64,000 nt of DNA, taken from the NCBI GenBank assembly GCA_021824915.1, contig JAKAJP010000022.1, positions 23,832 through 87,831 of the forward strand, given 5' to 3'. A program made the translations under genes and the position numbers. Within the stretch, counting starts at the first letter, position 1, and every line of letters begins with the position of its first letter. Source of the DNA: a bacterium. GTDB taxonomy: Bacteria; Patescibacteriota; Microgenomatia; UBA8517. This document shows positions 1 through 64,000 of the stretch, piece by piece. The notes under the pieces were generated by a model that saw nothing but the letters and a program-made list of their open reading frames with translations, was not told the DNA's origin and made no database searches.

Positions 1-755
1 CGGGTCATGTAGGGGGAATTGGTTACAACCAAGAAAAACCTGCAGAGCTATTTGACGACAACATCTTAATGGGAGTGAATGCCATAAAAGCTGCCAAAAC
101 CCGGGGAGTTAAAAAATTCGTAGCCATCGGAACAATTTGCGCCTATCCAAAATACACAAAGGTGCCCTTCAAGGAAAGTGACCTTTGGAACGGTTACCCG
201 GAAGAAACAAACGCACCCTACGGTCTCGCTAAAAAGATGCTTTTAGTGCAATCGCAGGCATACAGAAAGCAATATAACTTCAACTCAATTTTTTTACTCC
301 CCGTAAATCTCTATGGACCCGGGGATAATTTTAACGAAAAATCCTCGCATGTAATCCCAGCCCTAATAAAAAAATTCATGGACGCAAAAGATAAAAATTC
401 AAAGCAGGTCGTAATTTGGGGATCCGGAAAACCGACACGGGAATTTTTATATGTTGAGGACGCCGCCTCCGCAATATTAAAGGCAGCAGAAAAATATGAC
501 AAATCAGATCCTGTTAACATTGGATCCGGCGCTGAAATATCCATTAGTCGGCTTGCAAAATCGATTGCTAAAATATTGAAATTTGACGGTAATATTGTTT
601 TTGATAAATCGAAACCCGACGGACAACCACGAAGAAGACTGAATGTAACCCGTGCCAAGAAAGAATTTGGATTTACAGCAAAAGTGAAATTTCAAATCGG
701 ATTAAAAAAAACAATTAGTTGGTATTCAAACCAGAGGCAAAAGGGTTCTATCTAA
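1..755 (+). CDS. fcl: GDP-L-fucose synthase (GDP-4-keto-6-deoxy-D-mannose 3,5-epimerase/4-reductase), 5'-truncated at window edge
   Basis: Reading frame is open from base 3 (…[27 protein letters not shown]…), so the listed ATG at 69 is internal. SDR-type YxxxK (PYGLAKK), '[12 protein letters not shown]' and '[18 protein letters not shown]' match GDP-fucose synthase. Gmd is encoded at 13.3 kb. Confidence 0.78.
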
Positions 756-1793
756 AATTGGATTAATATCAAATTCTTTTGCCAGTACAATTGCATTTTT
801 TCGGGTATTAATCCAAAATTTTCGATCCATCAAAAACTTTTCGATCGCGTTGAGTAGTTCCTTCTCATTTAGTTTAATCACCACCCCTGCGTTATATTTT
901 TTAATATCAATACTTGTCGCAACCGCGTCTGTAATTATTACGGGAGTTCCACAAGCAAGATATTCCCTGGTTTTCTTCGAATCCCCATAATAAACCCATG
1001 AGTATTCCTTTGAATACGAGTAAATAGAGAGCGCCAAAATTGATTTTGAGACTTCCATTAAGAGTTTGGCATTAGAAAGCTGACCGACCAGTAAAACGGA
1101 TTTATCAATACCCAAACTATTAATTCTCGCCTTTAATTTATTCTGATAACCGCCCGTTCCAATAATTGTAAGTTTTACTCTCGGGAATTTGGAATGGACC
1201 TTCTTAAACACTGAAAGAACCAGATCCAGCGAACGGCTATGCGTCAAGCCCGAAACCATAACAATTTTGTTCCTGTCTATTTTTCCGGCATTCTGTCTTG
1301 GACATTTTCCGAAAGATGGAGAGTTTGGGACTAACTTAATTTTTGAGAAACTAATTCCCTGTGCCTTCCGCAAGTCGACAATACGGCTTGAGACATTCCA
1401 AACCTCATCTGAGTTTGTGGCGGCAAATCTGTCAATCCAGAGATAAATAGAATTAATTAATTTGTTTTCAAACCTTGTCGGGGTATAGTCAACGCAATAA
1501 AAGACGGTCTTTTTCAAAAACCCTATTTTTCTAAGAATAACGCCGGCAAAAGCGTTTAACGGGTCTATACCAATAAAAATATCAACTTTATATAAAATTG
1601 TCTTAAATAAGGTCGTTAAAGTTTCGGAAAATGACTTTATCGGCAGAGGCAGAATTGATGTAAGAGGGTATTTTATTACTTGGTGTTTTATTTTCTTTTC
1701 TACCAAATAATTCTCCACTACATCAATCGGACCGTATACCGGACCTGAACTAGTGGAATAAACGTGGCTTACAAGTAAGACCTTACTAGACAT
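726..1793 (-). CDS. glycosyltransferase family 4 (GT-B, retaining)
   Basis: C-terminal GT4 nucleotide-sugar binding region (…[15 protein letters not shown]…[13 protein letters not shown]…). Start moved to MSSKVLL (Met7) to reduce overlap with the upstream gene. Confidence 0.7.
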
Positions 1794-2664
1794 TTTGGGT
1801 AATATGCTCAAAAACTTTCTTAATCCCGCTCTTTATATCCGTCGCGGGCAGCCAACCAAACTCGCTTTTTAATTTTTCAACCGAATAAATAACTTCTCCG
1901 ACTTTAGATTCATCAGAATTCTGAAAATCAATCTCACACTTTCTTCCACTAATCTTTTCTAAAATTGAAACGAGGTCTAAAATCGAATAATATTTACCAG
2001 TTCCAACGTTATAAATGCCATCAAAATTACCCTCCAAAGAACGTTTAATTAACTCGGAGACGTCATCAACAAAAACCAAATCCCGCTTTTGTTTTCCATC
2101 TCCGTAAATTGTCACTCCTCCCGATTTAATAAAATCGTGGCATAAATTATATATAACCCCCTTTGTATTCCCGGGTCCGTAAATACTGAAAAACCTGAAA
2201 ATTGTAGCTACACCACCATCCTCTTTTGACCACTTCCTAATCATTATCTCGGCTTCAAATTTACTTTCACCATACTCAGTATCCGGATGACAAGTATCAG
2301 TCTCCCTAAACATCTTTCCATTCGAGTCACCATATACTGCTATCGTCGAAGCAAAAATAAATTTTTTAATTTTAGCCGACCTGCAGGCACTAATTAAATT
2401 GGCGGTGGTTTTGATATTTCCCTCCTCCATCGAAGTTTTCCCCGACAAAACCTGACCCGCCAGATGAATAACAACGTCAACGCCATCCAAAAAATTATCA
2501 AGACCTTCCCCATTTAACAAATTTCCTCTAACCACCTTAATTCCATCGGGATAATTATGTCCGTCGAAATCCAATACCACCAGCTGGTGTTTCTCTGTAA
2601 TTAAGCGAGACAGAAGATGACTTCCAATAAAACCCGAGGCGCCGGTTATGGCTACTTTCATCAT
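1786..2664 (-). CDS. NAD-dependent sugar epimerase/dehydratase (extended SDR)
   Basis: N-terminal Rossmann 'MKVAITGASGFIGSHL', catalytic 'YGESKFEAE' (YxxxK), about 290 aa. Confidence 0.75.
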   Translation of the reverse strand: MMKVAITGASGFIGSHLLSRLITEKHQLVVLDFDGHNYPDGIKVVRGNLLNGEGLDNFLDGVDVVIHLAGQVLSGKTSMEEGNIKTTANLISACRSAKIKKFIFASTIAVYGDSNGKMFRETDTCHPDTEYGESKFEAEIMIRKWSKEDGGVATIFRFFSIYGPGNTKGVIYNLCHDFIKSGGVTIYGDGKQKRDLVFVDDVSELIKRSLEGNFDGIYNVGTGKYYSILDLVSILEKISGRKCEIDFQNSDESKVGEVIYSVEKLKSEFGWLPATDIKSGIKKVFEHITQNV

Positions 2665-2679
2665 AATAAGGCCAACATG

Positions 2680-3696
2680 TCACAAAAAACCTTCTTTAAG
2701 TAAAATTTTCTGAAGATCAGCCTTGGTAAGCCTATTGGTTATATCAGATGAATAACGTGTCACACCACCCGCCCTCTTTTTGGTTTTATATTTTGCTTCG
2801 ATAGCCTCAATTTTTATTTGAGGCAAAACAATAAAATAATCGCCGGCATCAATGGTCCTGGATAATTCATGAACCGGTATCAAAGTCTCATGAATCTTCT
2901 CCCCGGGCCTTACCCCAATATTCTCGACTTTTGTTTTACTGCTACCAAGATGTTTAATCATCACATCGGCCAAATCTGAAATTGTGTGACCGGGCGATTT
3001 CCTGACAAAAACTTCTCCTCCAACACCTTGTTCAAGAGCGGCCAGGACCAAATCGACACTTTCTGAGAGACTCATCATAAACCTAGTCATGTTTGGATCT
3101 GTAATTGTAACCGGTTTGCCTTCATTAATAAGTGATTTAAAAAGTGGAACTACAGACCCGCGCGATCCTAAAACATTTCCGTATCGTGTGTTTACAAAAA
3201 CAGTTCTTTTACCGGTATTGTAAAGATTTGCCGTAGTAATAAGTCGTTCCTGAAGAGCTTTGGCCATGCCATACGCGTTTACCGGTTCTACAGCCTTGTC
3301 GGTGGAAAGAGCAACCACCTTATCTACATTTTCATCTCTGGCTGCCTCTATCAGATTTTCAGCTCCAATCACATTGGTCTTAATTCCTTCCCAAACATTA
3401 TATTCAACCTCTGTAATCCACTTTAGAGCTGCAGCGTGAATAATAATATTAACTCCACGAACCGCTTCCCTGATACTCCTAAAATCCCTAATATCACCAA
3501 GAACAAACCTCAACCTGGGTTCATTTTTGTACTCAAGTCTCATAACTCCCTGCTTATCCTCGTCACGGCTAAAAACAATTATCTCTGCCGGACCAAGTTT
3601 CAAGATTTCCCGGATAAACATCTGGCCAAACGACCCCGTTCCTCCGGTTACCAGAACCCGCTTTCCCCTGATAATTTTTTGCCTAGAACTGACCAT
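2680..3696 (-). CDS. polysaccharide biosynthesis protein CapD/PseB-like (UDP-GlcNAc 4,6-dehydratase family)
   Basis: 'RVLVTGGTGSFGQ' Rossmann motif, 'YGMAKALQE' catalytic Tyr/Lys, 338 aa. This is typical of inverting UDP-GlcNAc 4,6-dehydratases (PseB/FlaA1/CapD). Confidence 0.7.
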   Translation of the reverse strand: MVSSRQKIIRGKRVLVTGGTGSFGQMFIREILKLGPAEIIVFSRDEDKQGVMRLEYKNEPRLRFVLGDIRDFRSIREAVRGVNIIIHAAALKWITEVEYNVWEGIKTNVIGAENLIEAARDENVDKVVALSTDKAVEPVNAYGMAKALQERLITTANLYNTGKRTVFVNTRYGNVLGSRGSVVPLFKSLINEGKPVTITDPNMTRFMMSLSESVDLVLAALEQGVGGEVFVRKSPGHTISDLADVMIKHLGSSKTKVENIGVRPGEKIHETLIPVHELSRTIDAGDYFIVLPQIKIEAIEAKYKTKKRAGGVTRYSSDITNRLTKADLQKILLKEGFL

Positions 3697-3713
3697 ATCG
3701 GTATTTTAACCCG

Positions 3714-4526
3714 TCATCGGCTTCCTAGCAAACCATACAAAAAACCCAAAGCCGCCGCCGCCATCTCAAGTCCTTTAAGAATAAACATGCAAGAAGCTAA
3801 AAACGGATATTTAATTAATCTTTTCCATTTCTTAATAAAAACCGGTCTTATAAGCATGTTCCCCTGGGTTGACAAAAGTTCGGGGTGTTTTTTAAGGTAT
3901 ATCCTTGCACGGGAGGCATAATAAAACTTCTTCTTAGCGCTTTTAAGTGGAGAAAAATTTCCCTCGTTGTGAAGTATAAAGCTCCTTACTCGCCCAATTT
4001 TTACTCCCTTCCGTCTCATTCTATACGGCAAATCATAGTCTTCGGGTCCGGTTATCGAAGTGTCATACCCGCCAAATTTTTGGAAAACATCTTTCCTAAA
4101 AAACCTCGCGGCTTCAATTGAAGAATCGCCAACATAAAAACTTCTTTCAAAGGCTTTTACCTTTGCCCAAAATCCAACCCCGACAGATCTTTCAGGAACC
4201 ACAAGAGCTCCATAGGTTTCATTTTCAAACTTCTCTAATCCGTCAAACAAGACGTCCTTTGTCAATTGCATATCCGCGTCAAGAATTAGAACATATTCGC
4301 CTACTGCTTTTTCAACCCCCAAATTTCTCTGAACACTTCTTTCCGGGCCCTTCTGGAAAATTCTTGCACCGTATTTTCTCGCAATTTCTAGCGTTTTATC
4401 TGTCGAAAAATTATCAACCAAGACAACCTCGTAATCGCGTATCGATTGGTGTTTTATACTTTCCAAAAGGTTGCCCAAAACCTTTTCTTCATTTTTTGTA
4501 GTTACTATTACAGAGATCTTTTTCAT
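3714..4526 (-). CDS. glycosyltransferase family 2
   Basis: N-terminal GT-A signature 'KISVIVTTKNEE…', 'VVLVDNFSTDKT', 'LDADMQL' (DxD). Start set at MKKISV so it is ATG-adjacent to the upstream stop at 4528. Confidence 0.75.
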   Translation of the reverse strand: MKKISVIVTTKNEEKVLGNLLESIKHQSIRDYEVVLVDNFSTDKTLEIARKYGARIFQKGPERSVQRNLGVEKAVGEYVLILDADMQLTKDVLFDGLEKFENETYGALVVPERSVGVGFWAKVKAFERSFYVGDSSIEAARFFRKDVFQKFGGYDTSITGPEDYDLPYRMRRKGVKIGRVRSFILHNEGNFSPLKSAKKKFYYASRARIYLKKHPELLSTQGNMLIRPVFIKKWKRLIKYPFLASCMFILKGLEMAAAALGFLYGLLGSR

Positions 4527-4527
4527 T

Positions 4528-6456
4528 TTATGGACTTGTCGCACAAGCTATGCCATGAACAAACAGGGTGTCGACCTTTGTACCCAATATGGCGGTATTG
4601 CCACATTGGCTATTATTTCTAACAAACTGAACAGTGTAATTCAGATCACTAAGCTTAGGATCCTCCCAAGTTTTTAGCTTCAACACTTGGAATTTATTTT
4701 CATCGTATTTGGACAAAGTTGCCCTAAATGTATCTTCATAATACCACCAAGGATACCAAGCAAATTCGTAAATTTGGACATTTTTTGGTTGTATGCCCGT
4801 TTTAACAAGTTTTTCCGCAGTCACCCAAACTACTCCATTGGTAGTATGAAAAATCTTGGTATTAATAAACGAAATAAATAAAACAAACAACACCGCCAAG
4901 ACTGATAAAAATTTATTTAATCCAAACTTTTTTGCAAAAAGTGCCAAGCCAATAAAAACAAATGGCACAAAAGAAATGACGTATTCAAACCAAACATATG
5001 GCAAAGTAATTGTAATTAAAAAAATGGAAATAAAATTAATGAAAAGAAAAAGTTCGATCGACCTTTTTAAATCAAACTTCCTAATTCTCACAAAAAAGCC
5101 GGCGCTTACAACTAATGCCACTAATATTGCAAGTGTTACTAAAAAAAGCCACGATCCGGTAACAATCTCATTAATTGAGTACTTAGGCGAATCGTTAAGA
5201 TAAATCTTGTAAAAATAAACTGAGAAATATGCAATATCGAGAACTACTGCGCCAACATAAAAATAGATGGGCATACGGGGCTTTAGATAAAAATATTTCT
5301 TCCAAAAACTCCTACCCAAACTCAATAACATGATTGAGGCAAACGGAATTGACAGGAGCACTGACCTGTCCCAAAGTATTCTATACCAAATCGCATCATG
5401 CCCACCCCAGAAATTTATAAAACTGAAAATTTCAATCGGGAAAAAAGCACCTTCAAATTTCGGAAAAATCATTTTTGAATACGGAGGAAGATAAAAAACA
5501 AAGGCAATAAGCCCGGCAACCAAAATGAAAAAGACTACGTTCATAAACTTAAACGATTTTTTGATGTGATCTAACTTTAACTTGTAAATCAAAAATGCCG
5601 GCCAGATAAGCCCAACAACCTCCGCAAAGTAAATTCCTATTCTATTAAAAGTTTCTGCATAATACCTTGATACCATACCAACTTTTTGAAGGCTCTGCGG
5701 CCATATCAAATTCTTAAGTATATAAAGAGTTCCTTTATCCCAGGAGAATATCTGAGCCAAAGTTTTATTTCCATCTAAACTTAACCAATACGAATAGGTC
5801 AAAATTGTGACAATGGGAATTGCTAATGACCAGATGATATATTTCAACAATCGCTTAAAATTTTTATCATTGGCGGCCTTGAATACAAATATTATTAGTA
5901 TTGATGGAACAATAATTATCGCAGTCTGACGAACCAAGAAAGAGAAGCTCAAAAAAACGCTTCCTATCAACAACTTACTTAGTTCGTTTTTCTCAAAACC
6001 ACAAATATAGAAATATAGTGAAATCATAAATAGAGAAATAAACGGAATATCTGTCATAAAACTGTAGGCAAATAGAAGGTTCCAAGGAAATGCAAAATAA
6101 AGAATTGAAAAAACGGTAGATTCAAACCTTCCAACATTCAGCCTCCTTAAAATTCCATAAAAGGCAAGTATTCCAAAATAAAAAATCGTTACTGTTGAAA
6201 TTGTTAAAGCCTTGAATGAAAAACCGAAGATTTTAGAAAAAAGTGTCCCCCAATAAGCTTGGAAAATTAAAGTTGCAGTCGACCATTCACTGATCTTCAA
6301 ATACCCGTCAACAACAAGATGTTTAACGGTTTGAGAATAGGCAAAATCATCAAGGAGTGCTTTTCCGTAAATTGGGTTCATCAAAATAAACACACCCCAA
6401 TAAACAACTGAGATAATAATTACACCAAGCGATATCCGCCTCAACATCTTCTTCAT
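4528..6456 (-). CDS. GT-C fold membrane glycosyltransferase (ArnT/PMT-like, GT39/GT83 family), 642 aa
   Basis: More than 10 predicted TM helices. First periplasmic loop carries the acidic motif 'LLDDFAYSQ' characteristic of ArnT/PMT-type GT-C enzymes. C-terminal soluble domain of about 150 aa. Confidence 0.6.
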   Translation of the reverse strand: MKKMLRRISLGVIIISVVYWGVFILMNPIYGKALLDDFAYSQTVKHLVVDGYLKISEWSTATLIFQAYWGTLFSKIFGFSFKALTISTVTIFYFGILAFYGILRRLNVGRFESTVFSILYFAFPWNLLFAYSFMTDIPFISLFMISLYFYICGFEKNELSKLLIGSVFLSFSFLVRQTAIIIVPSILIIFVFKAANDKNFKRLLKYIIWSLAIPIVTILTYSYWLSLDGNKTLAQIFSWDKGTLYILKNLIWPQSLQKVGMVSRYYAETFNRIGIYFAEVVGLIWPAFLIYKLKLDHIKKSFKFMNVVFFILVAGLIAFVFYLPPYSKMIFPKFEGAFFPIEIFSFINFWGGHDAIWYRILWDRSVLLSIPFASIMLLSLGRSFWKKYFYLKPRMPIYFYVGAVVLDIAYFSVYFYKIYLNDSPKYSINEIVTGSWLFLVTLAILVALVVSAGFFVRIRKFDLKRSIELFLFINFISIFLITITLPYVWFEYVISFVPFVFIGLALFAKKFGLNKFLSVLAVLFVLFISFINTKIFHTTNGVVWVTAEKLVKTGIQPKNVQIYEFAWYPWWYYEDTFRATLSKYDENKFQVLKLKTWEDPKLSDLNYTVQFVRNNSQCGNTAILGTKVDTLFVHGIACATSP

Positions 6457-8576
6457 GGCAACTTCTTTAATCCCGTAATTGATATTTCAGCGTTTTGAAA
6501 AATACAGGCGTTTCCAACTTGGGGATCTACCAAAAATATCTGAGCTTTTCTTCCCGGGAACAAAAAAACAAAATTATTATCCGTCCAACCGGTGGCCGTA
6601 ATCGGAACCTGAGGAGTATTTATTGGGTCTGGCTCCTGAACCCATTTACCACCATCGGAGAGAATTGCCACATAACCCGGCTTTGCGTTTTGACACTGGA
6701 AATTTCCGTGCTTAATCTTTATCCCTGTAAGATAAACTTGTTTACCCATATCAATCTTCAACTGAAACCCTGTTGCGTTTTTCTCAAAATTAATAGACTT
6801 CGGTTTATACTGAGCCTCTTCCTTAAATTCTGGTCTGGTATGTGCAAGATCATTTTTCCAAACCTTCAAAAGCGGTACGCCGTCAACACTTGCAATATAA
6901 ACAGGCTCCAAATATTTGTCGTAATATTGAAACGAATACCAATACTTAGGGGGCCATTCAAAATCCATTTCCATTTCATATTCGCCTGCCCTATTTGTTC
7001 CACTCCAATAAGCGTTGGAGAAATCTATATCACTTCTCAACTTCAACCGGGGAACGTTTATCATGTTGGCTATAGGAAGACCCAGCTTGGCGTTTGGTTC
7101 AGCATTCTTATTTAGCCAATTGACGCCTTGCATATAAACATTTCCGTAGGTGTTTCCCCAATAAGGAATGTTTTTGTCTCGCGCTCCGCGAATACCGCCG
7201 ACTATTTGATTGAAATAGACATTCTCGTTGGGATGTATTTTAGCCATCTCATAAACCGAAAAAGCTAATCCCAAAAACATGACCGCATAAGCAAACTTTT
7301 TATTCCTAAGGGAATCTGCTAAAGCTTTTGCTCCAATGCCTGCAAGGATTGCCATAGCCGGAACAAATTCCATTATTTGCCTAACTCCGCCGTAAATACC
7401 GGCATTGGGATACGACGCTCTAATTACCGGTATCAAAAACCAAAGAACAACAAAAAGATAAAATCCGTCACGTCTTCTTAAAAAAATAAATAAACTTGCC
7501 AAAAGACCAAACATAGATAGAAATAATATTGGCACTTGGGTTGTATAGATTATCCAGAGAGTGGGATAAGTATTCCATCCGTGAACTATAAACTTAGACA
7601 TCTCACCTGGCGTCCCGGTACCTATTTGCTCATAAAAACCGAGGACCTTCATAGCCCCACCCATAGGGTCGTGCCATAAAAACGGCCAAAGAATATAGGT
7701 CACCCCCAAAACAACTGGTATATAGAAAAGTAATACGATCAAAAGAGGCCAAATCTTTTTCAAAGAACCAAATCTCTTACGCTTTAGAAAGATTTCCCGA
7801 TAGACTACAAACACGAGCCACGGTCCGATTACAAGCACTGAGAATAAAAGATTTAACTTTGTCCCTAACGCAAATCCAGCAAAAACCGCCGAAGCCAATA
7901 AAATCTTCCAGTTGTTTTTTTCGATACCAAAATAAAAAAGAATTAAGGTTAAGCCAAATAACGCCGCTTCAGGAGGATCTTTTATATTAAAATGGGATTC
8001 AGAAAAAAATAACGGATATGAGGCCAGAGAAATCGAAGAAATTAAAGCCGGAACAACTCCCAACTTCTTAGTGACAAAAATAAAAACTGCAAGAACTAGA
8101 ACCGAGCTCAAAAAAATCTCGTAAAAATGATAAGACTCCAAGTCCCCCATTATCCCCAACTTTTGGTAGAGGAGGTAGTTAAATCCTGCTGCAAAAATAT
8201 CACTTATGGGTGGATGACCCTCGTCATTTTTAACAAAATATTCAAAATTGTAAACATCAGAGGCAAAATAGCTCCTCCTAATGTTTGAGTTATTTGTTTG
8301 TTTGCTTTTTATAGCTTTATCAAAAAGCTCCGACTCACCCTTCAGACTTACAAAATCAGACGAACCCTTAAGTTGTGGGTAGAGAGGAAGATCTAAAAAA
8401 TTTGTTTTGCCAGTTAAAAAATAATGAAGATACGCTTGCCCTCGCTGAAAATGGAATGGTTCATCCCAGTTAATTCCATAATCTTTCATTGTAAAGGTTG
8501 CAATAAAAAGAAAGGCTAGTGCAACAAATAAACCGAGGAGAACCAACCTATTTTTTAGAAACTTCATATGTGGCAA
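6453..8576 (-). CDS. GT-C fold membrane glycosyltransferase with large C-terminal extracytoplasmic domain, 707 aa
   Basis: N-terminal 'YGINWDEPFHFQRGQAYLHY' (DE-motif loop), about 11 TM helices, then a beta-rich soluble domain of about 250 aa. ATGA overlap with the downstream gene. Confidence 0.55.
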   Translation of the reverse strand: MPHMKFLKNRLVLLGLFVALAFLFIATFTMKDYGINWDEPFHFQRGQAYLHYFLTGKTNFLDLPLYPQLKGSSDFVSLKGESELFDKAIKSKQTNNSNIRRSYFASDVYNFEYFVKNDEGHPPISDIFAAGFNYLLYQKLGIMGDLESYHFYEIFLSSVLVLAVFIFVTKKLGVVPALISSISLASYPLFFSESHFNIKDPPEAALFGLTLILFYFGIEKNNWKILLASAVFAGFALGTKLNLLFSVLVIGPWLVFVVYREIFLKRKRFGSLKKIWPLLIVLLFYIPVVLGVTYILWPFLWHDPMGGAMKVLGFYEQIGTGTPGEMSKFIVHGWNTYPTLWIIYTTQVPILFLSMFGLLASLFIFLRRRDGFYLFVVLWFLIPVIRASYPNAGIYGGVRQIMEFVPAMAILAGIGAKALADSLRNKKFAYAVMFLGLAFSVYEMAKIHPNENVYFNQIVGGIRGARDKNIPYWGNTYGNVYMQGVNWLNKNAEPNAKLGLPIANMINVPRLKLRSDIDFSNAYWSGTNRAGEYEMEMDFEWPPKYWYSFQYYDKYLEPVYIASVDGVPLLKVWKNDLAHTRPEFKEEAQYKPKSINFEKNATGFQLKIDMGKQVYLTGIKIKHGNFQCQNAKPGYVAILSDGGKWVQEPDPINTPQVPITATGWTDNNFVFLFPGRKAQIFLVDPQVGNACIFQNAEISITGLKKLP

Positions 8577-9204
8577 TTATACTAAGCACATCAGACCGCT
8601 TTGTCTTTTCCCGAAATCCCATCTTGGATAAGGTTTTATAAAAAATTTCTTCCGTGGACAACCAATGTTTCATAAATCTAATTTCTCCCAAATAGGATTT
8701 TCCGCGCCTTTTAAGAGAAGGCATAAAATTAGCAACGAAAGACGTTGATATGAAATCATAAAAAGACCTAAGGATTGAGCGGTGAGGCTCAATAAAACAA
8801 AGTTTTCCACCATTCTTTAACACTCTTTTAATCTCTTCTATCGCACGATCATACTTCATAAAATGGTGAAAAACAGAATCAACAAAAACCACATCAAAAT
8901 AATTTGCCTTAAAGGGGAGTTTTTCGGCAGAGGCCAAATAAAATTTATTGTCTCTATTTTCTTTCCTCGCAATTGAAAGAAGCTCGGGTGAAATATCAAT
9001 CCCGATCACATCTCTTATACCCATCTTTCTTAATACTTTTACGTTAAGGCCATCACCACAACCCAAGTCCAAAACCCTATCTTTTCTACCAATCTCCAAA
9101 AATGAAATCCGCCTTTTTCTTTCATTGAGATTTCTCCTCGTTTTAATGCAAGCTTCTTCCCAATGGTGAGATTGGCCCCATTTATTAACGTTAGTATTAG
9201 CCAT
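8548..9204 (-). CDS. class I SAM-dependent methyltransferase
   Basis: Motif I 'VLDLGCGDGLN' and motif II 'DVVFVDSVFHH'. Start placed at MANTNV (Met22) to avoid a 59-bp overlap with the upstream aminotransferase. Confidence 0.7.
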   Translation of the reverse strand: MANTNVNKWGQSHHWEEACIKTRRNLNERKRRISFLEIGRKDRVLDLGCGDGLNVKVLRKMGIRDVIGIDISPELLSIARKENRDNKFYLASAEKLPFKANYFDVVFVDSVFHHFMKYDRAIEEIKRVLKNGGKLCFIEPHRSILRSFYDFISTSFVANFMPSLKRRGKSYLGEIRFMKHWLSTEEIFYKTLSKMGFREKTKRSDVLSIIATYEVSKK

Positions 9205-9208
9205 GAAG

Positions 9209-10729
9209 CTATTGTACAACAGGAACGATGTGGGGATAAGTATCAGACTCGGAATTGCTATATTCAATTGATTTTCCCATCACAAAATCCGAGTTTTCCG
9301 CAAAACGAATGGCGTGTGAATATTTAGGCTCCAAAATTACTCCGGATCCTTTTTCTATATCAATTCTTTGTGTCTCTTTAGTCTTAACGTCAATAAGGTC
9401 AACCTTTGCAGATCCACTTGTTAGAAAGAAAAAGACTTTAGTCTTTTTATGAAAATGGTTCCCCATAACTGCGCCTTTTTTCATCGATCCGAGGGATATA
9501 TTTTTCCATTCGCTCCCATTTAATATTTCATTAAATACCCCTCTTTCATCCTCCCTTTTATAAGTTGGCCTTATTATTCTTGCCCCCCTCACTCTTAAAG
9601 ATAAAAGTATCTTAACTACCCGCTCCTGCTGGGATTTTGTTATTCCGAGACCCGAAGGCAAATAAAATCCACGAAGGGCAACATCCTGCGAAACGGGATA
9701 TTTTCTACTTATGTCAGGATATAACGGGTTTTTCCCATTTTTGAAAACCGGCTGCAAACTCATGGATAGATAAAAAAGGTCCGTTCCAACACCCTTCTCG
9801 TTAAGTAACGCCATAACCTCATCGCGTGTTCGTCCGAAAGATTCCTTAATCAAAACTCCAAACATCCAAAAAGTGCTCTTGCCCCATGGCGGAGATTGCA
9901 TGATCTCAATTTCAGGAACGTTCTTGAGTAGTTTCTGATAGTGCCTTGCAATTTCCTGGCGTCTTTTTATTTTTTTATCGATTTTCTCAAACTGGGCATA
10001 GGCAACCGCCGCCTGGATATCAGTCAAACGATAATTAAACCCTATATATCTATGAATGAATCTCGGTTTCTCAAAACCCTGACTCCTTAAAATCCTGGCC
10101 ATGTTGGCAACATTCTCATCGTCAGTTACAATCATTCCACCCTCACCGCTTGTTATATTTTTACTGGCATAGAAACTAAAACATCCGACGTCCCCCATTG
10201 AACCAACCTTTTTGCCACCGACGGTCGCCCCATGGGCCGCACATGCGTCCTCAATTACGTAAAGGTTGTGTTTCTTTGCAATCTTCAATATTGCCTCCAT
10301 ATTCGCAGGGTTACCGTACATATGCACCGGCATTATCGCCCGTGTTTTCCTTGTGATTTTCTCTTCAATTTTAGTTGGATCCATACACCAATATTTATCA
10401 ACATCCACCAAAACCGGTTTAACGCCGGATAATATAGGCATGCTGGCAGAACACATAATCGTAAAATCCGGAATTATTATTTCGTCTCCAGGTCCCAATC
10501 CCAATGAAGTAACCGCAAGATGAATCGCGGTTGTGCCATTACTGCAGGCAACACCATATTTTTTCCCTACCCATTTTGCGAACTCTTTTTCAAACTTTTG
10601 AGTAAACGGGCCATTTGCAGAAATCCAGTTATTTACCTTTATCGCCTCGGTAAGATATTTCAACTCATTTCCATCTAAAACAGGTTCACTGGTGGGAATA
10701 AATTCGCTGTCTGCCATATTGTCCTGCAA
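9209..10729 (-). CDS. bifunctional fusion: DegT/DnrJ/EryC1-family PLP sugar aminotransferase (N-term, about 375 aa) plus FdtA/WxcM-like sugar 3,4-ketoisomerase cupin (C-term, about 130 aa)
   Basis: N-terminal region aligns with nucleotide-sugar aminotransferases ('GDEIIIPDFT', 'HMYGNPANM', PLP-Lys region 'SFYASKNITSGEGG'). C-terminal 'ERGVFNEI…GNHFHKKTKV…SGSAKVDLID…' matches the FdtA cupin including the RGxHAHKK-type His pair. Confidence 0.7.
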   Translation of the reverse strand: MQDNMADSEFIPTSEPVLDGNELKYLTEAIKVNNWISANGPFTQKFEKEFAKWVGKKYGVACSNGTTAIHLAVTSLGLGPGDEIIIPDFTIMCSASMPILSGVKPVLVDVDKYWCMDPTKIEEKITRKTRAIMPVHMYGNPANMEAILKIAKKHNLYVIEDACAAHGATVGGKKVGSMGDVGCFSFYASKNITSGEGGMIVTDDENVANMARILRSQGFEKPRFIHRYIGFNYRLTDIQAAVAYAQFEKIDKKIKRRQEIARHYQKLLKNVPEIEIMQSPPWGKSTFWMFGVLIKESFGRTRDEVMALLNEKGVGTDLFYLSMSLQPVFKNGKNPLYPDISRKYPVSQDVALRGFYLPSGLGITKSQQERVVKILLSLRVRGARIIRPTYKREDERGVFNEILNGSEWKNISLGSMKKGAVMGNHFHKKTKVFFFLTSGSAKVDLIDVKTKETQRIDIEKGSGVILEPKYSHAIRFAENSDFVMGKSIEYSNSESDTYPHIVPVVQ

Positions 10730-10779
10730 TAATGCAATAACTTTCCAAATTTGTCAATCAAATTGAGATCAGCTAGAAT
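10730..10779. promoter_or_regulatory. short divergent intergenic region; possible sigma70-like promoter for the minus-strand operon
   Basis: Minus-strand reading contains TTGACA (complement of 10752-10757), a 17-bp spacer, CATTAT, then about 10 nt to the ATG of the aminotransferase gene. The plus-strand TTGTCA(10751)-N17-TAGAAT(10774) abuts the ATG of the GT4 gene. Confidence 0.25.
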
Positions 10780-12039
10780 ATGGCCGTGGCAAAATCAAAA
10801 ACTAAGAAGTTACCAATATTTATTATTTCCGGTAAATCCCCAATCGGCGCTTTCGGCGGGGGCTACTCCGCATATGCCTACAACTTAGCAAAAATTCTTA
10901 CCGATCTAAAATACAGAGTTTATATTTGCGCACTGGGTGATAAAAACGAAAAGATAAAAACCGAGGTAGGAACATTAATAAGTTTTAAGCCCGCTATTCC
11001 ACTACTGAATATCAAAGTTTACGCCCTTCCCGGACTTCCCTTTTATTCTTTCCTGTTTGCAGAAGGAATTAAGAAAGTTTTAGATAAAGAAAAATATAAA
11101 AAGGTGATTGTCTGGGGAATTGGCCCGTGGGGTTTTGCCGGAGTTATACTCAAAAAACTTTTAGGAAAAAGAATAATCCTTGCCGATAATTACTTTACTA
11201 CTACCCGCCATGAATGGTCACGTGGTGTAAAAGCTCTACGTATTAGCGACTACGGGCTTATACAAAAGTTAAAATACTCAATGATTTATTGGTCGGTCGT
11301 TCAATTTATCGCACTACTCGAGTCAATTCTCCTAAAAAATGCGGATGTAATAATTACAAACTACAAATCTACCGAAAATATTATTAAAAAGGAGTTTAGA
11401 ATAAGAACCAACAAATTTAGGAGGCTCGACTTCTTTGCTAGCGCCCGTAAGCGCGGTCAGGGCAAGATTACATCAAGCAAAAACTTAAAGCTTCCCAAAA
11501 AATACATATTTTATTTTTCGCGACATGATCCAAGGAAGGGGGTAAATTTTCTTCTACATGCATATAAATTGATTTTGGATCTGGGTTATAAAATTCCGCT
11601 CCTTATAGCCGGCGGAGGAGATATGCTTCCCGCAAATAAAAAGCTGGCAGAAAAACTAAAAATCTCAAAACAAACCAAATTTCTAGGGTTTGTCGATGAT
11701 CCTAAGATCATTATGAAAAGATGCTCCGTATTTGCTTTCCCATCTATCGAAGAAGGTGCCGGAGCCTTAACAATTAACGAAGCAATGGAAATGGGAATTC
11801 CAATCGTCTCTACAGCCTGCGACGGAATTACCGAGGATATAGAAAGCGAAAAAGAAGGACTCCTTGTACCCATGGAGGATCCCAAATCGATGGCTTTTGC
11901 GATTACAAGATTGCTTGATGATCCTAAATTTGCACAAAAGTTGGCAAAAAACGCCCGGAAACGATACCGTTCAGATTTTTCCTACTCTAAAATGAAAAAG
12001 GATATTGCAAAGCTCACTTCTTCCTTAGAATCCAGATAA
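10780..12039 (+). CDS. glycosyltransferase family 4
   Basis: C-terminal GT4 motif 'FAFPSIEEGAGALTINEAMEMGIPIVSTACDGITE', 419 aa. One of only three plus-strand genes. Confidence 0.75.
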   Translation: MAVAKSKTKKLPIFIISGKSPIGAFGGGYSAYAYNLAKILTDLKYRVYICALGDKNEKIKTEVGTLISFKPAIPLLNIKVYALPGLPFYSFLFAEGIKKVLDKEKYKKVIVWGIGPWGFAGVILKKLLGKRIILADNYFTTTRHEWSRGVKALRISDYGLIQKLKYSMIYWSVVQFIALLESILLKNADVIITNYKSTENIIKKEFRIRTNKFRRLDFFASARKRGQGKITSSKNLKLPKKYIFYFSRHDPRKGVNFLLHAYKLILDLGYKIPLLIAGGGDMLPANKKLAEKLKISKQTKFLGFVDDPKIIMKRCSVFAFPSIEEGAGALTINEAMEMGIPIVSTACDGITEDIESEKEGLLVPMEDPKSMAFAITRLLDDPKFAQKLAKNARKRYRSDFSYSKMKKDIAKLTSSLESR

Positions 12040-12772
12040 AGTTTGGAAAAACCGGCTCAACCAAACGCCAAAAATTCGCCGGAAAAATCCGTGTTAACCA
12101 GCCAATTTTGGCAATATCTCTAAAACCATAATAGTTTGGGTTTTTAATAATATCGGGCGTAATCTTTTTTACTTCAAAATTCCGGGTTAGTTTAGCAAGC
12201 TGCCAATAATCCATGTATTTTGCACTAAACCCATCTGACCTGCCAAAAATTCGAACCACAAAGTCAGCCAGAAATTTCGGAAGAAATGCTAAAAGCGGAA
12301 GATGGTACTGCGCATCCCAAAGGGTATATTTATTTCTTGCACCAAAAAAAACTAAACCACCATTTTTAACAACCCTAAAAACTTCTTTTATAAAATCACC
12401 GGGATATTCAAAACAATAATAAACTTGATTTGCGACAACAACGTCAAAACTTTCATCCGGTAAGCCAGTTCTTATTGCGTCGCCAACACTAAAGTGAAGG
12501 TTTCTCCGCCTGAAGTTTTTCTTAGCGATAGTAATTGAGTTTTCATCGTTATCCAGTCCGTAAACTTGGCCAAAATATTCCGAAAGGTAGTTAGTAATTA
12601 TTCCTGACGAGCAGCCGATATCAAGCAGGGCCAGTGAGGTAAGTTTTCTATCGCTCAATTCCCTTCTCAAAACACCCCAAATCTGTCTTGCTATCTTTAA
12701 CCTTCCTTTTTTTTCTAAAACAATAGGATTAAAACTCGAATATTCGCGGAAAACTGAAGAAGATGTAGCCAT
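12014..12772 (-). CDS. class I SAM-dependent methyltransferase
   Basis: 'LLDIGCSSGIITNYL…VYGLDNDENSITIAKKN…DVVVANQV' methyltransferase motifs I-III. Confidence 0.7.
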   Translation of the reverse strand: MATSSSVFREYSSFNPIVLEKKGRLKIARQIWGVLRRELSDRKLTSLALLDIGCSSGIITNYLSEYFGQVYGLDNDENSITIAKKNFRRRNLHFSVGDAIRTGLPDESFDVVVANQVYYCFEYPGDFIKEVFRVVKNGGLVFFGARNKYTLWDAQYHLPLLAFLPKFLADFVVRIFGRSDGFSAKYMDYWQLAKLTRNFEVKKITPDIIKNPNYYGFRDIAKIGWLTRIFPANFWRLVEPVFPNFIWILRKK

Positions 12773-12774
12773 TG

Positions 12775-13308
12775 CTACTTAACAAGATTTAGGACCTTTG
12801 CCAATACGTCATGAATTTGACCAATTATTCTGTCACCGTTATCGTCGGTCAAATCTTTTAAAGTTGGGGAGAAAGCGTCAATGTTCTCGATTTTTTTAAT
12901 TACTTCATCTCTCACTTGCGGGGTATCACCGCTATTTCTGGCTTTTTCAAAAAGTTTTTGTGAAGATTCAGCTAGCCCCAACGATTTAGAAAGTGATTTG
13001 TCCGAAAGTTCCAGTTTTCCACCCCGGGCCAACTTCTCAGATTCCAAAATTCGTTTTGTCGCTAGAGTGAGATCATATTCCGCCTTCTTTGCCTCGCCCA
13101 CCAAAAGCATCCCCGAAAACTTCTCTTTCAGTTCTTTAAGAAAAAAAAGTGGAGAATCAAGAGTTAGTCCGGCGCTTAACGGCCAGAAAAGTTCATAGCT
13201 ATTTGGAACGGGTGTAGGACTTGGAACCGGAGTTTTGGCGAAAGCCGGGCTAAAGGAAAACAAAAAAACAGCCAAAGTCAAAATTAACACAGAAAGAGAT
13301 TTTCTCAT
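12775..13308 (-). CDS. secreted hypothetical protein with Pro/Thr/Ser-rich N-terminal segment
   Basis: Signal peptide 'MRKSLSVLILTLAVFLFSFSPAFA' followed by 'KTPVPSPTPVPNS', then a helical Lys/Glu-rich domain. Start taken at Met6. Confidence 0.5.
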   Translation of the reverse strand: MRKSLSVLILTLAVFLFSFSPAFAKTPVPSPTPVPNSYELFWPLSAGLTLDSPLFFLKELKEKFSGMLLVGEAKKAEYDLTLATKRILESEKLARGGKLELSDKSLSKSLGLAESSQKLFEKARNSGDTPQVRDEVIKKIENIDAFSPTLKDLTDDNGDRIIGQIHDVLAKVLNLVK

Positions 13309-13329
13309 ACTTACGAAAAACATTATACT

Positions 13330-14355
13330 TTAGTTTGTATTATCCTGTCCACCAAGTCTATTTATATTCGCATCAACCATCAGAGCAACTAGGTGATTAA
13401 AATCCACTTCAGGCTTCCACCCTAAGGTGCGTCTTGCAAAAGACGAGTCCCCAATCAAAGGCCCAGTTTCGGTTGGGCGGATAAATCTCTTATCTACTAC
13501 AACAAATTTTTTATAATCAAGGCCGACATACGCAAAAGCCTCTCGGCAAAAATCAGACACTTTATGAACCACACCTGTAGCAACAACAAAATCGTTAGCT
13601 TTAGGCTTCTGCAAAGATAGCCACATAGCCTTCACGTAATCCCCGGCAAAACCCCAATCACGTTCTGCAGCAAGATTTCCAAGAGCAACTTTACCACCTT
13701 TGACAATTGGTTCACCTTCTTCGTTCAAATGTTTAGACGTATCGATTCCCAACTTGGCGCAGGCAGCTGCATAGGCGATCTTTTGCGTAACAAACTCCAA
13801 ACCCCGCCTCGGGGATTCATGATTAAAAAGAATTCCACAGGAGATAAACATATCATAACTTTTGCGATAAATCCTGGCGATGCTATGAGCATATAGCTTG
13901 GCAGCAGCATAAGGATTTGCAGGATTAAAAGGTGTTTCTTCGTTTTGCGGAACCTCGCGTGCCCAACCAAACATCTCACTGCTGCTTGCCTGATAAAACC
14001 TAGCTTTCGGACAAACATCTTTGGCTGTCTCAATAACCCTGTGGGCACCCAAACCTGTAATTTGAGCTGTATAAACCGGTTGCTTAAAAGATTCACCCGG
14101 AGAACTTTGTGAAGCCAAATTATAGATTTCATCCGGAGAGACTACCTTAAATATTTTTTTAAGAGAAACCGGGTCAAGAAGGTCGCTATAAAAAAGATTG
14201 ATTTTATCCTGCACGTGAGCAATGTTGTCAAAAGCGCGTTGGCTGGATTTCCTGACAACGCCATAAACCTCGTAATTCTTGGAAAGTAAAAGTTCCGCCA
14301 GATAGCTTCCGTCCTGTCCAGTAATGCCGGTGATCAGCGCTCTTTTTTTGGCCAT
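13330..14355 (-). CDS. gmd: GDP-mannose 4,6-dehydratase
   Basis: 'KRALITGITGQDGSYLAELLL', 'YAAAKLYAH' catalytic YxxxK, 'GILFNHESPRRG'; about 340 aa from MAKKRAL start. Confidence 0.85.
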   Translation of the reverse strand: MAKKRALITGITGQDGSYLAELLLSKNYEVYGVVRKSSQRAFDNIAHVQDKINLFYSDLLDPVSLKKIFKVVSPDEIYNLASQSSPGESFKQPVYTAQITGLGAHRVIETAKDVCPKARFYQASSSEMFGWAREVPQNEETPFNPANPYAAAKLYAHSIARIYRKSYDMFISCGILFNHESPRRGLEFVTQKIAYAAACAKLGIDTSKHLNEEGEPIVKGGKVALGNLAAERDWGFAGDYVKAMWLSLQKPKANDFVVATGVVHKVSDFCREAFAYVGLDYKKFVVVDKRFIRPTETGPLIGDSSFARRTLGWKPEVDFNHLVALMVDANINRLGGQDNTN

Positions 14356-14356
14356 A

Positions 14357-15307
14357 TTAATCCAGCACTTCAGAAATATAATCGCCTTCAAAATTCTCCT
14401 TCTGATTGAAGCTTGTAATCATCTCTGCGAGTAAACCTGTTGAGACAAATTGTACACCCATTATCATTAAAAGAACTCCAAGAAATAGTAGTGGGTATCG
14501 ATACTGAATACTTCCGGTAGTAAATCTAAGATAAGCAATATAAATTCCGATCAAAAACCCTCCGGCGAAACTAATAAACCCGAGAAGTCCGAAGAAGTGC
14601 CCGGGTTTCCTGGTGTAGCGGGTCAAAAAGGCAACCGTTAAAAGATCCAGCAACCCCTTTAATGCTCGCTCGAATCCATATTTCGATTTACCATACTTCC
14701 TTGCCCTATGAGCCACAGGAATCTCTGCAACCCTAAAGTTCCTTTTAACGGCAATGATGGGAATTAAACGGAAGAGTTCTCCATAAAAAAAGTGGATATT
14801 CTCAATAACCTCACGTCTAAAAGCCCGAAAACCACAGTTAACGTCATGAAGCTTAACGCCGGTTACTAATCTACTCACAAAGTTGTAAGCCCGACTCGAG
14901 ACGACTTTGCTAATTGGGTCATGTCTTTTTTTCTTCCATCCAACGACCAAGTCGTAACCCTCTTCAACTTTGGAAATGAAACTCGGGATTTCTTTGGGGT
15001 TGTCCTGAAGATCCGCATCCATCGTAATTATAATTCCGCCAACAGCCTGATTAAATCCGGCCTGAAGGGCTGTCGCTTTTCCCCATCCTCCGCGCAATTT
15101 TATAACTTTTACCCTTCGATCATACTTATGAATTTCCTTAAGTTTCTGAAAAGTTTTGTCTTTTGAGCCATCGTCAACAAAAACTATCTCAAATGATCTT
15201 TTCGCTTTTTTCATAACAGCGGCGATCTCGCTATAAAGTGGTTCGATAGAACCTTCCTCGTCTCTCGCGGGAACAACGAAGGAGATAAATTTATTTATCA
15301 TCGCCAT
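14357..15307 (-). CDS. GT2 polyprenol-phosphate glycosyltransferase (GtrB/ArnC/DPM1-like) with C-terminal TM helices
   Basis: 'FVVPARDEEGSI', 'VFVDDGSKDKT', 'DADLQD' (DxD), followed by two C-terminal TM helices as in GtrB/ArnC. Confidence 0.7.
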   Translation of the reverse strand: MAMINKFISFVVPARDEEGSIEPLYSEIAAVMKKAKRSFEIVFVDDGSKDKTFQKLKEIHKYDRRVKVIKLRGGWGKATALQAGFNQAVGGIIITMDADLQDNPKEIPSFISKVEEGYDLVVGWKKKRHDPISKVVSSRAYNFVSRLVTGVKLHDVNCGFRAFRREVIENIHFFYGELFRLIPIIAVKRNFRVAEIPVAHRARKYGKSKYGFERALKGLLDLLTVAFLTRYTRKPGHFFGLLGFISFAGGFLIGIYIAYLRFTTGSIQYRYPLLFLGVLLMIMGVQFVSTGLLAEMITSFNQKENFEGDYISEVLD

Positions 15308-16416
15308 AAATATACATCATTAATAAGATTTAAGCTAATTTGACGGGACCTTACCCAATCAAAATTTTTGCTCCAGATAGCCGCTCCGCGGACAAGTTTT
15401 TCATAATTCCCCCGATTTCTAGTAACTGATAAAATTGCCTCTTTCATTGAAGAGGGGTTTCTTTCACAAATTAATCCACTAACACCATTCTTAATGGAAT
15501 CAACCAAACCCGCAGAATTATATGCAACAACGGGGGTTCCAACGAAATTTGCTTCTATATTTACCAGACCCCAACCCTCGTGAATGGAAGGATTAATAAG
15601 TAGACATGATTTCGAAAGAAGTCGAAACTTCTTACTTTCATTTACATATCCCCAAAATTTAATACGATTTCCCAAAGGTTTTGCAAAATTCCTGATTTTT
15701 TTCTCGTAATCCTTATTTTCTCCTTTTCCAATTACCCAAAAACGGAAATTATACGAATCTTTTAGGAGCAGAAAACATTTAATCGCATCTTCAATTCCCT
15801 TATCCTTTGACAAAATACCCAAAAAACTTATTGCACCTTTCACTTTGTTGTTTATATTAGTTTTCGGTTTTAGTGCTGGTAAAATGACCCCATGAGGAAC
15901 TATGTAGATTTTATTTCTGGAAATACCATATCCAGCCAAATCTTTTTTCGCAGAATCCGACCCTGTCATGAAAGGTACGTTTCTGTAAAAGAGAAAAAAA
16001 ATCGGTTCAAATAGAAAGCCCAAAGTCCCGATAATTAAATTAAGAGGAAAGGCCAGAGAATTCTTTAACCAAACATCTCTGGCTATTTCTTGAATAACCG
16101 CAAGCTTCGGTTTTCGCGAATAGATGGGTGTAAAAAACGGAACCCCGTGGAACTGATCAACAATAAAATTAAAATTACTCCTATTCTTGATGTAATAAAA
16201 AAATCCGGAAATCTGGACTCCCAGATATTGAAAACCTCCTCTGACAATCTTAACCCCATCTATTTCTTCATCACTTCTTAGACCTCCCGGCTGAGACGAG
16301 AAAAGAGTTACATTATGTCCGGCCGCCACCCAACCCTTCATATGTTCATGCATAACCTGCTCTGCCCCACCGGCAAGTGGGTGTTTCGGGTCCCTCCAAG
16401 AAAAAACTAAGATATT
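15298..16416 (-). CDS. glycosyltransferase family 4
   Basis: 'MNILVFSWRDPKHPLAGGAE' N-terminus and 'LINPSIHEGWGLVNIEANFVGTPVVA' C-terminal GT4 motif. Start set at MNILVF, leaving a 7-bp gap to the upstream stop. Confidence 0.7.
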   Translation of the reverse strand, partial: NILVFSWRDPKHPLAGGAEQVMHEHMKGWVAAGHNVTLFSSQPGGLRSDEEIDGVKIVRGGFQYLGVQISGFFYYIKNRSNFNFIVDQFHGVPFFTPIYSRKPKLAVIQEIARDVWLKNSLAFPLNLIIGTLGFLFEPIFFLFYRNVPFMTGSDSAKKDLAGYGISRNKIYIVPHGVILPALKPKTNINNKVKGAISFLGILSKDKGIEDAIKCFLLLKDSYNFRFWVIGKGENKDYEKKIRNFAKPLGNRIKFWGYVNESKKFRLLSKSCLLINPSIHEGWGLVNIEANFVGTPVVAYNSAGLVDSIKNGVSGLICERNPSSMKEAILSVTRNRGNYEKLVRGAAIWSKNFDWVRSRQISLNLINDVYLWR

Positions 16417-16423
16417 CATAAAC

Positions 16424-18280
16424 CTATTGTACCCTCCAAATCTCAGCATTGGCATTGCTAAAAATTTTTTCAACTCCAAAATCTCCGGGAGAAAAAGGCA
16501 ATTTTTCTACATAGTTCTCAAATTTAACCAAATAAATATATTTCGCACGCAACTTGTCAAACTCAGTTTTTGCCCCTTTCTGGTCTTTGGCGCTAAAAAT
16601 GGTTTTATTGTAAATCACCGGCATACCAGAATACTTACTGACATATCCTCTAAGATTTGAAAACTCGGGAGGTCTGTTTTTAGTGTGCCATGAGCATTGC
16701 AAACACTCTCCGTCGTAAACAACAACATTTCCATATGGTTGAGACTTTAAGTATATTAATGCATAGACCTCACCCTGAGGTATTACATAATCCACTTTCT
16801 TAAAATAATTCCAGCCCCGCCCAATCAATAGATAAAAAAATGCGAGCTTCTGTTTAAAAAAATGCAAGGCTTCGGAAGAAAAACCTTTGATATTAACACC
16901 CATATCCGAAACCAAATTATTAACGATCAAAATCTTAACGCCGCCGTCAACCTTCGTAACATTGACGAGCGCAGACTTCTTTATGAAGTCTGGTACATTT
17001 ATGTTTTTCCCTTTTATCGTAAAGTAGTCGCTACCCGGAATTATTTCAGTATCCCCTCCCAATATCCACAAATCTTTAGAATTTGAGACGTTATCAATAA
17101 CCGCAGGAACATTTTCAGATAGAGTAAATTGAAAGTTCGGAGAATTGTAATAAGGATCTTTCAAACTTGTTCCGTAAATTCTTAGGTCTAAAATCCTTAA
17201 CTCATTGGTGTTATTATCCTTAACATAAAACAAGCGATATCTTGCACCCCCGTACCAAAAAGAGCTTACATTTTCTCCAAGAAGGTCCCTTGATTCAATC
17301 CTGTAATCAGGTGTACCCGAAAATTTCTTTCTGTACCAATCCGAAAAATCGGACATAGTAACAATATTCACACCCCCCACCCTAAGTTCATTTGCGTATT
17401 CAAGTTGTTTTGCATACTCACCTTTATAACCAGCAGGATCAAGGTCTGCCTCTAATCCGATTGTAACTTGAGAAAACCCGTTAAGATTACCGCTTTCAAG
17501 ATATAAATTAACAAGCTTCTTAAAATAACTAATGTTCTGTTTCTCCGGTGCAACCAAATAATCCTGTGTACTATATAAACTGCTTTTGTATCCGTTAAGC
17601 GGATCTCTTGGAGCCCACTGAATATTAACAACGTCCACTTTTGACTCCATATCGGCCGCGGGAACACTAGAATATAGTTTGCTTGGATAATAAGCGAGTT
17701 CCCATGGCTGCCCCCAAATTTGATACCCATCTGTGGAGAATTGATCTGAACAGACAAGGTTTGCTGTCACACCGTACTTGTCATGTATATATGAAAGCGA
17801 ATAAGAATCTGTCCACCAGGAACCAACTGATTTTGGATAATAACCAAATACGCTTTTGAATTTATCAAAAATGGCATCTATTAATTTTTTACGATCTGTC
17901 TGCTCATATCCCGATAGAAAAACACTGCCGGCATGCTGCCAAAAACCCGTATCGTTATAGTTAATATGGGAACTCTGGGCTAAATTTGGCGTGATCTCTA
18001 AAAATATTCCAAATTCCTGATTTTTACCCATGCTACTTACAACTTTCATAACATCTCTATTATCCAAAGCATCATAAGTCAAAAGCCATGTGGCAGGTAA
18101 TCCATGCTCTTTTACAATTCCATACTCGCTTTTAACGCTTTCCCCGGGGTTTTTATTATAGGAAGATATGCGGACTGGATTAACTATGGTTACAAACCTA
18201 TCCGAACTCGATGCATCCACCCGAGGAGGAAAAATAAAAATGAAAAGAGAGAAAAAGAAAAAGAATTTTAACTTAGCCAT
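16424..18280 (-). CDS. secreted hypothetical protein, 618 aa (possible carbohydrate-active/deacetylase-like N-terminal domain)
   Basis: Hydrophobic signal peptide 'MAKLKFFFFFSLFIFIFPPRVDA', no further TM segments, many N-x-S/T sequons. No motif recognised with confidence. Confidence 0.4.
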   Translation of the reverse strand: MAKLKFFFFFSLFIFIFPPRVDASSSDRFVTIVNPVRISSYNKNPGESVKSEYGIVKEHGLPATWLLTYDALDNRDVMKVVSSMGKNQEFGIFLEITPNLAQSSHINYNDTGFWQHAGSVFLSGYEQTDRKKLIDAIFDKFKSVFGYYPKSVGSWWTDSYSLSYIHDKYGVTANLVCSDQFSTDGYQIWGQPWELAYYPSKLYSSVPAADMESKVDVVNIQWAPRDPLNGYKSSLYSTQDYLVAPEKQNISYFKKLVNLYLESGNLNGFSQVTIGLEADLDPAGYKGEYAKQLEYANELRVGGVNIVTMSDFSDWYRKKFSGTPDYRIESRDLLGENVSSFWYGGARYRLFYVKDNNTNELRILDLRIYGTSLKDPYYNSPNFQFTLSENVPAVIDNVSNSKDLWILGGDTEIIPGSDYFTIKGKNINVPDFIKKSALVNVTKVDGGVKILIVNNLVSDMGVNIKGFSSEALHFFKQKLAFFYLLIGRGWNYFKKVDYVIPQGEVYALIYLKSQPYGNVVVYDGECLQCSWHTKNRPPEFSNLRGYVSKYSGMPVIYNKTIFSAKDQKGAKTEFDKLRAKYIYLVKFENYVEKLPFSPGDFGVEKIFSNANAEIWRVQ

Positions 18281-19054
18281 TTAACTCACAATCCAATTTT
18301 TTCGGTTCTTTTCGTCATAATAATGAAGGATTTTTAACCTGTAAAAAACTGCCGCCGTATCCCAGGCCATCCAAAACGAGGTGTTCCATTTTATAGCACT
18401 CGTTTTTCTATCAAACCTAACTTCAATTGGAGCTTCGTAAATCCTGCCAAAGCCTAGGTATTTCGCGACCGACAACATCTCAATATCCATTGCATAACTT
18501 TTTACCAAAAGTCGCGGAAGGATCTTTTCAACAACACTTCTCTTAAATATTTTAATTCCGCTCTGGGTATCAGATAGATGAAGTCCAAAAAGCACCTTAA
18601 CACCCAGATGGTATCCCCAACTTAGTATACGGCGAAGAAAAGGATAATTAACTCTCGAGACCGGATGTTTCTTAGACCCGACAATTATATCAGCGTCGTA
18701 CCAATTCATATGTGCCAGAAGCATCATTATCCCTTTGGGGCTAATATCCATTCCAGCGTCAAGAAAAGAAATAATATCTCCCTTGGCCTTCGCCATACCA
18801 AACCTTACAGCATGGCCTTTACCATGATTATTTTTATAACCATAGACCTTTAGTTTCGTGGATTTGATTTTTGAAGCTTCCTCAAAAGTTCTATCTAAAT
18901 GTCCGTCAACAACGCAGATGACCTCAAAGTTATAGTCCCGTCCAAGCCCTTCATCAAGGGTAAAGAGGATATTTCTCAGGTCTCTATTTATAGTCCGCTC
19001 CTGCCTGTAAGCCGGTACTATAACCGAAAGTATCTTAACCTTTGCTTTTTTCAT
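18281..19054 (-). CDS. glycosyltransferase family 2
   Basis: 'LSVIVPAYRQERTI', 'VICVVDGHLDRT', 'LDAGMD' GT-A signatures. Confidence 0.7.
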   Translation of the reverse strand: MKKAKVKILSVIVPAYRQERTINRDLRNILFTLDEGLGRDYNFEVICVVDGHLDRTFEEASKIKSTKLKVYGYKNNHGKGHAVRFGMAKAKGDIISFLDAGMDISPKGIMMLLAHMNWYDADIIVGSKKHPVSRVNYPFLRRILSWGYHLGVKVLFGLHLSDTQSGIKIFKRSVVEKILPRLLVKSYAMDIEMLSVAKYLGFGRIYEAPIEVRFDRKTSAIKWNTSFWMAWDTAAVFYRLKILHYYDEKNRKNWIVS

Positions 19055-19055
19055 G

Positions 19056-20303
19056 TCACCTAGCGGGCTGATTATACCTCAAGTATGCCGCTTCACCCAA
19101 AAGCATCAGGGTAGAAACAATCAGCGATACCTGGATAACTTCCTTAATGCTTTCATGGAAAATCCAAATGAAAACAATCTGGGATAGAGCCGCAACCACG
19201 GGAAATATTATTACCCTAGTCCTTCCAATAGACAAGGAAAAATTAACCAACAAAACCGCAAGTGTATAGACCAAGATAAAAAAACCCATCCAGATAAGAT
19301 CTTCTGAAGCGGATAAATAAGCATTGCCATACAAAACCCCTATAGCCAGATTTGGGAACAGATAATAGAGAGATACTATAAATAGCGATATAAAAAGAGT
19401 CGCTCCAAAAGACGCCCAAAAAATCTTTTTATATTTACCCCCTTTCGCTACTCTTCCGGAAACAACAGGAAACATCACGGAAGATATCGGAGAAGAGGCA
19501 AAAAAAATGATCTTTCCTAGAGTGGAAAGGGCTGCGTATATTCCGGCATTAAACGGCGAAAGAAAATGCTTAACCAAAATAATATCAGTTGTAAAAAGAG
19601 ATGTAAAAGCCAGAGCTTGTAGTAAAACAGGCAAAGAATACCGCAAAAATGGGTAAATATCATAATCGACACTCCCGACGTCAGATTTAACCAACTTTCG
19701 GATATAGGGCAAGGATACGAAATAAGCCAACACACCGCCCAGCAAAACTCCATACATAGCCCCCAAAACCGAATAACCCAAAGCAATAAGTAAAACGCCC
19801 AATACAATCTTTATTACAGACGAGGCCATATTCGGTAAAACAAAACCCATAAATTTAAGAAGGCCTTGGGATGTTGCTTGGTTGACCAAGGTTATCAAAG
19901 AAAAAAACAGAATTGGTGAAATTAGTATCACCAAAAAAACATTGTTTATATGCAAAAACGAAGCAATAAAAGGCGAGACAAACAATAAAGCAATTGCCAA
20001 AATAAAGGCAATTATTAAGACTAGTTTATTTATCGCAAAATAAATACGTCCCGCGGACTTATCGGTCTCTGCGGAAGAAATAAATTTCACAACAGCAACC
20101 GAAGTTGAAGTCGGAACAATTGCAACAATATAAAGAATCGAGAATAAACTGGCTAAAACTCCGTAGTTTACAGGTCCCAACATCCGTCCAACCACAAGAT
20201 GGTACGCGTAATTAATGACATTGACGGCCATGCTACCACCAATCATGATAGCGCTGCCCGAAAAAAGCGGGTGTCTTAGAAAATTAAAAATTTTCTTATT
20301 CAT
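19056..20303 (-). CDS. oligosaccharide/polysaccharide flippase (Wzx-like, MOP superfamily)
   Basis: About 12 TM helices, and conserved N-terminal region typical of PST-family flippases. ATGA overlap with the upstream gene. Confidence 0.6.
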   Translation of the reverse strand: MNKKIFNFLRHPLFSGSAIMIGGSMAVNVINYAYHLVVGRMLGPVNYGVLASLFSILYIVAIVPTSTSVAVVKFISSAETDKSAGRIYFAINKLVLIIAFILAIALLFVSPFIASFLHINNVFLVILISPILFFSLITLVNQATSQGLLKFMGFVLPNMASSVIKIVLGVLLIALGYSVLGAMYGVLLGGVLAYFVSLPYIRKLVKSDVGSVDYDIYPFLRYSLPVLLQALAFTSLFTTDIILVKHFLSPFNAGIYAALSTLGKIIFFASSPISSVMFPVVSGRVAKGGKYKKIFWASFGATLFISLFIVSLYYLFPNLAIGVLYGNAYLSASEDLIWMGFFILVYTLAVLLVNFSLSIGRTRVIIFPVVAALSQIVFIWIFHESIKEVIQVSLIVSTLMLLGEAAYLRYNQPAR

Positions 20304-21448
20304 GATAACCAATAACCACGGATAAAAAACATCTCTGAAACAATTAAAGAAACCGCCATTAGTATATATAGCAGAAATTTAAAAATTCTGGGAACCTTAT
20401 TCAAATAAAAGGCAACCAGGATAAATGCCGGAAACAATATCAAAACATACCTTGGTATCGATGAAAAACTACCGGAGAATGTCGGCAGCAAATAACCCAT
20501 GGAAAGAAAAAGTGCATAACTAAACCTGAGTTTAATAAATGACCAAACAGATAAAACCAAAAATATTGCTCCTGTAAAAAATTCAAAAAACACAACATAG
20601 ACCGAAGGAAAATAGTTGATATTTAGTGAAGGAATGATTCTAAAAATATATCTGTAAAATACCTGGGGCAACAAAATTAGATTATCAGATCTCTGCGCGC
20701 CAAAAACACTGACGGTATGATAGAAATTAATCGGATCCCCTGTTGCCCGCCAAAGATAGTATATATAGATCAAAAACCCGATCATTGCCAAGGGCAAGAC
20801 TAAAACCAACTTCCACCAACCCCCATCAAGCTTCTTATGGGCCTTATAAAATTCAAAAAAAATAACGGGTACCAAAATTATTCCCACCAATCTTGTAGCC
20901 GAAGATAATCCAGCGAGGATTGCCGAATAAAACCATTTTTTCTTTCTGGCAAAATAAAAAGACCAAACGGATAGTGCCAAAAAAAGACTTTCTGTGTACA
21001 CCGCCCCAAAATAAAATGATGTGGGAAATAATAGAAGAAGAATAAGAGTTGTCTTAGCGACTGAATCTTCGTAGTCCAACTTGACCAGCTTCCATAGACC
21101 AAAAAGAGCAACGATTAAACCGAAATGAGAAACCAGAAGACCGGAAAACACATAGCTTCCGAAACCATTAGCCCAAATTCTTGTAAAAAACCTGATCAAT
21201 AGTGGAAAAAGCGGAAAAAAATAATAGGTCAACGGTCTATATCCCTCGCGTGCTAAGGCAATATAATGCTCTCCGTCAAAATTTGCCCACGACCAAAAAT
21301 ACGGGTTTTTTAGATAATTCAATAGTCCTCCGCCCAAAAAATCATGCTGAAGCGGAAGAAGTCTAATGGCAAGATATTGCAGAAGAAAAAGGGTTAGCCT
21401 CCAAACAACGAAAAGCCCGATTATGAAGTAAATATTTTTCCTAGACAT
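20300..21448 (-). CDS. GT-C fold membrane glycosyltransferase, PIG-V/mannosyltransferase-2-like
   Basis: 'FDGEHYIALAREGY' and 'YYFFPLFPLLIRF' resemble the PIG-V-type DxxWYxxIAxxGY motif. Paralog of 62551..63711. About 9-10 TM helices. Confidence 0.5.
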   Translation of the reverse strand: MSRKNIYFIIGLFVVWRLTLFLLQYLAIRLLPLQHDFLGGGLLNYLKNPYFWSWANFDGEHYIALAREGYRPLTYYFFPLFPLLIRFFTRIWANGFGSYVFSGLLVSHFGLIVALFGLWKLVKLDYEDSVAKTTLILLLLFPTSFYFGAVYTESLFLALSVWSFYFARKKKWFYSAILAGLSSATRLVGIILVPVIFFEFYKAHKKLDGGWWKLVLVLPLAMIGFLIYIYYLWRATGDPINFYHTVSVFGAQRSDNLILLPQVFYRYIFRIIPSLNINYFPSVYVVFFEFFTGAIFLVLSVWSFIKLRFSYALFLSMGYLLPTFSGSFSSIPRYVLILFPAFILVAFYLNKVPRIFKFLLYILMAVSLIVSEMFFIRGYWLS

Positions 21449-22547
21449 TTTTGATTACTCTTTTATAGACATTCAAAGTTTGAGCTGCAGTCTCTCTCCA
21501 GGAAAATTTTTTAGATATAGCTAGTCCGGTATTAACAAGTTGATTTCTTAAAATCTCATCATCATAGACAGATCTAATTTTTTCCGCAAAATCATTTACA
21601 TCATTCGGATCAGCAAAGATCGCGCCGCCTTCTCCAATTTCAACTAATGCCTGAGTTTTACTCGCCACAACAGGCGAACCGGATGCAAACGCCTCAACTA
21701 AAGGCAAACCAAAGCCTTCATATAAGGATGGCTGACAATAAACCGTAGATAATTTATAAATTACTGCCAAATCCTCATCCGGAACAAAACCCAACCTAAA
21801 AACTTTAGGATTATCCTTGAAATCATTTAACAATAATTGATAATGTTCAAGTTCTGGGTGAGGCAACCCAAAAAGAAACCTGACATAATCCATTGGTCCC
21901 TTGAGAGATCTCAGGTCCATGCCACCAGCTTCCAAATCGAGTGCTTGCTTACCCGCAATTACCAAGTTTACATCTGCTACCTTGCAGGCCTTAATGAGAG
22001 TCGGAATATTTTTATTGTAATTAATATCCCCAACATAAAGTACAAATTTGTCCGGCAGCTTATATTTATCCTTAACAACTTTCAATCCGGTTTTTAACCC
22101 GCCAACAAAGGTCTGTCTGGGAGCTAAATAAATAACATGTACTTTCTCGGGTTTGACATCTAGAAACCTACAAATATCCTTTTTCGAAGTTTCAGAAATG
22201 GTTATAATTGCATCCACATTCTTCTTAATAAGAAGTTTATTTATCAAAAACCTGATACCACCTTTAATCCCGGATGGATAATGTTTCGGGTAAATGAGTG
22301 GGATTAAATCATAGATTGTAATTACAAATTTCGTGTGCTTTGGCTTATAAAAAGGCAGGGAAATTTCAAACGGCTTAAACGATGTAAAATGAACAACATC
22401 ATACTTACTCAAGTCTTCGCTTCTGACATCAACCCCATCAATTTTCAAAGCCCTCAGAAGTTCCCTAGCATAGACGCCAATACCCCGAACCGAATGACCG
22501 GAAGAAAGGGGGCCAGAGTCTATGGCAATATTTGCAATTTTAGGCAT
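21441..22547 (-). CDS. glycosyltransferase family 4
   Basis: 'YCQPSLYEGFGLPLVEAFASGSPVVAS' GT4 motif. Start set at MPKIANIAID (Met35) because the longer ORF would overlap the divergent argF. Confidence 0.7.
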   Translation of the reverse strand: MPKIANIAIDSGPLSSGHSVRGIGVYARELLRALKIDGVDVRSEDLSKYDVVHFTSFKPFEISLPFYKPKHTKFVITIYDLIPLIYPKHYPSGIKGGIRFLINKLLIKKNVDAIITISETSKKDICRFLDVKPEKVHVIYLAPRQTFVGGLKTGLKVVKDKYKLPDKFVLYVGDINYNKNIPTLIKACKVADVNLVIAGKQALDLEAGGMDLRSLKGPMDYVRFLFGLPHPELEHYQLLLNDFKDNPKVFRLGFVPDEDLAVIYKLSTVYCQPSLYEGFGLPLVEAFASGSPVVASKTQALVEIGEGGAIFADPNDVNDFAEKIRSVYDDEILRNQLVNTGLAISKKFSWRETAAQTLNVYKRVIKNV

Positions 22548-22570
22548 ATCCAAATTATACTCGAGGTGGA

Positions 22571-23479
22571 ATGAAGAAAAAAGCGAGACGCTTCCTATCC
22601 ATCTCTGACCTATCAACCACTGAAATAAAGAAAGTGCTGAACCTAGCACTCAAGATCAAACACAATCCAAAGAAATATTCGAATAAATTAAAGGGGTTAA
22701 CTCTAGCCATGATTTTCGAGAAACCATCACTTAGAACAAGAGTTTCATTTGAGACCGGAATGACTCAGCTTGGAGCCCACGCAATTTATTTAGGGCCCAA
22801 CGACATTCAAATGGGTGTTAGAGAAACTCCTTCCGACATAGCCAGAAATCTGGAAAGAATGGTCGACATTATTATGGCAAGAGTTTTTGAACATCAAAAA
22901 TTAATTGAGTTGTCAAAAGACACGAAAGTTCCCGTAATAAACGGCCTAAGCGACCTTGAACACCCCTGCCAGGCGATGGCTGATATCCTCACGGTCTTAG
23001 AAAAAAAGAAAAAGCTTAAAGGACTCAAACTAACCTTTATAGGAGATTGTGAAAATAATGTCACCCACTCACTTGCAATTCTTTGCGACAAACTCGGAAT
23101 GAAGTTTTTCTGTTCTGCCCCAAAAGGATATGAAATGAAAAAAGAGGTTGTTAAAACACTCAAAAATAAAATTACTGAGGTCGTTGACCCTAAAAAGGCA
23201 ATCGAAAATGCGGATATTGTTGTTACAGACACATGGATAAGTATGGGTGACGAAAAAGAAAAAAAGACTAGGCTGAAAGTTTTTCCGCCATATCAAATTA
23301 ATTCAAAGCTAATGAAGCGGGCGAAGGCGGATGCAATTTTCTTGCATTGCTTACCGGCATATCGTGGATTTGAAGTGACGGATGATATCATCGATGGACC
23401 CCAATCGGTAGTCTTTGATGAGGCAGAAAATCGCCTTCATGTGCAAAAAGCTCTAATTCTCTTCTTATTGGGAAAGTGA
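22571..23479 (+). CDS. argF: ornithine carbamoyltransferase
   Basis: Carbamoyl-phosphate site 'SLRTRVSFE' (STRTR), 'HPCQAMAD' (HPxQ) and 'HCLP' ornithine-binding motif; 302 aa. Confidence 0.85.
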   Translation: MKKKARRFLSISDLSTTEIKKVLNLALKIKHNPKKYSNKLKGLTLAMIFEKPSLRTRVSFETGMTQLGAHAIYLGPNDIQMGVRETPSDIARNLERMVDIIMARVFEHQKLIELSKDTKVPVINGLSDLEHPCQAMADILTVLEKKKKLKGLKLTFIGDCENNVTHSLAILCDKLGMKFFCSAPKGYEMKKEVVKTLKNKITEVVDPKKAIENADIVVTDTWISMGDEKEKKTRLKVFPPYQINSKLMKRAKADAIFLHCLPAYRGFEVTDDIIDGPQSVVFDEAENRLHVQKALILFLLGK

Positions 23480-24337
23480 ACTGACATACTTAAAGAACGC
23501 AATCGGATAATGCATTGCCGAAAAGAATGCCCACAAAAATCCGGCTACTCCATCAAGAAAACCTTTATGGCGAAAGTAAATATTCACGAAGGTATATAGA
23601 GGTTTACCCAAACAATAACTTACAAAACCCAAGAAATTTGCTTTTACCTTCTTTGATCTAAACTCACCTGCTTGCAAATCGGTATATCTATTCATTCTTG
23701 ATAAATACCTTCTTAGGGTCGGAGAATCATAATGTTTCAGCGGGTTAAAAAGCCACGAGACTTCCCCGTCTACCTCTATTTGCTCATGTACCGATTTTTG
23801 GGGAAATCTTGCTTTTCCATTTTTTACAAGTCGTATAACCCCGTCGGGATAAACACCGCCATATCTCAATGGCTTCCCTAGAAAAATGTTTAATCTCGGA
23901 ATAAAGAAAGCAACAACCACCCCGGTATTTTTTCCTATCTTCCCGTCTCGTTCTTCAATCAAACGCTGGTGCTTCCTAAAATGCGTCTCTTCAAGGGTGT
24001 CAGGGTTAATTCTCTTTTTGATTTCTTCATTTGTCATTCCGATTACTTCTTTTATTTCTCTCGCGAGTTCCGGCGTAACTTCTTCATCCGCATCAAGCTG
24101 AAGGATCCAAACACCGGTAGCTTTCTCTAATGCCTTCTCCTTGGTTATATGAAAAATTTCATGATGAGGTTCAAGATAAACTTTTGCACCAAAACTTTCA
24201 GCAATTTCAGTAGTCCGGTCAGTTGAATGCTCATCAACAACTATTATCTCATCGGCAATGTCTTTAACCGATCCTAAACACCGGGCAATGTTCTTCTCTT
24301 CATTTCTCGTTGCCAAAATAACCGAAAGTTTTTCCAT
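23465..24337 (-). CDS. glycosyltransferase family 2 (paralog of 44149..44874 and 45801..46697)
   Basis: 'LSVILATRNEEKNIARCL', 'IIVVDEHSTDRTTEIA', 'LDADEEVTPEL'. Confidence 0.7.
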   Translation of the reverse strand: MEKLSVILATRNEEKNIARCLGSVKDIADEIIVVDEHSTDRTTEIAESFGAKVYLEPHHEIFHITKEKALEKATGVWILQLDADEEVTPELAREIKEVIGMTNEEIKKRINPDTLEETHFRKHQRLIEERDGKIGKNTGVVVAFFIPRLNIFLGKPLRYGGVYPDGVIRLVKNGKARFPQKSVHEQIEVDGEVSWLFNPLKHYDSPTLRRYLSRMNRYTDLQAGEFRSKKVKANFLGFVSYCLGKPLYTFVNIYFRHKGFLDGVAGFLWAFFSAMHYPIAFFKYVSSLSQ

Positions 24338-24338
24338 T

Positions 24339-25988
24339 TTAATTAGCTACCAAATCAAAGTATTCATAACCATTTGTACCATAAATCCTTTTAATGATAT
24401 TGGCTTCTTTTGGTATTTCTTGAGTGGTGCCCGCTACTAAAGATTCAGGGTATTTGGCTTTAATTTCATCCCAAGTTGTAAATGTAACAAACCTGTATTT
24501 GTCAAAACTTCTGACAGTTGAGAAGCCAAAATTATCTCTTGCTGTCAATGAATGACTTCCCTGAAAATTCTGCGGAAGATACTTTGAGTAAAACAAGAAC
24601 AAAATATAGGGTTGATCATACCTATCCGTGACAACAACATTTTTATATTTTGATTGATTAGCATTAACATAACCAACCAACTCTTTGACTCCATATTGCG
24701 AGGAAAAAGGATATTCCTTGCTCATGTGGACCCAATACATATGTTCATATCTGGCAAAATTCCAAGACACCAAAATAATAACAGTGGATAGATAGATAAC
24801 TTTCAATTTTCTTGTCGGATTTTTATTTATCCACTCAAGTATTTGGTAAAGCCCATAAGCGCTAAAAATTATTAGTGGAATAATCATGTTTTGTGAGCGA
24901 AGCGCATTCGGTGATTGAAATGTAAGCGCTGACGCCATTGGAGCAATTGCTAACCAATAAGTAATAAACTTCCATTCGCGGTTGAATCTTTTGGCAATAG
25001 CGACTACCCCAATAGTCAAGAAGATTATATCGAAAAGATACATTTGTCCGGTTTCCGGAACTTTATTTCTCTGAATTGCATCGCCTGACAAAAACAAAAA
25101 CTCCCCATGATAATGCGATGCCCAGTTTGCTGCAAAAGCCAACCCATAATTCACGGCTTTATTATGTAACGCCTTGGTAAAAATATTATTAAGATCACCG
25201 TGCTCGCCACGCTGCTCATTTATTCGATTTCGTGGGCCGGGGTCTGCAAATAACCCCACCCCAGCAACTCTTGAAAGCGCTCCAGGAGAGGTAAGATCAC
25301 GGGCAAGTGGCACAAGTAAAATCAAGGTAATGCCGGCAAAAACCACATATGGAATAATCTTATTAAATATCTCCTTTTTGTAGAAAAATACTATTCCTAA
25401 CCCAAGGAGCGGAACCACAACTCTGGCGGCATGATAAGTATACAAAGACGCAACTAAAAATACCGAGCTCAAAGCCAGAGAAAAGATTTTCTCCACAAAT
25501 CTTTGTGATCGAGCCCTAAAAAAGAAAAACATTCCCGCAACAATGAAAAACGTGGCGACATTCACTTCCCAACCACCCCGGGAAAACTGCAGATGCCAAG
25601 GAGAAATTGACAAAAGGAACGCAGAGATCAAAGCGAACTTTTTATTTCCAAAAATCTCATTCACCAAAAGATACACAAACAAGATAGTTAATACTCCGAG
25701 GGCAGCGCCCGGAATTCTGACCGCCCACTCATTTAATCCTAATATTTTTACGAATGGCAAAACCAAATAAAAATAAAGACCGGGTTTGTAATCGTTAAAC
25801 GATTGAAAATGAATTGGCCAAGCATTTCCGTGCTCGTCATGCCCGGTCAGTATCAATGAATAAGCGTTGTATCCGATCGCGGCTTCATCTGCATTCAATG
25901 CCGGGTAAACATCAAGTTTGTAAAACCTCAAAAAGATTGCTAGGGAAAGAATCAAAATCAAAATTATATTTTTCTTCAAAAATTGCAT
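24339..25988 (-). CDS. GT-C fold glycosyltransferase, PMT/ArnT (GT39)-like, 549 aa
   Basis: Loop-1 'NADEAAIGYNAYSLILTGHDEHG' (DE motif), 'SPWHLQFSRGGWEVNV', about 11 TM helices, conserved C-terminal soluble domain 'QPYILFLFYSKY'. Confidence 0.65.
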   Translation of the reverse strand: MQFLKKNIILILILSLAIFLRFYKLDVYPALNADEAAIGYNAYSLILTGHDEHGNAWPIHFQSFNDYKPGLYFYLVLPFVKILGLNEWAVRIPGAALGVLTILFVYLLVNEIFGNKKFALISAFLLSISPWHLQFSRGGWEVNVATFFIVAGMFFFFRARSQRFVEKIFSLALSSVFLVASLYTYHAARVVVPLLGLGIVFFYKKEIFNKIIPYVVFAGITLILLVPLARDLTSPGALSRVAGVGLFADPGPRNRINEQRGEHGDLNNIFTKALHNKAVNYGLAFAANWASHYHGEFLFLSGDAIQRNKVPETGQMYLFDIIFLTIGVVAIAKRFNREWKFITYWLAIAPMASALTFQSPNALRSQNMIIPLIIFSAYGLYQILEWINKNPTRKLKVIYLSTVIILVSWNFARYEHMYWVHMSKEYPFSSQYGVKELVGYVNANQSKYKNVVVTDRYDQPYILFLFYSKYLPQNFQGSHSLTARDNFGFSTVRSFDKYRFVTFTTWDEIKAKYPESLVAGTTQEIPKEANIIKRIYGTNGYEYFDLVAN

Positions 25989-25989
25989 A

Positions 25990-27642
25990 TTATTTAACGG
26001 CTAAAATTCTAAAAGCAATATCCCGCCCGTTCAAGTATTTTATCTCGGAAACAAGCTTAAACAGATTTGTATCACTTGAATCCTCCGGAGGAATTCTGAC
26101 CGGATCCGCGACGAATAAAGTTCCGTGTTCTCCCCTATTGACCGACCAATCAATTGGGGCAAACTGTATATTATCAAGTGTCAAAATATAGCCAACATCA
26201 TTTATGTTTCCACTTGAAACAAGCTTCGCATTTTTTTGGTACTTAGCGGGGTCGTATTTCTGATAAAAAAGAAAGTAAATATAGGGTTGGGCAAAAGATT
26301 GTTGGACCTTAATTATTTTGTAGTCTTTCTCAAGTGGCGTAACCGTTTCAACAATTTGTTTATAACCGTAATTCCAATATATAGAATCATGAGCGGGAAC
26401 ATGAACAAAATAAGCATCCAAAAAATAAACAAAACCGGCGACGTAAAACATAGCAAAGAATCCAGACAAAACTAACACCGACGAAGTTTTTTTGAAATTG
26501 TCAAAAAATGTCATCAGCCCGAAAGAAATTAAAATTATTAACGGAACTTGCATATTAATAGCCCGGACGGCATGCACTTGATCCCGCGAAAGTACCGCCG
26601 GGAGCGGGGACAAAACCAACCACAACCAAACAAACAAAGCTTCCTTAGATTTTCCTTTCTTAAGAAAGGAAAATGCTCCGACAACAATCAAAACAATATC
26701 GCCTAAAAGGAGCATCCCCTGATACGGGGCGGATTGTCTGGGGTTACTAAAGTCCCCTTCAAAAAACAGAAATCTTCCAGAAAAATGATTAAAATATCGC
26801 CCCAAGATACCTCGCATGAAGTTTAATCCTTCAGAATGAAATAAATAGTAATTTAAATCACCAATCTTTTCTCCACCCTCATCAAGAAACGCCTGTGTAT
26901 AATCTTTCGGCCTCGGATATGAAAAAACACTAAAGACATCAAGCCGACCTGCCTGACCGTTAAACAAACTCAAAACAATAGGCAAAGAGATAATAATTCC
27001 TAAAGTAATTCCACTAAAAAGATACTTTTTTTCAAATTTAAGAATTTGTTTCCAATAAAGAATCGCCAAAAGCACCACTACGATTCCAGTCGAAAGTTTT
27101 GCTCCTTGATATGTTAATAAAGTTAAGGCAAATAAAACTGATGACAAAACAAAATATTTTGACTTTTCCAACGCCTTAAGAAAAAAATAAATTCCCGCAA
27201 GCGTGAGGGTTAGAGAGACATTAACTTCCCAAGCTCCCCGGGAAAAATAAACCGACCAAGGGGTAACCGAAGTAACGAAAGCCGTAAAAATTCCCACCCT
27301 TTTCCCGAACAGGTTAGAGCAAATTAAATAAATCAGAAAGACCGACAGAATTCCTGCAAGTGCGGATGGTAATCTTGTCGAAAATTCATTCAGACCCAAA
27401 GCCGCTACAAACGGTGTATCGAGATAGATATAAAAACCGGGTTTGTAATCACCGAACGACTTAAAAATTATTGGTAAAAACTTACCATACTCATCCCGAC
27501 CAGTCTTCAATATTGAGTATGCGTTATAACCCAATGCCGCTTCATCGGAAGTTAACCCCGGGGGGGTTGTCCCCAACTTCCAAAGCCGCAAGACGGCCGC
27601 CAAAACTAAAATTGAAATCAAAAGCCAGTTTATTTTTCGCAT
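25990..27642 (-). CDS. GT-C fold glycosyltransferase, PMT/ArnT (GT39)-like paralog, 550 aa
   Basis: 'TSDEAALGYNAYSILKTGRDEYG', 'TPWSVYFSRGAWEVNV', C-terminal 'QPYIYFLFYQKYDPAKYQ'. About 50% identical to 24339..25988. Confidence 0.65.
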   Translation of the reverse strand: MRKINWLLISILVLAAVLRLWKLGTTPPGLTSDEAALGYNAYSILKTGRDEYGKFLPIIFKSFGDYKPGFYIYLDTPFVAALGLNEFSTRLPSALAGILSVFLIYLICSNLFGKRVGIFTAFVTSVTPWSVYFSRGAWEVNVSLTLTLAGIYFFLKALEKSKYFVLSSVLFALTLLTYQGAKLSTGIVVVLLAILYWKQILKFEKKYLFSGITLGIIISLPIVLSLFNGQAGRLDVFSVFSYPRPKDYTQAFLDEGGEKIGDLNYYLFHSEGLNFMRGILGRYFNHFSGRFLFFEGDFSNPRQSAPYQGMLLLGDIVLIVVGAFSFLKKGKSKEALFVWLWLVLSPLPAVLSRDQVHAVRAINMQVPLIILISFGLMTFFDNFKKTSSVLVLSGFFAMFYVAGFVYFLDAYFVHVPAHDSIYWNYGYKQIVETVTPLEKDYKIIKVQQSFAQPYIYFLFYQKYDPAKYQKNAKLVSSGNINDVGYILTLDNIQFAPIDWSVNRGEHGTLFVADPVRIPPEDSSDTNLFKLVSEIKYLNGRDIAFRILAVK

Positions 27643-29279
27643 TAACGATTATCTAATATATCAAATGCCGGTTTACCATCAAGAAAATTTATGCTCTCAA
27701 TTTTTCTCCAACTCACTGGATAATTGCCGGGCGATGTAATCAATAAACACTTAATTTTATTGCAGTCTATTTTAACTTTGCTTTCCGTAATTAAATCCCG
27801 CACTTGCCAATCGTTTACAAACCAAAGTTTATCAAAATGATCAACCCACCACCAATTAGATTGATAAAAAGCAATTTTATCCCGATCCGACTGATATTTA
27901 GCAGGATCATATTTTAAGAAAAACAAAAAATATTCATGCGGTTCGCCGTATTTTTTGGTGACAATTATTTTGTCATAATCCTCATAATGTGCTTTTACAT
28001 AAGTCACAACCTGGTCATATCCATATTGCCAGCTCCACGAATAGGTTGTCCGGTAGGTTGTAAAATAATTAACTAAATAGCTTTCCATAAAAAAGTAATA
28101 TAAACCAAAATAAAGAATTAAAATAATGCCGACAAAATTTTTATTAACTTTCTCCAACACCCAATAAAAGGCGAGAGCGATTAATATATCCGGAACGGGA
28201 AGCATTGTTGTGGCACGGACTACAGCATAACTTTCGTTAGTCAAACTTGCAGGAATTGGCGCGAGAATTAACCATAACACAAGAAACCTAAAATTTCGAT
28301 CATGGAGTGATTTAATTATCAATAAAACTATACCAAGGTAAAAAAATGGCAAACCGGCGAGGTTAATTAATCCAAAGCTTGGAATACTAAATTGGTACTG
28401 GGTGCCTCCATTCAAAAACAAAAATTGAGGAGAAAAATAACCAATGTAATTTTTGAGAAACCGGCCAGCAAAATAAACCGGACGGTTATAGATTATCCTC
28501 TTAAGCGGTTCCGGCAATTTTGAAGAAGTGCGCAGGCTTTCAATCTTATTAATAGCCGCCTGATCAATAATAAATAAGACGTTTCCCCGCGCCGTAGCAT
28601 TAGGACTTACCAAAATATAAGCCGACAGGGCTATAAATAAAGCCACAAAAACATAGATCAACTTGCTTCTGACCTCATTCCTAAAAATCAAAAATGTACC
28701 GAGTAGAAATAGCGGCGAGAAAATTCTCGTTGTGTGATACGAAAATAACGTTAATGTTAGGAGAAGTAGCGAAAGCGGGAATAAAAACCTTTTTTTGTCA
28801 CGATTTACAAAACATGCGGCCGTGGTTATCAGTAAAAAAACCGACAAGTTAGATTGCAAAACAAATCTTGAAGTAAAGACGTACCAAGATCCGGTTGCAG
28901 TCAAAAATGCGGTCAGAAGACTAATATTACGCTTTTTGCTTAATCCAAATGTCAAAAAATACACCGACACTATCGTCAAGACGCCCATAATGGCGTGAGG
29001 AAAACGGATTGCAAAATCCGATAGACCAAAAAGAGAGATAAATGGGATGGTTAAATATAAATTTAATGCCGTAGGGTAATCTCCATAAGCCCTAAAATTA
29101 AAGATTGGGAACTTCATACCCCACTGATCCATACCGGTTTTGAGTATCGAGTAGGCGTTATACCCATGGCTTATTTCATCCCAATTAAGTGAGGGCGGAG
29201 TATAAGTCAGATAGGCAAGCCTCAAGGCCGCACCCAAGATCACAATCAAAAATAAATATATTAGACTTTTTCTCTCCAT
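27642..29279 (-). CDS. GT-C fold glycosyltransferase, PMT/ArnT (GT39)-like paralog, 545 aa
   Basis: 'NWDEISHGYNAYSILKTGMDQWG', C-terminal 'EPHEYFLFFLKYDPAKYQ'. 1-bp TAATG overlap with the downstream paralog. Confidence 0.65.
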   Translation of the reverse strand: MERKSLIYLFLIVILGAALRLAYLTYTPPSLNWDEISHGYNAYSILKTGMDQWGMKFPIFNFRAYGDYPTALNLYLTIPFISLFGLSDFAIRFPHAIMGVLTIVSVYFLTFGLSKKRNISLLTAFLTATGSWYVFTSRFVLQSNLSVFLLITTAACFVNRDKKRFLFPLSLLLLTLTLFSYHTTRIFSPLFLLGTFLIFRNEVRSKLIYVFVALFIALSAYILVSPNATARGNVLFIIDQAAINKIESLRTSSKLPEPLKRIIYNRPVYFAGRFLKNYIGYFSPQFLFLNGGTQYQFSIPSFGLINLAGLPFFYLGIVLLIIKSLHDRNFRFLVLWLILAPIPASLTNESYAVVRATTMLPVPDILIALAFYWVLEKVNKNFVGIILILYFGLYYFFMESYLVNYFTTYRTTYSWSWQYGYDQVVTYVKAHYEDYDKIIVTKKYGEPHEYFLFFLKYDPAKYQSDRDKIAFYQSNWWWVDHFDKLWFVNDWQVRDLITESKVKIDCNKIKCLLITSPGNYPVSWRKIESINFLDGKPAFDILDNR

Positions 29280-30724
29280 GTTTTTAGGGAAAGGATTAAA
29301 AATCCCAAAATCGAAACTAAACTAATTATATTTCCCGTTTTTCTGACCGGGGTGTCGGTAAATCTAACCCCAACCGAAGAAATCAACCCGTTAACCGGGG
29401 TAGCGCCCACCCACCCCGGAAAATAATTTATGGACTTGCCATCTGACGGGGTGTTGGGAATTTTGTGCCCGAAACTGGGCCAATAATCACTTATGGAAGC
29501 TGCCCTCTGACGCACCCACTCCGCACCAGTCAGGAAGTAAGAATCATTGACACTATACCAGATATCTTCCCTAAAAAAGGTGAAATTGAGGAAAAAGGTA
29601 GACAAAATAATAATGATTGTTACAAGAATTTTTTGCCTCACAAACAATCTTACGACAATTCCGGAGGCCAGAGCGAAACAAAAAGTGGCTAGACCCAAAA
29701 ACCGCCACGGAAATTGAATATAGGCCATAGCGGGAGTTAAATTCCAAATAAATGTTGACTTGTTATGTGTCAAAAAGAGATAAAAGCAACCAATCAGAAA
29801 CAAAATTATAAACTCCCATTCGCGCGCTATCTTCCTTCTAACCAATAAAAACAGACCAATAAGAAAAGGTAATATCCATTGAATTTGACCCACCGAAAGA
29901 CTTAAGCCATCATTTGGTCCCCAAGTTGAACCCCCATATCCCCAAAACCTGGAAACGAAAAGCTGATAAAGTGTGACAAAATGCGCTCGGTAATCAAAAT
30001 AACCGGTTATCGTACTCTGTAAATCAACAAATTTTGATTCAAAAGCCACTGGTAGTATATAAAAACTTGAAAGGAGCCCTGCAACAATAAAACCCATCGC
30101 CGACTTCCACCACCGGCGATAAATTATCCAAATAGCTAGTAGAGGCAAAAACATTACAAGAGATAAATTGTGAGTAATAACTAAAATTGCGGTCAGAATA
30201 GAAAAGTAAAAAATGTTTTTCTTTTCGATGGCGAGAATAATCAAAGGAAAAAGGATAAAGGAAAACGCCTCGGGCAAAGCCCCTCTAACCCAAACATCGA
30301 CAGCCCTGTAAGGTGCATATACATATAGTATCGCCGAAACGGTCGCCGCGAAATCACTTTTCCAGATTTCCCTTGCTAAAAAGAACATGGCAACTCCCGA
30401 TCCAAGAAGCGAAATAATAAATAAAATCTTGACTGAATCGATAATATTGAATCCGACCAGGTGAAAAATTTCACCAACCCCGTACACAAACTGTCCGTAG
30501 AAATTGAAAATCGGCTCACCATAACCCAACCCCGCATCCGGCGCCCAACGGCATGGAATCTGCCAAGCTTTTATACATTTATCAAATTCAAACTGCCTAA
30601 AGATGTGAAAATCTTGAGTAGAAAAGATTCCTGGCCGGAGCATTCTATAAAAAGTGGGGACTATCAAGATGAGTAATAAAATCAATATTGAATTTTTCTT
30701 GAGTAGATTAATTGGTTGACGCAT
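29261..30724 (-). CDS. membrane protein of the PF10131 '6-pyruvoyl-tetrahydropterin-synthase-related' family (GT-C-like)
   Basis: 'STQDFHIFRQFEFDKCIKAWQIPCRWAPDAGLGYGEPIFNFYGQFVY' matches the conserved N-terminal block of PF10131 proteins. Paralog of 49807..51534. Confidence 0.55.
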   Translation of the reverse strand: MRQPINLLKKNSILILLLILIVPTFYRMLRPGIFSTQDFHIFRQFEFDKCIKAWQIPCRWAPDAGLGYGEPIFNFYGQFVYGVGEIFHLVGFNIIDSVKILFIISLLGSGVAMFFLAREIWKSDFAATVSAILYVYAPYRAVDVWVRGALPEAFSFILFPLIILAIEKKNIFYFSILTAILVITHNLSLVMFLPLLAIWIIYRRWWKSAMGFIVAGLLSSFYILPVAFESKFVDLQSTITGYFDYRAHFVTLYQLFVSRFWGYGGSTWGPNDGLSLSVGQIQWILPFLIGLFLLVRRKIAREWEFIILFLIGCFYLFLTHNKSTFIWNLTPAMAYIQFPWRFLGLATFCFALASGIVVRLFVRQKILVTIIIILSTFFLNFTFFREDIWYSVNDSYFLTGAEWVRQRAASISDYWPSFGHKIPNTPSDGKSINYFPGWVGATPVNGLISSVGVRFTDTPVRKTGNIISLVSILGFLILSLKTWREKV

Positions 30725-32363
30725 ATTGTTTTAATGATGTATCAAGAACTTCTATGGATTTTCTTCCGTCAGGAAAATAAAAAATTTTCACCGGAGTTTG
30801 ACCAGGTAAGAACTCCTCCGGCAGACCGACGACTAATGTGTTGGGTATCTTTATATCCGTTTTCAAATCTATATTCTTAAACGTATATTTTCCGAGCGAA
30901 TATACCGGAATCTGATCTACCCACGTTTCAACTTTCCAATCCCGCGTGGCATTTTGATAATTCCCCGGGTCCCATTTATTTGCAAAGGCCACATAAATCT
31001 GCGGCTCACTAAGCTTCCGGCTAATTATCACATTTTTACCGTCAGAATTTTGATAAAGCCAAGCGGCCACTTCTATATTTCCACTTAACATTCCGGGGGC
31101 GGCAACTAACGGAGAACTAGTGAAATAAACTCTAAAAACATGCTGGATTTGAAAAATGACAAAAAGAGCAAACACGAAACTAGCCAGAGAAATTACTTTT
31201 TTATCAAATCGCGATAGCAAAACTCCTAAACCATACACCCCAAACACTTCAAGGATCTGGAGAACAGGAACCATCGCCTCTGCCCTATTTGCTGAAAAGC
31301 CCACTCCTGTCGCAAGTGCGGCTGGGATAGGAGCAACAAAAAGCCAAACCAAAAAAATCAAAACAATCTTTCTTGTCCTTTTGTCAAAAACGGCAGGAAT
31401 TAATCCCAAAAGCAAAATGCCCTCAAAAATATATAAAACTCCGACTCCGGGGATCATACCGTAAGTTGTTTCCGCCGCGCCTCGAGTAAATAAAAACCTA
31501 AATGAAAAGTACTGAAGGTAATTGGTAACAAACCTTTGAGCGACAACCTGATATTTATTGTGCAAAAGCTTTGCAAAAGTAGGATTTGTACCTTTCTGAA
31601 TCAACTCAATTTTGGCTTTGGCCCCCTCCTCAAGCGCTCCTTGGAAAATAATACGTTCATTAATACGCCCGGCACCACCGACAACTTGGGAATAGGCAAA
31701 CATCGCAATGAAGAGAAGTAAAATTAAAAGAGGGAACATTAGCTTTCTGATATCAATCCTTTGTAATTGTCTCCAGAAGATGGCAACAAGACCAAAAACG
31801 ACAATGGGAGTGATTAGTTTCGCCGAGTGATAAGTAAACAGGGTTAAACCAAAAACTAATGCAGAGAGGTTATATTTTTTCTTTAAGAAAAGATAAATTC
31901 CGAGCGGAATAAAAAGTGTAACCAAGTTCGCCTCAAACGCGCCCCTGCTCATCATCACTGTCCAGGAATTTATAGAAACTAAAAATGCCCCCATAATTGC
32001 ATATCTCCACGATCCTTTGATTCCTAAACTTGTAAACACTTCTTTGATAAGTAGATAAACAACATAAACGGCCAGAGCTCCGACAATTGCGTTGGGTATC
32101 CTGACCGCAAATACATTCAAACCAAAGATTGCTACCGACGGAATCGTTAAATAAGCATAAAGTGGAGATTTGTAATCGCCAAACGACTTTAGGGTGGTAG
32201 GTAAAAAGTTTCCCCACTGGTCGCGACCTGTATGTAAAATTGAGTAGGCGTCATAGCCAAAGGAGGCTTCGTCAGGGGTAAAACCCACCGGAACTTTATC
32301 AATCCATAAAACCCGAAGAAGAAAACCAAGGAGTAAAATCGCGGGCAAGATAAACCGCTTCAT
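30708..32363 (-). CDS. GT-C fold glycosyltransferase, PMT/ArnT (GT39)-like paralog
   Basis: 'TPDEASFGYDAYSILHTGRDQWG', C-terminal 'EPQIYVAFANKWDPGNYQ'. Start set at MKRFILP (Met34), which abuts the upstream stop at 32371. Confidence 0.6.
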   Translation of the reverse strand: MKRFILPAILLLGFLLRVLWIDKVPVGFTPDEASFGYDAYSILHTGRDQWGNFLPTTLKSFGDYKSPLYAYLTIPSVAIFGLNVFAVRIPNAIVGALAVYVVYLLIKEVFTSLGIKGSWRYAIMGAFLVSINSWTVMMSRGAFEANLVTLFIPLGIYLFLKKKYNLSALVFGLTLFTYHSAKLITPIVVFGLVAIFWRQLQRIDIRKLMFPLLILLLFIAMFAYSQVVGGAGRINERIIFQGALEEGAKAKIELIQKGTNPTFAKLLHNKYQVVAQRFVTNYLQYFSFRFLFTRGAAETTYGMIPGVGVLYIFEGILLLGLIPAVFDKRTRKIVLIFLVWLFVAPIPAALATGVGFSANRAEAMVPVLQILEVFGVYGLGVLLSRFDKKVISLASFVFALFVIFQIQHVFRVYFTSSPLVAAPGMLSGNIEVAAWLYQNSDGKNVIISRKLSEPQIYVAFANKWDPGNYQNATRDWKVETWVDQIPVYSLGKYTFKNIDLKTDIKIPNTLVVGLPEEFLPGQTPVKIFYFPDGRKSIEVLDTSLKQYASTN

Positions 32364-32370
32364 AGCTAAA

Positions 32371-33657
32371 TTATATCTTTCCCGCTCTCGTTTGTCGAAG
32401 AAATCTAATATAAAGAAAGATAAAAAGAAGCAAATTGATCGCACCCAAAACCCTTGGAACAATCCTACCGTCTCCAGACATGAAAGCTACAAGTGAAGGA
32501 ATAAGAGGCATCCACCAAAAGTTATACATATTAAGAAGGCTTATTATGCTTACCGCAGTGTAATTAGCAACCAACTCAATTTGCGTAGCTACCAAGATGG
32601 TAAAGTATGGGAAAACAGGATAAAGATATCTTTCATGCATATTAGTTAAAAGCATAAACGAGGCAAAAGCAGTTATCGCAAGACTCCAGACAGCCGTCTT
32701 AAAATCCTGTTTTCTGTAAACAAAAACCAGAACAGGAGCAAAGAAAAACAAAAACAATATATAACTCCAATATTGGAAAGTTAAACCTAGGAATGGTAAC
32801 GTCTGAGGTTGTTCACTTATACCAGTGAGCGCTGCCCAAAGGTTAAACGCATTTGCCGTTATTATCTGAAGCTGGTTAGTGAAAACCTTATCCTTATAAA
32901 GATTGAGTAACCAGACAAATGGCTCCCCGTTAGAAAAAGGTAGAGTTATTAAACCAATAACAAACAGCGTCGACACGATCGCGATCAGCCATTTTTTTAG
33001 ATTATATTTTTGCCTTAAGGCAATTACGGCGAAAATCGGTAAGAAAATCAAAAGCGAAGCTTTAATATAAAGAGAAATGGAAATTGCTAAGATCGCGGGC
33101 ATTAACTCCCTTTTTAGTAAAAAGTAAAAGGCAAGGAGCGCCAGAAAATTTATTACCGAATCATATTGTCCCCAGATCGTCGAATTATACCAGGTAGCCG
33201 GGTTAATCAAAAAAACTATTGCCCCGATGGTTGCAACTTTTTCGCTCACCTTAAGTTCCTTAAAAATAATTTTGTAAATAACATAAGCTATCCCTAGGTC
33301 AGATAAAATTCCAGGGAGTTTGGTCAGTGCCGGATATAAGCTCTGTTCAAAATACAAAAGAAACGATCCCGGGAACACTTTCAGATCAAAATGGAGATAG
33401 CTGAAAAAAGCAAATAACACCTCATAAAGTTTACGGACTGCCGCGAACATATACATAGTTCCCGGCGGCTGATTTGGCCAAGTAAAACTCCAAACATTAC
33501 TTTCGGGGGCGTAAAACTTGGCGGGTCCATATTGCCAAAATCTTATTCCCCAATCAATATGATTATTTACATCCGGGTGCCAAACCAAAAACGAGACAAC
33601 AAGCTTTAATATAAAAGCAAAAAATAAAACTTTAAAAATCGGTTTTATTTTATTCAT
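32371..33657 (-). CDS. GT-C fold membrane glycosyltransferase, ALG6/ALG8 (GT57)-like or GT87/DUF2029-like
   Basis: N-terminal 'HPDVNNHIDWGIRFWQYGPAKFY…WPNQPPGTMYMF' resembles the D-x-x-H-R-x-W…W…LDYPP block of ALG6/ALG8. About 11 TM helices; 428 aa. Confidence 0.4.
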   Translation of the reverse strand: MNKIKPIFKVLFFAFILKLVVSFLVWHPDVNNHIDWGIRFWQYGPAKFYAPESNVWSFTWPNQPPGTMYMFAAVRKLYEVLFAFFSYLHFDLKVFPGSFLLYFEQSLYPALTKLPGILSDLGIAYVIYKIIFKELKVSEKVATIGAIVFLINPATWYNSTIWGQYDSVINFLALLAFYFLLKRELMPAILAISISLYIKASLLIFLPIFAVIALRQKYNLKKWLIAIVSTLFVIGLITLPFSNGEPFVWLLNLYKDKVFTNQLQIITANAFNLWAALTGISEQPQTLPFLGLTFQYWSYILFLFFFAPVLVFVYRKQDFKTAVWSLAITAFASFMLLTNMHERYLYPVFPYFTILVATQIELVANYTAVSIISLLNMYNFWWMPLIPSLVAFMSGDGRIVPRVLGAINLLLFIFLYIRFLRQTRAGKI

Positions 33658-35408
33658 TTCACACCGGTGAAAAGGTAAAAGGCTGGCTCCCCAGAAGGAT
33701 AAGCAATTGTTTTAATAAGTTTAATGTCTTGTGGAGTTCTTTCAGGTTCCATTATTAAATTTATATTTACCTCCTTAGCATCTGCCAAATACAACGTCTT
33801 TGAGTTAATTTCTTTTCCCCAATCATATAGTCCACCACTAAATGAACCAAAGTAGAACTTATCTATATGTGAAACTTTACCTAAGCCAGGTATATTAACA
33901 TCATTACCTATGGGAAAATTTTTCTGCCATGCTTCCGGAGGGTATTCATACCAAGCGGCAAAAAAGACCCACGGAGGTTCGTTTGCTGTAGAAATAACTA
34001 CCTTGTCATAATTTTTATCGATTTGCTTAACGGATTGTATTGCTTCTTTGTATCCTGCGTGCCACCAGCGCTCACTATTCCACGGATAATGAACGTAGTA
34101 CTCATGGATATATAGCGAAAAGCTAACGGTATATAGAGAGGCAAGAAAAACAAAAAACAAAACTTTATATTTGCTTGATATCTTATTAAAGATTCCTACC
34201 CAGCCGAAAGCAATCAAAAAGATTAGAGGTGGAAGAATAAGTATCAAGCGGGTTGCATGATTTCCTCCGTCTCGGGTTAAAGCCGCCGGAACAACTCCGA
34301 ACAAAATCCAGAGAGCCAACAATATCTTTATCTTTGTGTTCCTGGATTTTTCCGAAAAGAAAAATATGATCCCAAATATCAACGCAATTATCTCTACCCT
34401 GTAAAATTCACCCATTCCGATTGACTGGCGCAAATTTGGATCGCCCTTAACAAAAAGAAAGTTTGTTGAAAAGGCTGAAAGATAATTTTGGATAATTACA
34501 TTTCCGGCAAAAGTAAACTTATTATGTATCACCCTGTCAAAAATTTTTGGAGATAGACCGGTTCCCTTTTCGCCACGCATTCTTGCATCGGTCTCCCGGG
34601 CGTTCCCGACTTCGGTTTCAATCGTCGGATCTGAAAAAACACTTATGTAGTTAAACCTTTGTGTGCCTCCTCCAAAAAGGGTACTATAAGCGATCGGGAC
34701 GCCAACAATTAAACCCACGACTATAGAAGTAATCAGACTGGATTTTCGCATCGAAATTATCTCATTTTTGAATAAAACAAAAAGGGTCACAAGAAAAATT
34801 GGGGTAAAAAGTTTAGCAGTTGAATATACCCACGGCATTAAAACAAAAGAAATAACGCTCATCCAAAGCCATTTGTCATTTTTAAGAGACTTGAAAAATA
34901 ACCACAAACCCATGAGAAGCAGAAATATCATTTGAGTTGCCTCAAATCCGGCGCGTGAGTATTGTAAACTCCAGGGGTTAATTGCCATCAGGAATGCGGC
35001 GAGAAGAGATCGGTAATGTTTTCCCGTTGGCGGCTCCTTAAAACTCAAGAACTCTTTAACAAAAAGATATGTCATCAATACCGACAAAATTCCAAAAATT
35101 GCAGCGGGGAGCCGCACGCCAAAAGGAGTAATTCCGAAAATAGCAACCGTGGGAACAGCAGAATATAAATAAAGTGGTGTTCTCCACTCGGCAAGGGAAT
35201 GAAAATGAATCGGAAACGCGTTTCCGTAATAGTCTTTACCCGTATGTAGAATCGAATATGCCTGATACCCCAGGTCTAATTCATCCCCAAAAAGCGAAAC
35301 AGGGTCAGCCGAAAGTTTGTAAAGCCTTAAAAAAGTCGCCAGAAGTATTATTAAAATCAAAATAAACTTTTGGTTAAAGATCTTCCTAAGCATTATTAAG
35401 TGTATCAC
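33654..35408 (-). CDS. GT-C fold glycosyltransferase, PMT/ArnT (GT39)-like paralog, 584 aa
   Basis: 'FGDELDLGYQAYSILHTGKDYYG', 'NPWSLQYSRAGFEAT', C-terminal 'EPPWVFFAAWYEYPPEAWQ'. Confidence 0.6.
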   Translation of the reverse strand: MIHLIMLRKIFNQKFILILIILLATFLRLYKLSADPVSLFGDELDLGYQAYSILHTGKDYYGNAFPIHFHSLAEWRTPLYLYSAVPTVAIFGITPFGVRLPAAIFGILSVLMTYLFVKEFLSFKEPPTGKHYRSLLAAFLMAINPWSLQYSRAGFEATQMIFLLLMGLWLFFKSLKNDKWLWMSVISFVLMPWVYSTAKLFTPIFLVTLFVLFKNEIISMRKSSLITSIVVGLIVGVPIAYSTLFGGGTQRFNYISVFSDPTIETEVGNARETDARMRGEKGTGLSPKIFDRVIHNKFTFAGNVIIQNYLSAFSTNFLFVKGDPNLRQSIGMGEFYRVEIIALIFGIIFFFSEKSRNTKIKILLALWILFGVVPAALTRDGGNHATRLILILPPLIFLIAFGWVGIFNKISSKYKVLFFVFLASLYTVSFSLYIHEYYVHYPWNSERWWHAGYKEAIQSVKQIDKNYDKVVISTANEPPWVFFAAWYEYPPEAWQKNFPIGNDVNIPGLGKVSHIDKFYFGSFSGGLYDWGKEINSKTLYLADAKEVNINLIMEPERTPQDIKLIKTIAYPSGEPAFYLFTGVK

Positions 35409-36892
35409 CTATTTCTCCAGTAAATAAAATAAGATTCTGTTCCATCCAACTCTCGTATTGTTTCAATAATGTCAAAACTACCAGAACCCACATTTTTTCG
35501 ATCAACCACTACAATGCTGTAAACCGGAAAATTAACAAAGTTTTCCTTATGGGAATCAAAATAGGAAACTGCGGGTGGATAAATACTTAGCTTCCGTTCA
35601 AAGAAATCAAAATAATATTTAGATTGGAAGATATTTTCATCGATATAAACTTTTTTGACCGGCCGGATTTTAGTACTCCTTAAAACCGATTCGAATGCCC
35701 CACCAATATTGTTATTAAAGACTGCACGGCTCCGGATACGATAGTTGCCAAAATAGTCAGTTATAAAAAAAGTAAAAAGTAAAACGTAAAAAGTAAAAAG
35801 TGTGTAGAACACAGGACGAAGCAATTTTTCTTTAGATTCCAAACAAAACCTAATTCCGTAAACCGATAATAGAATTGTAAACGGAATTACAACCAGCGCC
35901 CTTGAGATTCTACCCGGATCATTAATTATTGACGGAGCCAAAGGATATGTTAAAAACCCAAATAACAACAATTTCGAGAAACTAGTTTTCTCTTTGAGTG
36001 CGTATACAAATCCCAGAACTAAAAAGACAAATAACGGAAACAGGAATACGCCAACCCTACCAGTGGAGTGTATAAGAGTACGGTCCCCAGTATTAAACAA
36101 AATGCCGGGGTCAAAGTAAGTAATATAATTTTCCAGAAAATTGGATCCTAAATTTTTGTCTATGCTGGTCGCGTAACTTACTTGGTTCGATAAAGTATCA
36201 GGATGTTTAATTAACCAAGGAACAAAAATTATAATCGGGATTAAGAAACCAACGGTTAAAAGTAAACTTTTCTTTAACAACTTTTCCCTCTGTATCACGA
36301 TAATAGGTATTAACGTTGCTAGGAAATATAGAGGAAAGTAGATCTTTCCGGCATGATAACTATGGACTCCAAAACCCAACACCAAACCCGCCAAAAAATA
36401 ATTTTTTCTGAATAAAAAAATCAGCCACAAAAGAACGAAAAAGATCGGGTAAACATTATCGAGCATTAATCTCGAATTGATAAAAAAGGCCGGAGTGGTC
36501 AATAAAAGAATTCCTGAGATCGATGTCAGATATTTCTTTCCAAAAATCATGTGGGTTAGAAGCATTATTAGCCCTATATCGACAACACCCAACAAGGCCG
36601 TAGGAAATCTCACGCCGGCTTCATTAAAAGGTAAAAACTTCATTAAAAGACTGGACCAATAAACTATAACCGGCGTTGCCCAAAAATTATCCAAATGCCA
36701 AAAATAGAATGGCAGTTTATTACCATAAAAATCGCGTCCAATATCCGAAATCGATTTCGCATTTAATGCAAACATTGCTTCGTCTTGGTTAAGATGCACC
36801 GGAGAAAAAGAAAGTTTAAGTGTGAGTAAAACTAAACCTAAAAGAAGGGTTATGACGTATGGAAAAAGGTTTTTAAGAATTTTTGCCATTTT
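35405..36892 (-). CDS. GT-C fold glycosyltransferase, PMT/ArnT-like (divergent paralog)
   Basis: 'NQDEAMFALNAKSISDIGRDFYG' DE-loop and multiple TM helices. Start ambiguous: 36976, 36943-ish or 36892. All choices overlap the 3' end of the upstream GT2 gene. Confidence 0.5.
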   Translation of the reverse strand, partial: KMAKILKNLFPYVITLLLGLVLLTLKLSFSPVHLNQDEAMFALNAKSISDIGRDFYGNKLPFYFWHLDNFWATPVIVYWSSLLMKFLPFNEAGVRFPTALLGVVDIGLIMLLTHMIFGKKYLTSISGILLLTTPAFFINSRLMLDNVYPIFFVLLWLIFLFRKNYFLAGLVLGFGVHSYHAGKIYFPLYFLATLIPIIVIQREKLLKKSLLLTVGFLIPIIIFVPWLIKHPDTLSNQVSYATSIDKNLGSNFLENYITYFDPGILFNTGDRTLIHSTGRVGVFLFPLFVFLVLGFVYALKEKTSFSKLLLFGFLTYPLAPSIINDPGRISRALVVIPFTILLSVYGIRFCLESKEKLLRPVFYTLFTFYVLLFTFFITDYFGNYRIRSRAVFNNNIGGAFESVLRSTKIRPVKKVYIDENIFQSKYYFDFFERKLSIYPPAVSYFDSHKENFVNFPVYSIVVVDRKNVGSGSFDIIETIRELDGTESYFIYWRNR

Positions 36893-37698
36893 TGGCCAAG
36901 CCAAAGAATAAAAAACAAAACATAATGCCTCAGCCAACCATGGTATATCTTGCTGGAAGGGATAAGCTTTCTCCAACGGACCGCTTCGTCGCTGGCAAGT
37001 TTTTTGAATGTTGCACCATGATAATGCGTGATAACGGAGTCCGGCAGATAGTAAACTTTAAGCCCATTCCTCCATGTTTGACGACAATAATCTATATCTT
37101 CAAAATATGCAAAATAACGCTCATCCAACATTCCCACTCTTTTTAGAGCCAATGGCGTAATAAGAAAGGCAGCACCAACCAAGGAGTCCACGGTGACGGC
37201 CTTTTTTGTAATAGGCGCATATTTATCAAAAAGCCCTTTAGATCCCAACCAATATTCTTTTATGGCATTTGTGATTGTGGGAAAGTGAAAACATGAAGCT
37301 TGAAGAGATCCGTCAATGTTAAGTAGTTTTGACCCAATTACACCAGCATCCGGCGTAACTTTAGCGAATCTAATCAAGTTTTGCAATGCATCCTTATGAA
37401 CAATGGTGTCATTATTAAGCAGCATCACATACTTACCCTCAGCCTTTTTTATCCCCTGGTTATTTGCTTTTCCATAACCGGTATTAGATTTATTAAAGAT
37501 TAAGGTAAGTTTGTTCCTCCAAAAAGATTCCTTTTGCAATGATTTAAGAGCTTCGACCGAGCCATCGGTACTTCCATTGTCGGTTAAAAGGACTTCGTAG
37601 GATAGGCCCTTCCCCTCCTTCTGGATTGATCTCAAACAACCCAGAGTTAAATCTTTTGTGTTGAGATTTACAATAACAATTGATAATTGTGGCTTCAT
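36850..37698 (-). CDS. glycosyltransferase family 2
   Basis: 'LSIVIVNLNTKDLTLGCL', 'VLLTDNGSTDGS', 'MLLNNDTIV' (DxD-like). Start set at MKPQLSI, abutting the upstream stop at 37700. Confidence 0.7.
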   Translation of the reverse strand: MKPQLSIVIVNLNTKDLTLGCLRSIQKEGKGLSYEVLLTDNGSTDGSVEALKSLQKESFWRNKLTLIFNKSNTGYGKANNQGIKKAEGKYVMLLNNDTIVHKDALQNLIRFAKVTPDAGVIGSKLLNIDGSLQASCFHFPTITNAIKEYWLGSKGLFDKYAPITKKAVTVDSLVGAAFLITPLALKRVGMLDERYFAYFEDIDYCRQTWRNGLKVYYLPDSVITHYHGATFKKLASDEAVRWRKLIPSSKIYHGWLRHYVLFFILWLGQKWQKFLKTFFHTS

Positions 37699-37699
37699 A

Positions 37700-38599
37700 T
37701 CACTTAAAACGCGAGAAAATAACCTCGTCGGAAACTTTGGATTCACGGATTTCTTTCTTTCTCTTTGATATAGCAACCCCAAGACGTGTCAGTGCCATTA
37801 ATACAACTCTGATGTAACCGGGATGTTTAATAAATCTCATAAAAACTCCTCCTATATGCTTTCTCGTTAAAGTAGGGCTTGTTATATTCTTCCAAACACA
37901 AAGTAGTTGGTTCCGCTCTCTTACTCTTTGAACATAACTTTTTGGAAATTTGCTAATAGTAGATTCATGGTGATGCTCAACAATTCCACCCGGTTCCCAA
38001 CCTAAAACTAAACCCCTTTTTGCAGCTCTGTAGCACAAATCTATATCTTCCCAATAAAACGGCGAAAGAAGTTTTTCGTCCATTCCCCCCAAGGTTACCC
38101 AATGCTTGCGACTAAAAACCCCGCTTCCACCACTGACATAGAAGCTGCTATGAAACTCTTTACTCTCCTCGCCCATTGCAAGCTGGATGTAGCCATCATA
38201 AAACGCGCCTTTGGCATAACCCATTCCTTTTTCGTGAAGTGAAACTGCAAACATATTCGGTTTATCAAAATGCGGGAGAACAGAAACAAGAAAATCCTTC
38301 TCCGGCAGGACGTCGGTATTGATAAGTAATATCAAATCTCCTTTTGCACTCCTCACACCTGTATTGACAGCCGCAGAAAAACCCCTGTTAACCTTATGAC
38401 GGATAAGCCTGATGCCTGGAAATTTAGCTTTGATGAGCGCGACACTGTCATCCCAAGATCCATCGTCCACTATTATTATTTCGAGTATGGAGTTTGGTGA
38501 ATAATTTTTAGCGGCAATAAGCTTAGGCAAGTTTTTTTCCAAAAGCTCTTTGCCATTTAAGTTTGGCATTACTACTGAAACTTTGTGTGACTTTGTCAT
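37700..38599 (-). CDS. glycosyltransferase family 2
   Basis: 'VSVVMPNLNGKELL', 'IIVDDGSWDDS', 'LLINTDV', C-terminal 'WEDIDLCYRA' (GT2 family Q/WxxRW-like region). Confidence 0.7.
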   Translation of the reverse strand: MTKSHKVSVVMPNLNGKELLEKNLPKLIAAKNYSPNSILEIIIVDDGSWDDSVALIKAKFPGIRLIRHKVNRGFSAAVNTGVRSAKGDLILLINTDVLPEKDFLVSVLPHFDKPNMFAVSLHEKGMGYAKGAFYDGYIQLAMGEESKEFHSSFYVSGGSGVFSRKHWVTLGGMDEKLLSPFYWEDIDLCYRAAKRGLVLGWEPGGIVEHHHESTISKFPKSYVQRVRERNQLLCVWKNITSPTLTRKHIGGVFMRFIKHPGYIRVVLMALTRLGVAISKRKKEIRESKVSDEVIFSRFK

Positions 38600-39252
38600 A
38601 CTTTCCTCACTTTAACCAAGTGTAACATCCCAAGATTAAATTTCCTGTCAACTTCTATCTTAAATCCGGCCTCTTTGCATACGCGTGGTAAATAATTATT
38701 ACGATATGTCTGGATATGAGTATCCCGCCAAACCCAGCCACGCGGATAAAAATGCAACCAAACAAACCAGACAACTCTAAAAAGAAGACTGTCTGACGGA
38801 ACCAAGAAGACCCCATAACCTCCTTTTTTAAGAATTCTTTTTACTTCAGTCAAAACTTTTTTGGGATTAACCACATGTTCTAACACTTCCATCGCAAACA
38901 CGGCATTAAAAGTACCAGACTTAAATTTCAAGTCATGAGCATCCCCAACCATAAATTTCATCCTTTTCTCATGCTTCCAGTGATGTTTTGCCCAGTCAAT
39001 AGAAGTTTTTATCACATCAATCCCTATATATTTGTCTGCTTTGGATTTATTAAATATTACCTTTGAAAAAACTCCGTCTGCACAACCGATATCCAATACC
39101 GTCCCGCCCGTTGGCTCGACCAATTTTGCCACTTCCGTAAATCTCCGCCAGTGCCAATATTTTTGAAGCGGATCAACGCGCAAAGATTGATAGTACCAAT
39201 TGGGAGGTGTGTTCTTGTGCAACTCAACTGCTTTTTCAAATGTAGCGTCCAT
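38596..39252 (-). CDS. class I SAM-dependent methyltransferase
   Basis: 'VLDIGCADGVFS', 'YIGIDV', 'FNAVFAMEVLEHV'. ATGA overlap with the downstream GT2. Confidence 0.7.
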   Translation of the reverse strand: MDATFEKAVELHKNTPPNWYYQSLRVDPLQKYWHWRRFTEVAKLVEPTGGTVLDIGCADGVFSKVIFNKSKADKYIGIDVIKTSIDWAKHHWKHEKRMKFMVGDAHDLKFKSGTFNAVFAMEVLEHVVNPKKVLTEVKRILKKGGYGVFLVPSDSLLFRVVWFVWLHFYPRGWVWRDTHIQTYRNNYLPRVCKEAGFKIEVDRKFNLGMLHLVKVRKV

Positions 39253-39258
39253 TATTTT

Positions 39259-40791
39259 TTACTTGTTTTCAAGCCTTATCCTCTCCTGAACTCTAATCTG
39301 TCCAAAATATTGTTCCTTAACCAAGGTCGAGACTGCATTTTCTTCCTGAATCGTCTGGTCAAGATACTGCGTTGGAACTCCGTCCATTGGTTCAATTATC
39401 AAATAATACAACTTTGTATCTTTTGACGTTGCCGGTAACGAATCTAGCTGTCCTACCTGATCGCGGCCATGCCACTCGGCAATGTAGCCGTAATTTCTAG
39501 CCCCATACCATTTGTAAAGGTATGTCCAAACTATATTTATCCAGAGCGGGCTAGTTACAGAATTTATGCTGAACTTTTTACCTTGAGACTCCATATAGGT
39601 AAAATCTATCGCTTCAACTTCACGCTTTAGGGTCATTTCTTTTTGAATTGAAAAGAGAGTCGCACCCTTAGGATTTTCTCTCTGAATGATAGCAAGATTT
39701 CCCAAAATTAAAATAACTAAAGTGATTACCGCCAAAACCCGATACCCGGAAGCAAACCATCTATAAATACTCATACCAAGTAATATGGAAACTGCGGGCC
39801 CAATTCCTACCATCAAAAACGGCGTTGAGGTACCGCCCAACGAAACAACCGTAGCATGGCTAAAAAGCCAACTGGCTATAAATAAACCCGCCTTCTCTTT
39901 TTTGAAAACGTAATATGCCGCCAGAATAATAACCAGGAGGCCGCCATAAAAAATATTGCCCGGATAAGTATTAAAAGCAAAGATCCTACCTATTTGATTC
40001 AAATATAGAACTAGATAATCACCGACTGAATTCGAGTAAGCAAGGTTTGGTGAACTTGAAGAAAAAAGCGTTTTAACTCCGCCGATTCCTCTAAAGCCAA
40101 ACTTTATTTCTGACATAAATATCGAGGAAAGCACTAATCCCAAGAAAACCAAAAAAACTAAGAGTTGTCTTCTGGTGACGTTTTTTCTTGAAACCCAAAG
40201 CCAAATCGCAAGTGGAATTAAGTGATATGCCAGAAAAATTTCTGATTGGATTGAAAGACCTAGACCCAAAGCGGTGATCAAAGGTGCCCATTTGTTTTTC
40301 TTTTCTATCCACATCCAAAGGCCAAGATACATCAGCGGAACAGTTAATATCGCAGTTGTCGGATTTGAAAGCCATGTTGCATATTGAGTCGCCTCAAAAG
40401 AAATTGAAAATAAAAGTGAAGACAAAATAGCTGCCCAGGTCTTTTTGGTTAATTGATATGTTATCGCAAAAACAATAAAAACGGTTAAGGAATTTATTAA
40501 CGCTATAAAGTAGGCAGCGTTTGCTGGATTTTTTCCAAACGCATAAGCAATTGCCATTACATAATAGTAAAGGACACCATGATTAAGCCCCTGAATGGAA
40601 GCGGGCGGTCCCTGAATTTTTAGATGGCCTCCCAAGATGATTTGGGCATTTATCGCGTCTCTTGCCTGATCATAACCAAATGTTAAATCGTTGTGACTCA
40701 GGTACATAACACGCAAAAAATATCCCAGCAAAAAAATTAGGAAAACTAACGCAAAAATTTTAACGCGGTCGCGATATAGTTCCTTTAACAT
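39259..40791 (-). CDS. GT-C fold membrane glycosyltransferase, ArnT-like 'DQxRD' subfamily
   Basis: Loop-1 'FGYDQARDAINAQ', about 12 TM helices, C-terminal soluble domain ending 'FGQIRVQERIRLENK' (shared with 57800..59338). Confidence 0.5.
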   Translation of the reverse strand: MLKELYRDRVKIFALVFLIFLLGYFLRVMYLSHNDLTFGYDQARDAINAQIILGGHLKIQGPPASIQGLNHGVLYYYVMAIAYAFGKNPANAAYFIALINSLTVFIVFAITYQLTKKTWAAILSSLLFSISFEATQYATWLSNPTTAILTVPLMYLGLWMWIEKKNKWAPLITALGLGLSIQSEIFLAYHLIPLAIWLWVSRKNVTRRQLLVFLVFLGLVLSSIFMSEIKFGFRGIGGVKTLFSSSSPNLAYSNSVGDYLVLYLNQIGRIFAFNTYPGNIFYGGLLVIILAAYYVFKKEKAGLFIASWLFSHATVVSLGGTSTPFLMVGIGPAVSILLGMSIYRWFASGYRVLAVITLVILILGNLAIIQRENPKGATLFSIQKEMTLKREVEAIDFTYMESQGKKFSINSVTSPLWINIVWTYLYKWYGARNYGYIAEWHGRDQVGQLDSLPATSKDTKLYYLIIEPMDGVPTQYLDQTIQEENAVSTLVKEQYFGQIRVQERIRLENK

Positions 40792-43183
40792 TTTTCTTTC
40801 TAATTAACAAAGTATATCCAATCAAGCCCACCAATGCCACGAGCGAAAGTAGCGAGATTTTAACACCACGAAAGAAAGAGTCGGGTCTATATATAAACTT
40901 TACGACATGTTTTCCTTCCGGAACCACTACTCCACGAAAAGCATAGTCAGCTTGTAGGATTTCCGTTTCTTTCCCATCGATGTAAGCCTTCCAACCCGGG
41001 AAAAAAGTATCAGAGACAAATAAAATTCCTTCCTTGGGCGAATCCACATCTATCAAACTCTCTTCCTCCCCATAATGCAAATACCTAACATCTGCATTAA
41101 ATTTACCATCTAAACTCTTTTTAATTCCCGGGTCCTTCAAAAGAACTACCCGCCTATCCCGTGGAAAATCATTTGAGACAATTTTATTAAGAGCTTCAGA
41201 CTTGTTAGTAGCAACATCCCAATCAAACACAACAAATGCTCTCGGGAGCGTGTTTACATTTTCTAAAACAACTGTGGTTTTATCTTCAAAAACCTGTTTG
41301 AAAATCTTTGGGTCAAAAAAATGTGAGACGACCCCATTTGCATCCGGATTACCTTTCTTATCTTTTTTAATGGCAATCGTATACTTAACGTTAACAAAAG
41401 GTAAGAGAGAGGAAAACTCATCATCAACAGTCCCATATCTCCCCAGGGGTGTGGTTCCGGTATGTCCCGTATTTACTGCTGCAATAAATTTTGAAATACT
41501 CAGCGGGTAGACGGCATCATATCCCTCGAGTGACTCTAGTTTATAGGGCATACGCATATTTATTGGTACCACCTTATCCCCCGTAACTCTGAATGGTTTT
41601 TCTTGACTCATTAGAAAATCAAGGACCGGAGTTTTTGGGAAAATCAATTTTCTGTCCGAAAATGGCGTAAACTTCCATCCAAAATTAAATACTTCAACAA
41701 CCATAAGTGCAAATAGCATAAACGCAATAAACACTTTCACAAATCTGATCTTCAAATTTAGATGAAAAACAACGACCGATAAAAACGCCAAAAGAAAAAC
41801 CAGACATGGAATTGCCAAATTTCGTAAAGCTACTACTCTAATTGAGGTTCCGGCTAGTGTATTTCCTTTTGCCAAAAACGCGACGACTATAAAAACCACT
41901 AACAGAGTTCCCGGAACCAAAAATCCGATCCAAAATCTCTTTTTTAATTCTCCAGATAGTAGATAATCAAATCCGAATCCTGATAGTATTGCCATTGCTA
42001 AGTTAAAAATTACCAGCGATCTATGAGCAGAGGCCGCATTAAAACCACCAATTCCGCTTTTCCATAAGAACATTGAAATTGGAGTAGGAAAAGCAAGGAT
42101 TAATGAAACAACCAATAAAAAGAATGCAACCAAGATTTCTTTTTTCTTCTTTACAATCAAAAGAGAATATCCGGCCAAAATAAAGGCAATAACACCAACA
42201 AAACCGGTATTACTTGTATAATCCTGCGGTCCCCAATAATTTCTGGTGGCGTGGTTTCCAAAATAGTTCGGGGCTATAAAGGTTATAACTTTATCTACTG
42301 GTAAAAATGCCCATTCAAAAGGATGCAGCTCAACTTCCCTCTGTGAATATTTAAGAAGTTCAGCGCCGGGAATAATTTGAAAAGCCGACAATCCAAAGCC
42401 TATCAGAAAAAAGGATGCCAAAAAGAATGATTTTTTGAATACTCCTTTTCCTCGCCAAATACGTACAAACCAAAGAACAAAAACCGATAGACCCAAATAT
42501 AGAATTATCTGCGGATAGCCGGATAACATCATCAACGCCAGCGAAACCGAAACCCCCACGCCATAAACCCATTTTTGTTTAAGTAAAAAGTTGTCGCTGA
42601 AAAAAAGTATGAGAGGAATGAAAGCTGCGGCAAGCGTATGTCCGTTCCACTGTGACCAAATTAAGTTAAAACCACCAAATGCATACACCACCGACCCTAA
42701 AACAGACCCAAATTTTGAAATTTTCCAGTGCCTCAAAAGAATGAACGTAAAGACGGCTGCAAAAAAGTGTTGTAAAACAATTTGAAAACCCCATGCCGTT
42801 ATATTATCCGTCAGAAAGTATATGAAGTTGGTTGGCGAAAACGGTGAGGACTGAAAGTTAGCCAAAAGCGGTGTTCCACCCAAGATTAGGGGATTCCAAA
42901 GCGGAAGCTTGCCTGATTTCAAAAGGTCAACTGCCAAAGTCTGCATAGGATATGTAAATGAAACAACGTCAGTTAGTATTGGATTTTGAACCGGCACGCC
43001 AACCGCATATCCCCATTTATAGTCAAGCCATGGATAATAAACCCCGACAATAAAGTCACCGGGGATTGGAATTAAACCTTTAAGAAAAAATTTCCAAAAG
43101 AAAGAGACAACAATAAAAACTATTAACAGATATGGCCAACAAACCTCAAAGAAGTGAAGAGATTTCCTTTTCAAATTTATCAT
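40760..43183 (-). CDS. YfhO-family membrane protein (GT-C-like glycosyltransferase), 807 aa
   Basis: N-terminal 'GDFIVGVYYPWLDY…GKLPLWNPLILGGTPLLANFQSSPFSP' matches the hallmark YfhO block, and the size fits. YfhO is a GT-C enzyme that glycosylates teichoic acids in Firmicutes. Confidence 0.55.
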   Translation of the reverse strand: MINLKRKSLHFFEVCWPYLLIVFIVVSFFWKFFLKGLIPIPGDFIVGVYYPWLDYKWGYAVGVPVQNPILTDVVSFTYPMQTLAVDLLKSGKLPLWNPLILGGTPLLANFQSSPFSPTNFIYFLTDNITAWGFQIVLQHFFAAVFTFILLRHWKISKFGSVLGSVVYAFGGFNLIWSQWNGHTLAAAFIPLILFFSDNFLLKQKWVYGVGVSVSLALMMLSGYPQIILYLGLSVFVLWFVRIWRGKGVFKKSFFLASFFLIGFGLSAFQIIPGAELLKYSQREVELHPFEWAFLPVDKVITFIAPNYFGNHATRNYWGPQDYTSNTGFVGVIAFILAGYSLLIVKKKKEILVAFFLLVVSLILAFPTPISMFLWKSGIGGFNAASAHRSLVIFNLAMAILSGFGFDYLLSGELKKRFWIGFLVPGTLLVVFIVVAFLAKGNTLAGTSIRVVALRNLAIPCLVFLLAFLSVVVFHLNLKIRFVKVFIAFMLFALMVVEVFNFGWKFTPFSDRKLIFPKTPVLDFLMSQEKPFRVTGDKVVPINMRMPYKLESLEGYDAVYPLSISKFIAAVNTGHTGTTPLGRYGTVDDEFSSLLPFVNVKYTIAIKKDKKGNPDANGVVSHFFDPKIFKQVFEDKTTVVLENVNTLPRAFVVFDWDVATNKSEALNKIVSNDFPRDRRVVLLKDPGIKKSLDGKFNADVRYLHYGEEESLIDVDSPKEGILFVSDTFFPGWKAYIDGKETEILQADYAFRGVVVPEGKHVVKFIYRPDSFFRGVKISLLSLVALVGLIGYTLLIRKKNVKGTISRPR

Positions 43184-44168
43184 AAGAAAATTGTACGGCC
43201 CTTTGTCGTGCCAGTTGAGAAATTCTTCTTATTTCTTTTTTATTACCGGAAAGGGATCTGGCCTTTCTAATTAATTCCGAAGTACCTTTCCATAAAAAAC
43301 CATTCTCACCGTTATCAATAATCTCAGGGCTGCCGCCGCCATTAAAAACAAACGGCACCGCGCCGGCCGACATTGCTTCGACAACAGCAATACCGAAATG
43401 TTCCAGTCTCTCCGGGTGTATATTTCCATTAACTCCAAAGCCGGAAGCACTCCAATAAAACTTAGCCCTCCCGTATAAATCTTTTAATGTGTTAAAAGAA
43501 GGACTTTTGATTATCTCAATTGGATATCCTTTAGATTTTTCTTCCAATTTTTTAAGAAAATCCCCTGCCCCAACCTCTGTCCCACCAGCAAGAACCAACT
43601 TCCAATCACCAGCCTGCTCTGAAAACTTCTTGAAAGCATCAATTAAAACCTCCTGACCCTTAGATTGCAAAAGGTGCGAGAAACGTCCTATAGAAATAAT
43701 AAGATTATCTTTTCTCTTTGCCTTGAAACTAGAAATATCAACCGGAGGATAAACTACCACACTCTCAACTCCAAACTCTTTATCAATAACATTTTTAGTA
43801 AAACGCGAGTTACAAACTATCTTATTTATTCTAAAAAGTTTCATCCGATTAATGAGAGATTTACCATTAACATCATGAAACGGAACTTGAAAATGTAGAA
43901 TGTTGCGCCTTCCCTTAAGTACCGGTATTGATCCGTCAGATACCCAGAAGCAGAGATCGTAACCATCTCCCCGTTTTATGTCATTAATCACATTAACATT
44001 ATTTAATTTCAAACCAAACCTGTCACCCAACTTCTGTAATATCCCGCTACTATTCCACTCCAAATCAACTTTGAAACCGTGTGCCAAAAGAACGCGGGCG
44101 ATACCCAAAGTATAACGTTCTCCGCCTCCGAGAGTATCTAAATATGGATTATGAATTGCCGCCCGCAT
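43146..44168 (-). CDS. glycosyltransferase family 4
   Basis: 'GGGERYT' N-terminal region and 'HFGIAVVEAMSAGAVPFVFNGGGSPEII' C-terminal GT4 motif. Start set at MRAAIHN. Confidence 0.65.
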   Translation of the reverse strand: MRAAIHNPYLDTLGGGERYTLGIARVLLAHGFKVDLEWNSSGILQKLGDRFGLKLNNVNVINDIKRGDGYDLCFWVSDGSIPVLKGRRNILHFQVPFHDVNGKSLINRMKLFRINKIVCNSRFTKNVIDKEFGVESVVVYPPVDISSFKAKRKDNLIISIGRFSHLLQSKGQEVLIDAFKKFSEQAGDWKLVLAGGTEVGAGDFLKKLEEKSKGYPIEIIKSPSFNTLKDLYGRAKFYWSASGFGVNGNIHPERLEHFGIAVVEAMSAGAVPFVFNGGGSPEIIDNGENGFLWKGTSELIRKARSLSGNKKEIRRISQLARQRAVQFSYDKFEKEISSLL

Positions 44169-44874
44169 TTCGTATTTGTAATTCCCAAAGCTTAGCATAT
44201 GTTATCAAGCGGGAATAAACTTGATAAATTGTTTCTATAACTCCAACTTTTCCGTCCAAAAATCCCAAATGCATTACTCCTCTATACCAAAATTCTCTCA
44301 CGGCAGCTGATGCAAAACGCAAAAAATTCATCTTCGGATGGTGGGCATCATATAAAAGTTTCGCCTCAACCTCGCTCCACACATTAGTTTTATCAACCAT
44401 CTCAGTCAAACTCCTATGGCTTCTATGAATTAAGGGTTCATTGAGATGACAAATCTCCCCTACAATTTTCGGCTGTTCATGAAGTTCCCCGTACCAACCT
44501 TTAAGTTTATCTTTCTTTATCAATCTCAATACATAATCGGGCCACCAGCCTCCCCAACGCATTTCATGACCAAGAAAAATATTCCGCCTGGGAATCGCGT
44601 ATCCGGAAAATTCATCAGAGCTTATTACCTGCAAAATCCTACTTTTAAGTTCGGGGGTAATTTCTTCGTCTGTATCAACATATAAAAGCCAGTCACCGCC
44701 GGCCATTTTTGCTCCCGCATTCCTCCACTCCGCAAATCCGCCTTTAATGTTCTTTGTTTCGACTTTTATCACCTCGTCACACCACGAAACCGAATCTAAA
44801 CACTTCTTCAGAAGGTTTTTGTCATAATTTCCTCCAATTAAAATTACTACCGAGATCTTCACCTTTTTGCCCAC
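44149..44874 (-). CDS. glycosyltransferase family 2 (small, WaaE/KdtX-like)
   Basis: 'ISVVILIGGNYDKNLLKKCLDSV', 'WLLYVDTDEEITPEL'. Paralog of 23465..24337 and 45801..46697. Confidence 0.65.
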   Translation of the reverse strand: MGKKVKISVVILIGGNYDKNLLKKCLDSVSWCDEVIKVETKNIKGGFAEWRNAGAKMAGGDWLLYVDTDEEITPELKSRILQVISSDEFSGYAIPRRNIFLGHEMRWGGWWPDYVLRLIKKDKLKGWYGELHEQPKIVGEICHLNEPLIHRSHRSLTEMVDKTNVWSEVEAKLLYDAHHPKMNFLRFASAAVREFWYRGVMHLGFLDGKVGVIETIYQVYSRLITYAKLWELQIRNAGGNS

Positions 44875-45797
44875 TGACCCATTCCCTTTCTACACAAAAG
44901 TGCATCAATTGCTCCCCATTTCTGCCAAGTTCTGCCGGCAAAAATAAGTCGGATAGTATCCCTTAAAACCGCGAGTTTTGTCCGAAAGGGAGAATATCTA
45001 ATCGCATAGTAAAACCTATTTCTGGTTAAAAAGTAATCGTTAGTCGGACTACCGCTTCCACCGGTGGAGGCAGAAACTTTATGCCACATCCACGTACCCG
45101 GAAAATACATTACCTTGAAGCCAGCCCGTTTTGCCCGTTCGCTAAAATCGGCATCCTCCCAATACAAAAAGAAAGAGCTATCAAGGAGACCAATTTTCTT
45201 GAAAACTTCGCTACGAATTATCACCACCGCCCCGTTCGCAAAATCCGTTTCGATGGTTTCGTCATATTGTCCGTGATCTACTTCATCAACACCCCGGTGA
45301 ACTGAATAAACATTCTTCCTATCAATTATCCCCCCGGCATACCATATGACTTTCCCTTTTTCTGATTCTTTATACTTATCTTTGTGAAATTCATATCCTT
45401 TAGCAAAATACATTTTGGGGGATGCAACACCGACGTCGGGACTGCCTTCCATATAATCAACAAGTTTTACAATGATATCTTTCGGTAAAATTAAATCGTT
45501 ATTCATTAAAATTATGTAATCAATTCCCCTTCGTAATGCGTCCTTAATTCCAATATTATTTCCACCGGCAAAACCGAGGTTTGCCCCACTCTGAATAAAC
45601 TTATATTTCATATTTGGCAATTTGTAATTTTTAATCGCCCGTTCTGTTCCATCGTGACTGCCGTTATCAACAACAAGGCATTCAACATCAACACTTCTTA
45701 CATCCAGTTTGGCAACATCAACCAGTTGTTCTTTTGTCATTGCAAGAGCATTTGTAGTTAAAATTATTATTGATACGCTAGGAGTTTTTTTGAACAT
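44859..45797 (-). CDS. glycosyltransferase family 2 (WbbL/rhamnosyltransferase-like)
   Basis: 'VSIIILTTNALAMTKEQL', 'CLVVDNGSHDGT', 'ILMNNDLIL'. Confidence 0.65.
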   Translation of the reverse strand: MFKKTPSVSIIILTTNALAMTKEQLVDVAKLDVRSVDVECLVVDNGSHDGTERAIKNYKLPNMKYKFIQSGANLGFAGGNNIGIKDALRRGIDYIILMNNDLILPKDIIVKLVDYMEGSPDVGVASPKMYFAKGYEFHKDKYKESEKGKVIWYAGGIIDRKNVYSVHRGVDEVDHGQYDETIETDFANGAVVIIRSEVFKKIGLLDSSFFLYWEDADFSERAKRAGFKVMYFPGTWMWHKVSASTGGSGSPTNDYFLTRNRFYYAIRYSPFRTKLAVLRDTIRLIFAGRTWQKWGAIDALLCRKGMGQWAKR

Positions 45798-45800
45798 AGA

Positions 45801-46697
45801 CTAGAGGCCAAACTTCTTCTTAATCCGGTAAGAAATATTTTTTGTTTCTTTATAAAGGGCGTCGTTTTGCCAAAAACGAAATTCTTTTTCCTTTTTGCCA
45901 ATTTCAACGACAACCTCCGTTAAACCAATATTCTCCTCCTTAAATTTATTTTTTTGCCAGAGCTTTACATACGTAATGAGTTCAGAAAAAGCTTGCAAAA
46001 GAGAAAGCGAAAAACCGTGAAGTCCATCTTTATACCCCTCTCCGGTGAAATATCGGTTAATAAACTCTCTCATCGGTTTATTAATAAAGTCCTGCCAACC
46101 AAATTTATAATCACCCCTTGCCAGTAGATCCGCCTGAACAGAAGTATATCTATTCAATTTTTCGAGGTATTGCTCAATAGAATCATAATTATGATGAAGT
46201 ATCGCCAGATCTTCTTTTGTCGGAATGTCAAAACCAACTCCGGTAACCATCGGGACGGAATGAATAACTTCAGACCAACTGACTTTTCCTTTCTTAAAAA
46301 GTCTTGTTTGATAATCCGGCCACCAAAGGGTGTGATTAATCCACTTGCCAAAAATTATATTTTTCCTAGGGATTCGGTAAAAATCAGCTTTTGGACTTTT
46401 CAAAATTTCCTTAATTTTTTTGGAAAGCGCACTGGTAATCTCTTCATCGGGGTCCAAAACTAAAATCCAATCCCCAGCTGCTTTCCCAATAGCAAAGTTT
46501 CTGGCCAGTTCAACATAACGCACACTTTTATACTTAAAAACTTTTGCGCCCAAGTTTTTTGCAACCTCTCCCGTTTTATCAGTTGAGCCTTGATCAATCA
46601 CTACAATTTCGTCAGCAAGATTTTTAATTGAGGCAATCGCGCGTAATAAGTCAGGTTCCACATTCTGAGCATTAATAACTACCGATAGCTTCGCCAT
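45801..46697 (-). CDS. glycosyltransferase family 2 (small, WaaE/KdtX-like)
   Basis: 'LSVVINAQNVEPDLLRAI', 'IVVIDQGSTDKT', 'LVLDPDEEITSAL'. Confidence 0.65.
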   Translation of the reverse strand: MAKLSVVINAQNVEPDLLRAIASIKNLADEIVVIDQGSTDKTGEVAKNLGAKVFKYKSVRYVELARNFAIGKAAGDWILVLDPDEEITSALSKKIKEILKSPKADFYRIPRKNIIFGKWINHTLWWPDYQTRLFKKGKVSWSEVIHSVPMVTGVGFDIPTKEDLAILHHNYDSIEQYLEKLNRYTSVQADLLARGDYKFGWQDFINKPMREFINRYFTGEGYKDGLHGFSLSLLQAFSELITYVKLWQKNKFKEENIGLTEVVVEIGKKEKEFRFWQNDALYKETKNISYRIKKKFGL

Positions 46698-46699
46698 AT

Positions 46700-48361
46700 T
46701 TATGATTCTACCATGAAAATATCCACTTCTTTATTTTCAAAGATTTTAATTAATCCCAGCTGTCCCTCACCAAAGAATGCTCTTTGGCCTTTTAACCAAT
46801 AGACATATTTTATATGGTTTTCCTTCAAAAATTCCCTTGCCTTCGCTTGATCTTTTTCTTTATACCAGTTCTCGACTTCAGACTTTCTCTCCCTCCAGTT
46901 ATAACCAGTTATATCTAAATTGATCTCATCTTCCAAAAATGTTGGATGACTACTTATGGCGGAAACGTAAGCCGTTGACGCGTATAAATACAGCGGTCTC
47001 GGAGGACTACCCTCTGCCTCCTTTGCCTTCGTCTCATCAAATGGATATGTTAAGACAATTCCGTCAGGTTGTTTTCTCAAAAAATTCAGTGCGGAAAGTT
47101 CTTCACCATCTAATTTTGCCGGAGGTCGAGACGGCAAATAGACATCCTTCAAAGTAAAAATTGTGATTGGAATGGTGGCCAGTACTATTAACGTTGCGAC
47201 CAACCTGTTCCTAATCCTCGAGGCCGCAACCCCAGCTAGAATCGCCGAAAAGAATAGAGAATAATAGAAAAATTGAATTGTGTTCCACGGTGTGCCCTTT
47301 TGTAAAAAAAACATCGGGATTGCCCCACCGGCGATAATTACCGAGGCAACAAAAACTTCAATCCAGCTAAGATTCTTAAGATTTTTAATCCACCTAAAAA
47401 TCTCAGCTTCTTTAAGAATCCTAGTTCCCATATTTCCCACCCAAAAGATAGCAAAGGCAAGAGAGTAGGCAAGTATTTCCTTAACCCATACATGACCGGC
47501 TTTATAGGTCGTCATTGCTGAATAAAACTTAAGCCAGCCCACTCTATCAGTTAAACCCATCATTGTTTCCAAAAACCAAAATGGCTGCCAGACGACTAGT
47601 CCGACTGAAGATTTATTAAGTGGTAGATAAATCGTTAGCGAGATAGCAAGTGATCCAAAAAAAACTAAAAGATGATCGAACTTTTTTTGTTTAATTAATT
47701 GATAGATCCCGCTGACAAAAAGTGCTCCTAAAGATAAAATTCCCGCATATGCTTTTACTTCAATCAAAATTCCAAAAAAAATCGCCGCCAAGACAAGTTT
47801 TCGTCTTTGAAGAAAAATCAATCCAGAAAGAATAAAGATCAGAGATAGTGCAAACGGTGGATTAATAAGCGTCGATATCGCCTGCTGGGACCAAAATGTC
47901 GATTCACCTCTACCAATCAGATAACCGAAACTACCTCCAAAATAAACGAAGAAAACCGCCCAGAGGCTCGCCTTTTCGGACCTCGTCCAGTCTAAAACAA
48001 AAATGTAACTTAAATAACCAATAAAAAAAGCAAAAATCGGTGGCAAAATCTGAAAATAAATATTAACAACTGGTATAGCGGTAATTTTATTTAATAGCGT
48101 TAAAAGCAAATCAAAACCAATATGATAATTTTGCAAGGAACTACCAGTAAACACCGGCATTGTTAGCGACCACCTACCCAAACTCTCGGCCAGCGCAATG
48201 TGCCAAATTGCGTCATGTCCATTTGCCCCCCAAAAACCCATCCCGAAAGAATAGATCAAACCACTTTTGACCATTGTCAACGACCAGACAATAGATCCGG
48301 TTATGATCAAAGACCAAAGTTCAACTCTTTCCCAAAATTGTTTTGAAGCTTCTTTTAGCAT
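46700..48361 (-). CDS. polytopic membrane protein with C-terminal extracytoplasmic domain (possible GT-C or polymerase-like)
   Basis: More than 10 TM helices, loop motif 'GANGHDAIWHIALAESLGRW', soluble C-terminal domain of about 140 aa. Family not recognised. Confidence 0.35.
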   Translation of the reverse strand: MLKEASKQFWERVELWSLIITGSIVWSLTMVKSGLIYSFGMGFWGANGHDAIWHIALAESLGRWSLTMPVFTGSSLQNYHIGFDLLLTLLNKITAIPVVNIYFQILPPIFAFFIGYLSYIFVLDWTRSEKASLWAVFFVYFGGSFGYLIGRGESTFWSQQAISTLINPPFALSLIFILSGLIFLQRRKLVLAAIFFGILIEVKAYAGILSLGALFVSGIYQLIKQKKFDHLLVFFGSLAISLTIYLPLNKSSVGLVVWQPFWFLETMMGLTDRVGWLKFYSAMTTYKAGHVWVKEILAYSLAFAIFWVGNMGTRILKEAEIFRWIKNLKNLSWIEVFVASVIIAGGAIPMFFLQKGTPWNTIQFFYYSLFFSAILAGVAASRIRNRLVATLIVLATIPITIFTLKDVYLPSRPPAKLDGEELSALNFLRKQPDGIVLTYPFDETKAKEAEGSPPRPLYLYASTAYVSAISSHPTFLEDEINLDITGYNWRERKSEVENWYKEKDQAKAREFLKENHIKYVYWLKGQRAFFGEGQLGLIKIFENKEVDIFMVES

Positions 48362-49856
48362 CCTCTATTAAACTGACTCCCATCATTGCAATCATCAAAA
48401 CCGCGTAGGCAACAATACCGATTACAACTAAAACTTCTAACGAATAAACACTTTCGGGGAGGACCCTTCTCATTATCAAAAGCATAACCCCCATGAGTAG
48501 AGCCCCCAAGGCCGGCTTAATAATAGAATCCGTTATTGAAAAATTAACAAAACGTTTTGCGATTGCAATTGCAATAACAGATGAGGCCCCAACCAAAGCA
48601 TACCCGGCTGCGGCTCCATTAACTCCAAATTTTACCGATGAAATCGGAATTATTAGCCATGTAAGGACGGTCCACATAATCATTAAATAAAAAGTAATTT
48701 TTATCTTTCCGATTGCATTAAGAAGATTTGTAAGCTGGGTTGTTGCCGCAGCAAAGATAAAATTGATCGAAATAAAAACAACGGGGATTATTGCCGGATT
48801 CCATTGACCATATCGCGGAATAACATTGACCAAAACCGGAGTCAAGATTGCAATTCCCACTAAGCTTGGAAAAACTAAAAAGCAAATAAAAAATATCGAT
48901 CGGGTTACGCTTCGTGCTAAATCTTCACCTTTATCCTGCATTCTTGAAAAGGCAGGAAAAGTTACGCGTGTTACGGTATCCATAAAAAATGTTAAAGGAT
49001 AACGCGCAATTTTTTGGGCGAAAGAAAGTATGCCAATCCCAGCTGGACCTAAAATTCCGCCCAAGATCAGGGTCATACCATCGTCTTTGAATGTGGCAAG
49101 TAAGGTGTTCACCTGATAAGGGATCCCAAACTTGAATAGACCGGATAAGGTTTTTCTGGAAAACGCCAATCCCGGAACCCATGGCTGCAAGATGTAAATT
49201 GCAACCAAACCGACGATGCTTCGAAGCGCAATTGCGATTGAAAAGCTCGATATTCCAAAACCCTTCATCGCAAAAACCACAAGTGTAAGGTTGTATACCA
49301 GCTGCTCCAAGATTTGTGGAAAAACAAGTTTCACAAATTCAAGTTTCCTCTCCAAAAGCACCGATGGAATACTTTTAAGGGATGAGAATAAAAGTGAAAA
49401 ACTCAAAACATAAAGCAATACCCGTCCATCTGCATGAAGACCATATTTTTGGCTAAAAAATGGTGCCAAAATAAAAACAACCGCAATTATCGCCAAGACC
49501 AAAATTTGTTGAACAGTGAAAGTTGTCCTCAAGTCCGTCTCGGTGGGTTTTTCTTTCTTTTGTATTAAAGCGGCCGCCAAACCAATATCAGAAAAATAAA
49601 CCAAAAAATTGATAATTGCCGATACAATTGCAAAAACACCAAATTCATACTTACCAAGATATGCGAATAAAAAAAGCTGGGCAACAAGACCTATAACCTG
49701 AAGAATAAATGTCCGGCCAGTTAGAACAACCACCCCACGTACCGATCTTTCCTTCACAGTTTCAAGAGAAATTTCACTTCCGGGATCAAGATGTTCCTGA
49801 TTTAACTCATCCACGCCTAAATTGTACCATGCGGAGCCTACGCATTGCGAAGGCAA
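48321..49856 (-). CDS. polysaccharide biosynthesis protein / Wzx-like flippase (PST family)
   Basis: 'VFAIVSAIINFLVYFSDIGLAAALIQKKE' is characteristic of the PST family; about 12-14 TM helices. True start may be an internal GTG near 49757 because the ATG ORF overlaps the upstream gene by 50 bp. Confidence 0.6.
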   Translation of the reverse strand: MPSQCVGSAWYNLGVDELNQEHLDPGSEISLETVKERSVRGVVVLTGRTFILQVIGLVAQLFLFAYLGKYEFGVFAIVSAIINFLVYFSDIGLAAALIQKKEKPTETDLRTTFTVQQILVLAIIAVVFILAPFFSQKYGLHADGRVLLYVLSFSLLFSSLKSIPSVLLERKLEFVKLVFPQILEQLVYNLTLVVFAMKGFGISSFSIAIALRSIVGLVAIYILQPWVPGLAFSRKTLSGLFKFGIPYQVNTLLATFKDDGMTLILGGILGPAGIGILSFAQKIARYPLTFFMDTVTRVTFPAFSRMQDKGEDLARSVTRSIFFICFLVFPSLVGIAILTPVLVNVIPRYGQWNPAIIPVVFISINFIFAAATTQLTNLLNAIGKIKITFYLMIMWTVLTWLIIPISSVKFGVNGAAAGYALVGASSVIAIAIAKRFVNFSITDSIIKPALGALLMGVMLLIMRRVLPESVYSLEVLVVIGIVAYAVLMIAMMGVSLIEDAKRSFKTILGKS

Positions 49857-51534
49857 GAAGACTAATCCACGTTAAGAGAGAAATGATATTGGCAACACTC
49901 CGTAGTGGTGTATTATACAGCCTCAAAGTAATAATGTGCCGACCGGCCGCCACATCTATATACATCCTTCCCCACGCTTCGCTTTCGGGTACATAATTTT
50001 TGACCTCCTTACCGTCAATATAGGTTTTCCAAACCGGGTATTGAAAAATACCGACCCTAATAGTTGAAGCTGAATCTGCATTTATATTAAAACTCGCCCA
50101 GTTAGTCCCCTCTTTCGGACTTTCGACACTTCCCTTACCAGTCATGAATTCTGCTAATAATTTTTGTCCCTCTTTGGGATTTTCTCGGGCCGCTTGCGGC
50201 AAGTAGTCAAAAATTCCGGCGGTGCGTTGCAAATCCCAAGCTGCGCCACTAAATTTCTGTGTATCGGTTAGCGGTCCCATCTTGCCTCCCTGTGGCAAAA
50301 AATAATTCCAATTCCAAACAATCAACCCAACCAAGACAATGGGGGCAATAAATTTAATTATCTTGTTTGGAAAAAGTATAACAACCGATCCTGCAATAAA
50401 TGAAAAACAAAGAATAACTATTGTTAAAAATCTCCAAGGAAACTGAACGAAGGCAAGAGGGCTAAAAAGCTTCCAGATAAAAGTTGATTTCTCATGAGCC
50501 ATAAAAGCCGCAAACCAGCCGGCAAGAAAAATGTAGAGTATTGTAAAAAGTGTTTGCCTACTCAGTTTAGATTTATTCTTACCTAAAAACATTGCGACAA
50601 CGACAATTCCTATCAGAATTGAAAGTATCCAATGAATATGACCTATTTGAAACGACATTCCATCATTTATACCCCAAACCGAAGGCCCATATCCCCAAAA
50701 TCTGGAAAATAAAAGCTGGTTAATTGTTGCAAAGTGGGCAATATATTCGTAATAACCCTTGACCAGAGTATCAACGTGTACATACTTTTGCTCGAAGGCT
50801 GCGGGTAACTTGAAGAAGGCAGACAATCCTGCAGCAAGTAGTCCTGCTTTAAGTAACTCCCAAATCTTTTTCCATCCTTTAGCCTTCAACCAGAAAAGAA
50901 GACACCAGCCGGCAAAAACCGGCGTAAAAATAAGAACCATCAAATTGTGAGATAAAAGAAGTCCGGTCCAAGAAAGACCAAGGGCAATAATCCATCTCGT
51001 AGTTTTACTCTTTTGAACTATCAATTTATATGAAGTCAGAAGTATTAATGGGAACCATATTAACGCCCAACTTTCGTTCATCGCTCCCCTAACGTAAGCA
51101 TCGACCGAATGATACGGAGCCCAAACATAAAAAACTGATGAAACCACACCACCCCATTTTCCAAAAAATTCTTTTGCAAGGTAGTACATTGTTAATCCCG
51201 ATGCCATAAAAGCCAGCAAGAATAAAATTTTTGCCGTATCAACAAAAGAAAAATGAGCAATTCTAAAAAGTTCACCAACTAAATACGGAAGTGGCGGATA
51301 GTAATTAAAAAGAGGAAAACCGAATCCATAACCCATATCCGGAACCCAGCGGCATGGGATTTGTCCATCCAAAAAACATTTTTCCATTTCTAGCTGGCGC
51401 ATCATTTGCAAGTCATCGTGCATGTTGAAGTATCCGGGTGTTAAGAATGTTCTTCCGGCTAAAATCGCCGAAATCAAAACTATTAGAAGTGGCCAAAAAT
51501 TAGAACTTGAAACAATTTTCTTCAAAAATTTCAT
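49807..51534 (-). CDS. PF10131 'PTPS-related' family membrane protein (GT-C-like), 575 aa
   Basis: 'HDDLQMMRQLEMEKCFLDGQIPCRWVPDMGYGFGFPLFNYYPPLPY' is the hallmark N-terminal block. Paralog of 29261..30724. Confidence 0.55.
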   Translation of the reverse strand: MKFLKKIVSSSNFWPLLIVLISAILAGRTFLTPGYFNMHDDLQMMRQLEMEKCFLDGQIPCRWVPDMGYGFGFPLFNYYPPLPYLVGELFRIAHFSFVDTAKILFLLAFMASGLTMYYLAKEFFGKWGGVVSSVFYVWAPYHSVDAYVRGAMNESWALIWFPLILLTSYKLIVQKSKTTRWIIALGLSWTGLLLSHNLMVLIFTPVFAGWCLLFWLKAKGWKKIWELLKAGLLAAGLSAFFKLPAAFEQKYVHVDTLVKGYYEYIAHFATINQLLFSRFWGYGPSVWGINDGMSFQIGHIHWILSILIGIVVVAMFLGKNKSKLSRQTLFTILYIFLAGWFAAFMAHEKSTFIWKLFSPLAFVQFPWRFLTIVILCFSFIAGSVVILFPNKIIKFIAPIVLVGLIVWNWNYFLPQGGKMGPLTDTQKFSGAAWDLQRTAGIFDYLPQAARENPKEGQKLLAEFMTGKGSVESPKEGTNWASFNINADSASTIRVGIFQYPVWKTYIDGKEVKNYVPESEAWGRMYIDVAAGRHIITLRLYNTPLRSVANIISLLTWISLLAFAMRRLRMVQFRRG

Positions 51535-51606
51535 TTTTCGGTAGGTTTAATTATGAACTAATTTCAGAATTATTCATATAATCTGGCGTTAGCCCTCAAA
51601 ACGAGG

Positions 51607-53190
51607 CTAAATGCCGAGCTTTGAAGGAGATTCTATTTCAAAAAAGTAGAAAGTGTCAAATGGTCCATACCATTTATACTCATGGGTATCTTTCTCACGC
51701 CTGTCAGCTTTTTTATAAGTTGCAACAACTTTCAGACCTTTTGAGCTAAAATCCCCAGGTTTAATTTTTAACCTTGAACTATTCACAACCAAATAAGTTT
51801 TTGTGCCAGAATTAAAGGAAACCTTGAGTTCGTTTGGTACGTCGTTAAAGTCCAAACCCGTTCCTATAACGGTAACATTGGGGATGTTATTCAAATATAT
51901 TTGAAGTCCATCAGGCAAAGTTCCAAAGTATCCTTCTGTCCCGACAACTATTTTTTCATTCGGATTGGCTATATGCTCGTTCTTAATAAAACTAGCCACT
52001 TCGTAGATCCCCGTCCCCGCCGTCCATTCTTCCAAATACCCACTTCGCTCGCTGCTTGGTAAATTGGCTTTATCGGGATTTGTTAACAATCTGCAATCAA
52101 AAAAGATCGCGGTTCCGGCAAAAATAACCAAGAAAACATAATATAAGATTTTTATATATCTATTCTTATTCAAAGATCCTAGCCCCGAAATTATAAAAAC
52201 TGGAGGAAGTGTATAAAGAATATAACGGACGGTAAAAACTTTTGCATATTCACTTTGAACCAAGACCGGAAATAAAAACCAGGCAGTCAAAAGTAACAGT
52301 TCTTTCCAATATTTTTTGAGTCCGGCAAGATATCCAAGTAACCAAATAAACAAAATCGGCCAAGGCCCCATTTTGATAAACCAGTCCTTAAAAATTTCTT
52401 CAATATGAAAAATAAAAGGATCTTTGGGATTGAGCCATAGGTGACTAATCGGAAAGACGTAGTCCTCATTCCTGCTTGAAATTAAATTAAAATTCGGGCC
52501 AAGCCGCAAAATATTATAAAGTCCGTAAGCAATTAAATATGTCGGAATTAAAAGGATGGAAAGATGAAATAAATGTGATAAAAGTTTCTTTTTGTCTTTT
52601 GGGCAGTCGGACAAAATCCAAACGGTTGGGACAAGAAGCGACATAAAAAGTGCTGGAGTTTTAGTCAAAAGCGCACCCCCTAAAGCAAAACCCGTTATCA
52701 TTGCAAAATCAAGTCTTTTTGTTTTTGCAGTTAAAATTGCAAAAAATAAAGTCCAGACTCCGAACATTGCAAGAAACGAATCAACCAGGCTTAACCTGTC
52801 AAAAAAGAAAGAAAATGGAGATAAAACATAAATTAGAGAAGCAATTAGGGATGCAATTTTATTTTTGAAAAGCAAATAGGATACTGCAAAAACTCCGATC
52901 ATTGTTCCAAACCCAGAAGCAACCGAAAGGAGGCGCCCCGCAACTAAAGGATCGCTCATTCGTCTGACATAAAACATTAAAATCCACATAAAAAGAGGTT
53001 GTTTCCCGTCAGAAAGAGGCAAAAATCGTAGAGTTGATTCCGCCGACATTATTTGACTCCAGCGGATATAAATTGCCTCATCTGCAAAAACGGGCAAGAT
53101 TGTTAAATGATAAAGACGGACAAAATAAAGAAGAACAATCCCTAACCCCACCAAAATATAAATCCAATTAACTCTGACGAATTTTCTCAC
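51607..53190 (-). CDS. GT-C fold membrane glycosyltransferase, ArnT (GT83)-like
   Basis: 'PVFADEAIYIRWSQIMSAES' (ArnT-type DE motif followed by aromatic/Arg); about 12 TM helices with a C-terminal soluble domain. Confidence 0.55.
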   Translation of the reverse strand: MRKFVRVNWIYILVGLGIVLLYFVRLYHLTILPVFADEAIYIRWSQIMSAESTLRFLPLSDGKQPLFMWILMFYVRRMSDPLVAGRLLSVASGFGTMIGVFAVSYLLFKNKIASLIASLIYVLSPFSFFFDRLSLVDSFLAMFGVWTLFFAILTAKTKRLDFAMITGFALGGALLTKTPALFMSLLVPTVWILSDCPKDKKKLLSHLFHLSILLIPTYLIAYGLYNILRLGPNFNLISSRNEDYVFPISHLWLNPKDPFIFHIEEIFKDWFIKMGPWPILFIWLLGYLAGLKKYWKELLLLTAWFLFPVLVQSEYAKVFTVRYILYTLPPVFIISGLGSLNKNRYIKILYYVFLVIFAGTAIFFDCRLLTNPDKANLPSSERSGYLEEWTAGTGIYEVASFIKNEHIANPNEKIVVGTEGYFGTLPDGLQIYLNNIPNVTVIGTGLDFNDVPNELKVSFNSGTKTYLVVNSSRLKIKPGDFSSKGLKVVATYKKADRREKDTHEYKWYGPFDTFYFFEIESPSKLGI

Positions 53191-53229
53191 ATCTCAATTC
53201 TAACCCGAACCAATTTTTGAAGCAATAAA

Positions 53230-53883
53230 TCAAAGAGTTGCGGATGTATCTCCATAGATAGTTTGTGAAGCAATATTTGAAAATAGAAAAGGAGCCGACC
53301 TACTTTCTGATTCAGAGGCCGCACTTGATAACGATCTAAAGAGGGCTTTTCTCATTTCAAATCTCGATCTTTTATCGGCATCCGCAACCGAGTGTCCCTT
53401 TATTAAAGTCGTGGCTACAAGGTTTGACGGCTCCAAAAACATTCTTGCTATCGGATCCAAGTAGGGTCTCGTAATATAATCTGTATCAATTAAGAAAACA
53501 AAATCTCGCGAATAACCAATAAATGCTTTCGCTCCGCCATGTGTAACCACCTTTTTGCCAAAAAATACTGCACTTCTACAACTCCTGGAATAAAGAACTT
53601 TACCATCTAATTTTTTAGAAATTATACTCTGGTCATCTAACAAAACCTCATCATTATATCCGGCAATTACGTCTTCTGAACCGTGGCCATTTAGAAAAAT
53701 AAACCCAGGATCATTTGATCTTAAGTAACTCTCAAAATATTTTCTATTAGCTTTTTTACTTTCAAGATCCAAGACTTTGAAATCATGTTTGACTGCTATA
53801 TCCAAAACTGGTTTACTCCAGTAATACAAATAATCAGTTGTAGAGTCGTGATTGGGCCGCGTAACTAAAAGGGTTTTATTCAT
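53230..53883 (-). CDS. hypothetical protein; possible caspase-like (clan CD) fold
   Basis: 'GFIFLNGHGSEDVIAG' (His-Gly) followed about 35 aa later by 'LYSRSCRSAVFFG' (Cys). The spacing resembles the caspase/gingipain catalytic dyad. No signal peptide. Tentative. Confidence 0.3.
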   Translation of the reverse strand: MNKTLLVTRPNHDSTTDYLYYWSKPVLDIAVKHDFKVLDLESKKANRKYFESYLRSNDPGFIFLNGHGSEDVIAGYNDEVLLDDQSIISKKLDGKVLYSRSCRSAVFFGKKVVTHGGAKAFIGYSRDFVFLIDTDYITRPYLDPIARMFLEPSNLVATTLIKGHSVADADKRSRFEMRKALFRSLSSAASESESRSAPFLFSNIASQTIYGDTSATL

Positions 53884-54130
53884 CCTGAAAGATTTTTCCG
53901 CTAGTTAACTCTTTCAGAAACTGAAGCTGTATCTCCGCCATCTGTTTCCCAACATCATCACCTTTTTGAACATGACTCATTATTTCTTCTTTTGTATACT
54001 CACTACCACCAACCGATATCTGTAGATTTGAGGGAATCGATTTTATTCTCTCAACCACTAGTTGTTTCAACTCTTCAGAAAACTCGAATTTATCTTCCTC
54101 CGTTTTAGTCGCTTGAGAATTATTGTCCAT
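53876..54130 (-). CDS. small acidic hypothetical protein (84 aa)
   Basis: ORF only; coding-like codon usage. Overlaps neighbours by 8 and 11 bp, which suggests translational coupling. Confidence 0.35.
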   Translation of the reverse strand: MDNNSQATKTEEDKFEFSEELKQLVVERIKSIPSNLQISVGGSEYTKEEIMSHVQKGDDVGKQMAEIQLQFLKELTSGKIFQDE

Positions 54131-54323
54131 TTTCCTTTTTCAAGATACCAAGTTGCTCTAAAATTTCTAGCGCCTTTTTACCTTTTTCTGTATCAGCCTC
54201 TACTTCCAACCTTAAAACATTCCACGTCATCGGTTCACCGTCAACGACAACCACTATTTCATTTCTACTCGGAAGCGGTAGGTTGGCATAAATATCATTA
54301 AATAAGGCTTTTTTATCGACCAT
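54120..54323 (-). CDS. small hypothetical protein (67 aa)
   Basis: ORF only; 11-bp overlap with the downstream small ORF. Confidence 0.3.
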   Translation of the reverse strand: MVDKKALFNDIYANLPLPSRNEIVVVVDGEPMTWNVLRLEVEADTEKGKKALEILEQLGILKKENGQ

Positions 54324-54385
54324 GACAACCCATTATACAATAATAACACGGTGCAACCCTATCCAAAGTCTCACAAACATCAAGC

Positions 54386-54676
54386 TCATTTTTCACAATT
54401 TGTTTGCTTTTGCAAATTATCGCTACTTAGCTTATGTAGTTCATCCTGAAGTGTGTCAAATTTAACCCTATCATTAGGCATACAGTAACTATCAGATTGG
54501 CAATATTTTTGAAAAACATTTCTCCGTTCCAAGTCAAAATTATTTTGAACAACAGAAAGGCATTTTCTCGCTCTGAAGTCCCTGAGCATAGGCCAACCAA
54601 CGAAGACTAATAACGCCACAACCACAATCAAAAGAATATTCACAATAATATAAAGAGTCAATTTTTTATTCACCAA
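54386..54676 (-). CDS. small N-terminally membrane-anchored Cys-containing hypothetical protein (96 aa)
   Basis: Single N-terminal TM 'LTLYIIVNILLIVVVALLVFVGW', then a soluble part with four Cys (C-x-n-C-x5-C…C). Confidence 0.35.
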   Translation of the reverse strand: MVNKKLTLYIIVNILLIVVVALLVFVGWPMLRDFRARKCLSVVQNNFDLERRNVFQKYCQSDSYCMPNDRVKFDTLQDELHKLSSDNLQKQTNCEK

Positions 54677-54707
54677 GAAAATTATAGCACTCCAAATTTC
54701 GAAAACG

Positions 54708-55490
54708 TCAAATCTCGTTTTCTCGATCAGACATAAGCTTTTTAACGTGGTCTGTTGTATTAATCAATTCCATCAATCTTTCAAAGTCTATCTCTTCGGC
54801 TAGTTTTTGAACCTTATCGGTCGTTCTCTGAATGTATTGAGCAGGAATTAGTAAAAACGGCGCAGGTTTGCCTCTGGCAATTTTTTGCTGGTATAGTTTG
54901 TCAGATTCAGAGGCGAAACAATAATCCGCTCCGGTTTGATCAAATAAATTTTTATAATGAACGCTTGCGTCTACCCCCTCGGGTTTTTCCGGCAAGACAC
55001 TGACTAAAACATTCGGATCATAATACGACCACATAGAGACTCTTGCCCGCAAATCTAAATATGGACCACCTCTTTCTTTAGAATCAACATACCAATCGCG
55101 TTCAAGAAGAAGGATTGGGGAAACAAAACTTCTCATCCAATTCGCTGCAAATCTATGTCCCCCATGTCCCTCAAAACCGCCAGCAAATAAAACGCCGTAC
55201 TTTCCTCCATCAACTAGATTACTTTTTATTTTCTCAAATGGAACCAAAAGACCTCGATCCTCATTCTTTTTATTTCCCAGAAATCTCACCCACCAGCCAA
55301 TCCAATCATCCGCATGTTCTCTCCTAAAACCTAAGTTGGGGCCTGGGATTGTTTTCAAATTTTCAAGTGCTTGCCCAAGATATTCAACTAGAGTATTTTT
55401 GTCCTGAGGCCTATTGTCTGCCAACATCTGATCAATATTTCCCGAAAGAAGATCGGGGCGAAAATTGCGTAAATATTCTTCGTTTGCCAT
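54708..55490 (-). CDS. hypothetical protein (260 aa) with HxGH-like motif
   Basis: 'GVLFAGGFEGHGGHRF' resembles the (T/H)xGH signature of cytidylyltransferase-like nucleotidyltransferases, but its position (about residue 105) is atypical. Confidence 0.3.
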   Translation of the reverse strand: MANEEYLRNFRPDLLSGNIDQMLADNRPQDKNTLVEYLGQALENLKTIPGPNLGFRREHADDWIGWWVRFLGNKKNEDRGLLVPFEKIKSNLVDGGKYGVLFAGGFEGHGGHRFAANWMRSFVSPILLLERDWYVDSKERGGPYLDLRARVSMWSYYDPNVLVSVLPEKPEGVDASVHYKNLFDQTGADYCFASESDKLYQQKIARGKPAPFLLIPAQYIQRTTDKVQKLAEEIDFERLMELINTTDHVKKLMSDRENEI

Positions 55491-55563
55491 CTTGGCGCAA
55501 TTCTACCATTTTTGAGCCCTAAATTTCAGAAACGTAAAATGGATTCAAATCACACTCACCACT

Positions 55564-56313
55564 TTAGACTTTATATTTTCCTTGAAGTGCATTAATGCGA
55601 ACACGGAGGAGGTCGCGAAGGCCTTCCCAAGAGTCGCGGATTGCGTTTATTCTTTCACTTTCTTTATGGTTCCAAGTAACGGGAACTTCTGCAACTTTAT
55701 ATTTTAGTTTTCTGGCCAAATACAAAACTTCCAAATCAAATCCCGCAGTAACTCCGGCCCCTTTTCCTTGTCCTTTCTCGGAAAAAACTTTCATCCTCTT
55801 AAAAATTTCTCTCGAGGCTTCATTCCTAAAAGCCTTAAATCCACACTGGGTGTCTTTATAGGGAAGGCGCAAAATTATTGTTCTTAAAAAAGCAAAGCCA
55901 TAAGCCATGAGTTTTCGTAAAAGAGGTGCTCCTTTTCTACCGGAACGGGATCCGATTACAATATCATACCCTTCTTCAAATTTAGGCAAGAATTTCTCCA
56001 CCTGATCGATCGGAGTTGCTTGATCTGTATCCGTAAAAAGAATAACATCCCCCTTGGCTCTAAGCATTCCGGCAATAACCGTTCCACCTTTACCTCTATG
56101 TGGTTCTTTCAAAACAAAAAAGTTTTTGTGATTTTTGGAAAAATCGTCGGCAATTTTTGCGGTCGCATCACTACTTCCGTCATCAACGAACAAAACTTCC
56201 CAAGAGTATTTTTGTTTCTTCAAATAGTCACTAACCAAATCCAACACTCCAGTCCGAAGATTGTACTCTTCGTTGTACGCAGGAATTACTACCGATAAAT
56301 AAACATTTTTCAT
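55564..56313 (-). CDS. GT2 polyprenol-phosphate sugar synthase, DPM1-like (soluble type)
   Basis: 'LSVVIPAYNEEYNL', 'VLFVDDGSSDAT', 'TDTDQATP', 'DTQCGFKAFR'; no C-terminal TM. ATGA overlap with the downstream GT-C gene. Confidence 0.65.
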   Translation of the reverse strand: MKNVYLSVVIPAYNEEYNLRTGVLDLVSDYLKKQKYSWEVLFVDDGSSDATAKIADDFSKNHKNFFVLKEPHRGKGGTVIAGMLRAKGDVILFTDTDQATPIDQVEKFLPKFEEGYDIVIGSRSGRKGAPLLRKLMAYGFAFLRTIILRLPYKDTQCGFKAFRNEASREIFKRMKVFSEKGQGKGAGVTAGFDLEVLYLARKLKYKVAEVPVTWNHKESERINAIRDSWEGLRDLLRVRINALQGKYKV

Positions 56314-57803
56314 TGCTTTGTAGTAAACAAAATCATAGGATCGGTTAAGTTTGTATCCTCACCCTGACAACTTTTACTTATCCGGTCTTCAGTATAGCGT
56401 TTATAATCCGGCAAAACCAAACCCAAAACCCCGAAATTCACATCCGTTCTTCCAACTTTAGATAGTGGAAAAGCAACCGTATAAACTGGAATATCTTTTT
56501 GTGGGTGTTTGAGTTTAAGTTTATCTAACCAAATTAGATACCTGTAACCCAGATCATATCCTGGATCCGTTATGTAAGAAATTGAAACACAATCGAAACG
56601 CCTTTCCAAAGAATCCTTTTTAATAAAATCAATTAGGGCTTTCCTTTCTACATATCCATTCCCGTTTTCTGCATAGGTAAAAAGCCTATAAAAACTCACT
56701 CCCAGGAAAAGCGCCAGAGCAACAAATACTAACCACTTTAGCCCTTTGAGATTGTAAATGAAGTTAATTGAAAGTGCAGTTGAGGTCAACCAAACAATAT
56801 TTAACCCGTTAAAGTAATATTCGGAAAGGGAAATTTTGCTAAAAGTAAAAAACAAAACGTAAGCCAGAGTCCACACACCAATTACAGCTCCAATTTTCCA
56901 ATATCCTCTATTTTTAAGGAACGCAAAAAAAGTTACAAATGTAAGAACAAAAAACGGCAGAGTATCAGGAACCAGTGGTGTCTTTCTTATAAAAATCCGG
57001 GTTGTGTTTTTATAGACAATATCAGCAACTTTCCAAAATTGATCGGAAAAGGTGTTATTAAGACCGGCGTTGTTTAGATTTTTTCCTTCAATCGCCAAGG
57101 TTATTGCCCGACTCTGCTGAAATCCGTGCCGTGTCTCAAAAAATAAAAAGGGTAAAGCAACAATAAAAAAAACAACCAAACCAGTTAAAACCCACTTAAA
57201 ATTAATTTTTCTCTTTGACAACACAATAGCAACAGGGATCGCAACTGAAGGAATTGCCAGGGCAAAGTTTATATTCCAAATAAACCCAATAAGTCCAAAG
57301 GAAAGAATGTATCCCAGCTTTTTATTTTTAATAATCAAATAAAGGGAATAAAGATACCAAATACCCCACAACGAAACCGGCATTGTTGGAACAACCTCCT
57401 GATTGTTAAGCACGAAGTAATAAGACACGGAATACAAAAAAGCCCCGATCAAACCGATTTTATTATCAAAAATTCTCGAAAAAACAAAATAAATACTTAC
57501 TATTGTCAAAACCGACAAGAATGTTACAAGCGCAATCCCGCCGATTGGATTCATCCCAAAAATTAAATAGAAAGGAACAATAAGGTAGTAAAACACAGAA
57601 CCAATAAAAACTCCGGGAACGCTTGTTTCTTGTCCAATAAGCCTCAAATGACCGCTTAGAACGTCACGTACGAACCAACCAATGAGATCTTGATCATGCG
57701 AGTATGTAAAGCGAGGAACAACTCTATAAAGACGCAGGAAAAGGCCAATGGCAATTATCAAAATCAGAATCCAGTTTTTCTTGAAAAATTTTATAAGCTT
57801 CAT
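56310..57803 (-). CDS. GT-C fold membrane glycosyltransferase, ArnT-like 'DQxRD' subfamily
   Basis: 'FTYSHDQDLIGWFVRDV', about 12 TM helices, C-terminal soluble domain. ATGA overlaps on both sides. Confidence 0.5.
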   Translation of the reverse strand: MKLIKFFKKNWILILIIAIGLFLRLYRVVPRFTYSHDQDLIGWFVRDVLSGHLRLIGQETSVPGVFIGSVFYYLIVPFYLIFGMNPIGGIALVTFLSVLTIVSIYFVFSRIFDNKIGLIGAFLYSVSYYFVLNNQEVVPTMPVSLWGIWYLYSLYLIIKNKKLGYILSFGLIGFIWNINFALAIPSVAIPVAIVLSKRKINFKWVLTGLVVFFIVALPFLFFETRHGFQQSRAITLAIEGKNLNNAGLNNTFSDQFWKVADIVYKNTTRIFIRKTPLVPDTLPFFVLTFVTFFAFLKNRGYWKIGAVIGVWTLAYVLFFTFSKISLSEYYFNGLNIVWLTSTALSINFIYNLKGLKWLVFVALALFLGVSFYRLFTYAENGNGYVERKALIDFIKKDSLERRFDCVSISYITDPGYDLGYRYLIWLDKLKLKHPQKDIPVYTVAFPLSKVGRTDVNFGVLGLVLPDYKRYTEDRISKSCQGEDTNLTDPMILFTTKQ

Positions 57804-59338
57804 TTAATTCTGATCCTTTCCTGAACAGTTATACCACCAAATTTTTCTTCCTTGATCACGTGCCCAATCCCTTTTTGTCTATCGAGCCAGGCGTTCAAAC
57901 GCTCCGGATGCGGCGGGTCAACTTCATATAAGGTATATAAGAGAACGGCCCGATTCGAATCGGGAAGTTTATGATATTTATAAGTCCCCAGCCATTGAAA
58001 TAAATAGTTGTACGCATAGGGGATAACCGGAGGTACATAAACATCCACATTAAAACTTCTTTCACCTGCATCTTTATATATCCAGTCTATCGCCTGTTTT
58101 TGATCGAAAAATAAAATTGATTCGGATGAGCTCGTTGTTTTTAATCTTGGCAAAATAATCGACAGGTTGGCAAAAAGAAAAAGGTAAAGAAAATAAAGAA
58201 CAAATAATTTACCGATCTTAAACCTCCAGATATCACCCAAGACAAGCGAGAGAAGAAGAACAAAGATTAGATAATACCCAGTCATATAATAATCGTATAA
58301 AACACCTTCGTTGCCCTGGAAAAAATAAAGTCCGATAACAGGAGAAATCAAAAGAAGAATTAAAATAACGTAGCCTTTGTTTTTGATATATTTGGGTAAG
58401 TTAATTAAAAACCAAAGCGCCGCTATTCCCAAAACAATCTTTTCTAAAGTTCCGCGGAAGTCAAAAATCAGTTTGGTAAAAACGTTGTAATAAAAATTAG
58501 TCCGGTCTAAAAATAACGATTTGATGGATACCGAAAAACTCTTTTCGGTGACAAATGTTTGGTAAAAATTGTTGGCCAAAATATGCCCGTGTTTGAAATC
58601 AAAAAATACAAGCGGAGCGAAAGTTACTGCAAAAAGAAAAATTGATAAAATAAGATTTTTAAGATCCGGTAAATTTTTTCTTTGCCAAATTGCAAAGGTT
58701 ATGACGGCGGGTACATAAAAAAGTTCTCCTGAACTTCCGAAATTAAACAGCGAAAGACCGATACAAAAAGAAATTACCGGCCAACCCCATTTCTTTCCTT
58801 CGGTTACCTTTAACATCGACCAAACCAAGATCATCGAAAGAACAAGCATTGGGGTAGGGTTACTTAACCACTTTGAACCGGTAACAATATAAAAAGAAAA
58901 AGAGGCGATAGTGGCTGCAATTATCCCCGCAATCCTTCCTTGAATTTTCATGCCAAGGTAGTAAATAAACCCAACAGAAATTATTGATGTAAGAATTAAA
59001 AAGATATCAGGATAGATAGGACTTCCTCTACCAAGAAAGTAAAACGGCGCAATTAAGTAGTAATAATAAGGTCCTCTAAAAATTCCGGCTAAACCAGTGG
59101 TCGGTCCTATCAAAAACCATTTGTGGTTATTCAAAAAATCCCAGATGATGAGAGCGTCCCGCCCCTGATCATAATAAAAACCCAGAAGATCGTTTATTCT
59201 ATAAACACGGATGGCGAATGCGGCAGTTAAAATTAGCGCTAAAAGAGAATAAACAAATGGACGGTTTTTAATCTCTTTAAGAAGTTTTTTGAGCATACTT
59301 TCTGGCGGTTGCCAAAACTTTCTTGGTAGCCTCACCAA
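57800..59338 (-). CDS. GT-C fold membrane glycosyltransferase, ArnT-like 'DQxRD' subfamily
   Basis: 'GFYYDQGRDALIIWD', 'GPYYYYLIAPFY', C-terminal 'GGITVQERIRIK' (shared with 39259..40791). Confidence 0.5.
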   Translation of the reverse strand: MVRLPRKFWQPPESMLKKLLKEIKNRPFVYSLLALILTAAFAIRVYRINDLLGFYYDQGRDALIIWDFLNNHKWFLIGPTTGLAGIFRGPYYYYLIAPFYFLGRGSPIYPDIFLILTSIISVGFIYYLGMKIQGRIAGIIAATIASFSFYIVTGSKWLSNPTPMLVLSMILVWSMLKVTEGKKWGWPVISFCIGLSLFNFGSSGELFYVPAVITFAIWQRKNLPDLKNLILSIFLFAVTFAPLVFFDFKHGHILANNFYQTFVTEKSFSVSIKSLFLDRTNFYYNVFTKLIFDFRGTLEKIVLGIAALWFLINLPKYIKNKGYVILILLLISPVIGLYFFQGNEGVLYDYYMTGYYLIFVLLLSLVLGDIWRFKIGKLFVLYFLYLFLFANLSIILPRLKTTSSSESILFFDQKQAIDWIYKDAGERSFNVDVYVPPVIPYAYNYLFQWLGTYKYHKLPDSNRAVLLYTLYEVDPPHPERLNAWLDRQKGIGHVIKEEKFGGITVQERIRIK

Positions 59339-60269
59339 ACGGAATACCCCTCAATACCGCAGCTCCGGCCTGTTTATGTCCGCCACCACCCAACTCATTA
59401 GCAATCTTTGAGATATCAAAACCCATCTTGGCTCTAAAACTTACATTCAAGAAATTCTTCTTTTCTTCAACCATTATCATCCCAAAATCCGCACCCTGAA
59501 CCGAAGCCGCGTAAAGTCCGGCCGCCATACTTTTAATACCAAAGGATCCTGGATATTGCGAAATCTCTTCAAATGGGACAGCCGACCAAACAAACCTATT
59601 CTCTTTATCAATTTGCATATTCTTAGTTATTTCCGTCATCGCTTTAACCATATCAAAATTAAGATTTCTAAAAATATTGGAGATAATTTTATTTTTATCA
59701 GCGCCCAGCTCCATCAATTTCACAAAAATTTTGGCAGTATCCACATCCGCACTCGAGTGTTCTAAGCAAGATGTATCATAAATAATTCCCGTCAGGAGAT
59801 CCTCAGCAGTCTCCCCATCTACGAGAACTCCCCAATCGTCAAAAATTTTATATAAAATTTCAGATGTTGAACTCCTTTCCTCATCAACCAAATTTATTAC
59901 TCCAAACTTTTCATTCGTAAAATGATGATCAATATTAATTTTTTTAATCGATGGCTTTTTTTCTTTTCCAAATCCAAGGACTTGACTCCACTCTGCTGAA
60001 TCAAGAATTATAAACAAATCGTACGGCGAGAAATCAAAATTATCATAGTCAATTTTCTTAACTACATCTGATGATTTTAAGAACTTTGAATCACCCGAAA
60101 CATTATCCGGACAAACTATTTCAACCTCCTTGTCCATTCCCAACAATATTTTTCTCATGGCAAGAGCTGAACCCACACTATCCGGGTCCGGACTTCTATG
60201 GCAATTAAGTAAAATCCTTTTTGCCTTTTTAATTTCCTCTAATACTTTTGGTGATAAATCGTAATTCAT
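59277..60269 (-). CDS. nrnA: DHH-family phosphoesterase, NrnA-like (oligoribonuclease / pAp phosphatase)
   Basis: DHH motifs 'HRSPDPDSVGSA', 'DHH' (NIDHHFTN) and DHHA1 'GGGGH'; 330 aa. Confidence 0.75.
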   Translation of the reverse strand: MNYDLSPKVLEEIKKAKRILLNCHRSPDPDSVGSALAMRKILLGMDKEVEIVCPDNVSGDSKFLKSSDVVKKIDYDNFDFSPYDLFIILDSAEWSQVLGFGKEKKPSIKKINIDHHFTNEKFGVINLVDEERSSTSEILYKIFDDWGVLVDGETAEDLLTGIIYDTSCLEHSSADVDTAKIFVKLMELGADKNKIISNIFRNLNFDMVKAMTEITKNMQIDKENRFVWSAVPFEEISQYPGSFGIKSMAAGLYAASVQGADFGMIMVEEKKNFLNVSFRAKMGFDISKIANELGGGGHKQAGAAVLRGIPFGEATKKVLATARKYAQKTS

Positions 60270-61813
60270 TTTGTATGTATCAATTTATAAACAGTTACCC
60301 CATCAACTATCCAACTATTCTCTATTTTACTCCATCCGAAGTTGGCAACCTCTGCCTGAGGTGCGTTAACCGGATTACATTTTGATTGTTCTTTTTCACA
60401 AACAACAAAAAGTTGGCTTGTAATAGTACTCGGGACTTGTGCATCAATATCGATAACTTTGTCACCGTTCTTAATTAGAAAATATTTATAACCATCCGGA
60501 TAATTTCTTTCGGCAATTACAGCCACATTAAACTCGCGGCCGCCCGCTTCCTGTTCTATTTTCCCAGCCACATCTTCTGCACGCTTTAGCTGATAATTTG
60601 GTGGGTATTTCAGAGGGCTATTATAGACATTTACACCGATGAGACCCGCAAAAACAACTCCCAAGAAAGGTATTACCCTTTTATATGATGAAAGAAATTG
60701 AAAACATGCACCCAGAAGAATAAACATGGCCGCAAAAATAAATCCGAAATAATGGTCATAAATTTGTTGTTTATATAACCCTAAACCGATAAGCGCAAAT
60801 GCGAGCCATAAAAACAAGAGATAGTAATTTGTATTTTGCAAATAACGCTTTCGGAAGATAAATAAAATACCAACAAAGACGGCCAAAATCACCGAAACGA
60901 CAACGCCAACAACGACATTCTTTGCGCTTATTAAGCTGTCGCTTATCTGAGCAAAAATAACTGGGATAACCGGAATTGCGTTCCATGGTTTTATTGAAAC
61001 TGTGGCCTGTCTCTCTGTAAAAAATTTATAAATTGCTCTGGAATTTATCCAATTATGTCTGATATCAAAAAATAACAGTGGCGACATTAGAAGTAAAAAT
61101 ATAATCGAAGCAAAAATAGAATAACGAATCAGGTTAATTCTTTGTTGCCTTTCTTTCCAAACTCTTAAAAGAACAAACAACCAAAATATAAAAATTGTTG
61201 GAACAAGTAAAAGGCCAAGGTAGTGGGATTGTAATACAAAGGCAAACGCAAAGCCGGTGACCAAAAGCCACTTAAATTGGTTAAACTTCCAAACGCGCCA
61301 GACAGAATAAATGGTTAAAAGCGAAAAGAAAGGCATGATGTTCGGGTTCCATGAACTTCTGGAATAAACAATTATCGTCGGAGCTACCGCGTAGAGAGCG
61401 GCGGATGTAACTCCCGCCACTTTACCAAACCATTCACGCCCCACCCACCAAACAAAAACTATTGTAATAATTCCCAAGATAGCAATTTCAATAGCAGGAC
61501 CGACTGGCGAAAAATTGGCGACTAAAAGGGCGGGAGCCATAAAATAGTAATAAAGCGGGCCTAAATACATATTCCCTATTGAAGTCCCCGGGCCAATTAG
61601 TGGGGGGTGACCTTCCACCAAAAGACGCCTGACAGTTATTACATCACGACCTTCATCTCCCAAGAATGTCATATAGGCATCAATTTTGTAAAGCCGACAA
61701 AAAGCCCCGACAACTAGAATTGCCAGAAGAACATAAAACTCAACCGGATTTTTCTTAATCCAATTCTTAATACTTAACATATAATTCTTCATGTTTATTT
61801 TAATTTTCGCCAA
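60266..61813 (-). CDS. GT-C fold membrane glycosyltransferase, ArnT-like 'DQxRD' subfamily
   Basis: 'FLGDEGRDVITVRRL', 'GPLYYYFMAPAL', about 12 TM helices, C-terminal soluble domain with two Cys. Confidence 0.5.
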   Translation of the reverse strand: MAKIKINMKNYMLSIKNWIKKNPVEFYVLLAILVVGAFCRLYKIDAYMTFLGDEGRDVITVRRLLVEGHPPLIGPGTSIGNMYLGPLYYYFMAPALLVANFSPVGPAIEIAILGIITIVFVWWVGREWFGKVAGVTSAALYAVAPTIIVYSRSSWNPNIMPFFSLLTIYSVWRVWKFNQFKWLLVTGFAFAFVLQSHYLGLLLVPTIFIFWLFVLLRVWKERQQRINLIRYSIFASIIFLLLMSPLLFFDIRHNWINSRAIYKFFTERQATVSIKPWNAIPVIPVIFAQISDSLISAKNVVVGVVVSVILAVFVGILFIFRKRYLQNTNYYLLFLWLAFALIGLGLYKQQIYDHYFGFIFAAMFILLGACFQFLSSYKRVIPFLGVVFAGLIGVNVYNSPLKYPPNYQLKRAEDVAGKIEQEAGGREFNVAVIAERNYPDGYKYFLIKNGDKVIDIDAQVPSTITSQLFVVCEKEQSKCNPVNAPQAEVANFGWSKIENSWIVDGVTVYKLIHTK

Positions 61814-62499
61814 AGCCGGAATAGATCAATAAAACTCTTTATGATCACATTGATATTTCTTCCGGTTCCGGCTCCTTTTGTTCGGGGATAATGCGTAACA
61901 GGAACCTCGGCAAACCTAAATCCTTTTTTCTTTGCTTTAATCAAAAGCTCACTGCTAATGAATGCTCCCCGCTGGCTTTCAAGCTTTGGAATTTTATCTA
62001 TTACCTCTTTTCTAATCAGCTTAAAACCGCAATCAATATCGTGGACTTTCAATCCAAAAAGAATAAACACCGCAAGCTCCCAAAGGCGGCTGGTTAATAT
62101 CTTGAATTTGGAAACCCGTCGTTTTTTATAATAACCAATCACCAAATCCGCCCCAGCCTCTTCCTGCTTCTCAAAAAATTTATTAATTTCTGAAAAATCG
62201 AATTGTCCGTCGGAATCAGTAAAGGCAATCCAATTATATTTTGAATTATAAAAACCATCTGCGAGGGTTGCCCCATAGCCCAAATTTGTTTCATGACTTA
62301 TAACCTTAATCCGCGGGTCACTTTTGGATAAATCTATGGCAATTTTTTGAGTCGAGTCACTACTCCCATCGTTAACTATTATTAACTCCCACTTTTCCGT
62401 CATTTTTTGCAGGATATCCTTTGTATTCAAGACAACTTTACTAATTATTCCTTCTTCGTTGTACGTTGGTAAAAAGACGGAAAGTTCCTTAATTTTCAT
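61795..62499 (-). CDS. GT2 polyprenol-phosphate sugar synthase, DPM1-like (soluble type)
   Basis: 'LSVFLPTYNEEGII', 'LIIVNDGSSDST', 'TDSDGQF', 'DIDCGFKLIR'. Confidence 0.65.
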   Translation of the reverse strand: MKIKELSVFLPTYNEEGIISKVVLNTKDILQKMTEKWELIIVNDGSSDSTQKIAIDLSKSDPRIKVISHETNLGYGATLADGFYNSKYNWIAFTDSDGQFDFSEINKFFEKQEEAGADLVIGYYKKRRVSKFKILTSRLWELAVFILFGLKVHDIDCGFKLIRKEVIDKIPKLESQRGAFISSELLIKAKKKGFRFAEVPVTHYPRTKGAGTGRNINVIIKSFIDLFRLWRKLK

Positions 62500-62550
62500 G
62501 ATTCAACCTCAAGTCTAGCATACGCATAACCTCCATGCTAATATTGGAAT

Positions 62551-63711
62551 ATGGCTGGAAAAATAAAAAATCTGGTTGCGGTAGCCCTTATATCACTTGT
62601 TCCCACCATCCTAATCTGGCTGCCGTTCTTCCTACGGCTACCTTCGTTTTGGAACATTCCACTACCCACCAACGGGCTTGCCACAATCGTTTCCAATTAC
62701 GACGGCCCACTATACTTAGTCGCCGCAAAAACGCTTTACAATAAAAGTGCAATTGAGGCAAATTTCCAATTCCCGCTCCCGGCCGAATACTACACGGCCC
62801 ACTTCCCCCTTTTTCCCCTTCTAATAAGACTGGTCGGTGTGGTCACAAACTATCCTTATGCAATGCTTATTATCACACTTCTCTCCTCCATCCTCGCCAT
62901 CCACTTCTTCTATAAATTAATAGGAAAATACGTTGACAAAAAAGACGCTTTTTTTCTGACAATACTCTTTTCAGTCTTCCCGGCAAGGTGGCTTATTGTC
63001 CGATCGGTTGGTGGAGCCGACCCATTGTTTGTTGCGTCAATCATCGCTTCAATCTATTACTTCAAAGAAAAAAGATATTTATATGCAGGGCTTTGGGGAG
63101 CGGTTGCCCAGTTAACAAAATCTCCAGGAATACTTTTATTCATCTCCTATTTCATCTTCCTACTAATTCCCTTTATTCGTAGAAAAATCGCAGTGACGGG
63201 AAATAAATTACTTGAGAACCTGGATCTAAAAAGAACTTATCCCCTACTTTTGATACCACTCGCCCTTCTTGCAGTATTTGGATTCTATAAAATCACACAA
63301 GGAAGCTTTCTTGCCTACTTCCATTCAGGGGACAACATTCATCTTTTCTTCCCTCCTTTCCAGATTTTTAACTATTCGGCTCCATGGGTCGGCACTTTCT
63401 GGCTCGAAGAAGTCATCTTTATTTATCTAATAGGAGCGGTCGGTGTCTATCGGCTTTTTGCAAAACAGGAATATGAACTAGCAACTTTCTCGGCCGTGTT
63501 TTTCTTCTTAACCCTATTCATAGCACATAGAGACTTAATGCGATATTCCCTACCGTTATTTCCATTCCTCTACGTAGCGTTCGCTGATGTTCTAATCAAA
63601 AAAGAATTCAAGCTCGCGCTCATTATAATCGTTATTCCTATATATCTTTTTTCTTTAAGCTTTATTTCCCAAAACGTGATGCCAATAAGCAATTGGGCGC
63701 CGTTTTTATAA
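62551..63711 (+). CDS. GT-C fold membrane glycosyltransferase, PIG-V/mannosyltransferase-2-like (paralog of 20300..21448)
   Basis: 'YDGPLYLVAAKTLY' and 'YTAHFPLFPLLIRLVGVV' parallel 'FDGEHYIALAREGY…YYFFPLFPLLIRFF' in 20300..21448; about 10 TM helices. Confidence 0.5.
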   Translation: MAGKIKNLVAVALISLVPTILIWLPFFLRLPSFWNIPLPTNGLATIVSNYDGPLYLVAAKTLYNKSAIEANFQFPLPAEYYTAHFPLFPLLIRLVGVVTNYPYAMLIITLLSSILAIHFFYKLIGKYVDKKDAFFLTILFSVFPARWLIVRSVGGADPLFVASIIASIYYFKEKRYLYAGLWGAVAQLTKSPGILLFISYFIFLLIPFIRRKIAVTGNKLLENLDLKRTYPLLLIPLALLAVFGFYKITQGSFLAYFHSGDNIHLFFPPFQIFNYSAPWVGTFWLEEVIFIYLIGAVGVYRLFAKQEYELATFSAVFFFLTLFIAHRDLMRYSLPLFPFLYVAFADVLIKKEFKLALIIIVIPIYLFSLSFISQNVMPISNWAPFL

Positions 63712-63712
63712 C

Positions 63713-64000
63713 TTAGTAGCTATCTACAAACCTTACCCTGTCGATATAAATAAGTTTTTTGGAGTCAATAACTTCAACCGTCTCATCATAAGTTGCAAAC
63801 ACATTTTTCAATTTTCTAAATTCTTCCTCTTTCATCCAGATATTCTCCCCCTCCAAAACTTTAGCTTTTAATTTTCCACCGACACCGTCCACCCGAAAAA
63901 CCCAGAAATATTTATCCTCAAGTAATTTTCCCTTCTTATGAAAATGGTGATAATGAACAATCCCTTTGAGCGTAAAGTCTCCTGTTAATCCAGTTTCCTC
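63713..64000 (-). CDS. hypothetical protein, 3' end only (gene continues beyond window)
   Basis: Manual translation of the minus strand from 64000 gives a 95-codon stop-free frame (…GIVHYHHFHKKGKLLEDKYFWVFRVDGVGGKLKAKVLEGENIWMKEEEF…VDSY*) ending at TAA 63713-63715. It is absent from the ORF track only because the start lies outside the window. Confidence 0.4.
   Translation of the reverse strand, partial: EETGLTGDFTLKGIVHYHHFHKKGKLLEDKYFWVFRVDGVGGKLKAKVLEGENIWMKEEEFRKLKNVFATYDETVEVIDSKKLIYIDRVRFVDSY

Follow-up and report, generated by a model that had tools for sequence, protein, structure and literature searches.

Twenty putative membrane glycosyltransferases of the GT-C type, whose genes take up 32.6 kb (51%) of a window of 64,000 nt (the whole stretch of DNA analyzed here), together with soluble glycosyltransferases and flippases probably constitute a supercluster for a cell-envelope glycan, which would be assembled in the cytoplasm and then on the outer face of the membrane and would be a conserved surface glycan of Microgenomates. 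About half of the window, from approximately 29 to 62 kb, retains its gene content and order as a syntenic block among Woesebacteria, Blackburnbacteria, Amesbacteria and further Microgenomates, so that the island of the original prediction is not peculiar to one genome; as the prediction had also stated, the system seems not to have been characterized, and we found no published description in the literature.

Origin and Integrity of the Window

The window belongs to the genome of a Microgenomates (CPR/Patescibacteria) bacterium. Homologs of its proteins carry the names Woesebacteria, Blackburnbacteria, Amesbacteria and Microgenomates, and the chromosomes of three relatives deposited whole are 0.81–0.92 Mb in size, in agreement with the small-genome CPR organism initially proposed. 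All of positions 1–64000, every join included, are spanned by contigs of at least five independent samples with 99.4–100% identity. As independent assemblies span its full length, the window is not chimeric and the assembly is sound. Among the same-strand junctions between window genes, 39 of 45 overlap or are at most 10 bp apart, consistent with long operons. The conserved block runs beyond the left window end, and glycan genes continue beyond the right one.

Identification of GT-C Proteins

All 20 flagged coordinates correspond to real ORFs of 382–807 aa, with 5–14 hydrophobic segments per protein in a crude hydropathy scan. Fifteen proteins exceed the curated Pfam cut-offs of GT-C families, three have matches under the cut-offs, and two have none. 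By HMM or paralogy 19 of the 20 are assigned to GT-C families, and the remaining one (46700; genes are named by their first coordinate) is placed there by predicted structure, so that both the anticipated number of about 20 and, in Pfam and BLASTP searches, most family labels proved right. All GT-C genes except 62551 are on the minus strand.

Thirteen proteins reach the PMT_2 gathering score of 26.1 bits. These include 4528..6456 (642 aa, DD at residue 36; PMT_2 38.8 bits), 6453..8576 (707 aa, DE at residue 38; PMT_2 38.2, PMT 26.9 bits), 51607..53190 (DE at 37–38, PMT_2/PMT; PMT_2 39.6 bits), with a possible C-terminal TIG-like domain (TIG 17.2 bits, under the cut-off), the short 62551..63711 (+, 386 aa; 33.6 bits), divergent from the GT2 gene 61795, and 35405..36976, a distant member of family A (30.2 bits; DE at residue 65 if the long ORF is counted, the called gene being 494 aa). 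The tandem family A further comprises 24339..25988 (DE at 34; PMT 45.2, PMT_2 44.9 bits), which shares about 30% identity with the other members, 25990..27642 (DE at 33; PMT_2 57.6 bits), 27642..29279 (DE at 34; PMT_2 33.2, PMT 28.5 bits), and also 33654..35408 (DE at 42–43; PMT_2 28.7 bits), the member best conserved in relatives, with orthologs at about 700 bits. 25990 resembles Agl23 (TIGR03663, E 1e-13, under the cut-off) and weakly matches ArnT (5ezm). Family B is formed by 39259..40791 (DQARD at 41–45; borderline, PMT_2 26.5 bits), 56310..57803 (HDQD; 36.6 bits), 57800..59338 (DQGRD; 33.5 bits) and 60266..61813 (DEGRD; PMT_2 52.7, PMT 27.4 bits).

Two more proteins match PMT_2 under the cut-off. 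30708..32462 (21.2 bits, DE at residue 64 if the long ORF is counted) is a clear paralog of 25990 from family A (BLASTP E 1e-60 to 1e-65); gene callers give 551 aa, so its true start is probably near 32363. The short 20300..21448 (382 aa, 20.9 bits) is a clear paralog of 62551 (BLASTP E 1e-7). Both 20300 and 62551 had been labeled PIG-V-like, which is not supported: PMT_2 is matched, and PIG-V is not, even at E≤1.

The YfhO cut-off (28.5 bits) is exceeded by 40760..43183 (807 aa, 85.3 bits), as predicted, and by 49807..51534 (30.4 bits, DD at 40–41). The latter had been ascribed to PF10131 (PTPS_related), which it matches only under the cut-off (17.7 bits), as had 29261..30724, a YfhO/PF10131-like GT-C candidate lacking Pfam matches but paralogous to 49807 (38% identity, E 1e-98). 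Another candidate, 32371..33657 (428 aa), may be GT87/ALG/PIG-U-like, judging by weak HMM matches: GT87 scores 16.6 bits, under the cut-off, and in its family of 37 members Pfam ALG6_8 is matched by 10, PIG-U by 9, GT87 by 9 and ALG3 by 5. Homologs of 32371 bear the JGI name “Gpi18-like mannosyltransferase.”

DE follows directly after TM1 in 6453, 24339, 25990, 27642, 30708, 33654, 35405, 51607 and 60266, and DD follows TM1 in 4528 and 49807; thus, the acidic motif is present in all the genes for which a DE loop had been listed, as DD in the case of 4528. The proposed DQxRD subfamily is exact only in 39259 and 57800, with DEGRD in 60266 and HDQD in 56310. These motifs are retained in orthologs: DE in 12/12 for 33654 and in 53/53 ungapped sequences for 51607, DQxRD in 28/28 for 39259, DQGRD in 30/30 ungapped sequences for 57800, both D37 and D39 in 20/20 for 56310, and DD in 81–83 of 84 for 49807. 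The GT-C paralogs are old, as the highest identity between any two of them in the window is 38%; the C-terminal extracytoplasmic domains are not alike across paralog families.

Conservation of the Gene Block

Synteny was measured within 10 kb on either side of the 46700 ortholog, a scope that ends short of the 0–29 kb part of the window. The usual order in relatives is 60266-DHH-57800-56310-GT2-51607-49807-flippase-46700, followed by three GT2 genes, GT4, 40760, 39259, a methyltransferase, two GT2 genes and 33654. Individual GT-C orthologs score 400–990 bits (800–990 for 40760), and orthologs of 49807 and 51607 are found in 53 and 45 of 54 loci, respectively. The density of GT-C-like ORFs is 7.4 per 21.7 kb in relatives vs. 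0.31 per kb in the window. The DHH/DHHA1 phosphoesterase gene (59277..60269, –), located between two GT-C genes, also lies there in those relatives with a locus long enough to include it (e.g., L005, L006, L011, L034).

The core of the block is the conserved pair of the Wzx/MOP-type flippase 48321..49856 (–, Polysacc_synt_3 185.8 bits) and 46700..48361 (553 aa), whose gene has its first 41 nt within the flippase gene; in 66 of 75 loci, the gene directly preceding the 46700 ortholog encodes a flippase. By its predicted structure, 46700 is a GT-C of a new family without a Pfam model, and a Pfam search with it gave no match. The best 10 Foldseek matches are all oligosaccharyltransferase (OST) catalytic subunits, with TM-scores of about 0.5, and its C-terminal globular domain is like that of AglB. 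While the predicted fold is thus closest to STT3/AglB/PglB, the sequence motifs of OSTs are lacking: WWDxG is found in 0, DxD in 4 and TIXE/SVSE in 5 of 41 family sequences, Pfam STT3 is not matched by 46700, and the family profile retrieves no PDB sequence.

The same C-terminal domain is present in 16424..18280 (–), a membrane-anchored extracytoplasmic protein with a glycoside hydrolase/deacetylase-fold barrel and a beta domain; as 16424 is not a glycosyltransferase, the common domain is a portable module. Moreover, 46700 is probably coupled to 16424, since numerous other genomes encode them as one fusion protein: in the 46700 family, 38 of 150 cluster representatives carry the 16424 domain, and one protein (P0400) unites a 46700-type GT-C, the 16424 domain and a flippase. 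The fusions examined (1028–1134 aa) have an odd number of extra predicted TM segments, so the 16424 domain would sit outside the membrane.

Accompanying Genes

The helper genes include eleven GT2 (four ArnC/GtrB-like), five GT4, two Wzx-like flippases, three methyltransferases, and sugar-nucleotide enzymes (PseB/FnlA-like, Gmd, and DegT with a cupin). The GT4 and flippase counts coincide with the original prediction, which had about ten GT2 enzymes, three of them lipid-sugar synthases.

The four synthase-like GT2 enzymes (ArnC, PgfS, dolichyl-P-hexose transferase, PpgS-like) adjoin GT-C genes, and all score far under the NCBIfam equivalog cut-offs. 14357..15307 (–; ArnC/PgfS/GtrB-like, two predicted C-terminal TM segments) matches ArnC NF007986 over the full length with 181 bits, under the cut-off of 529, and is a candidate polyprenol-phosphate sugar synthase. 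18281..19054 (–), a PgfS/PpgS-like candidate polyprenol-P-sugar synthase, forms a three-gene module with the second Wzx/MOP-type flippase (19056..20312, –; Polysacc_synt_3 58.5 bits) and GT-C 20300. 55564..56313 (–; PgfS/ArnC/dolichyl-P-hexose transferase-like) overlaps the end of GT-C 56310 and is matched with 200 bits or more by a gene in 33 of 54 loci, and 61795..62499 (–; ArnC/PpgS-like) lies between GT-C 60266 and 62551.

A run of cytoplasmic glycosyltransferases identified by Pfam (43146..46697, –) is situated directly downstream of 46700: GT2 45801–46697, GT2 44859–45797, GT2 44149–44874 and GT4 43146–44198, with orthologs in 53, 47, 44 and 52 of 54 loci, respectively. In the segment 36850..39252 (–, Pfam), GT2 36850–37782, GT2 37700–38599 and methyltransferase 38596–39252 have orthologs in 30, 41 and 29 of 54. 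The segment 726..4544 (–) encodes GT4 726–1811, an epimerase/reductase 1786–2664, a PseB/FnlA-like UDP-GlcNAc 4,6-dehydratase 2680–3696 and GT2 3714–4544. Within 8548..16479 are methyltransferases 8548 and 12014, a fusion of a DegT aminotransferase with an FdtA-like cupin (9209), GT4 10780 (+), a DUF5667 protein (12775), Gmd (13330) and GT4 15298. The segment 21441..24337 contains GT4 21441–22649 (–), GT2 23465–24337 (–) and an embedded housekeeping gene for ornithine/aspartate carbamoyltransferase (22571–23479, +).

A Pfam search of the whole window detected no priming phosphoglycosyltransferase, LCP ligase, Wzy_C-type ligase/polymerase, chain-length regulator or ABC exporter, nor any transporter domains except the two flippases; a GtrA-type small flippase is likewise absent from the window. 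Along with the low synthase scores, these absences count against the scheme proposed below, whose initial and final steps have no assigned gene.

Possible Function

In the proposed scheme, soluble GT2 and GT4 enzymes would build one or two polyprenol-linked oligosaccharides at the cytoplasmic face, using nucleotide sugars from the local PseB/FnlA-like dehydratase, Gmd and the fused aminotransferase-ketoisomerase, with part of the sugars modified by methyltransferases. The two Wzx-type flippases would then carry the intermediates to the outer face, where about 20 GT-C enzymes, each apparently an old paralog for which relatives have separate conserved orthologs, may extend, branch or transfer the glycan, as suggested by family membership and invariant catalytic motifs; 46700 and flippase 48321 would act together with the hydrolase/deacetylase-fold protein 16424. 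Donors for the GT-C enzymes would be polyprenol-P-sugars from the four ArnC/GtrB/PpgS-like GT2 proteins. This part of the original prediction is tentatively retained on the basis of these sub-cut-off matches, but perhaps not for every step: oligosaccharyltransferases take polyprenol-PP-oligosaccharide donors, and, as 46700, the most conserved member, resembles them, not all steps need use monosaccharide ones.

Instead of building one multi-step glycan, the 20 enzymes could, from their sequences, represent several independent two- or three-component systems (polyprenol-P-sugar synthase, flippase and GT-C), each adding a single sugar to a different acceptor. These might be surface proteins, for instance of the S-layer, pilins or substrates of sortase (as for PMT, TMTC and PgfM), or teichoic-acid-like polymers (as for YfhO/CsbB and GtrABC). 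The PMT_2 and YfhO families indeed contain single-sugar glycosylases of proteins and teichoic acid, GT2 and GT-C genes form pairs or triplets (18281-19056-20300; 55564-56310; 61795 with 60266 and 62551), and the weak similarity to PgfS, PgfM2 and Agl23 and the differing C-terminal domains of the paralog families point the same way. Still, we consider it rather unlikely, as 20 GT-C proteins face only four candidate synthases, 16 cytoplasmic GT2/GT4 enzymes with two Wzx-type flippases suggest oligosaccharide intermediates, and the gene order with its overlaps is tight group-wide, unlike that of Gtr-type decoration modules, which are variable and often mobile.

It is similarly doubtful that 46700, as a divergent member of the STT3/AglB/PglB group, genuinely transfers oligosaccharides en bloc. 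In that case, the conserved core, made up of the flippase, 46700, three GT2 and one GT4, would serve protein glycosylation in the manner of pgl/agl loci, while remodeling of the lipid-linked glycan, known from the eukaryotic ER, would fall to the remaining GT-C enzymes. The Foldseek matches and the pgl/agl-like context, conserved in 44–54 of 54 loci, agree with that, but the TM-scores, the near-absence of OST motifs, the failed STT3 and PDB sequence matches and the portability of the C-terminal domain argue against it. Highly improbable is that most of the polytopic proteins are transporters or Wzy-type polymerases/ligases, or that the window is a chimera: two proteins without Pfam matches and three under the cut-offs would leave room for the former, yet 15 exceed curated GT-C cut-offs, the others are tied to them by paralogy, matches of family members or structure, and neither Wzy_C domains nor, apart from the two flippases, transporter domains were found. 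Both outcomes had been named as refuting the original prediction; the proteins are instead assigned to glycosyltransferase families, and coverage at no less than 99.4% identity extends over every join.

For the preferred scheme of a single envelope-glycan supercluster, the most likely product is a conserved surface heteroglycan, that is, a wall polysaccharide, a lipoglycan, or a glycan of surface or S-layer proteins. As relatives across the group retain the same gene block, it is probably an uncharacterized core surface glycan of these bacteria.

Gene content and integrity of the cluster

Fifty-two ORFs of at least 150 aa, not nested in larger ones, have been identified in the window, 48 of them on the minus strand, and the GC content is even across it (0.36–0.41). 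Neighbouring genes on the same strand meet at 45 junctions, and in 39 of these they overlap or are separated by no more than 10 bp, which suggests long operons. Genes encoding the 20 polytopic proteins attributed to the GT-C superfamily (named here, like all other ORFs, by their left coordinate) account for 51% of the window (32.6 kb). A tRNA scan of the window yielded no tRNA genes.

The GT-C genes are accompanied by 11 GT2 and five GT4 glycosyltransferase genes, two genes for Wzx/MOP flippases (48321 and 19056) and three for methyltransferases. Four GT2 genes are similar to ArnC/PgfS/PpgS, all below the NCBIfam cut-offs, with the ArnC match being full-length. Sugar-nucleotide genes encode a PseB/FnlA-like UDP-GlcNAc 4,6-dehydratase, Gmd, epimerases, and a fusion of a DegT aminotransferase with an FdtA-like cupin; one further gene codes for a DHH phosphoesterase, and a carbamoyltransferase gene is embedded in the cluster. 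The fusion is a single ORF (9209–10729, minus strand) with a DegT/LegC/PseC-type sugar aminotransferase followed by a C-terminal FdtA-like (3,4-ketoisomerase) cupin, a composition suggestive of 3-amino-3,6-dideoxyhexose synthesis. The Polysacc_synt_C match on its cupin segment is probably spurious, given the absence of predicted TM segments in this part of the protein.

No Wzy_C, Bac_transf, Glycos_transf_4 (MraY/WecA) or Wzz domains were detected with Pfam in the 52 ORFs, and the window carries no priming phosphoglycosyltransferase, LCP- or Wzy_C-type ligase, chain-length regulator or ABC exporter. Measured against a Wzx/Wzy-dependent pathway, the two Wzx-like flippases are found in the window without Wzy, ligase, priming enzyme and chain-length regulator.

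The only sizeable gap in the block formed by genes other than glycosyltransferases is located at 53876–55490. Here, 53876–54676 and 54708–55490 (minus strand) comprise three small ORFs (84, 67, and 96 aa) and a 260-aa protein, all four called as genes in independent assemblies; the 96-aa ORF starts with a hydrophobic stretch, and the 260-aa protein has no Pfam match and contains a GHGGH motif resembling the nucleotidyltransferase HxGH. The adjacent ORF 53230–53883 (minus strand, 217 aa) has a faint Peptidase_C25 match (E 0.044) and a GHG ... SC pattern suggestive of a caspase/gingipain-like His-Cys dyad.

Exact copies of the window proteins were found in the NCBI assembly GCA_021843035.1, several ENA samples (ERZ272375xx), and four SRA runs assembled by Logan, with the same gene order in all these independent assemblies. 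BLASTN of the independent loci covers positions 1–64000 at 99.4–100% identity, every join included, which refutes a chimeric assembly, the artifact against which the original prediction had to be checked. The ornithine/aspartate carbamoyltransferase gene lying amid the glycosyltransferase array (22571–23479, plus strand) is present in every independent assembly of the organism.

The cluster runs past the left end of the window. An independent assembly of this flank (L097, 16457–21929) carries genes for a NodU/CmcH-type carbamoyltransferase, an epimerase, and methyltransferases. It also encodes two further polytopic proteins in which TM1 is followed by DE or DD; one of them is complete, and a Pfam scan of it gave no match. 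On the right (L091, 1–3800), glycan genes (a GT2-GtrA_DPMS_TM fusion, RmlC, RmlD) are interspersed with housekeeping ones (TrmD, NUDIX, zf-ChsH2). The GT2-GtrA_DPMS_TM fusion lies approximately 1.5 kb outside the right end, and no small hydrophobic GtrA-like ORF was found within the window.

Families of GT-C enzymes

The original prediction assigned about 20 proteins to GT-C families by motif reading. In a Pfam scan of all 52 window proteins, 13 of the 20 are at or above the gathering threshold of PMT_2 (PF13231): 4528, 6453, 24339, 25990, 27642, 33654, 35405, 39259, 51607, 56310, 57800, 60266, and 62551. The PMT_2/PMT families (PF13231/PF02366) correspond to ArnT and Pmt relatives of the GT39/GT83 type in CAZy. 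Two more proteins pass the YfhO (PF09586) cut-off of 28.5 bits, 40760 with 85.3 bits and 49807 with 30.4 bits. Another three join by paralogy: 20300 and 30708 have PMT_2 matches below the cut-off and are paralogs of passing members (Pfam, BLASTP), and 29261 is linked to YfhO solely via 49807 (38% identity). The family assignments thus largely hold, with two labels revised. PF10131 (PTPS_related) had been proposed for 49807 and 29261 (both on the minus strand); the former, at 17.7 bits, falls short of the 26.4-bit cut-off and passes YfhO instead, while the latter has no match, leaving YfhO paralogy as the relation of the pair. The PIG-V label (Mannosyl_trans2, PF04188) of 20300 and 62551 was dropped, as only PMT_2 is reported for them at E ≤ 1. 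In the same scan, 29261 and 46700 have no Pfam matches at all.

All-against-all BLASTP resolves several paralogous families. Family A includes a tandem group (30708, 24339, 25990, 27642, and 33654) with approximately 30% identity and E-values from 1e-50 to 1e-89, as well as the distant member 35405; family B consists of 39259, 56310, 57800, and 60266; and 20300 pairs with 62551. No paralogous pair exceeds 38% identity. Hence the paralogs are old, and recent tandem amplification is ruled out.

A crude hydropathy scan, which undercounts, yields 5–14 hydrophobic segments in each of the 20 proteins, in line with the polytopic, 8–13-TM architecture of the GT-C superfamily. A DE, DD, or DQxRD-type motif directly follows TM1 in 15 of the 20, at the places where it had been claimed, and corresponds to the acidic first extracytoplasmic loop characteristic of GT-C enzymes. 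Regular expressions found no such motif in 20300, 62551, 32371, and 40760, and matched only EFD, not of the DE/DD/DQxRD type, in 29261. A search of ten GT-C proteins against NCBIfam retrieved only sub-cut-off similarity, to Agl23 and PgfM2, and a single-sequence search of 25990 against PDB sequences only a weak match to ArnT (E 0.0085).

There is reasonable support for 32371 (32371–33657) as a GT-C member, with the family signals remaining below cut-offs. Its own GT87 match is weak (16.6 bits, cut-off 25). Among its 574 homologs, some of which are named “Gpi18-like mannosyltransferase” by JGI, 37 were compared with Pfam at E ≤ 0.01, giving ALG6_8 (10), PIG-U (9), GT87 (9), and ALG3 (5), with the best E-value of 1e-8. 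Neither a single-sequence search nor a family profile yielded anything meaningful among PDB sequences.

A GT-C family resembling oligosaccharyltransferases in predicted structure

The protein 46700 (46700–48361, minus strand) had been listed as an unclassified GT-C. It has more than 1300 homologs, of which the best 120 are 58–78% identical to it, all annotated as “hypothetical” and, where an organism is named, all from Patescibacteria. The AlphaFold model built from 41 homologs (pLDDT 86.7, pTM 0.88) has approximately 11 TM helices and a globular C-terminal domain. The top ten Foldseek hits of this model are all catalytic subunits of oligosaccharyltransferases (OSTs): human and canine STT3, yeast Stt3, AglB, and PglB. 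Judging by the model, 46700 is indeed a GT-C protein, with OSTs (GT66) as its nearest solved folds.

Still, we do not file it as an OST, because the motif test is negative: WWDxG of the C-terminal domain occurs in none of the 41 family members, DxD of the first external loop in four, and TIXE/SVSE of the fifth loop in five. Sequence methods provide no link either, as 46700 has no Pfam match at E ≤ 1, STT3 included, no NCBIfam match, and no match among PDB sequences with either a single-sequence search or a family profile. On the strength of sequence and model together, we treat it as a new GT-C family. Its invariant residues are H49, D50, H54, N78, Y79, H80, D84, E153, D272, R273, R314, E477, and D478, with H49-D50 being the acidic feature after TM1. 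A profile of the family retrieved 1545 members from 1.84 billion cluster representatives.

Among the window proteins compared, the C-terminal domain of 46700 is shared by 16424 alone and by no other GT-C. The latter (16424–18280, minus strand) is a membrane-anchored, DUF3863-like protein with a predicted hydrolase/deacetylase fold and a confident model (pLDDT 90.5); it has no Pfam match itself, DUF3863 being found on some of its homologs. Among the best 150 of the 1545 members of the 46700 family, 37 are fusions of approximately 850–1170 aa, with a counterpart of the first ~400 residues of 16424 ahead of the GT-C, and one 1639-aa chain, on a single 8.8-kb contig, comprises a flippase, the 16424 domain, and the GT-C (P0364, P0381, and the triple fusion P0400 are examples). 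No names on record were found for the fusion proteins. In the examined fusions of 1028–1134 aa, one or three extra TM segments are predicted to link the 16424 domain to the first TM segment of the GT-C. With such an odd number, the domain would lie outside the membrane, where the active site of the GT-C is also located. For the longest fusions, hydropathy is too coarse a measure to fix the TM count. Moreover, in two Blackburnbacteria-type loci a 16424 homolog is situated between the flippase and the GT-C. Given these fusions and this gene arrangement, a flipped substrate is most likely shared by the flippase, the new GT-C, and the processing domain at the outer face.

Conservation in relatives

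Scanning one genome per GTDB species with 46700 yielded 80 loci in records titled Woesebacteria, Blackburnbacteria, Amesbacteria, Shapirobacteria, or Microgenomates (in the NCBI taxonomy, Microgenomates group, Patescibacteria), the best relative's protein being 61–62% identical to 46700. Three of the relatives are deposited as whole chromosomes of 0.81–0.92 Mb. As to whether close genomes conserve the island, these loci keep the gene order 60266 – DHH phosphoesterase – 57800 – 56310 – GT2 55564 – 51607 – 49807 – flippase 48321 – 46700 – GT2 45801 – GT2 44859 – GT2 44149 – GT4 43146 – 40760 – 39259 – methyltransferase – GT2 – GT2 – 33654 (– 32371 – 30708).

Gene presence was counted in those 54 loci that are 21 kb or longer, requiring that the best window match of an ORF reach at least 200 bits, with the flank limited to 10 kb. 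All 54 have the flippase and 46700, which lie next to each other in 66 of the 75 loci overall. The four cytoplasmic glycosyltransferases downstream of 46700 are found in 44–53 loci, 49807 in 53, and 51607 in 45, so that the flippase and the GT2/GT4 genes adjoining 46700 are kept in 44–54 of the 54; outer genes were counted less often, at least partly due to the 10-kb limit. GT-C-like ORFs average 7.4 per 21.7 kb in the relatives' loci (0.34 per kb), compared to 0.31 per kb in the window.

Catalytic-loop motifs are invariant among orthologs in the seven families checked: DE in 12/12 and 53/53, DQxRD in 28/28 and 30/30, and DD in 81–83 of 84. This invariance points to purifying selection on active enzymes, each with a distinct retained role, and argues that the block is not a variable serotype island.

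Some details of the relatives' loci may be mentioned. The DHH/DHHA1 phosphoesterase gene (59277–60269, minus strand), situated between two GT-C genes, occupies the same place in relatives (e.g., L005, L006, L011, L034). At the place beside the flippase where the window has a single 49807-type gene (YfhO/PF10131-like), its other copy being at 29261, many relatives have three such ORFs in tandem (L012, L033, L036–L039, L042, L046, L053–L058, and others), so the copy number of this subfamily is lineage-variable. A Microgenomates-type block with 50–62% identity also occurs in many MAG records titled “uncultured Gammaproteobacteria bacterium” (binchicken, SRP co-assemblies; L008, L009, L011, L013, L014, and others); the taxonomy given in these titles is apparently a placeholder or an error.

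Comparison with known systems

Multi-GT-C assembly of a glycan at the outer face is, by analogy, of an already known kind. The closest functional analogues would be the mycobacterial lipomannan/lipoarabinomannan/arabinogalactan (LM/LAM/AG) pathways, the ER ALG/OST pathway with pgl/agl, and, for the flippase/16424/46700 trio, the ArnC-ArnD-ArnT logic. In mycobacteria, sequential outer-face GT-C enzymes (PimE, MptA-C, Emb, AftA-D) use polyprenol-P-sugar donors (Ppm1/DPPR), following a cytoplasmic GT-A/GT-B stage. The window resembles these pathways of Corynebacterineae in its many distinct GT-C enzymes, predicted cytoplasmic stage, and candidate polyprenol-P-sugar synthases. In contrast to mycobacteria, no orthology to Emb, Aft, or Mpt was detected in the window, whose families are PMT_2, YfhO, one GT87/ALG-like, and one new. 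The mycobacterial counterparts are scattered among several loci in a genome of 4.4 Mb, whereas the genes of the window form a single conserved supercluster in a genome of probably less than 1 Mb.

The order of cytoplasmic glycosyltransferases, flippase, outer GT-C, and possibly a final STT3-like transferase would be shared with eukaryotic ER N-glycan assembly and with the agl/pgl loci of archaea or Campylobacter, and the conserved core of flippase, OST-like GT-C, GT2, and GT4 is similar to that of pgl/agl clusters. Unlike ALG/OST/agl/pgl, 46700 lacks WWDYG, DxD, TIXE/SVSE, and the STT3 Pfam signal, and unlike pgl/agl, the window contains no priming enzyme.

Compared to the ArnC-ArnD-ArnE/F-ArnT pathway, which adds aminoarabinose to lipid A, 16424 is much closer to the uncharacterized protein 3lm3 than to ArnD; inspection by eye shows mostly acidic residues at its invariant positions, in place of the His-His-Asp triad of CE4; and its signal anchor and the fusion topology predict a location outside the membrane. 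As CPR bacteria are presumably monoderm, a lipid A acceptor is not to be expected.

Finally, the pairing of GtrB-like GT2 with GT-C enzymes, YfhO members included, is reminiscent of the three-component systems GtrA/GtrB/Gtr*, CsbB/GtcA/YfhO, and PgfS/PgfM1/PgfM2, of which the window holds the GtrB/ArnC-like GT2 and GT-C parts. Unlike in these systems, GT-C enzymes far outnumber the synthases, no GtrA-type protein is encoded within the window (the GT2-GtrA fusion being just outside), and the block is conserved, not variable or mobile.

Proposed pathway and implications

Alongside the observed family and fold membership, motif conservation, synteny, fusions, and assembly integrity, we propose the following scheme. 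Cytoplasmic GT2 and GT4 enzymes would build one or several polyprenol-linked oligosaccharides; the 6-deoxy, amino, and N-acetyl sugars for them would come from locally encoded enzymes and be methylated in part. Wzx-type flippases would then export the oligosaccharides. The four ArnC/PgfS/PpgS-like GT2 enzymes may supply polyprenol-P-sugars, and the subsequent outer-face reactions, namely elongation, branching, or transfer of the glycan, would fall to the GT-C enzymes.

The main rival is that the block combines independent systems, decorating separate proteins or polymers, instead of forming one pathway. We rate it lower, because only four candidate synthases would have to serve 20 GT-C enzymes, 16 cytoplasmic glycosyltransferases and two Wzx flippases are encoded alongside, and the operon structure is rigidly conserved. 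The scheme of a single pathway also has a bolder version, which, taken as a whole, we regard as tentative and rather improbable: Microgenomates would have an ER-like two-stage pathway acting on a lipid-linked glycan, with 46700 as the terminal enzyme, a new en-bloc transferase or polymerase physically coupled to the Wzx-type flippase and to an outer-face domain of hydrolase/deacetylase fold, with which it is fused in some cases. In that version, 46700 would be structurally related to STT3/AglB/PglB with a different acceptor-recognition apparatus, devoid of WWDYG; approximately 19 other GT-C enzymes would be ALG-like remodelers, and the product would be an envelope polymer or glycoprotein essential to these ultrasmall bacteria throughout the group.

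What is new here is multi-GT-C outer-face assembly in a tiny genome, encoded in one compact conserved supercluster and anchored by an unrecognized OST-like GT-C family. The original prediction considered the system uncharacterized, which agrees with the literature: the full texts searched contain nothing beyond generic remarks on many glycosyltransferases and an elaborate surface in CPR genomes (PMC5220378, PMC8080830, PMC4736985). A 2024 perspective on the CPR field does not discuss glycosylation.

CPR/Patescibacteria constitute a large share of bacterial diversity, with tiny genomes and an almost unstudied surface chemistry. One glycan system takes approximately 7% of a genome of probably ~0.9 Mb, as estimated from the whole-chromosome relatives, with genes for outer-face GT-C enzymes making up half of this share. 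As the block and its invariant catalytic motifs are kept across a major lineage, its product is probably a conserved, essential surface glycan. These bacteria presumably spend their lives on the surface of other cells, and the glycan could mediate host attachment or envelope integrity. The analysis names testable candidates, among them the OST-like GT-C family, which lacks a Pfam model and numbers about 1500 cluster representatives, and the proteins fused to it. Of the 35 families enriched in Microgenomates, most are hypothetical and 14 are predicted to be membrane proteins (PMC6744442); the system described here may give function to some of these membrane families.

Follow-up and report, generated by a model that had tools for sequence, protein, structure and literature searches.

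CPR bacteria (Patescibacteria) have tiny genomes and live as episymbionts. The genome considered here, which belongs to an uncultured Microgenomates (Patescibacteria/CPR) bacterium, spends tens of kilobases on GT-C glycosyltransferases. Within the window, the whole 64,000-nucleotide (64-kb) stretch of DNA that was analysed, a short gene encodes a predicted secreted DUF5667 protein, one of the few non-enzymatic clues to the cell-surface product in CPR episymbionts. What does such a protein do among glycan genes: does it carry the glycan, or does it serve the pathway that handles it? The preliminary description leaned to the first view: it proposed a candidate O-glycosylation acceptor, perhaps a dedicated one, with the substrates of actinobacterial GT39 enzymes as its model. 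If the protein turned out to be an acceptor, a carrier or an adaptor, CPR envelope glycobiology would gain a practical probe that could serve in pull-downs, glycoproteomics and heterologous reconstitution.

Gene order and conserved context

The gene and the neighbours that bear on its function are the following.

12775..13323, minus strand: DUF5667 ORF, 182 aa plus stop codon from the first ATG (ORF list and sequence)
12014..12772, minus strand: class I SAM methyltransferase, downstream neighbour (Pfam Methyltransf_11, E=1.5e-23), starting 2 nt after the DUF5667 stop
13330..14391, minus strand: GDP-mannose 4,6-dehydratase (Gmd), upstream neighbour (Pfam GDP_Man_Dehyd, E=5e-108), ending 6 nt before the DUF5667 ATG
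15298..16479, minus strand: GT4 glycosyltransferase (Pfam Glycos_transf_1)
6453..8576, minus strand: 707-aa GT-C of PMT_2/PMT type (Pfam PMT_2, E=2.2e-9; PMT, E=4.3e-6)

The gene had first been placed at 12775-13308. The ORF is confirmed, on the minus strand, and its first ATG lies at 13323; the ATG at 13308 is an internal alternative start that gives a 177-aa form. A promoter-like site overlaps the first ATG and could favour the 13308 start. Since this site falls inside the conserved 3' end of the Gmd gene, and the second ATG is not kept in a 76%-identical orthologue, 13323 and 13308 both stand as candidate starts. A protein identical to the window product is called on contig JAKBYH010000001 of NCBI assembly GCA_021843035.1.

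The reported position between a methyltransferase and Gmd in one orientation is correct: all three genes lie on the minus strand, and their short intergenic gaps (2-6 nt) imply co-transcription. This arrangement recurs in relatives, further loci of which were found with an 18-sequence alignment. Many of the related loci stem from groundwater of the Hainich aquifer ('Hain' contigs). The 76% orthologue preserves the order Gmd, DUF5667, methyltransferase, and a 44%-identical relative preserves the whole module, with GT4 followed by DUF5667 and then the methyltransferase. A methyltransferase homologue adjoins the DUF5667 gene in several relatives: L011 and the 76% orthologue have both genes on one strand, L012 and L014-L016 have them on opposite strands. 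An orthologue of the GT4 gene usually lies directly upstream of the small DUF5667 gene, and in 15 genome loci the DUF5667 gene either follows a GT4 orthologue or abuts a GT-C of about 700 aa. Orthologues of the 707-aa GT-C stand directly beside it in L018, L020, L021, L022, L024, L030, L033, L049, L061, L062, L084 and L110, and 15 of the 54 distinct DUF5667 genes touch a GT-C. Linkage to GT-C genes, on which the preliminary description made its reading depend, is thus conserved across relatives, and the context as a whole persists at 30-58% protein identity. The DUF5667 gene is a conserved member of an envelope-glycan gene module.

Could the protein nonetheless be a bystander, small and secreted but without functional connection to the very large glycan gene island that houses it? 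The window consists almost entirely of glycan genes, so that any gene here would count as inside the cluster. Furthermore, among 71 independent GT4-orthologue loci, the DUF5667 gene is immediately downstream in 27 and within 6 kb in 11 more, and 33 have none within 6 kb. The gene is therefore not an obligatory neighbour of GT4, although at some of the 33 loci the flank probably ends too soon to show it, to judge from the arrangement in L020. Against a bystander speak the identical immediate neighbours, which recur at such low identity across many MAGs despite rearrangement of their surroundings, and the narrow gaps. Two-copy loci point the same way: L062 has tandem DUF5667 genes beside a GT-C, and the second copy in L015 adjoins a GT-C. 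An unrelated role is accordingly improbable.

Predicted export and domain layout of the protein

The protein can be divided into four parts.

13237..13323, minus strand: signal peptide, residues 1-29 (MFFVSMRKSLSVLILTLAVFLFSFSPAFA), with n/h/c layout and a predicted SPase I cut after A29
13198..13236, minus strand: Pro/Thr/Ser spacer, residues 30-42 (KTPVPSPTPVPNS), a predicted disordered linker and candidate O-glycosylation site
13147..13197, minus strand: most conserved segment, residues 43-59 (YELFWPLSAGLTLDSPL), mean 3.14 bits per column
12778..13146, minus strand: five-helix bundle, with helices at residues 60-73, 77-100, 104-131, 135-158 and 161-181 (AF2)

Export through Sec with cleavage by SPase I was judged by a basic n-region, a hydrophobic h-region of 10-20 residues and small residues at -3 and -1, and the window protein has all of these: a basic n-region MRK, a hydrophobic core of about 16 residues (LSVLILTLAVFLFSF) and SPAFA as the c-region, with K next. 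The predicted cleavage, A-F-A|K, is of the SPase I type by sequence rules and leaves KTPVPSPTPVPNSYELFWPLSAGLTLDSPLFFLK as the N-terminal peptide of the mature protein; in the AF2 model a helix covers residues 3-23 and is followed by coil. The cleavage pattern is kept across 82 aligned family members, with Ala at -1 in 73, Val, Ala or Ile at -3 in 66 and Gln at +1 in 40. The canonical signal peptide claimed earlier is therefore upheld, and by sequence rules together with family conservation the window protein is very probably Sec-secreted. A lipoprotein processed by SPase II was dismissed: the lipobox pattern [LVI][ASTVI][GAS]C was searched for at the end of the signal peptide and found in none of the 82 members, and Cys is missing from every mature part.

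The mature product, of about 17 kDa and free of cysteine, matches Pfam PF18915 (DUF5667) over residues 53-148 (35.3 bits, E=1.6e-8; gathering cutoff 27 bits), as do all 82 aligned relatives. A word-indexed homologue search with the single protein returned only itself and the 76% orthologue; an exhaustive HMMER search gave 497 representative relatives at E<=1e-3, and among the best 150 of these nearly all are 165-205 aa long. Nearly all lack an annotation, and the named records among them belong to Microgenomates/Patescibacteria rather than to Actinobacteria. The window protein is thus a further member of a short secreted DUF5667 subfamily, present in Microgenomates and other Patescibacteria genomes, for which no function is known. 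We found no literature on DUF5667 or PF18915, and an NCBIfam search with the protein gave no match. A sequence-profile search of the PDB yielded no useful match, the best being to a designed SNARE at E=0.03. Side-matches in Pfam to SbsC spectrin-like (8/82) and DUF5100 (11/82) were set aside as a lead to cell-wall-polymer binding, being too weak (best E 0.002-0.004).

Where does conservation lie? The segment at residues 43-59 carries the family motif [FY]-E-L-F-W-P-x-[VST]-A-G-[KR]-T, in which P48 is invariant and F46, W47 and G52 are each kept in 81 of 82 members. It leads into a five-helix bundle that AF2 models with a mean pLDDT of 93.6 and pTM of 0.79, and in which K63, K90, R91, E94 and L98 are invariant. 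Information for helices 1 to 5 is 2.97, 2.86, 1.64, 1.62 and 1.47 bits, so that helices 1-2 are conserved and helices 3-5 variable. The conserved face thus comprises the N-segment and helices 1-2 and is usually basic, the median pI of the folded part being 9.05 across the family. The window protein is near-neutral (pI 6.8) and has Leu at residue 53, where 74 of the 82 members have Lys or Arg. The spacer is among the least conserved segments (1.61 bits per column, like helices 3-5), a pattern that indicates selection on the folded DUF5667 domain rather than on the spacer.

Glycosylation machinery in the window

The glycan module contains GT4 and GT2 enzymes, a Wzx-like flippase, an ArnC/GtrB-like synthase, amino-deoxy-sugar enzymes and many GT-Cs. 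Three of these genes are needed for what follows.

14357..15307, minus strand: ArnC/GtrB/DPM-synthase-like polyprenyl-phosphate sugar synthase (phmmer against the PDB)
40760..43183: YfhO-family gene (E=4.5e-24)
49807..51534: YfhO-family gene

The 316-aa synthase matches ArnC (9hwj, E=1.7e-46), GtrB (5eke, E=2.2e-29) and the Pyrococcus DPMS (E=1.7e-21) by phmmer against the PDB; the first two alignments cover residues 6-298 of 316 and the last residues 8-211. This enzyme is likely to make the lipid-linked donor for GT-C enzymes, about 20 candidates for which lie in the 64-kb window, 18 of them with a Pfam match (16 PMT_2 and 2 YfhO). The 707-aa GT-C has no sequence match in the PDB. A 382-aa membrane protein is encoded at 20300..21448.

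A GT39 PMT in the actinobacterial sense is marked by PF02366 (PMT) together with PF16192 (PMT_4TMC) in the genome, and both were searched for in the 64-kb window. Five GT-Cs pass the PF02366 cutoff weakly, at 27-45 bits. PMT_2 gives the higher score for four of these and much the same score for the fifth (24339-25988). None of the GT-Cs scanned in the window matches PMT_4TMC. A lipid-phosphate-sugar synthase and outward-facing GT-Cs are present. The GT-Cs of the window match PMT_2/YfhO, with PF02366 matches that are weak throughout; as the organism is a member of Microgenomates, the actinobacterial framing falls away.

The spacer as a possible glycan acceptor

As first noted, a Pro/Ser/Thr-rich stretch directly follows the predicted cleavage site. 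KTPVPSPTPVPNS is the sole run of its kind among the 52 window ORFs of at least 150 aa, 5 of its 13 residues are Ser or Thr, and AF2 confidence is reduced over it (pLDDT 76-86). An origin from a DNA tandem repeat was ruled out, as the stretch is not one. The 76%-identical orthologue retains the Pro/Thr stretch (KTPISSPTPVPNS / KTPIPSPTPTPNS).

One reading is that the main purpose of the protein is O-glycosylation of this stretch by neighbouring GT-Cs, making it a glycan-bearing surface or coat component. The family as a whole lends it some weight: in the linkers of the 82 members, Ser plus Thr amount to 31.9% as opposed to 12.0% in the fold (Pro 12.7%), 69 linkers have at least three Ser/Thr, and Ser42 is kept in 68. 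In other monoderm bacteria, a lipid-phosphate-sugar synthase and outward-facing GT-Cs O-glycosylate Ser/Thr-rich disordered segments (PMC11092751, PMC12331936). The PMT of Mycobacterium tuberculosis prefers Pro-rich Ser/Thr sites in unstructured termini (PMC12331936), and streptococcal GtrB/PgtC2 and the Pgf cluster glycosylate Ser/Thr-rich disordered regions. Given the Ser/Thr enrichment across the family, the ArnC/GtrB-like synthase and the many candidate GT-C genes in the window, O-glycosylation of the DUF5667 linker is plausible.

That the protein exists chiefly to be glycosylated is another matter. The Pro/Thr stretch, presented earlier as something orthologues should share, varies: at least three Pro occur in 27 of the 82 linkers and none in 22, and some linkers have only 4-5 residues (KDVSS, QEVNS). 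In P0031/L029 the linker is acidic and in P0025/L030 nearly absent, yet both stand in the same gene context, so gene-context linkage is independent of the Pro/Thr stretch. Enrichment in Ser, Thr and Pro is, moreover, a general property of disordered linkers. Because conservation lies in the folded domain and not in the spacer, the evidence argues against a protein mainly meant as an acceptor, and the 'dedicated acceptor' is best regarded as unlikely, if still deserving of attention.

A second candidate acceptor, described as rich in N-x-S/T sequons, was the following protein.

16424..18280, minus strand: secreted 618-aa protein, a deacetylase/glycoside-hydrolase-fold enzyme, DUF3863-like

It has 7 sequons, compared with 4.8±2.0 in shuffled sequences (p=0.19); one is kept in 32 of 40 homologues and the others in 1-14 of 40. 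With sequons neither enriched nor, bar one, conserved, and with an enzyme fold, an N-glycosylation acceptor role for this protein was dismissed.

A possible accessory or binding role

If selection acts on the fold, what might the fold do? Our tentative proposal, to which we give a little less than an even chance, is that the DUF5667 protein serves the envelope-glycan pathway outside the cytoplasm, as an accessory or binding component without enzymatic activity, and this role is more likely than that of a dedicated acceptor. The pre-protein would be exported via Sec and cleaved by signal peptidase I, giving a mature protein in three parts: a flexible Pro/Thr/Ser spacer, then the highly conserved FWP..AG(K)T segment, then a bundle of five helices without cysteine. 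With the face that its N-segment and helices 1-2 make up, the protein may bind or display the glycan, the lipid-linked precursor of the glycan or the ectodomain of a GT-C, and the Ser/Thr/Pro-rich N-terminal spacer would be a tether. Those GT-Cs of the cluster that depend on lipid-linked sugar might also O-glycosylate this spacer, a modification that would be secondary to the function of the protein.

Several observations weigh against an accessory role. Once cleaved and soluble, the protein would have to be retained in some way by a monoderm cell, and at the 33 of 71 GT4-orthologue loci described above no DUF5667 gene lies within 6 kb. In addition, the near-invariant Lys/Arg53 and the usual basicity are missing from the window protein, and the family-wide Ser/Thr enrichment of the linkers fits the acceptor reading equally well. 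Overall, a link of the DUF5667 protein to glycosylation is plausible.

A more specific version makes the short DUF5667 protein a dedicated extracytoplasmic subunit of the greatly expanded Microgenomates GT-C machinery, either as a protein primer or carrier for building the envelope glycan or as an adaptor that sets the acceptor specificity of one of the roughly 700-aa PMT_2 GT-Cs. This is rather unlikely; if true, it would open a first way of finding out what the dozens of GT-C paralogues in CPR bacteria modify.

Another possibility is that the protein senses the envelope or binds a ligand as a domain standing by itself, akin to the ectodomains of anti-sigma factors; it would report or buffer the state of the surface glycan and have no part in assembling it. 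This is suggested by L026 from Nomurabacteria. There a protein of 229 aa has its N-terminus in the cytoplasm, followed by a transmembrane segment and an extracytoplasmic DUF5667 domain, and its gene directly follows and overlaps an ECF sigma-70 gene (Sigma70_r2 and r4_2); the conserved basic surface would also suit binding of an anionic envelope polymer. This is a single example, however, and members of the short subfamily have a cleavable signal peptide but no domain in the cytoplasm, so that alone they cannot relay a signal through the membrane. Neither in the window nor in the loci of the same gene order does a sigma factor gene adjoin the DUF5667 gene. The sensor thus has a low probability, and an identity as an ECF anti-sigma factor was rejected for the window protein, whose N-terminus amounts to a cleavable signal peptide; the anchored architecture occurs only in the distant L026. 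What L026 does favour is a module that binds or senses over one that just carries glycan, since DUF5667 serves there as an ectodomain encoded after an ECF sigma gene, and this speaks for the binding role proposed above.

A Wzz-like chain-length-regulator role was also considered. Finally, the bundle could be an extracellular lipid-binding domain like Mp1p, shielding or shuttling a polyprenyl-phosphate-linked sugar or a glycolipid. Foldseek does place such domains first in the PDB, but its E-values are 0.1-0.5, none significant, and any up-down helical bundle scores so; we consider this very improbable.

Comparison with known systems

The window protein shares its length, signal peptide, FWP..AGKT motif and five-helix bundle with the roughly 500 relatives of the short DUF5667 subfamily, and differs by Leu at position 53 and by being less basic than most members. 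With the membrane-anchored protein of L026, a putative anti-sigma factor, it has an extracytoplasmic DUF5667 domain in common. The L026 protein, however, reaches into the cytoplasm with its N-terminal region, keeps an uncleaved transmembrane anchor and is encoded after a sigma-70 ECF gene, whereas the window protein has only a signal peptide and lies among glycan genes.

The fungal lipid-binding domains Mp1p and AfMP4P of cell-wall mannoproteins, the best structural matches, are likewise secreted five-helix bundles of similar size. The match is not significant (E>=0.1, TM<=0.5), and the domains belong to a different kingdom and have no sequence relationship to the window protein.

Like the actinobacterial PMT/GT39 substrates, such as the mannoproteins of M. 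tuberculosis, the window protein is predicted to be Sec-exported and has Ser/Thr in a Pro-rich unstructured terminal segment (PMC12331936). The host here is a Patescibacterium, though; its GT-Cs match PMT_2/YfhO, with weak PF02366 and no PMT_4TMC matches in the window, and the Pro stretch is not conserved.

The streptococcal systems, GtrB with the YfhO-type PgtC2 and the Pgf cluster with PgfS/PgfM1, differ from the window protein, which has its short linker of 13 aa, of a Pro-rich type, at the N-terminus. The logic is shared: a GT-A lipid-phosphate-sugar synthase, an outward-facing GT-C and a Ser/Thr-rich disordered segment beside a folded domain. The predicted counterparts in the window are the ArnC/GtrB-like synthase and the two YfhO-family genes.

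The DUF5667 gene and its neighbours

The small secreted protein that the preliminary description had read as a candidate O-glycosylation acceptor is encoded within a tightly packed set of three genes:

12775..13323, minus strand: DUF5667 open reading frame, 182 aa from the first ATG
Upstream neighbour, minus strand: Gmd (GDP-mannose 4,6-dehydratase), stop codon 6 nt ahead of the DUF5667 ATG
Downstream neighbour, minus strand: SAM methyltransferase, beginning 2 nt past the DUF5667 stop

All three are in the same orientation, as had been proposed. The open reading frame described earlier is also present, except that its end at 13308 is an internal in-frame ATG (177 aa) and the first ATG lies at 13323; both starts are in use in public gene calls. 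A promoter-like TGGACA-18-TATAAT element (11/12; 13322..13351, minus strand) sits within the 3' end of Gmd, and its -10 box runs into the first ATG. The 76% identical orthologue retains this element but not the second ATG. If functional, this element would favour the start at 13308. The product consists of MFFVSMRKSLSVLILTLAVFLFSFSPAFA, KTPVPSPTPVPNS and YELFWPLSAGLT in succession and then some 125 residues that are mostly helical; it contains no cysteine.

An exported member of an uncharacterised family

The window protein scores 35.3 bits with Pfam DUF5667 (PF18915), above the cutoff of 27, and is a further member of a known, uncharacterised family; an identical protein is called in NCBI assembly GCA_021843035.1. 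An exhaustive HMMER search returned 497 cluster representatives at E<=1e-3, of which 206 reach E<=1e-10; nearly all of the 150 listed among them are 165-205 aa long. The relatives have a common layout, in which a signal peptide and a variable linker precede the motif [ND]-S-[FY]-E-L-F-W-P-x-[VST]-A-G-[KR]-T and a helical domain comes after it. Where named by their source they are called 'hypothetical protein', and a literature search for DUF5667 or PF18915 found no paper. Since the named records belong to Candidatus Woesebacteria, Blackburnbacteria, Microgenomates and other Patescibacteria, the window organism is a CPR bacterium and not an actinobacterium.

Judged by sequence rules and by conservation in an 82-member family alignment, the N-terminus is a predicted classical Sec/SPase I signal, in agreement with the preliminary description: Ala occupies position -1 in 73/82 members, V, A or I stands at -3 in 66/82 and Gln at +1 in 40/82, a median of two K/R falls within the first ten residues, and AlphaFold2 places residues 3-23 in a helix followed by coil. 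A lipoprotein signal was ruled out by the alignment, in which neither a lipobox nor a cysteine in the mature part occurs in any of the 82 members. The product is thus probably exported and cleaved.

The AlphaFold2 model built from the same 82 sequences is confident (mean pLDDT 93.6, pTM 0.79) and predicts the following elements:

Residues 24-41: linker, at lower confidence
Residues 42-45: one-turn helix
Residues 46-59: extended conserved segment
Residues 60-73, 77-100, 104-131, 135-158 and 161-181: five helices

Column information is highest in the N-segment (residues 43-59; 3.14 bits), helix 1 (2.97) and helix 2 (2.86), and low in the linker (1.61) and helices 3-5 (1.5-1.6 bits); P48, K63, K90, R91, E94 and L98 are invariant. 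Most members have a basic folded part (median pI 9.05), an exception being the near-neutral mature protein of the window (pI 6.8). At residue 53 (13165..13167, minus strand), the window protein and its 76% orthologue carry Leu/Met as against Lys/Arg in 74/82 members, and the motif reads AGLT in the window protein instead of AGKT. Side-matches also turned up in the alignment, to the spectrin-like repeat of the S-layer protein SbsC in 8/82 members (best E=0.004) and to DUF5100 in 11/82 (best E=0.0017); neither is strong enough to be interpreted as a functional lead.

The Pro/Thr/Ser linker is only partly conserved

The Pro/Thr/Ser stretch noted earlier is real and is retained in the 76% orthologues, but is only partly conserved across the family. 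Of the 52 window ORFs that reach 150 aa, no other has such a run, and a check of the DNA for tandem repeats was negative, so that this origin was rejected. Linkers in the 82 members span 4-23 residues (median 16; a cruder estimate was also made on 145 members); at least three Pro occur in 27/82 and no Pro in 22/82, several linkers are as short as KDVSS, QEVNS or QSGS, and others are acidic. Ser and Thr make up 31.9% of the linkers versus 12.0% of the fold, and Pro 12.7% versus 2.2%, with basic and hydrophobic residues depleted. At least three S/T are found in 69/82 linkers, and residue 42, directly ahead of the motif aromatic, is Ser in 68/82. This composition fits a glycosylatable disordered segment, and the linker may be glycosylated, but it is also what disordered spacers look like in general, and the linker type of the window protein is well known among secreted proteins. 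That the protein is a dedicated acceptor, a reading favoured by the Ser/Thr enrichment and opposed by the Pro-free linkers, is ranked second and is rather doubtful.

Gene context follows the folded domain

The strongest result of this analysis is the conservation of gene context. The 76% orthologue keeps the Gmd-DUF5667-methyltransferase order, and a 44% relative keeps nearly the whole module (GT4, membrane protein, Wzx, GT2, 627-aa protein, GT4, DUF5667, methyltransferase), with Gmd and one GT2 relocated. Among 15 loci taken from species-representative genomes, the DUF5667 gene follows the orthologue of the window GT4 (15298..16479) in L012-L017, L019 and L021, and in L024 a methyltransferase gene intervenes; it directly abuts the orthologue of a 707-aa membrane glycosyltransferase (GT-C; 6453..8576) in L018, L020, L021, L022 and L024. 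Context is retained by an acidic-linker member (P0031, locus L029: GT4, DUF5667, epimerase, DegT) and by a near-linkerless one (P0025, locus L030: Wzx, GT2, 599 aa, GT4, PMT_2, DUF5667, GT2). Over all loci, 15/54 distinct small DUF5667 genes adjoin a GT-C; tandem copies lie beside one in L062 (9312..10401), and a second, more divergent copy without the FWP motif directly follows one in L015 (16041..16532).

In a reciprocal test, the GT4 orthologue served as bait to fetch 80 metagenome loci, 71 of which had enough downstream sequence. A DUF5667 gene lies directly downstream in 27/71 and within 6 kb in 11 more; 33/71 have none within 6 kb, some of them resembling L020, where the gene is 7 kb off, past the flank.

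The gene therefore stays linked to the glycan module and to GT-Cs at 30-58% identity, as the preliminary description had anticipated for GT-C genes, and this linkage goes with the folded domain rather than with the Pro/Thr stretch. Because conservation and synteny follow this domain and survive the loss of Pro/Thr, we rank first, tentatively and at a little under an even chance, the reading of the product as an accessory or binding component that serves the glycan pathway outside the cytoplasm and carries a possibly glycosylated tether. That the gene is a hitchhiker, for which the 33 loci lacking a nearby copy speak and against which the recurrent linkage counts, is ranked lower. The conserved pairing of this small secreted protein with the CPR GT-C/GT4 module was absent from the literature searched.

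Some records in this comparison, L013 and L016-L019 (CAZOVJ01, CAZOUV01, CAZGEA01, CAZPLB01, CAYYLO01) and L014 (JBAZVO01), are titled 'uncultured Gammaproteobacteria' or 'Woesearchaeota archaeon'. They carry the gene module of Woesebacteria and other Microgenomates records, rearranged in L018, and their titles look like taxonomic mislabels.

Glycosylation machinery in the window

PMT_2 is matched by 16 window ORFs, five of which also match PF02366 PMT at 27-45 bits, and YfhO by two; the window also has two Wzx-like flippases and many GT2/GT4 genes, as well as methyltransferases. Further features are:

14357..15307, minus strand: GT2, ArnC/GtrB/DPM-synthase-type polyprenyl-phosphate sugar synthase (ArnC E=1.7e-46 and GtrB 2.2e-29, both near full length; DPMS 1.7e-21, catalytic part)
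9209..10729, 13330..14391, 14357..15307 and 16424..18280, minus strand: Arn-pathway-like set of Gmd, a DegT aminotransferase fused to a cupin/WxcM-like domain, an ArnC-like Und-P sugar synthase and an ArnD-fold enzyme
29261..30724, 32371..33657 and 46700..48361: large membrane ORFs without a Pfam match

The density of GT-C genes is extraordinary, spread as they are over 4528..63711 on both strands within 64 kb. An ornithine/aspartate carbamoyltransferase gene (22571..23479, plus strand) lies on the opposite strand within the glycan cluster, overlaps the longest-ORF start of the GT4 at 21441..22649, and is missing at that position in most loci otherwise sharing the gene order.

Because the gene at 14357..15307 is of the ArnC/GtrB/DPM-synthase type, the cluster appears to encode, two genes upstream of DUF5667, the donor side of a lipid-sugar-dependent glycosyl transfer outside the cytoplasm. 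The Arn-like set, whose logic also includes ArnT-like PMT_2 GT-Cs, suggests a lipid-linked amino-deoxy-sugar donor. A role of the DUF5667 protein itself as lipid carrier is ranked lower. On sequence grounds the 'PMT-type GT39' identity of the local GT-Cs is not established, because no GT-C scanned matches PMT_4TMC and the 707-aa GT-C has no sequence relative in the PDB.

The 618-aa protein at 16424..18280, earlier put forward as a sequon-rich second candidate, has a signal peptide, but its seven N-x-S/T sequons do not significantly exceed the chance expectation (4.8±2.0 over 5000 shuffles, p=0.19) and only N558 is conserved (32/40; others in 1-14/40). It belongs to a large family of hypothetical proteins with at least 1405 matches, the best 120 of which are 44-72% identical to it and some of which match DUF3863. 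Among the loci first found via the DUF5667 gene it is optional, occurring only in L011, L024 and L030, and its most likely identity is a secreted enzyme that modifies glycans. Overall, the original observation was essentially right and its interpretation partly supported, while the actinobacterial GT39 framing and the second candidate were not supported.

Discussion

The accessory reading gives the DUF5667 protein a putative binding function; that it is a dedicated carrier or adaptor of the CPR GT-C machinery is unlikely. The conserved pairing offers a modest, testable lead to the targets of the expanded set of GT-Cs in CPR bacteria.

A distant relative widens the comparison. On a Nomurabacteria contig (L026, 7654..8866, plus strand), a 229-aa protein has a TM segment between its cytoplasmic N-terminus and an extracytoplasmic DUF5667 domain, and its gene directly follows and overlaps an ECF sigma-70 gene (Sigma70_r2 + r4_2). 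An ECF sigma gene followed by an overlapping membrane-protein gene is the usual sigma/anti-sigma arrangement, and the pair is a putative example. This single case points to DUF5667 as a general module for binding or sensing outside the cytoplasm, and the short Microgenomates form would be its free secreted version. A sensor reading of the window protein, which this one relative favours, is ranked lower: the L026 protein is TM-anchored with a cytoplasmic N-terminus, whereas the short form is free and secreted.

For the O-glycosylation mechanism proposed in the preliminary description, known systems provide precedents. In M. tuberculosis, PMT favours Ser/Thr sites where the unstructured ends of Sec substrates are rich in Pro (PMC12331936). 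The streptococcal pair of GtrB and a YfhO-type GT-C glycosylates Ser/Thr-rich disordered regions beside folded domains, and the Pgf cluster (PgfS/PgfM1) acts likewise, the same paper referring to adhesins which that cluster encodes (PMC11092751). By analogy with these mycobacterial and streptococcal systems, O-glycosylation of the linker in a monoderm is plausible.

Follow-up and report, generated by a model that had tools for sequence, protein, structure and literature searches.

Bacterial GT-C glycosyltransferases with PIG-V-like and ALG6-like features in a Microgenomates surface-glycan island

Does a glycan gene island in a Microgenomates bacterium hold a repertoire like that of the ER lumen? 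The question was raised by a first-pass annotation of a 64-kb stretch of DNA (the window), which saw homologs of three eukaryotic lumenal glycosylation branches side by side: two PIG-V-like paralogs, an ALG6-like gene and PMT-like genes. The claim centers on three predicted membrane proteins:

20300..21448, minus strand: gene A, predicted GT-C(A) glycosyltransferase of 382 aa, whose conserved N-terminal module is PIG-V-like (GT76-like)
62551..63711, plus strand: gene B, predicted GT-C of 386 aa, member of a very conserved sister family of A, with a PMT_2-type score
32371..33657, minus strand: gene C, predicted GT-C(A) glycosyltransferase of 428 aa, ALG6-like across nearly its full length

All three open reading frames are present as listed and are identical to the gene calls on the public contigs. 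The most fitting interpretation is that they are ordinary bacterial GT-C enzymes that would decorate the cell surface, rather than parts of an ER-like pathway. The window holds at least 19 GT-C-type genes, and no tRNA or Rfam features were found within it. Genes A and B had been taken for the two ends of the cluster; they are not, since glycan genes run on for about 20 kb to the left of A and continue past both ends of the window. (Even the long contigs of this lineage reach only about 0.6–1 Mb.)

What kind of proteins are these? A and C, in their structure models, and putatively B have an all-helical polytopic fold in which a conserved N-terminal transmembrane (TM) module is joined to a variable module, as is typical of GT-C(A) enzymes. 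Helices were taken from the helix lists of the structure models, because Kyte-Doolittle counting is too crude for proteins of this type. A conserved acid lies in the predicted first extracytoplasmic loop after TM1:

21266..21283, minus strand: N56-F-D58-G-E60-H61 of A, acidic DxE motif of the first extracytoplasmic loop, with the candidate catalytic base
62698..62715, plus strand: Y50-D51-G-P-L-Y55 of B, first-loop motif with a single invariant Asp
33547..33573, minus strand: D29-VNNHID-W36-G37 of C, first-loop motif, D29 being the candidate catalytic base

A catalytic acid in this loop is a hallmark of the class (PMC6801728, PMC13503287), and the base of GT-C(A) enzymes sits in the first luminal-loop helix (PMC13503287). 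The first-loop Asp and a C-terminal R-Y motif (PRY in A, 20447..20455; MRY in B; part of HERY in C) are invariant in all three families. This invariance makes it highly improbable that one or more of the proteins is a non-catalytic GT-C-fold scaffold or lipid-binding subunit, the role that PIG-U has in the GPI transamidase: the catalytic motif is missing from PIG-U itself (PMC6056205, Table 1), and the island has no transamidase-like partner. Searches found no Wzy_C or EpsG profile match, no PF09594 score at the gathering threshold (25 bits) and no PimE match, and no WaaL/SEDS-like fold was seen.

How close is A to PIG-V? Direct and specific similarity is supported by sequence comparison for the N-terminal conserved module only. 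The A family profile aligned with human PIG-V at a probability of 91.6% in hhalign (E 8e-7), compared with at most 0.8% for shuffled or reversed controls and only 3–9% for ALG6 and Gpi14. BLASTP of A itself against human PIG-V gave E 5e-6 over 239 aa at 24% identity. The two proteins are collinear across A residues 2–223, and the similarity runs out near residue 223 of A and residue 234 of PIG-V. (The human PIG-V query was validated by its score of 710.6 bits against PF04188.) Within the shared module, N56–H61 of A falls on W-D-A-E-H of PIG-V, with DGE on DAE, and FPLFPLLIR falls on FFPGFPLAL. A carries at D58-G59-E60 the D/ExE element that has been reported between TM1 and TM2 as a PIG-V motif (PMC6056205, Table 1). 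Among 63 A orthologs, N56, F57, D58 and G59 are invariant, and E60 and H61 are conserved in at least 90%. The structure model of A has a GT-C fold.

At the level of Pfam, the relationship is marginal. Gene A has no PF04188 match even at E ≤ 10 (gathering threshold 22.4 bits). Ten orthologs chosen by hand, each with about 50% identity to A, exceed the gathering score marginally, with 26–40 bits, and match profile positions ~46–253 only; a precomputed PF04188 match is present in 16 of the 120 best A orthologs. The architecture of a full-length PIG-V (~490 aa, spanning the whole 443-position profile) was not found in A. In evolutionary terms, A would sit in a bacterial family bordering on GT76/PIG-V.

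Gene B had been grouped with A on the strength of shared motifs, and these are real:

21191..21217, minus strand: FPLFPLLIR in A, residues 78–86
62803..62829, plus strand: FPLFPLLIR in B, residues 85–93

This exact 9-mer occurs in no other open reading frame of the window, and a common string of nine residues arose in none of 300 shuffles. An upstream block, FDGEHYIALA in A and YDGPLYLVAA in B, shares [FY]DG..Y; the longer pattern originally written for it fits B and misses A by one residue, an L where [A/V] was specified. BLASTP aligned A and B over 177 aa at 26% identity (E 4e-9), and the two family profiles aligned over 287 columns in hhalign (probability 97.9%, E 5e-13). The first-loop Asp is invariant across both families combined. 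The two families are homologous along this stretch of about 290 columns. To call A and B paralogs is too strong, however: at about 25% identity, each belongs to a conserved family of its own.

The PIG-V resemblance, which had been extended to both genes, holds for A and fails for B. The B family reached a probability of only 0.1% against PIG-V in hhalign; none of its 61 members matches PF04188, and B itself has no match at E ≤ 10. The D/ExE element is absent from B because D51-G52-P53 stands in its place, with N49, D51, G52 and P53 invariant in 61 orthologs. B orthologs are 70–87% identical, and B scores 33.6 bits against PMT_2, above the gathering score. It would appear that B represents a sister family, related to A and lacking the PIG-V signal.

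C resembles ALG6 along almost all of its length. When a broadened C-family HMM was run against all PDB sequences, profile positions 11–390 (380 positions) matched ALG6 (6snh_X) at chain positions 59–443 with E 5.4e-12; the next match was Gpi14 at about 1e-8, and there was nothing else at E ≤ 10. In hhalign, the C family aligned with ALG6 at a probability of 94.1% over 346 columns; ALG6 was the best solved relative of C by three independent methods, and it is also the closest fold among solved structures. Only the broadened profile reached ALG6: a single C ortholog found nothing real in the PDB, nor did the narrow A, B, C and A+B family HMMs. Two further conserved elements of C enter the comparison:

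33463..33480, minus strand: W60-PNQPP of C (family consensus PNYPP)
32626..32637, minus strand: H341-E-R343-Y344 of C

The ALG6-like N-terminal block that had been noticed in C was borne out by the HMM alignment. D29, invariant in 66 diverse relatives, falls on the Asp of YGDFEAQRHW in ALG6 (presumably Asp69) and W36 on its Trp; PNQPP falls on GLDYPP, with P64 and P65 conserved in at least 90%. Toward the C-terminus, HER is aligned to HEK in the ALG6 motif VHEK, and R343 is invariant. The catalytic Asp of ALG6 and its flanking motifs (GD[FY]E…W, LDYPP and HEK) are therefore in register with C. The alignment reaches no further than position 443 of the 562 in the ALG6 chain. The C-terminus of C reads …QTRAGKI, without KKxx, and the 14-TM layout with additional C-terminal helices plus a dilysine signal is not found in C.

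Against PF03155, C scored 11.4 bits (E 0.15), below the cut-off of 25 bits, which was passed by two of 10 individually checked orthologs (29.9 and 29.5 bits). PF03155 was matched by 11 of 61 C orthologs (E ≤ 0.01) and by three of the 66 diverse relatives (E ≤ 0.001). The profile searches proposed in the first-pass annotation thus came out mixed: A and B lack PF04188, C stays under its PF03155 cut-off and PF09594 does not reach threshold, while some orthologs pass PF04188 or PF03155. The C family numbers about 7,700 representatives at 50% identity. Its commonest Pfam match among C relatives is GT87, and its distant relatives fall into clusters labelled "Gpi18-like". A genome scan for C relatives returned only Microgenomates-type genomes because the peptide patterns used were very specific; it is silent on distant taxa. 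On this evidence, C appears to come from a large bacterial family, most of it not covered by Pfam models, with ALG6 (GT57) as the closest characterised relative; this ALG6-like family is the mildly novel part of the island.

Should the island then be seen as ER-lumen-like? On that view, its PIG-V-, ALG6- and PMT-like genes would be specific sisters, ancestors or transfers of GT76, GT57 and GT39, and the island would have a direct bearing on how ER glycosylation arose. A and C are indeed distant kin of PIG-V and ALG6, but several observations make the wider proposal quite unlikely. Identities are only 16–24%, and the match of A stops after the conserved module. C orthologs match GT87, PIG-U and ALG3 about as frequently as ALG6/8, and at least 44 of the 66 diverse C-family members match no Pfam family. 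The top structural neighbor of the bacterial enzyme PimE is also ALG6 (PMC12041525), so ALG6 seems to be a general attractor for small enzymes of the GT-C(A) class. GT76 annotations exist for Actinobacteria and Firmicutes, and both GT76 and COG5542 "Gpi18-like" labels are routinely given to bacterial proteins. (The JGI label on A, B and C orthologs alike is "Gpi18-like mannosyltransferase".) All of the eukaryotic families named are GT-C class A. With a single superfamily, a bacterial three-component context (see below) and labels that are commonplace, the larger claim was over-interpreted: the "three ER branches" are nearest-neighbor labels inside one expanded superfamily.

A narrower evolutionary proposal is that the C family is a prokaryotic sister of ALG6/ALG8 (GT57), and the A family likewise of PIG-V (GT76). 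This is doubtful. If true, the split between ALG6-like, PIG-V-like and PMT-like GT-C(A) enzymes would be older than eukaryotes or would involve bacterial donors, and phylogeny and biochemistry could then be used to test the origin of the ER-lumen glycosyltransferases, which is considered unresolved (Lombard 2016). In the literature, the ER-lumen ALG glycosyltransferases are apparently eukaryote-specific, with only remote PMT/DUF2029 relatives in prokaryotes; we found nothing there specifically on GT-C expansions in CPR or Microgenomates, nor on COG5542 or PF04188 in bacteria. A large bacterial family whose match to ALG6 extends from one end to the other and takes in the catalytic motifs could serve as an outgroup for rooting GT57, GT58 and GT50 and as a tractable small homolog for mechanistic work.

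What might these enzymes do? Their neighbors offer the best clues:

18281..19054, minus strand: small GT2, a DPM synthase relative and candidate polyprenyl-phosphate-sugar synthase for A
19056..20312, minus strand: MOP/Wzx-type flippase (Polysacc_synt, precomputed Pfam), its frame overlapping the end of A by 13 nt
21441..22649, minus strand: GT4 glycosyltransferase directly upstream of A with 8 nt overlap, synteny conserved
24339..32363, minus strand: five more GT-C-type genes downstream of C
33654..35408, minus strand: PMT_2-type GT-C directly upstream of C, with 4 nt overlap
61795..62499, minus strand: small GT2 divergent from B across a 51-bp gap, candidate polyprenyl-phosphate-sugar synthase

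The best solved relative of the GT2 near A is dolichol-P-mannose synthase (DPMS; E 2.5e-12), and the order GT2–flippase–A is kept at A orthologs in two other genomes, so that an adjacent, conserved synthase, flippase and GT-C stand together. For B, the GT2 partner is present (best solved relatives ArnC, 6.7e-17; GtrB, 5e-13; DPMS, 5.5e-11) and the divergent pairing is kept in three genomes, while the flippase role is filled only in part. Just outside the window, near B, there is a GT2-GtrA fusion. C and its upstream PMT_2-type neighbor are also paired in a Blackburnbacteria genome. The five-gene run contains three PMT_2 matches, one weak PMT_2 match and a 487-aa gene with a paralog that matches YfhO weakly.

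All three proteins are likely to be catalytically active GT-C(A) glycosyltransferases of a Microgenomates surface-glycan island. Each would accept one sugar from a polyprenyl-monophosphate-sugar donor at the outer face of the cytoplasmic membrane and pass it to a lipid-linked glycan, a wall polymer or a surface protein, with the invariant first-loop Asp (D58 in A, D51 in B, D29 in C) as the presumed catalytic base. In this picture the fold, the homology, the conserved motifs and the synteny are observed, whereas the kind of donor, the side of the membrane, the catalytic residue and the acceptor are inferred. A would be the GT-C part of a conserved, translationally coupled module with the GT2 (18281..19054) and the MOP flippase (19056..20312); B would be served by its divergent ArnC/GtrB/DPM1-like GT2, and C would act amid the run of PMT_2-type GT-Cs. 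For A and B, we infer a polyisoprenyl-phosphate sugar donor from the adjacent ArnC/GtrB/DPMS-like genes; the lipid-phosphate acceptor of these small GT2s is suggested by the catalytic domain, since the membrane domains of GtrB and ArnC are absent. Bacterial systems built from a synthase, a MOP/MATE flippase and a GT-C are already established (Kelly et al. 2024, PMC11127046).

The Wzx-like protein beside A could instead flip a pyrophosphate (PP)-linked oligosaccharide, which would suit a different role: A, and perhaps B, as a Wzx/Wzy-type polymerase or ligase acting on undecaprenyl-PP-linked repeat units, in the manner of an oligosaccharyltransferase or Wzy. That assignment is rather improbable, and both the fold and the profile searches speak against a Wzy/EpsG polymerase identity for A. 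Under the preferred reading, that of single-sugar GT-C(A) transferases, three unnamed CPR membrane proteins gain a class assignment, a candidate catalytic Asp, and likely synthase and flippase partners, and their eukaryotic family names serve as nearest-neighbor labels, not as pathway calls. With no fewer than 19 GT-C-type genes in its 64 kb, the window suggests that extracytoplasmic glycan assembly driven by lipid-phosphate sugars is a major investment in this CPR lineage, perhaps analogous to mycobacterial wall assembly, and this could bear on how CPR episymbionts build or disguise their surface.

How does the island compare with known systems? Like PIG-V/Gpi18 (GPI mannosyltransferase II, which adds the second mannose of the GPI precursor from Dol-P-Man; GT76, PF04188, COG5542), A has the N-terminal module and the first-loop motif D-x-E-H…A..GY…FFP.FPL. 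Unlike PIG-V (493 aa), it is only 382 aa long, with a variable C-terminal half that cannot be aligned, and A orthologs score 26–40 bits against PF04188, where human PIG-V scores about 710. B differs further, with D-G-P for D-x-E and no detectable PIG-V similarity. The window showed no genes of a GPI pathway, so a eukaryotic-type GPI acceptor for A cannot be assumed. From ALG6/ALG8 (the Dol-P-Glc glucosyltransferases of the ER; GT57, PF03155, PDB 6SNH/6SNI), C differs in being 16% identical and about 115 residues shorter; it lacks the extra C-terminal helices and the dilysine ER-retrieval signal of these 14-TM proteins (PMC6801728), and the gene context of its family lacks the Man9GlcNAc2-PP-dolichol pathway.

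Closer in kind are the PimE-type GT-Cs of mycobacteria and corynebacteria (GT87; PF09594/DUF2029), which are likewise small bacterial all-membrane GT-C(A) enzymes. PimE uses a polyprenyl-P-mannose donor made by the GT2 Ppm1 and has a first-loop catalytic Asp, D58 (PMC12041525). There, a wall glycan is built by many GT-Cs working in series, and this offers the best functional parallel to the island. In GtrA/GtrB/GtrC, ArnC/ArnEF/ArnT, CsbB/GtcA/YfhO and GT136 systems, as here, a conserved GT2 synthase, a flippase and a GT-C are adjacent, and the flippase of the A module is of the MOP type, which is also the type found in the GT136 systems (Kelly et al. 2024, PMC11127046). Unlike those three-component systems, however, the GT-Cs here come from PIG-V-like and ALG6-like families, and instead of one modifying enzyme per locus, there are at least 19 GT-C-type genes in a single island.

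A single unbroken glycan-assembly island spans the window (38.4% GC), as judged from precomputed and fresh Pfam matches; nearly all of its genes lie on the minus strand, and no tRNA or Rfam features were found in the window. At least 19 of the 52 ORFs are GT-C-type genes (PMT_2, PMT or YfhO matches; 4528..63711), and a tandem run at 24339..36976 places eight such genes in succession on one strand, five of them PMT_2 paralogs with mutual identities of 27–33%. GT-C genes take up a very large share of sequence for a lineage with long contigs of only ~0.6–1 Mb. Besides two flippases of the MOP/Wzx type, the island holds roughly a dozen GT2 and roughly six GT4 genes, along with methyltransferases, epimerases and a DegT-type sugar aminotransferase (9209..10729, minus strand; residues 19–375), onto which is fused a C-terminal domain of ~110 aa; this domain matches Polysacc_synt_C and, less well, cupin/FdtA-like models. 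The GT-C run is broken at 53230..55490 (minus strand) by small ORFs (217, 84, 67, 96 and 260 aa) without any family match; by eye, the 260-aa protein seems to carry an HGGH-like, nucleotidyltransferase-style motif. Neither Pfam nor NCBIfam gives a match for three large minus-strand ORFs, 16424..18280, 46700..48361 and 29261..30724 (618, 553 and 487 aa); the last is 38% identical to 49807..51534, itself a weak YfhO match.

Three of the GT-C ORFs, at the positions already assigned to them, are considered here:

20300..21448, minus strand: protein A, 382 aa
62551..63711, plus strand: protein B, 386 aa
32371..33657, minus strand: protein C, 428 aa

Identical genes occur on public metagenome-assembled contigs (e.g., NCBI GCA_021843035.1), near homologs carry the names Candidatus Woesebacteria, Blackburnbacteria, Microgenomates or Patescibacteria, and JGI labels the orthologs of all three alike as "Gpi18-like mannosyltransferase" (COG5542). 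We predict that A, B and C are bacterial GT-C(A) enzymes acting in three-component surface-glycosylation modules.

The motifs described for A and B are indeed common to both: the exact nonapeptide FPLFPLLIR (A 78–86, B 85–93), absent from every other ORF of the window, with [FY]DG..Y some 20–30 residues N-terminal of it (FDGEHYIALA in A, YDGPLYLVAA in B). No 9-residue string was shared in 300 shuffles. At the sequence level the likeness goes beyond a motif, with a BLASTP match of E 4e-9 (26% identity over 177 residues) and a probability of 97.9% over 287 aligned columns between the family profiles (63 orthologs for A, 61 for B). The two, called paralogs in the first-pass annotation, are not recent paralogs but members of distinct families, ~25% identical and each conserved separately. 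Nor do they bracket the cluster, since glycan genes fill the window to the left of A and run past both ends.

How close is A to PIG-V? By itself, A gives only a sub-threshold PMT_2 match and none to PF04188. Among its top 120 orthologs (~50% identical), precomputed annotation assigns PF04188 to 16 and PMT_2 to 19, and 10 of 10 hand-picked orthologs pass the PF04188 gathering score (26–40 bits; cut-off 22.4), always within profile positions ~46–253 of 443. The human PIG-V query was validated first: its 493 aa match the full PF04188 profile at E 1.5e-213 (710.6 bits), in agreement with the published 4e-216 (PMC6056205). Against it the A-family profile scores E 8e-7 at a probability of 91.6%, aligning NFDGEHYIALAREGY…FFPLFPLL on HWDAEHFLFIAEHGY…FFPGFPLA, and A alone gives a collinear BLASTP match (A 2–223, PIG-V 7–234; E 5e-6, 24% identity). 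Shuffled and reversed PIG-V never exceeded 0.8%; ALG6 reached 3.4%, Gpi14 8.5% and the window's own PMT_2 genes 0.2–51%. The catalytic motif reported for PIG-V is D/ExE in the TM1–TM2 interval (PMC6056205); A carries D58-G-E60, with D58 invariant and E60 kept in at least 90% of orthologs. A is therefore PIG-V-like in its conserved N-terminal module, whereas it is shorter than PIG-V and its variable half is unrelated in sequence.

Protein B is unusually conserved (70–87% identity over 119 listed homologs), passes PMT_2 and is weakly similar to the NCBIfam AZOBR_p60025 "cell surface glycopolymer formation" family. None of 61 B-family members matches PF04188, the B-family profile does not see PIG-V (0.1%), and the first-loop motif, D51-G-P, has no second acidic residue. 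The proposed PIG-V likeness of B therefore holds only transitively, via A.

For C, the N-terminal block singled out in the first-pass annotation (D29VNNHIDWG, W60PNQPP) is present, and is exactly the block that aligns to ALG6. C alone falls below threshold for GT87 (E 0.007) and Alg6_Alg8 (E 0.15). Among 61 evenly sampled orthologs, 13 match GT87, 11 Alg6_Alg8, nine PIG-U and four ALG3, and individual orthologs clear the gathering cut-off of now one, now another of the four models, so sequence profiles alone do not single out ALG6. Foldseek, the family HMM and hhalign do. ALG6 is the sole Foldseek match at E ≤ 1e-3 (2.2e-7, TM 0.72). When C and 65 diverse relatives (23–49% identical) are combined in a broad profile, a PDB search returns ALG6 at E 5.4e-12 (profile 11–390, chain 59–443), then GPI-MT-I at ~1e-8, and nothing else at E ≤ 10; PimE and ALG3 are both absent. 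With hhalign, the C family matches ALG6 at a probability of 94.1% over 346 columns (controls ≤0.2%, PIG-V 0.5%). The family-invariant D29 falls on the Asp of YGDFEAQRHW, presumably the catalytic Asp69 (chain index 87 less an 18-residue tag would give 69), W36 on Trp, PN[Y/Q]PP on LDYPP and MHERY on VHEK. C is thus ALG6-like over nearly its full length, but it fails PF03155, is only 16% identical to ALG6 and ~115 residues shorter, and has neither the additional C-terminal helices nor the dilysine signal known from ALG6/8 (PMC6801728).

An exhaustive HMM search returned 7,696 representative relatives of C, 536 of them at E ≤ 1e-30, and at least 44 of 66 diverse members have no Pfam match. That so large and mostly unmodelled a family matches ALG6 end to end was less expected. 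The lumenal ALG transferases were considered apparently eukaryote-only, with no more than remote prokaryotic matches to PMT/DUF2029 (Lombard 2016), and our literature search yielded nothing on bacterial GT57-like proteins. A specific sister relationship nevertheless seems improbable, since ALG6 is also the nearest structure to PimE, a bacterial enzyme (PMC12041525). Several species-representative MAG records with C-family genes (38–57% identical to C), namely L014, L015, L017, L018, L021, L023, L024, L028 and L036, bear the title "uncultured Gammaproteobacteria bacterium". Their gene content fits Microgenomates-type Patescibacteria, so the name is probably a placeholder or an error.

The broader idea that the island unites three ER branches is better replaced by lineage-specific expansion of one superfamily, since the families invoked (PIG-V, ALG6 and PMT types) all belong to one clan (PMC6056205, PMC6801728). 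Bacterial PIG-V-like proteins are not new either, as CAZyme surveys routinely list GT76 for ordinary bacteria, Subtercola and Lachnospira eligens among them. What survives of the overall interpretation is the N-terminal module of A and nearly all of C; B is neither PIG-V- nor ALG6-like directly. Of use are the ALG6-like family and the classification itself, while the mechanism class is already established.

A GT-C(A) enzyme is built from a conserved module of seven helices and a variable one, binds a polyisoprenyl-phosphate sugar and carries the catalytic base on the first luminal-loop helix (PMC13503287), as with D58 of PimE (PMC12041525). A, B and C each have an invariant Asp straight after TM1, and in the C-terminal part of all three stands the motif R-Y-x-[LY]-x-x-[FP]-P:

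20429..20455: PRYVLILFP, in A
63538..63564: MRYSLPLFP, in B
32608..32634: ERYLYPVFP, in C

In C this aligns to VHEK…LIPLLP of ALG6, and the motif may be a superfamily-wide element binding the donor phosphate. Together with the gene context, the GT-C(A) features make it likely that all three would transfer a glycosyl group extracytoplasmically from a polyprenyl-phosphate-sugar donor onto a surface glycan or surface protein.

That context is conserved. A overlaps the upstream GT4 frame by 8 nt and the downstream MOP flippase by 13 nt. The gene after the flippase encodes a GT2 of 257 aa, to which dolichol-P-mannose synthase is the closest protein of solved structure (E 2.5e-12). Two other genomes (loci L011 and L012) keep the order GT4–A–flippase–GT2, although their A orthologs are only 51–53% identical. 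The adjoining Wzx could instead flip PP-linked units for A as a Wzy- or OST-like enzyme, but fold, profile matches and the kinship of A with PIG-V make this main rival less likely. Behind the module, the 618-aa gene at 16424..18280 holds its position in L011 too (635 aa there) and could be the missing polymerase. Between the upstream GT4 and a GT2, the island contains an aspartate/ornithine carbamoyltransferase gene in the opposite orientation (22571..23479, plus strand); its absence from L011 and L012 suggests a local insertion.

The divergent neighbour of B, 51 bp away, is a GT2 of 234 aa that most resembles ArnC, GtrB and DPMS, and the arrangement PMT_2–DHH–PMT_2–GT2 <> B … GT2-GtrA–TrmD–rml is kept in three genomes (the window and loci L009 and L010). 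The DHH/DHHA1 phosphoesterase amid the PMT_2 genes is at 59277..60269 (minus strand). A GT2-GtrA fusion and dTDP-rhamnose genes lie directly past the right window end; on contig L005 (11163..21161), B is directly followed by a NUDIX hydrolase, the fusion, TrmD, the dTDP-rhamnose genes, four in number, and a gene for a CAP-domain protein, which hints at rhamnose in the island's glycan. C overlaps an upstream PMT_2 gene by 4 nt, a pair also found in a Blackburnbacteria genome.

Bacterial three-component systems are organised as synthase, MOP/MATE flippase and GT-C (Kelly et al. 2024, PMC11127046), and the A module matches this with its putative GT2 synthase, MOP flippase and GT-C. The island as a whole would work most like the mycobacterial pathways in which successive GT-Cs build up the wall glycans.
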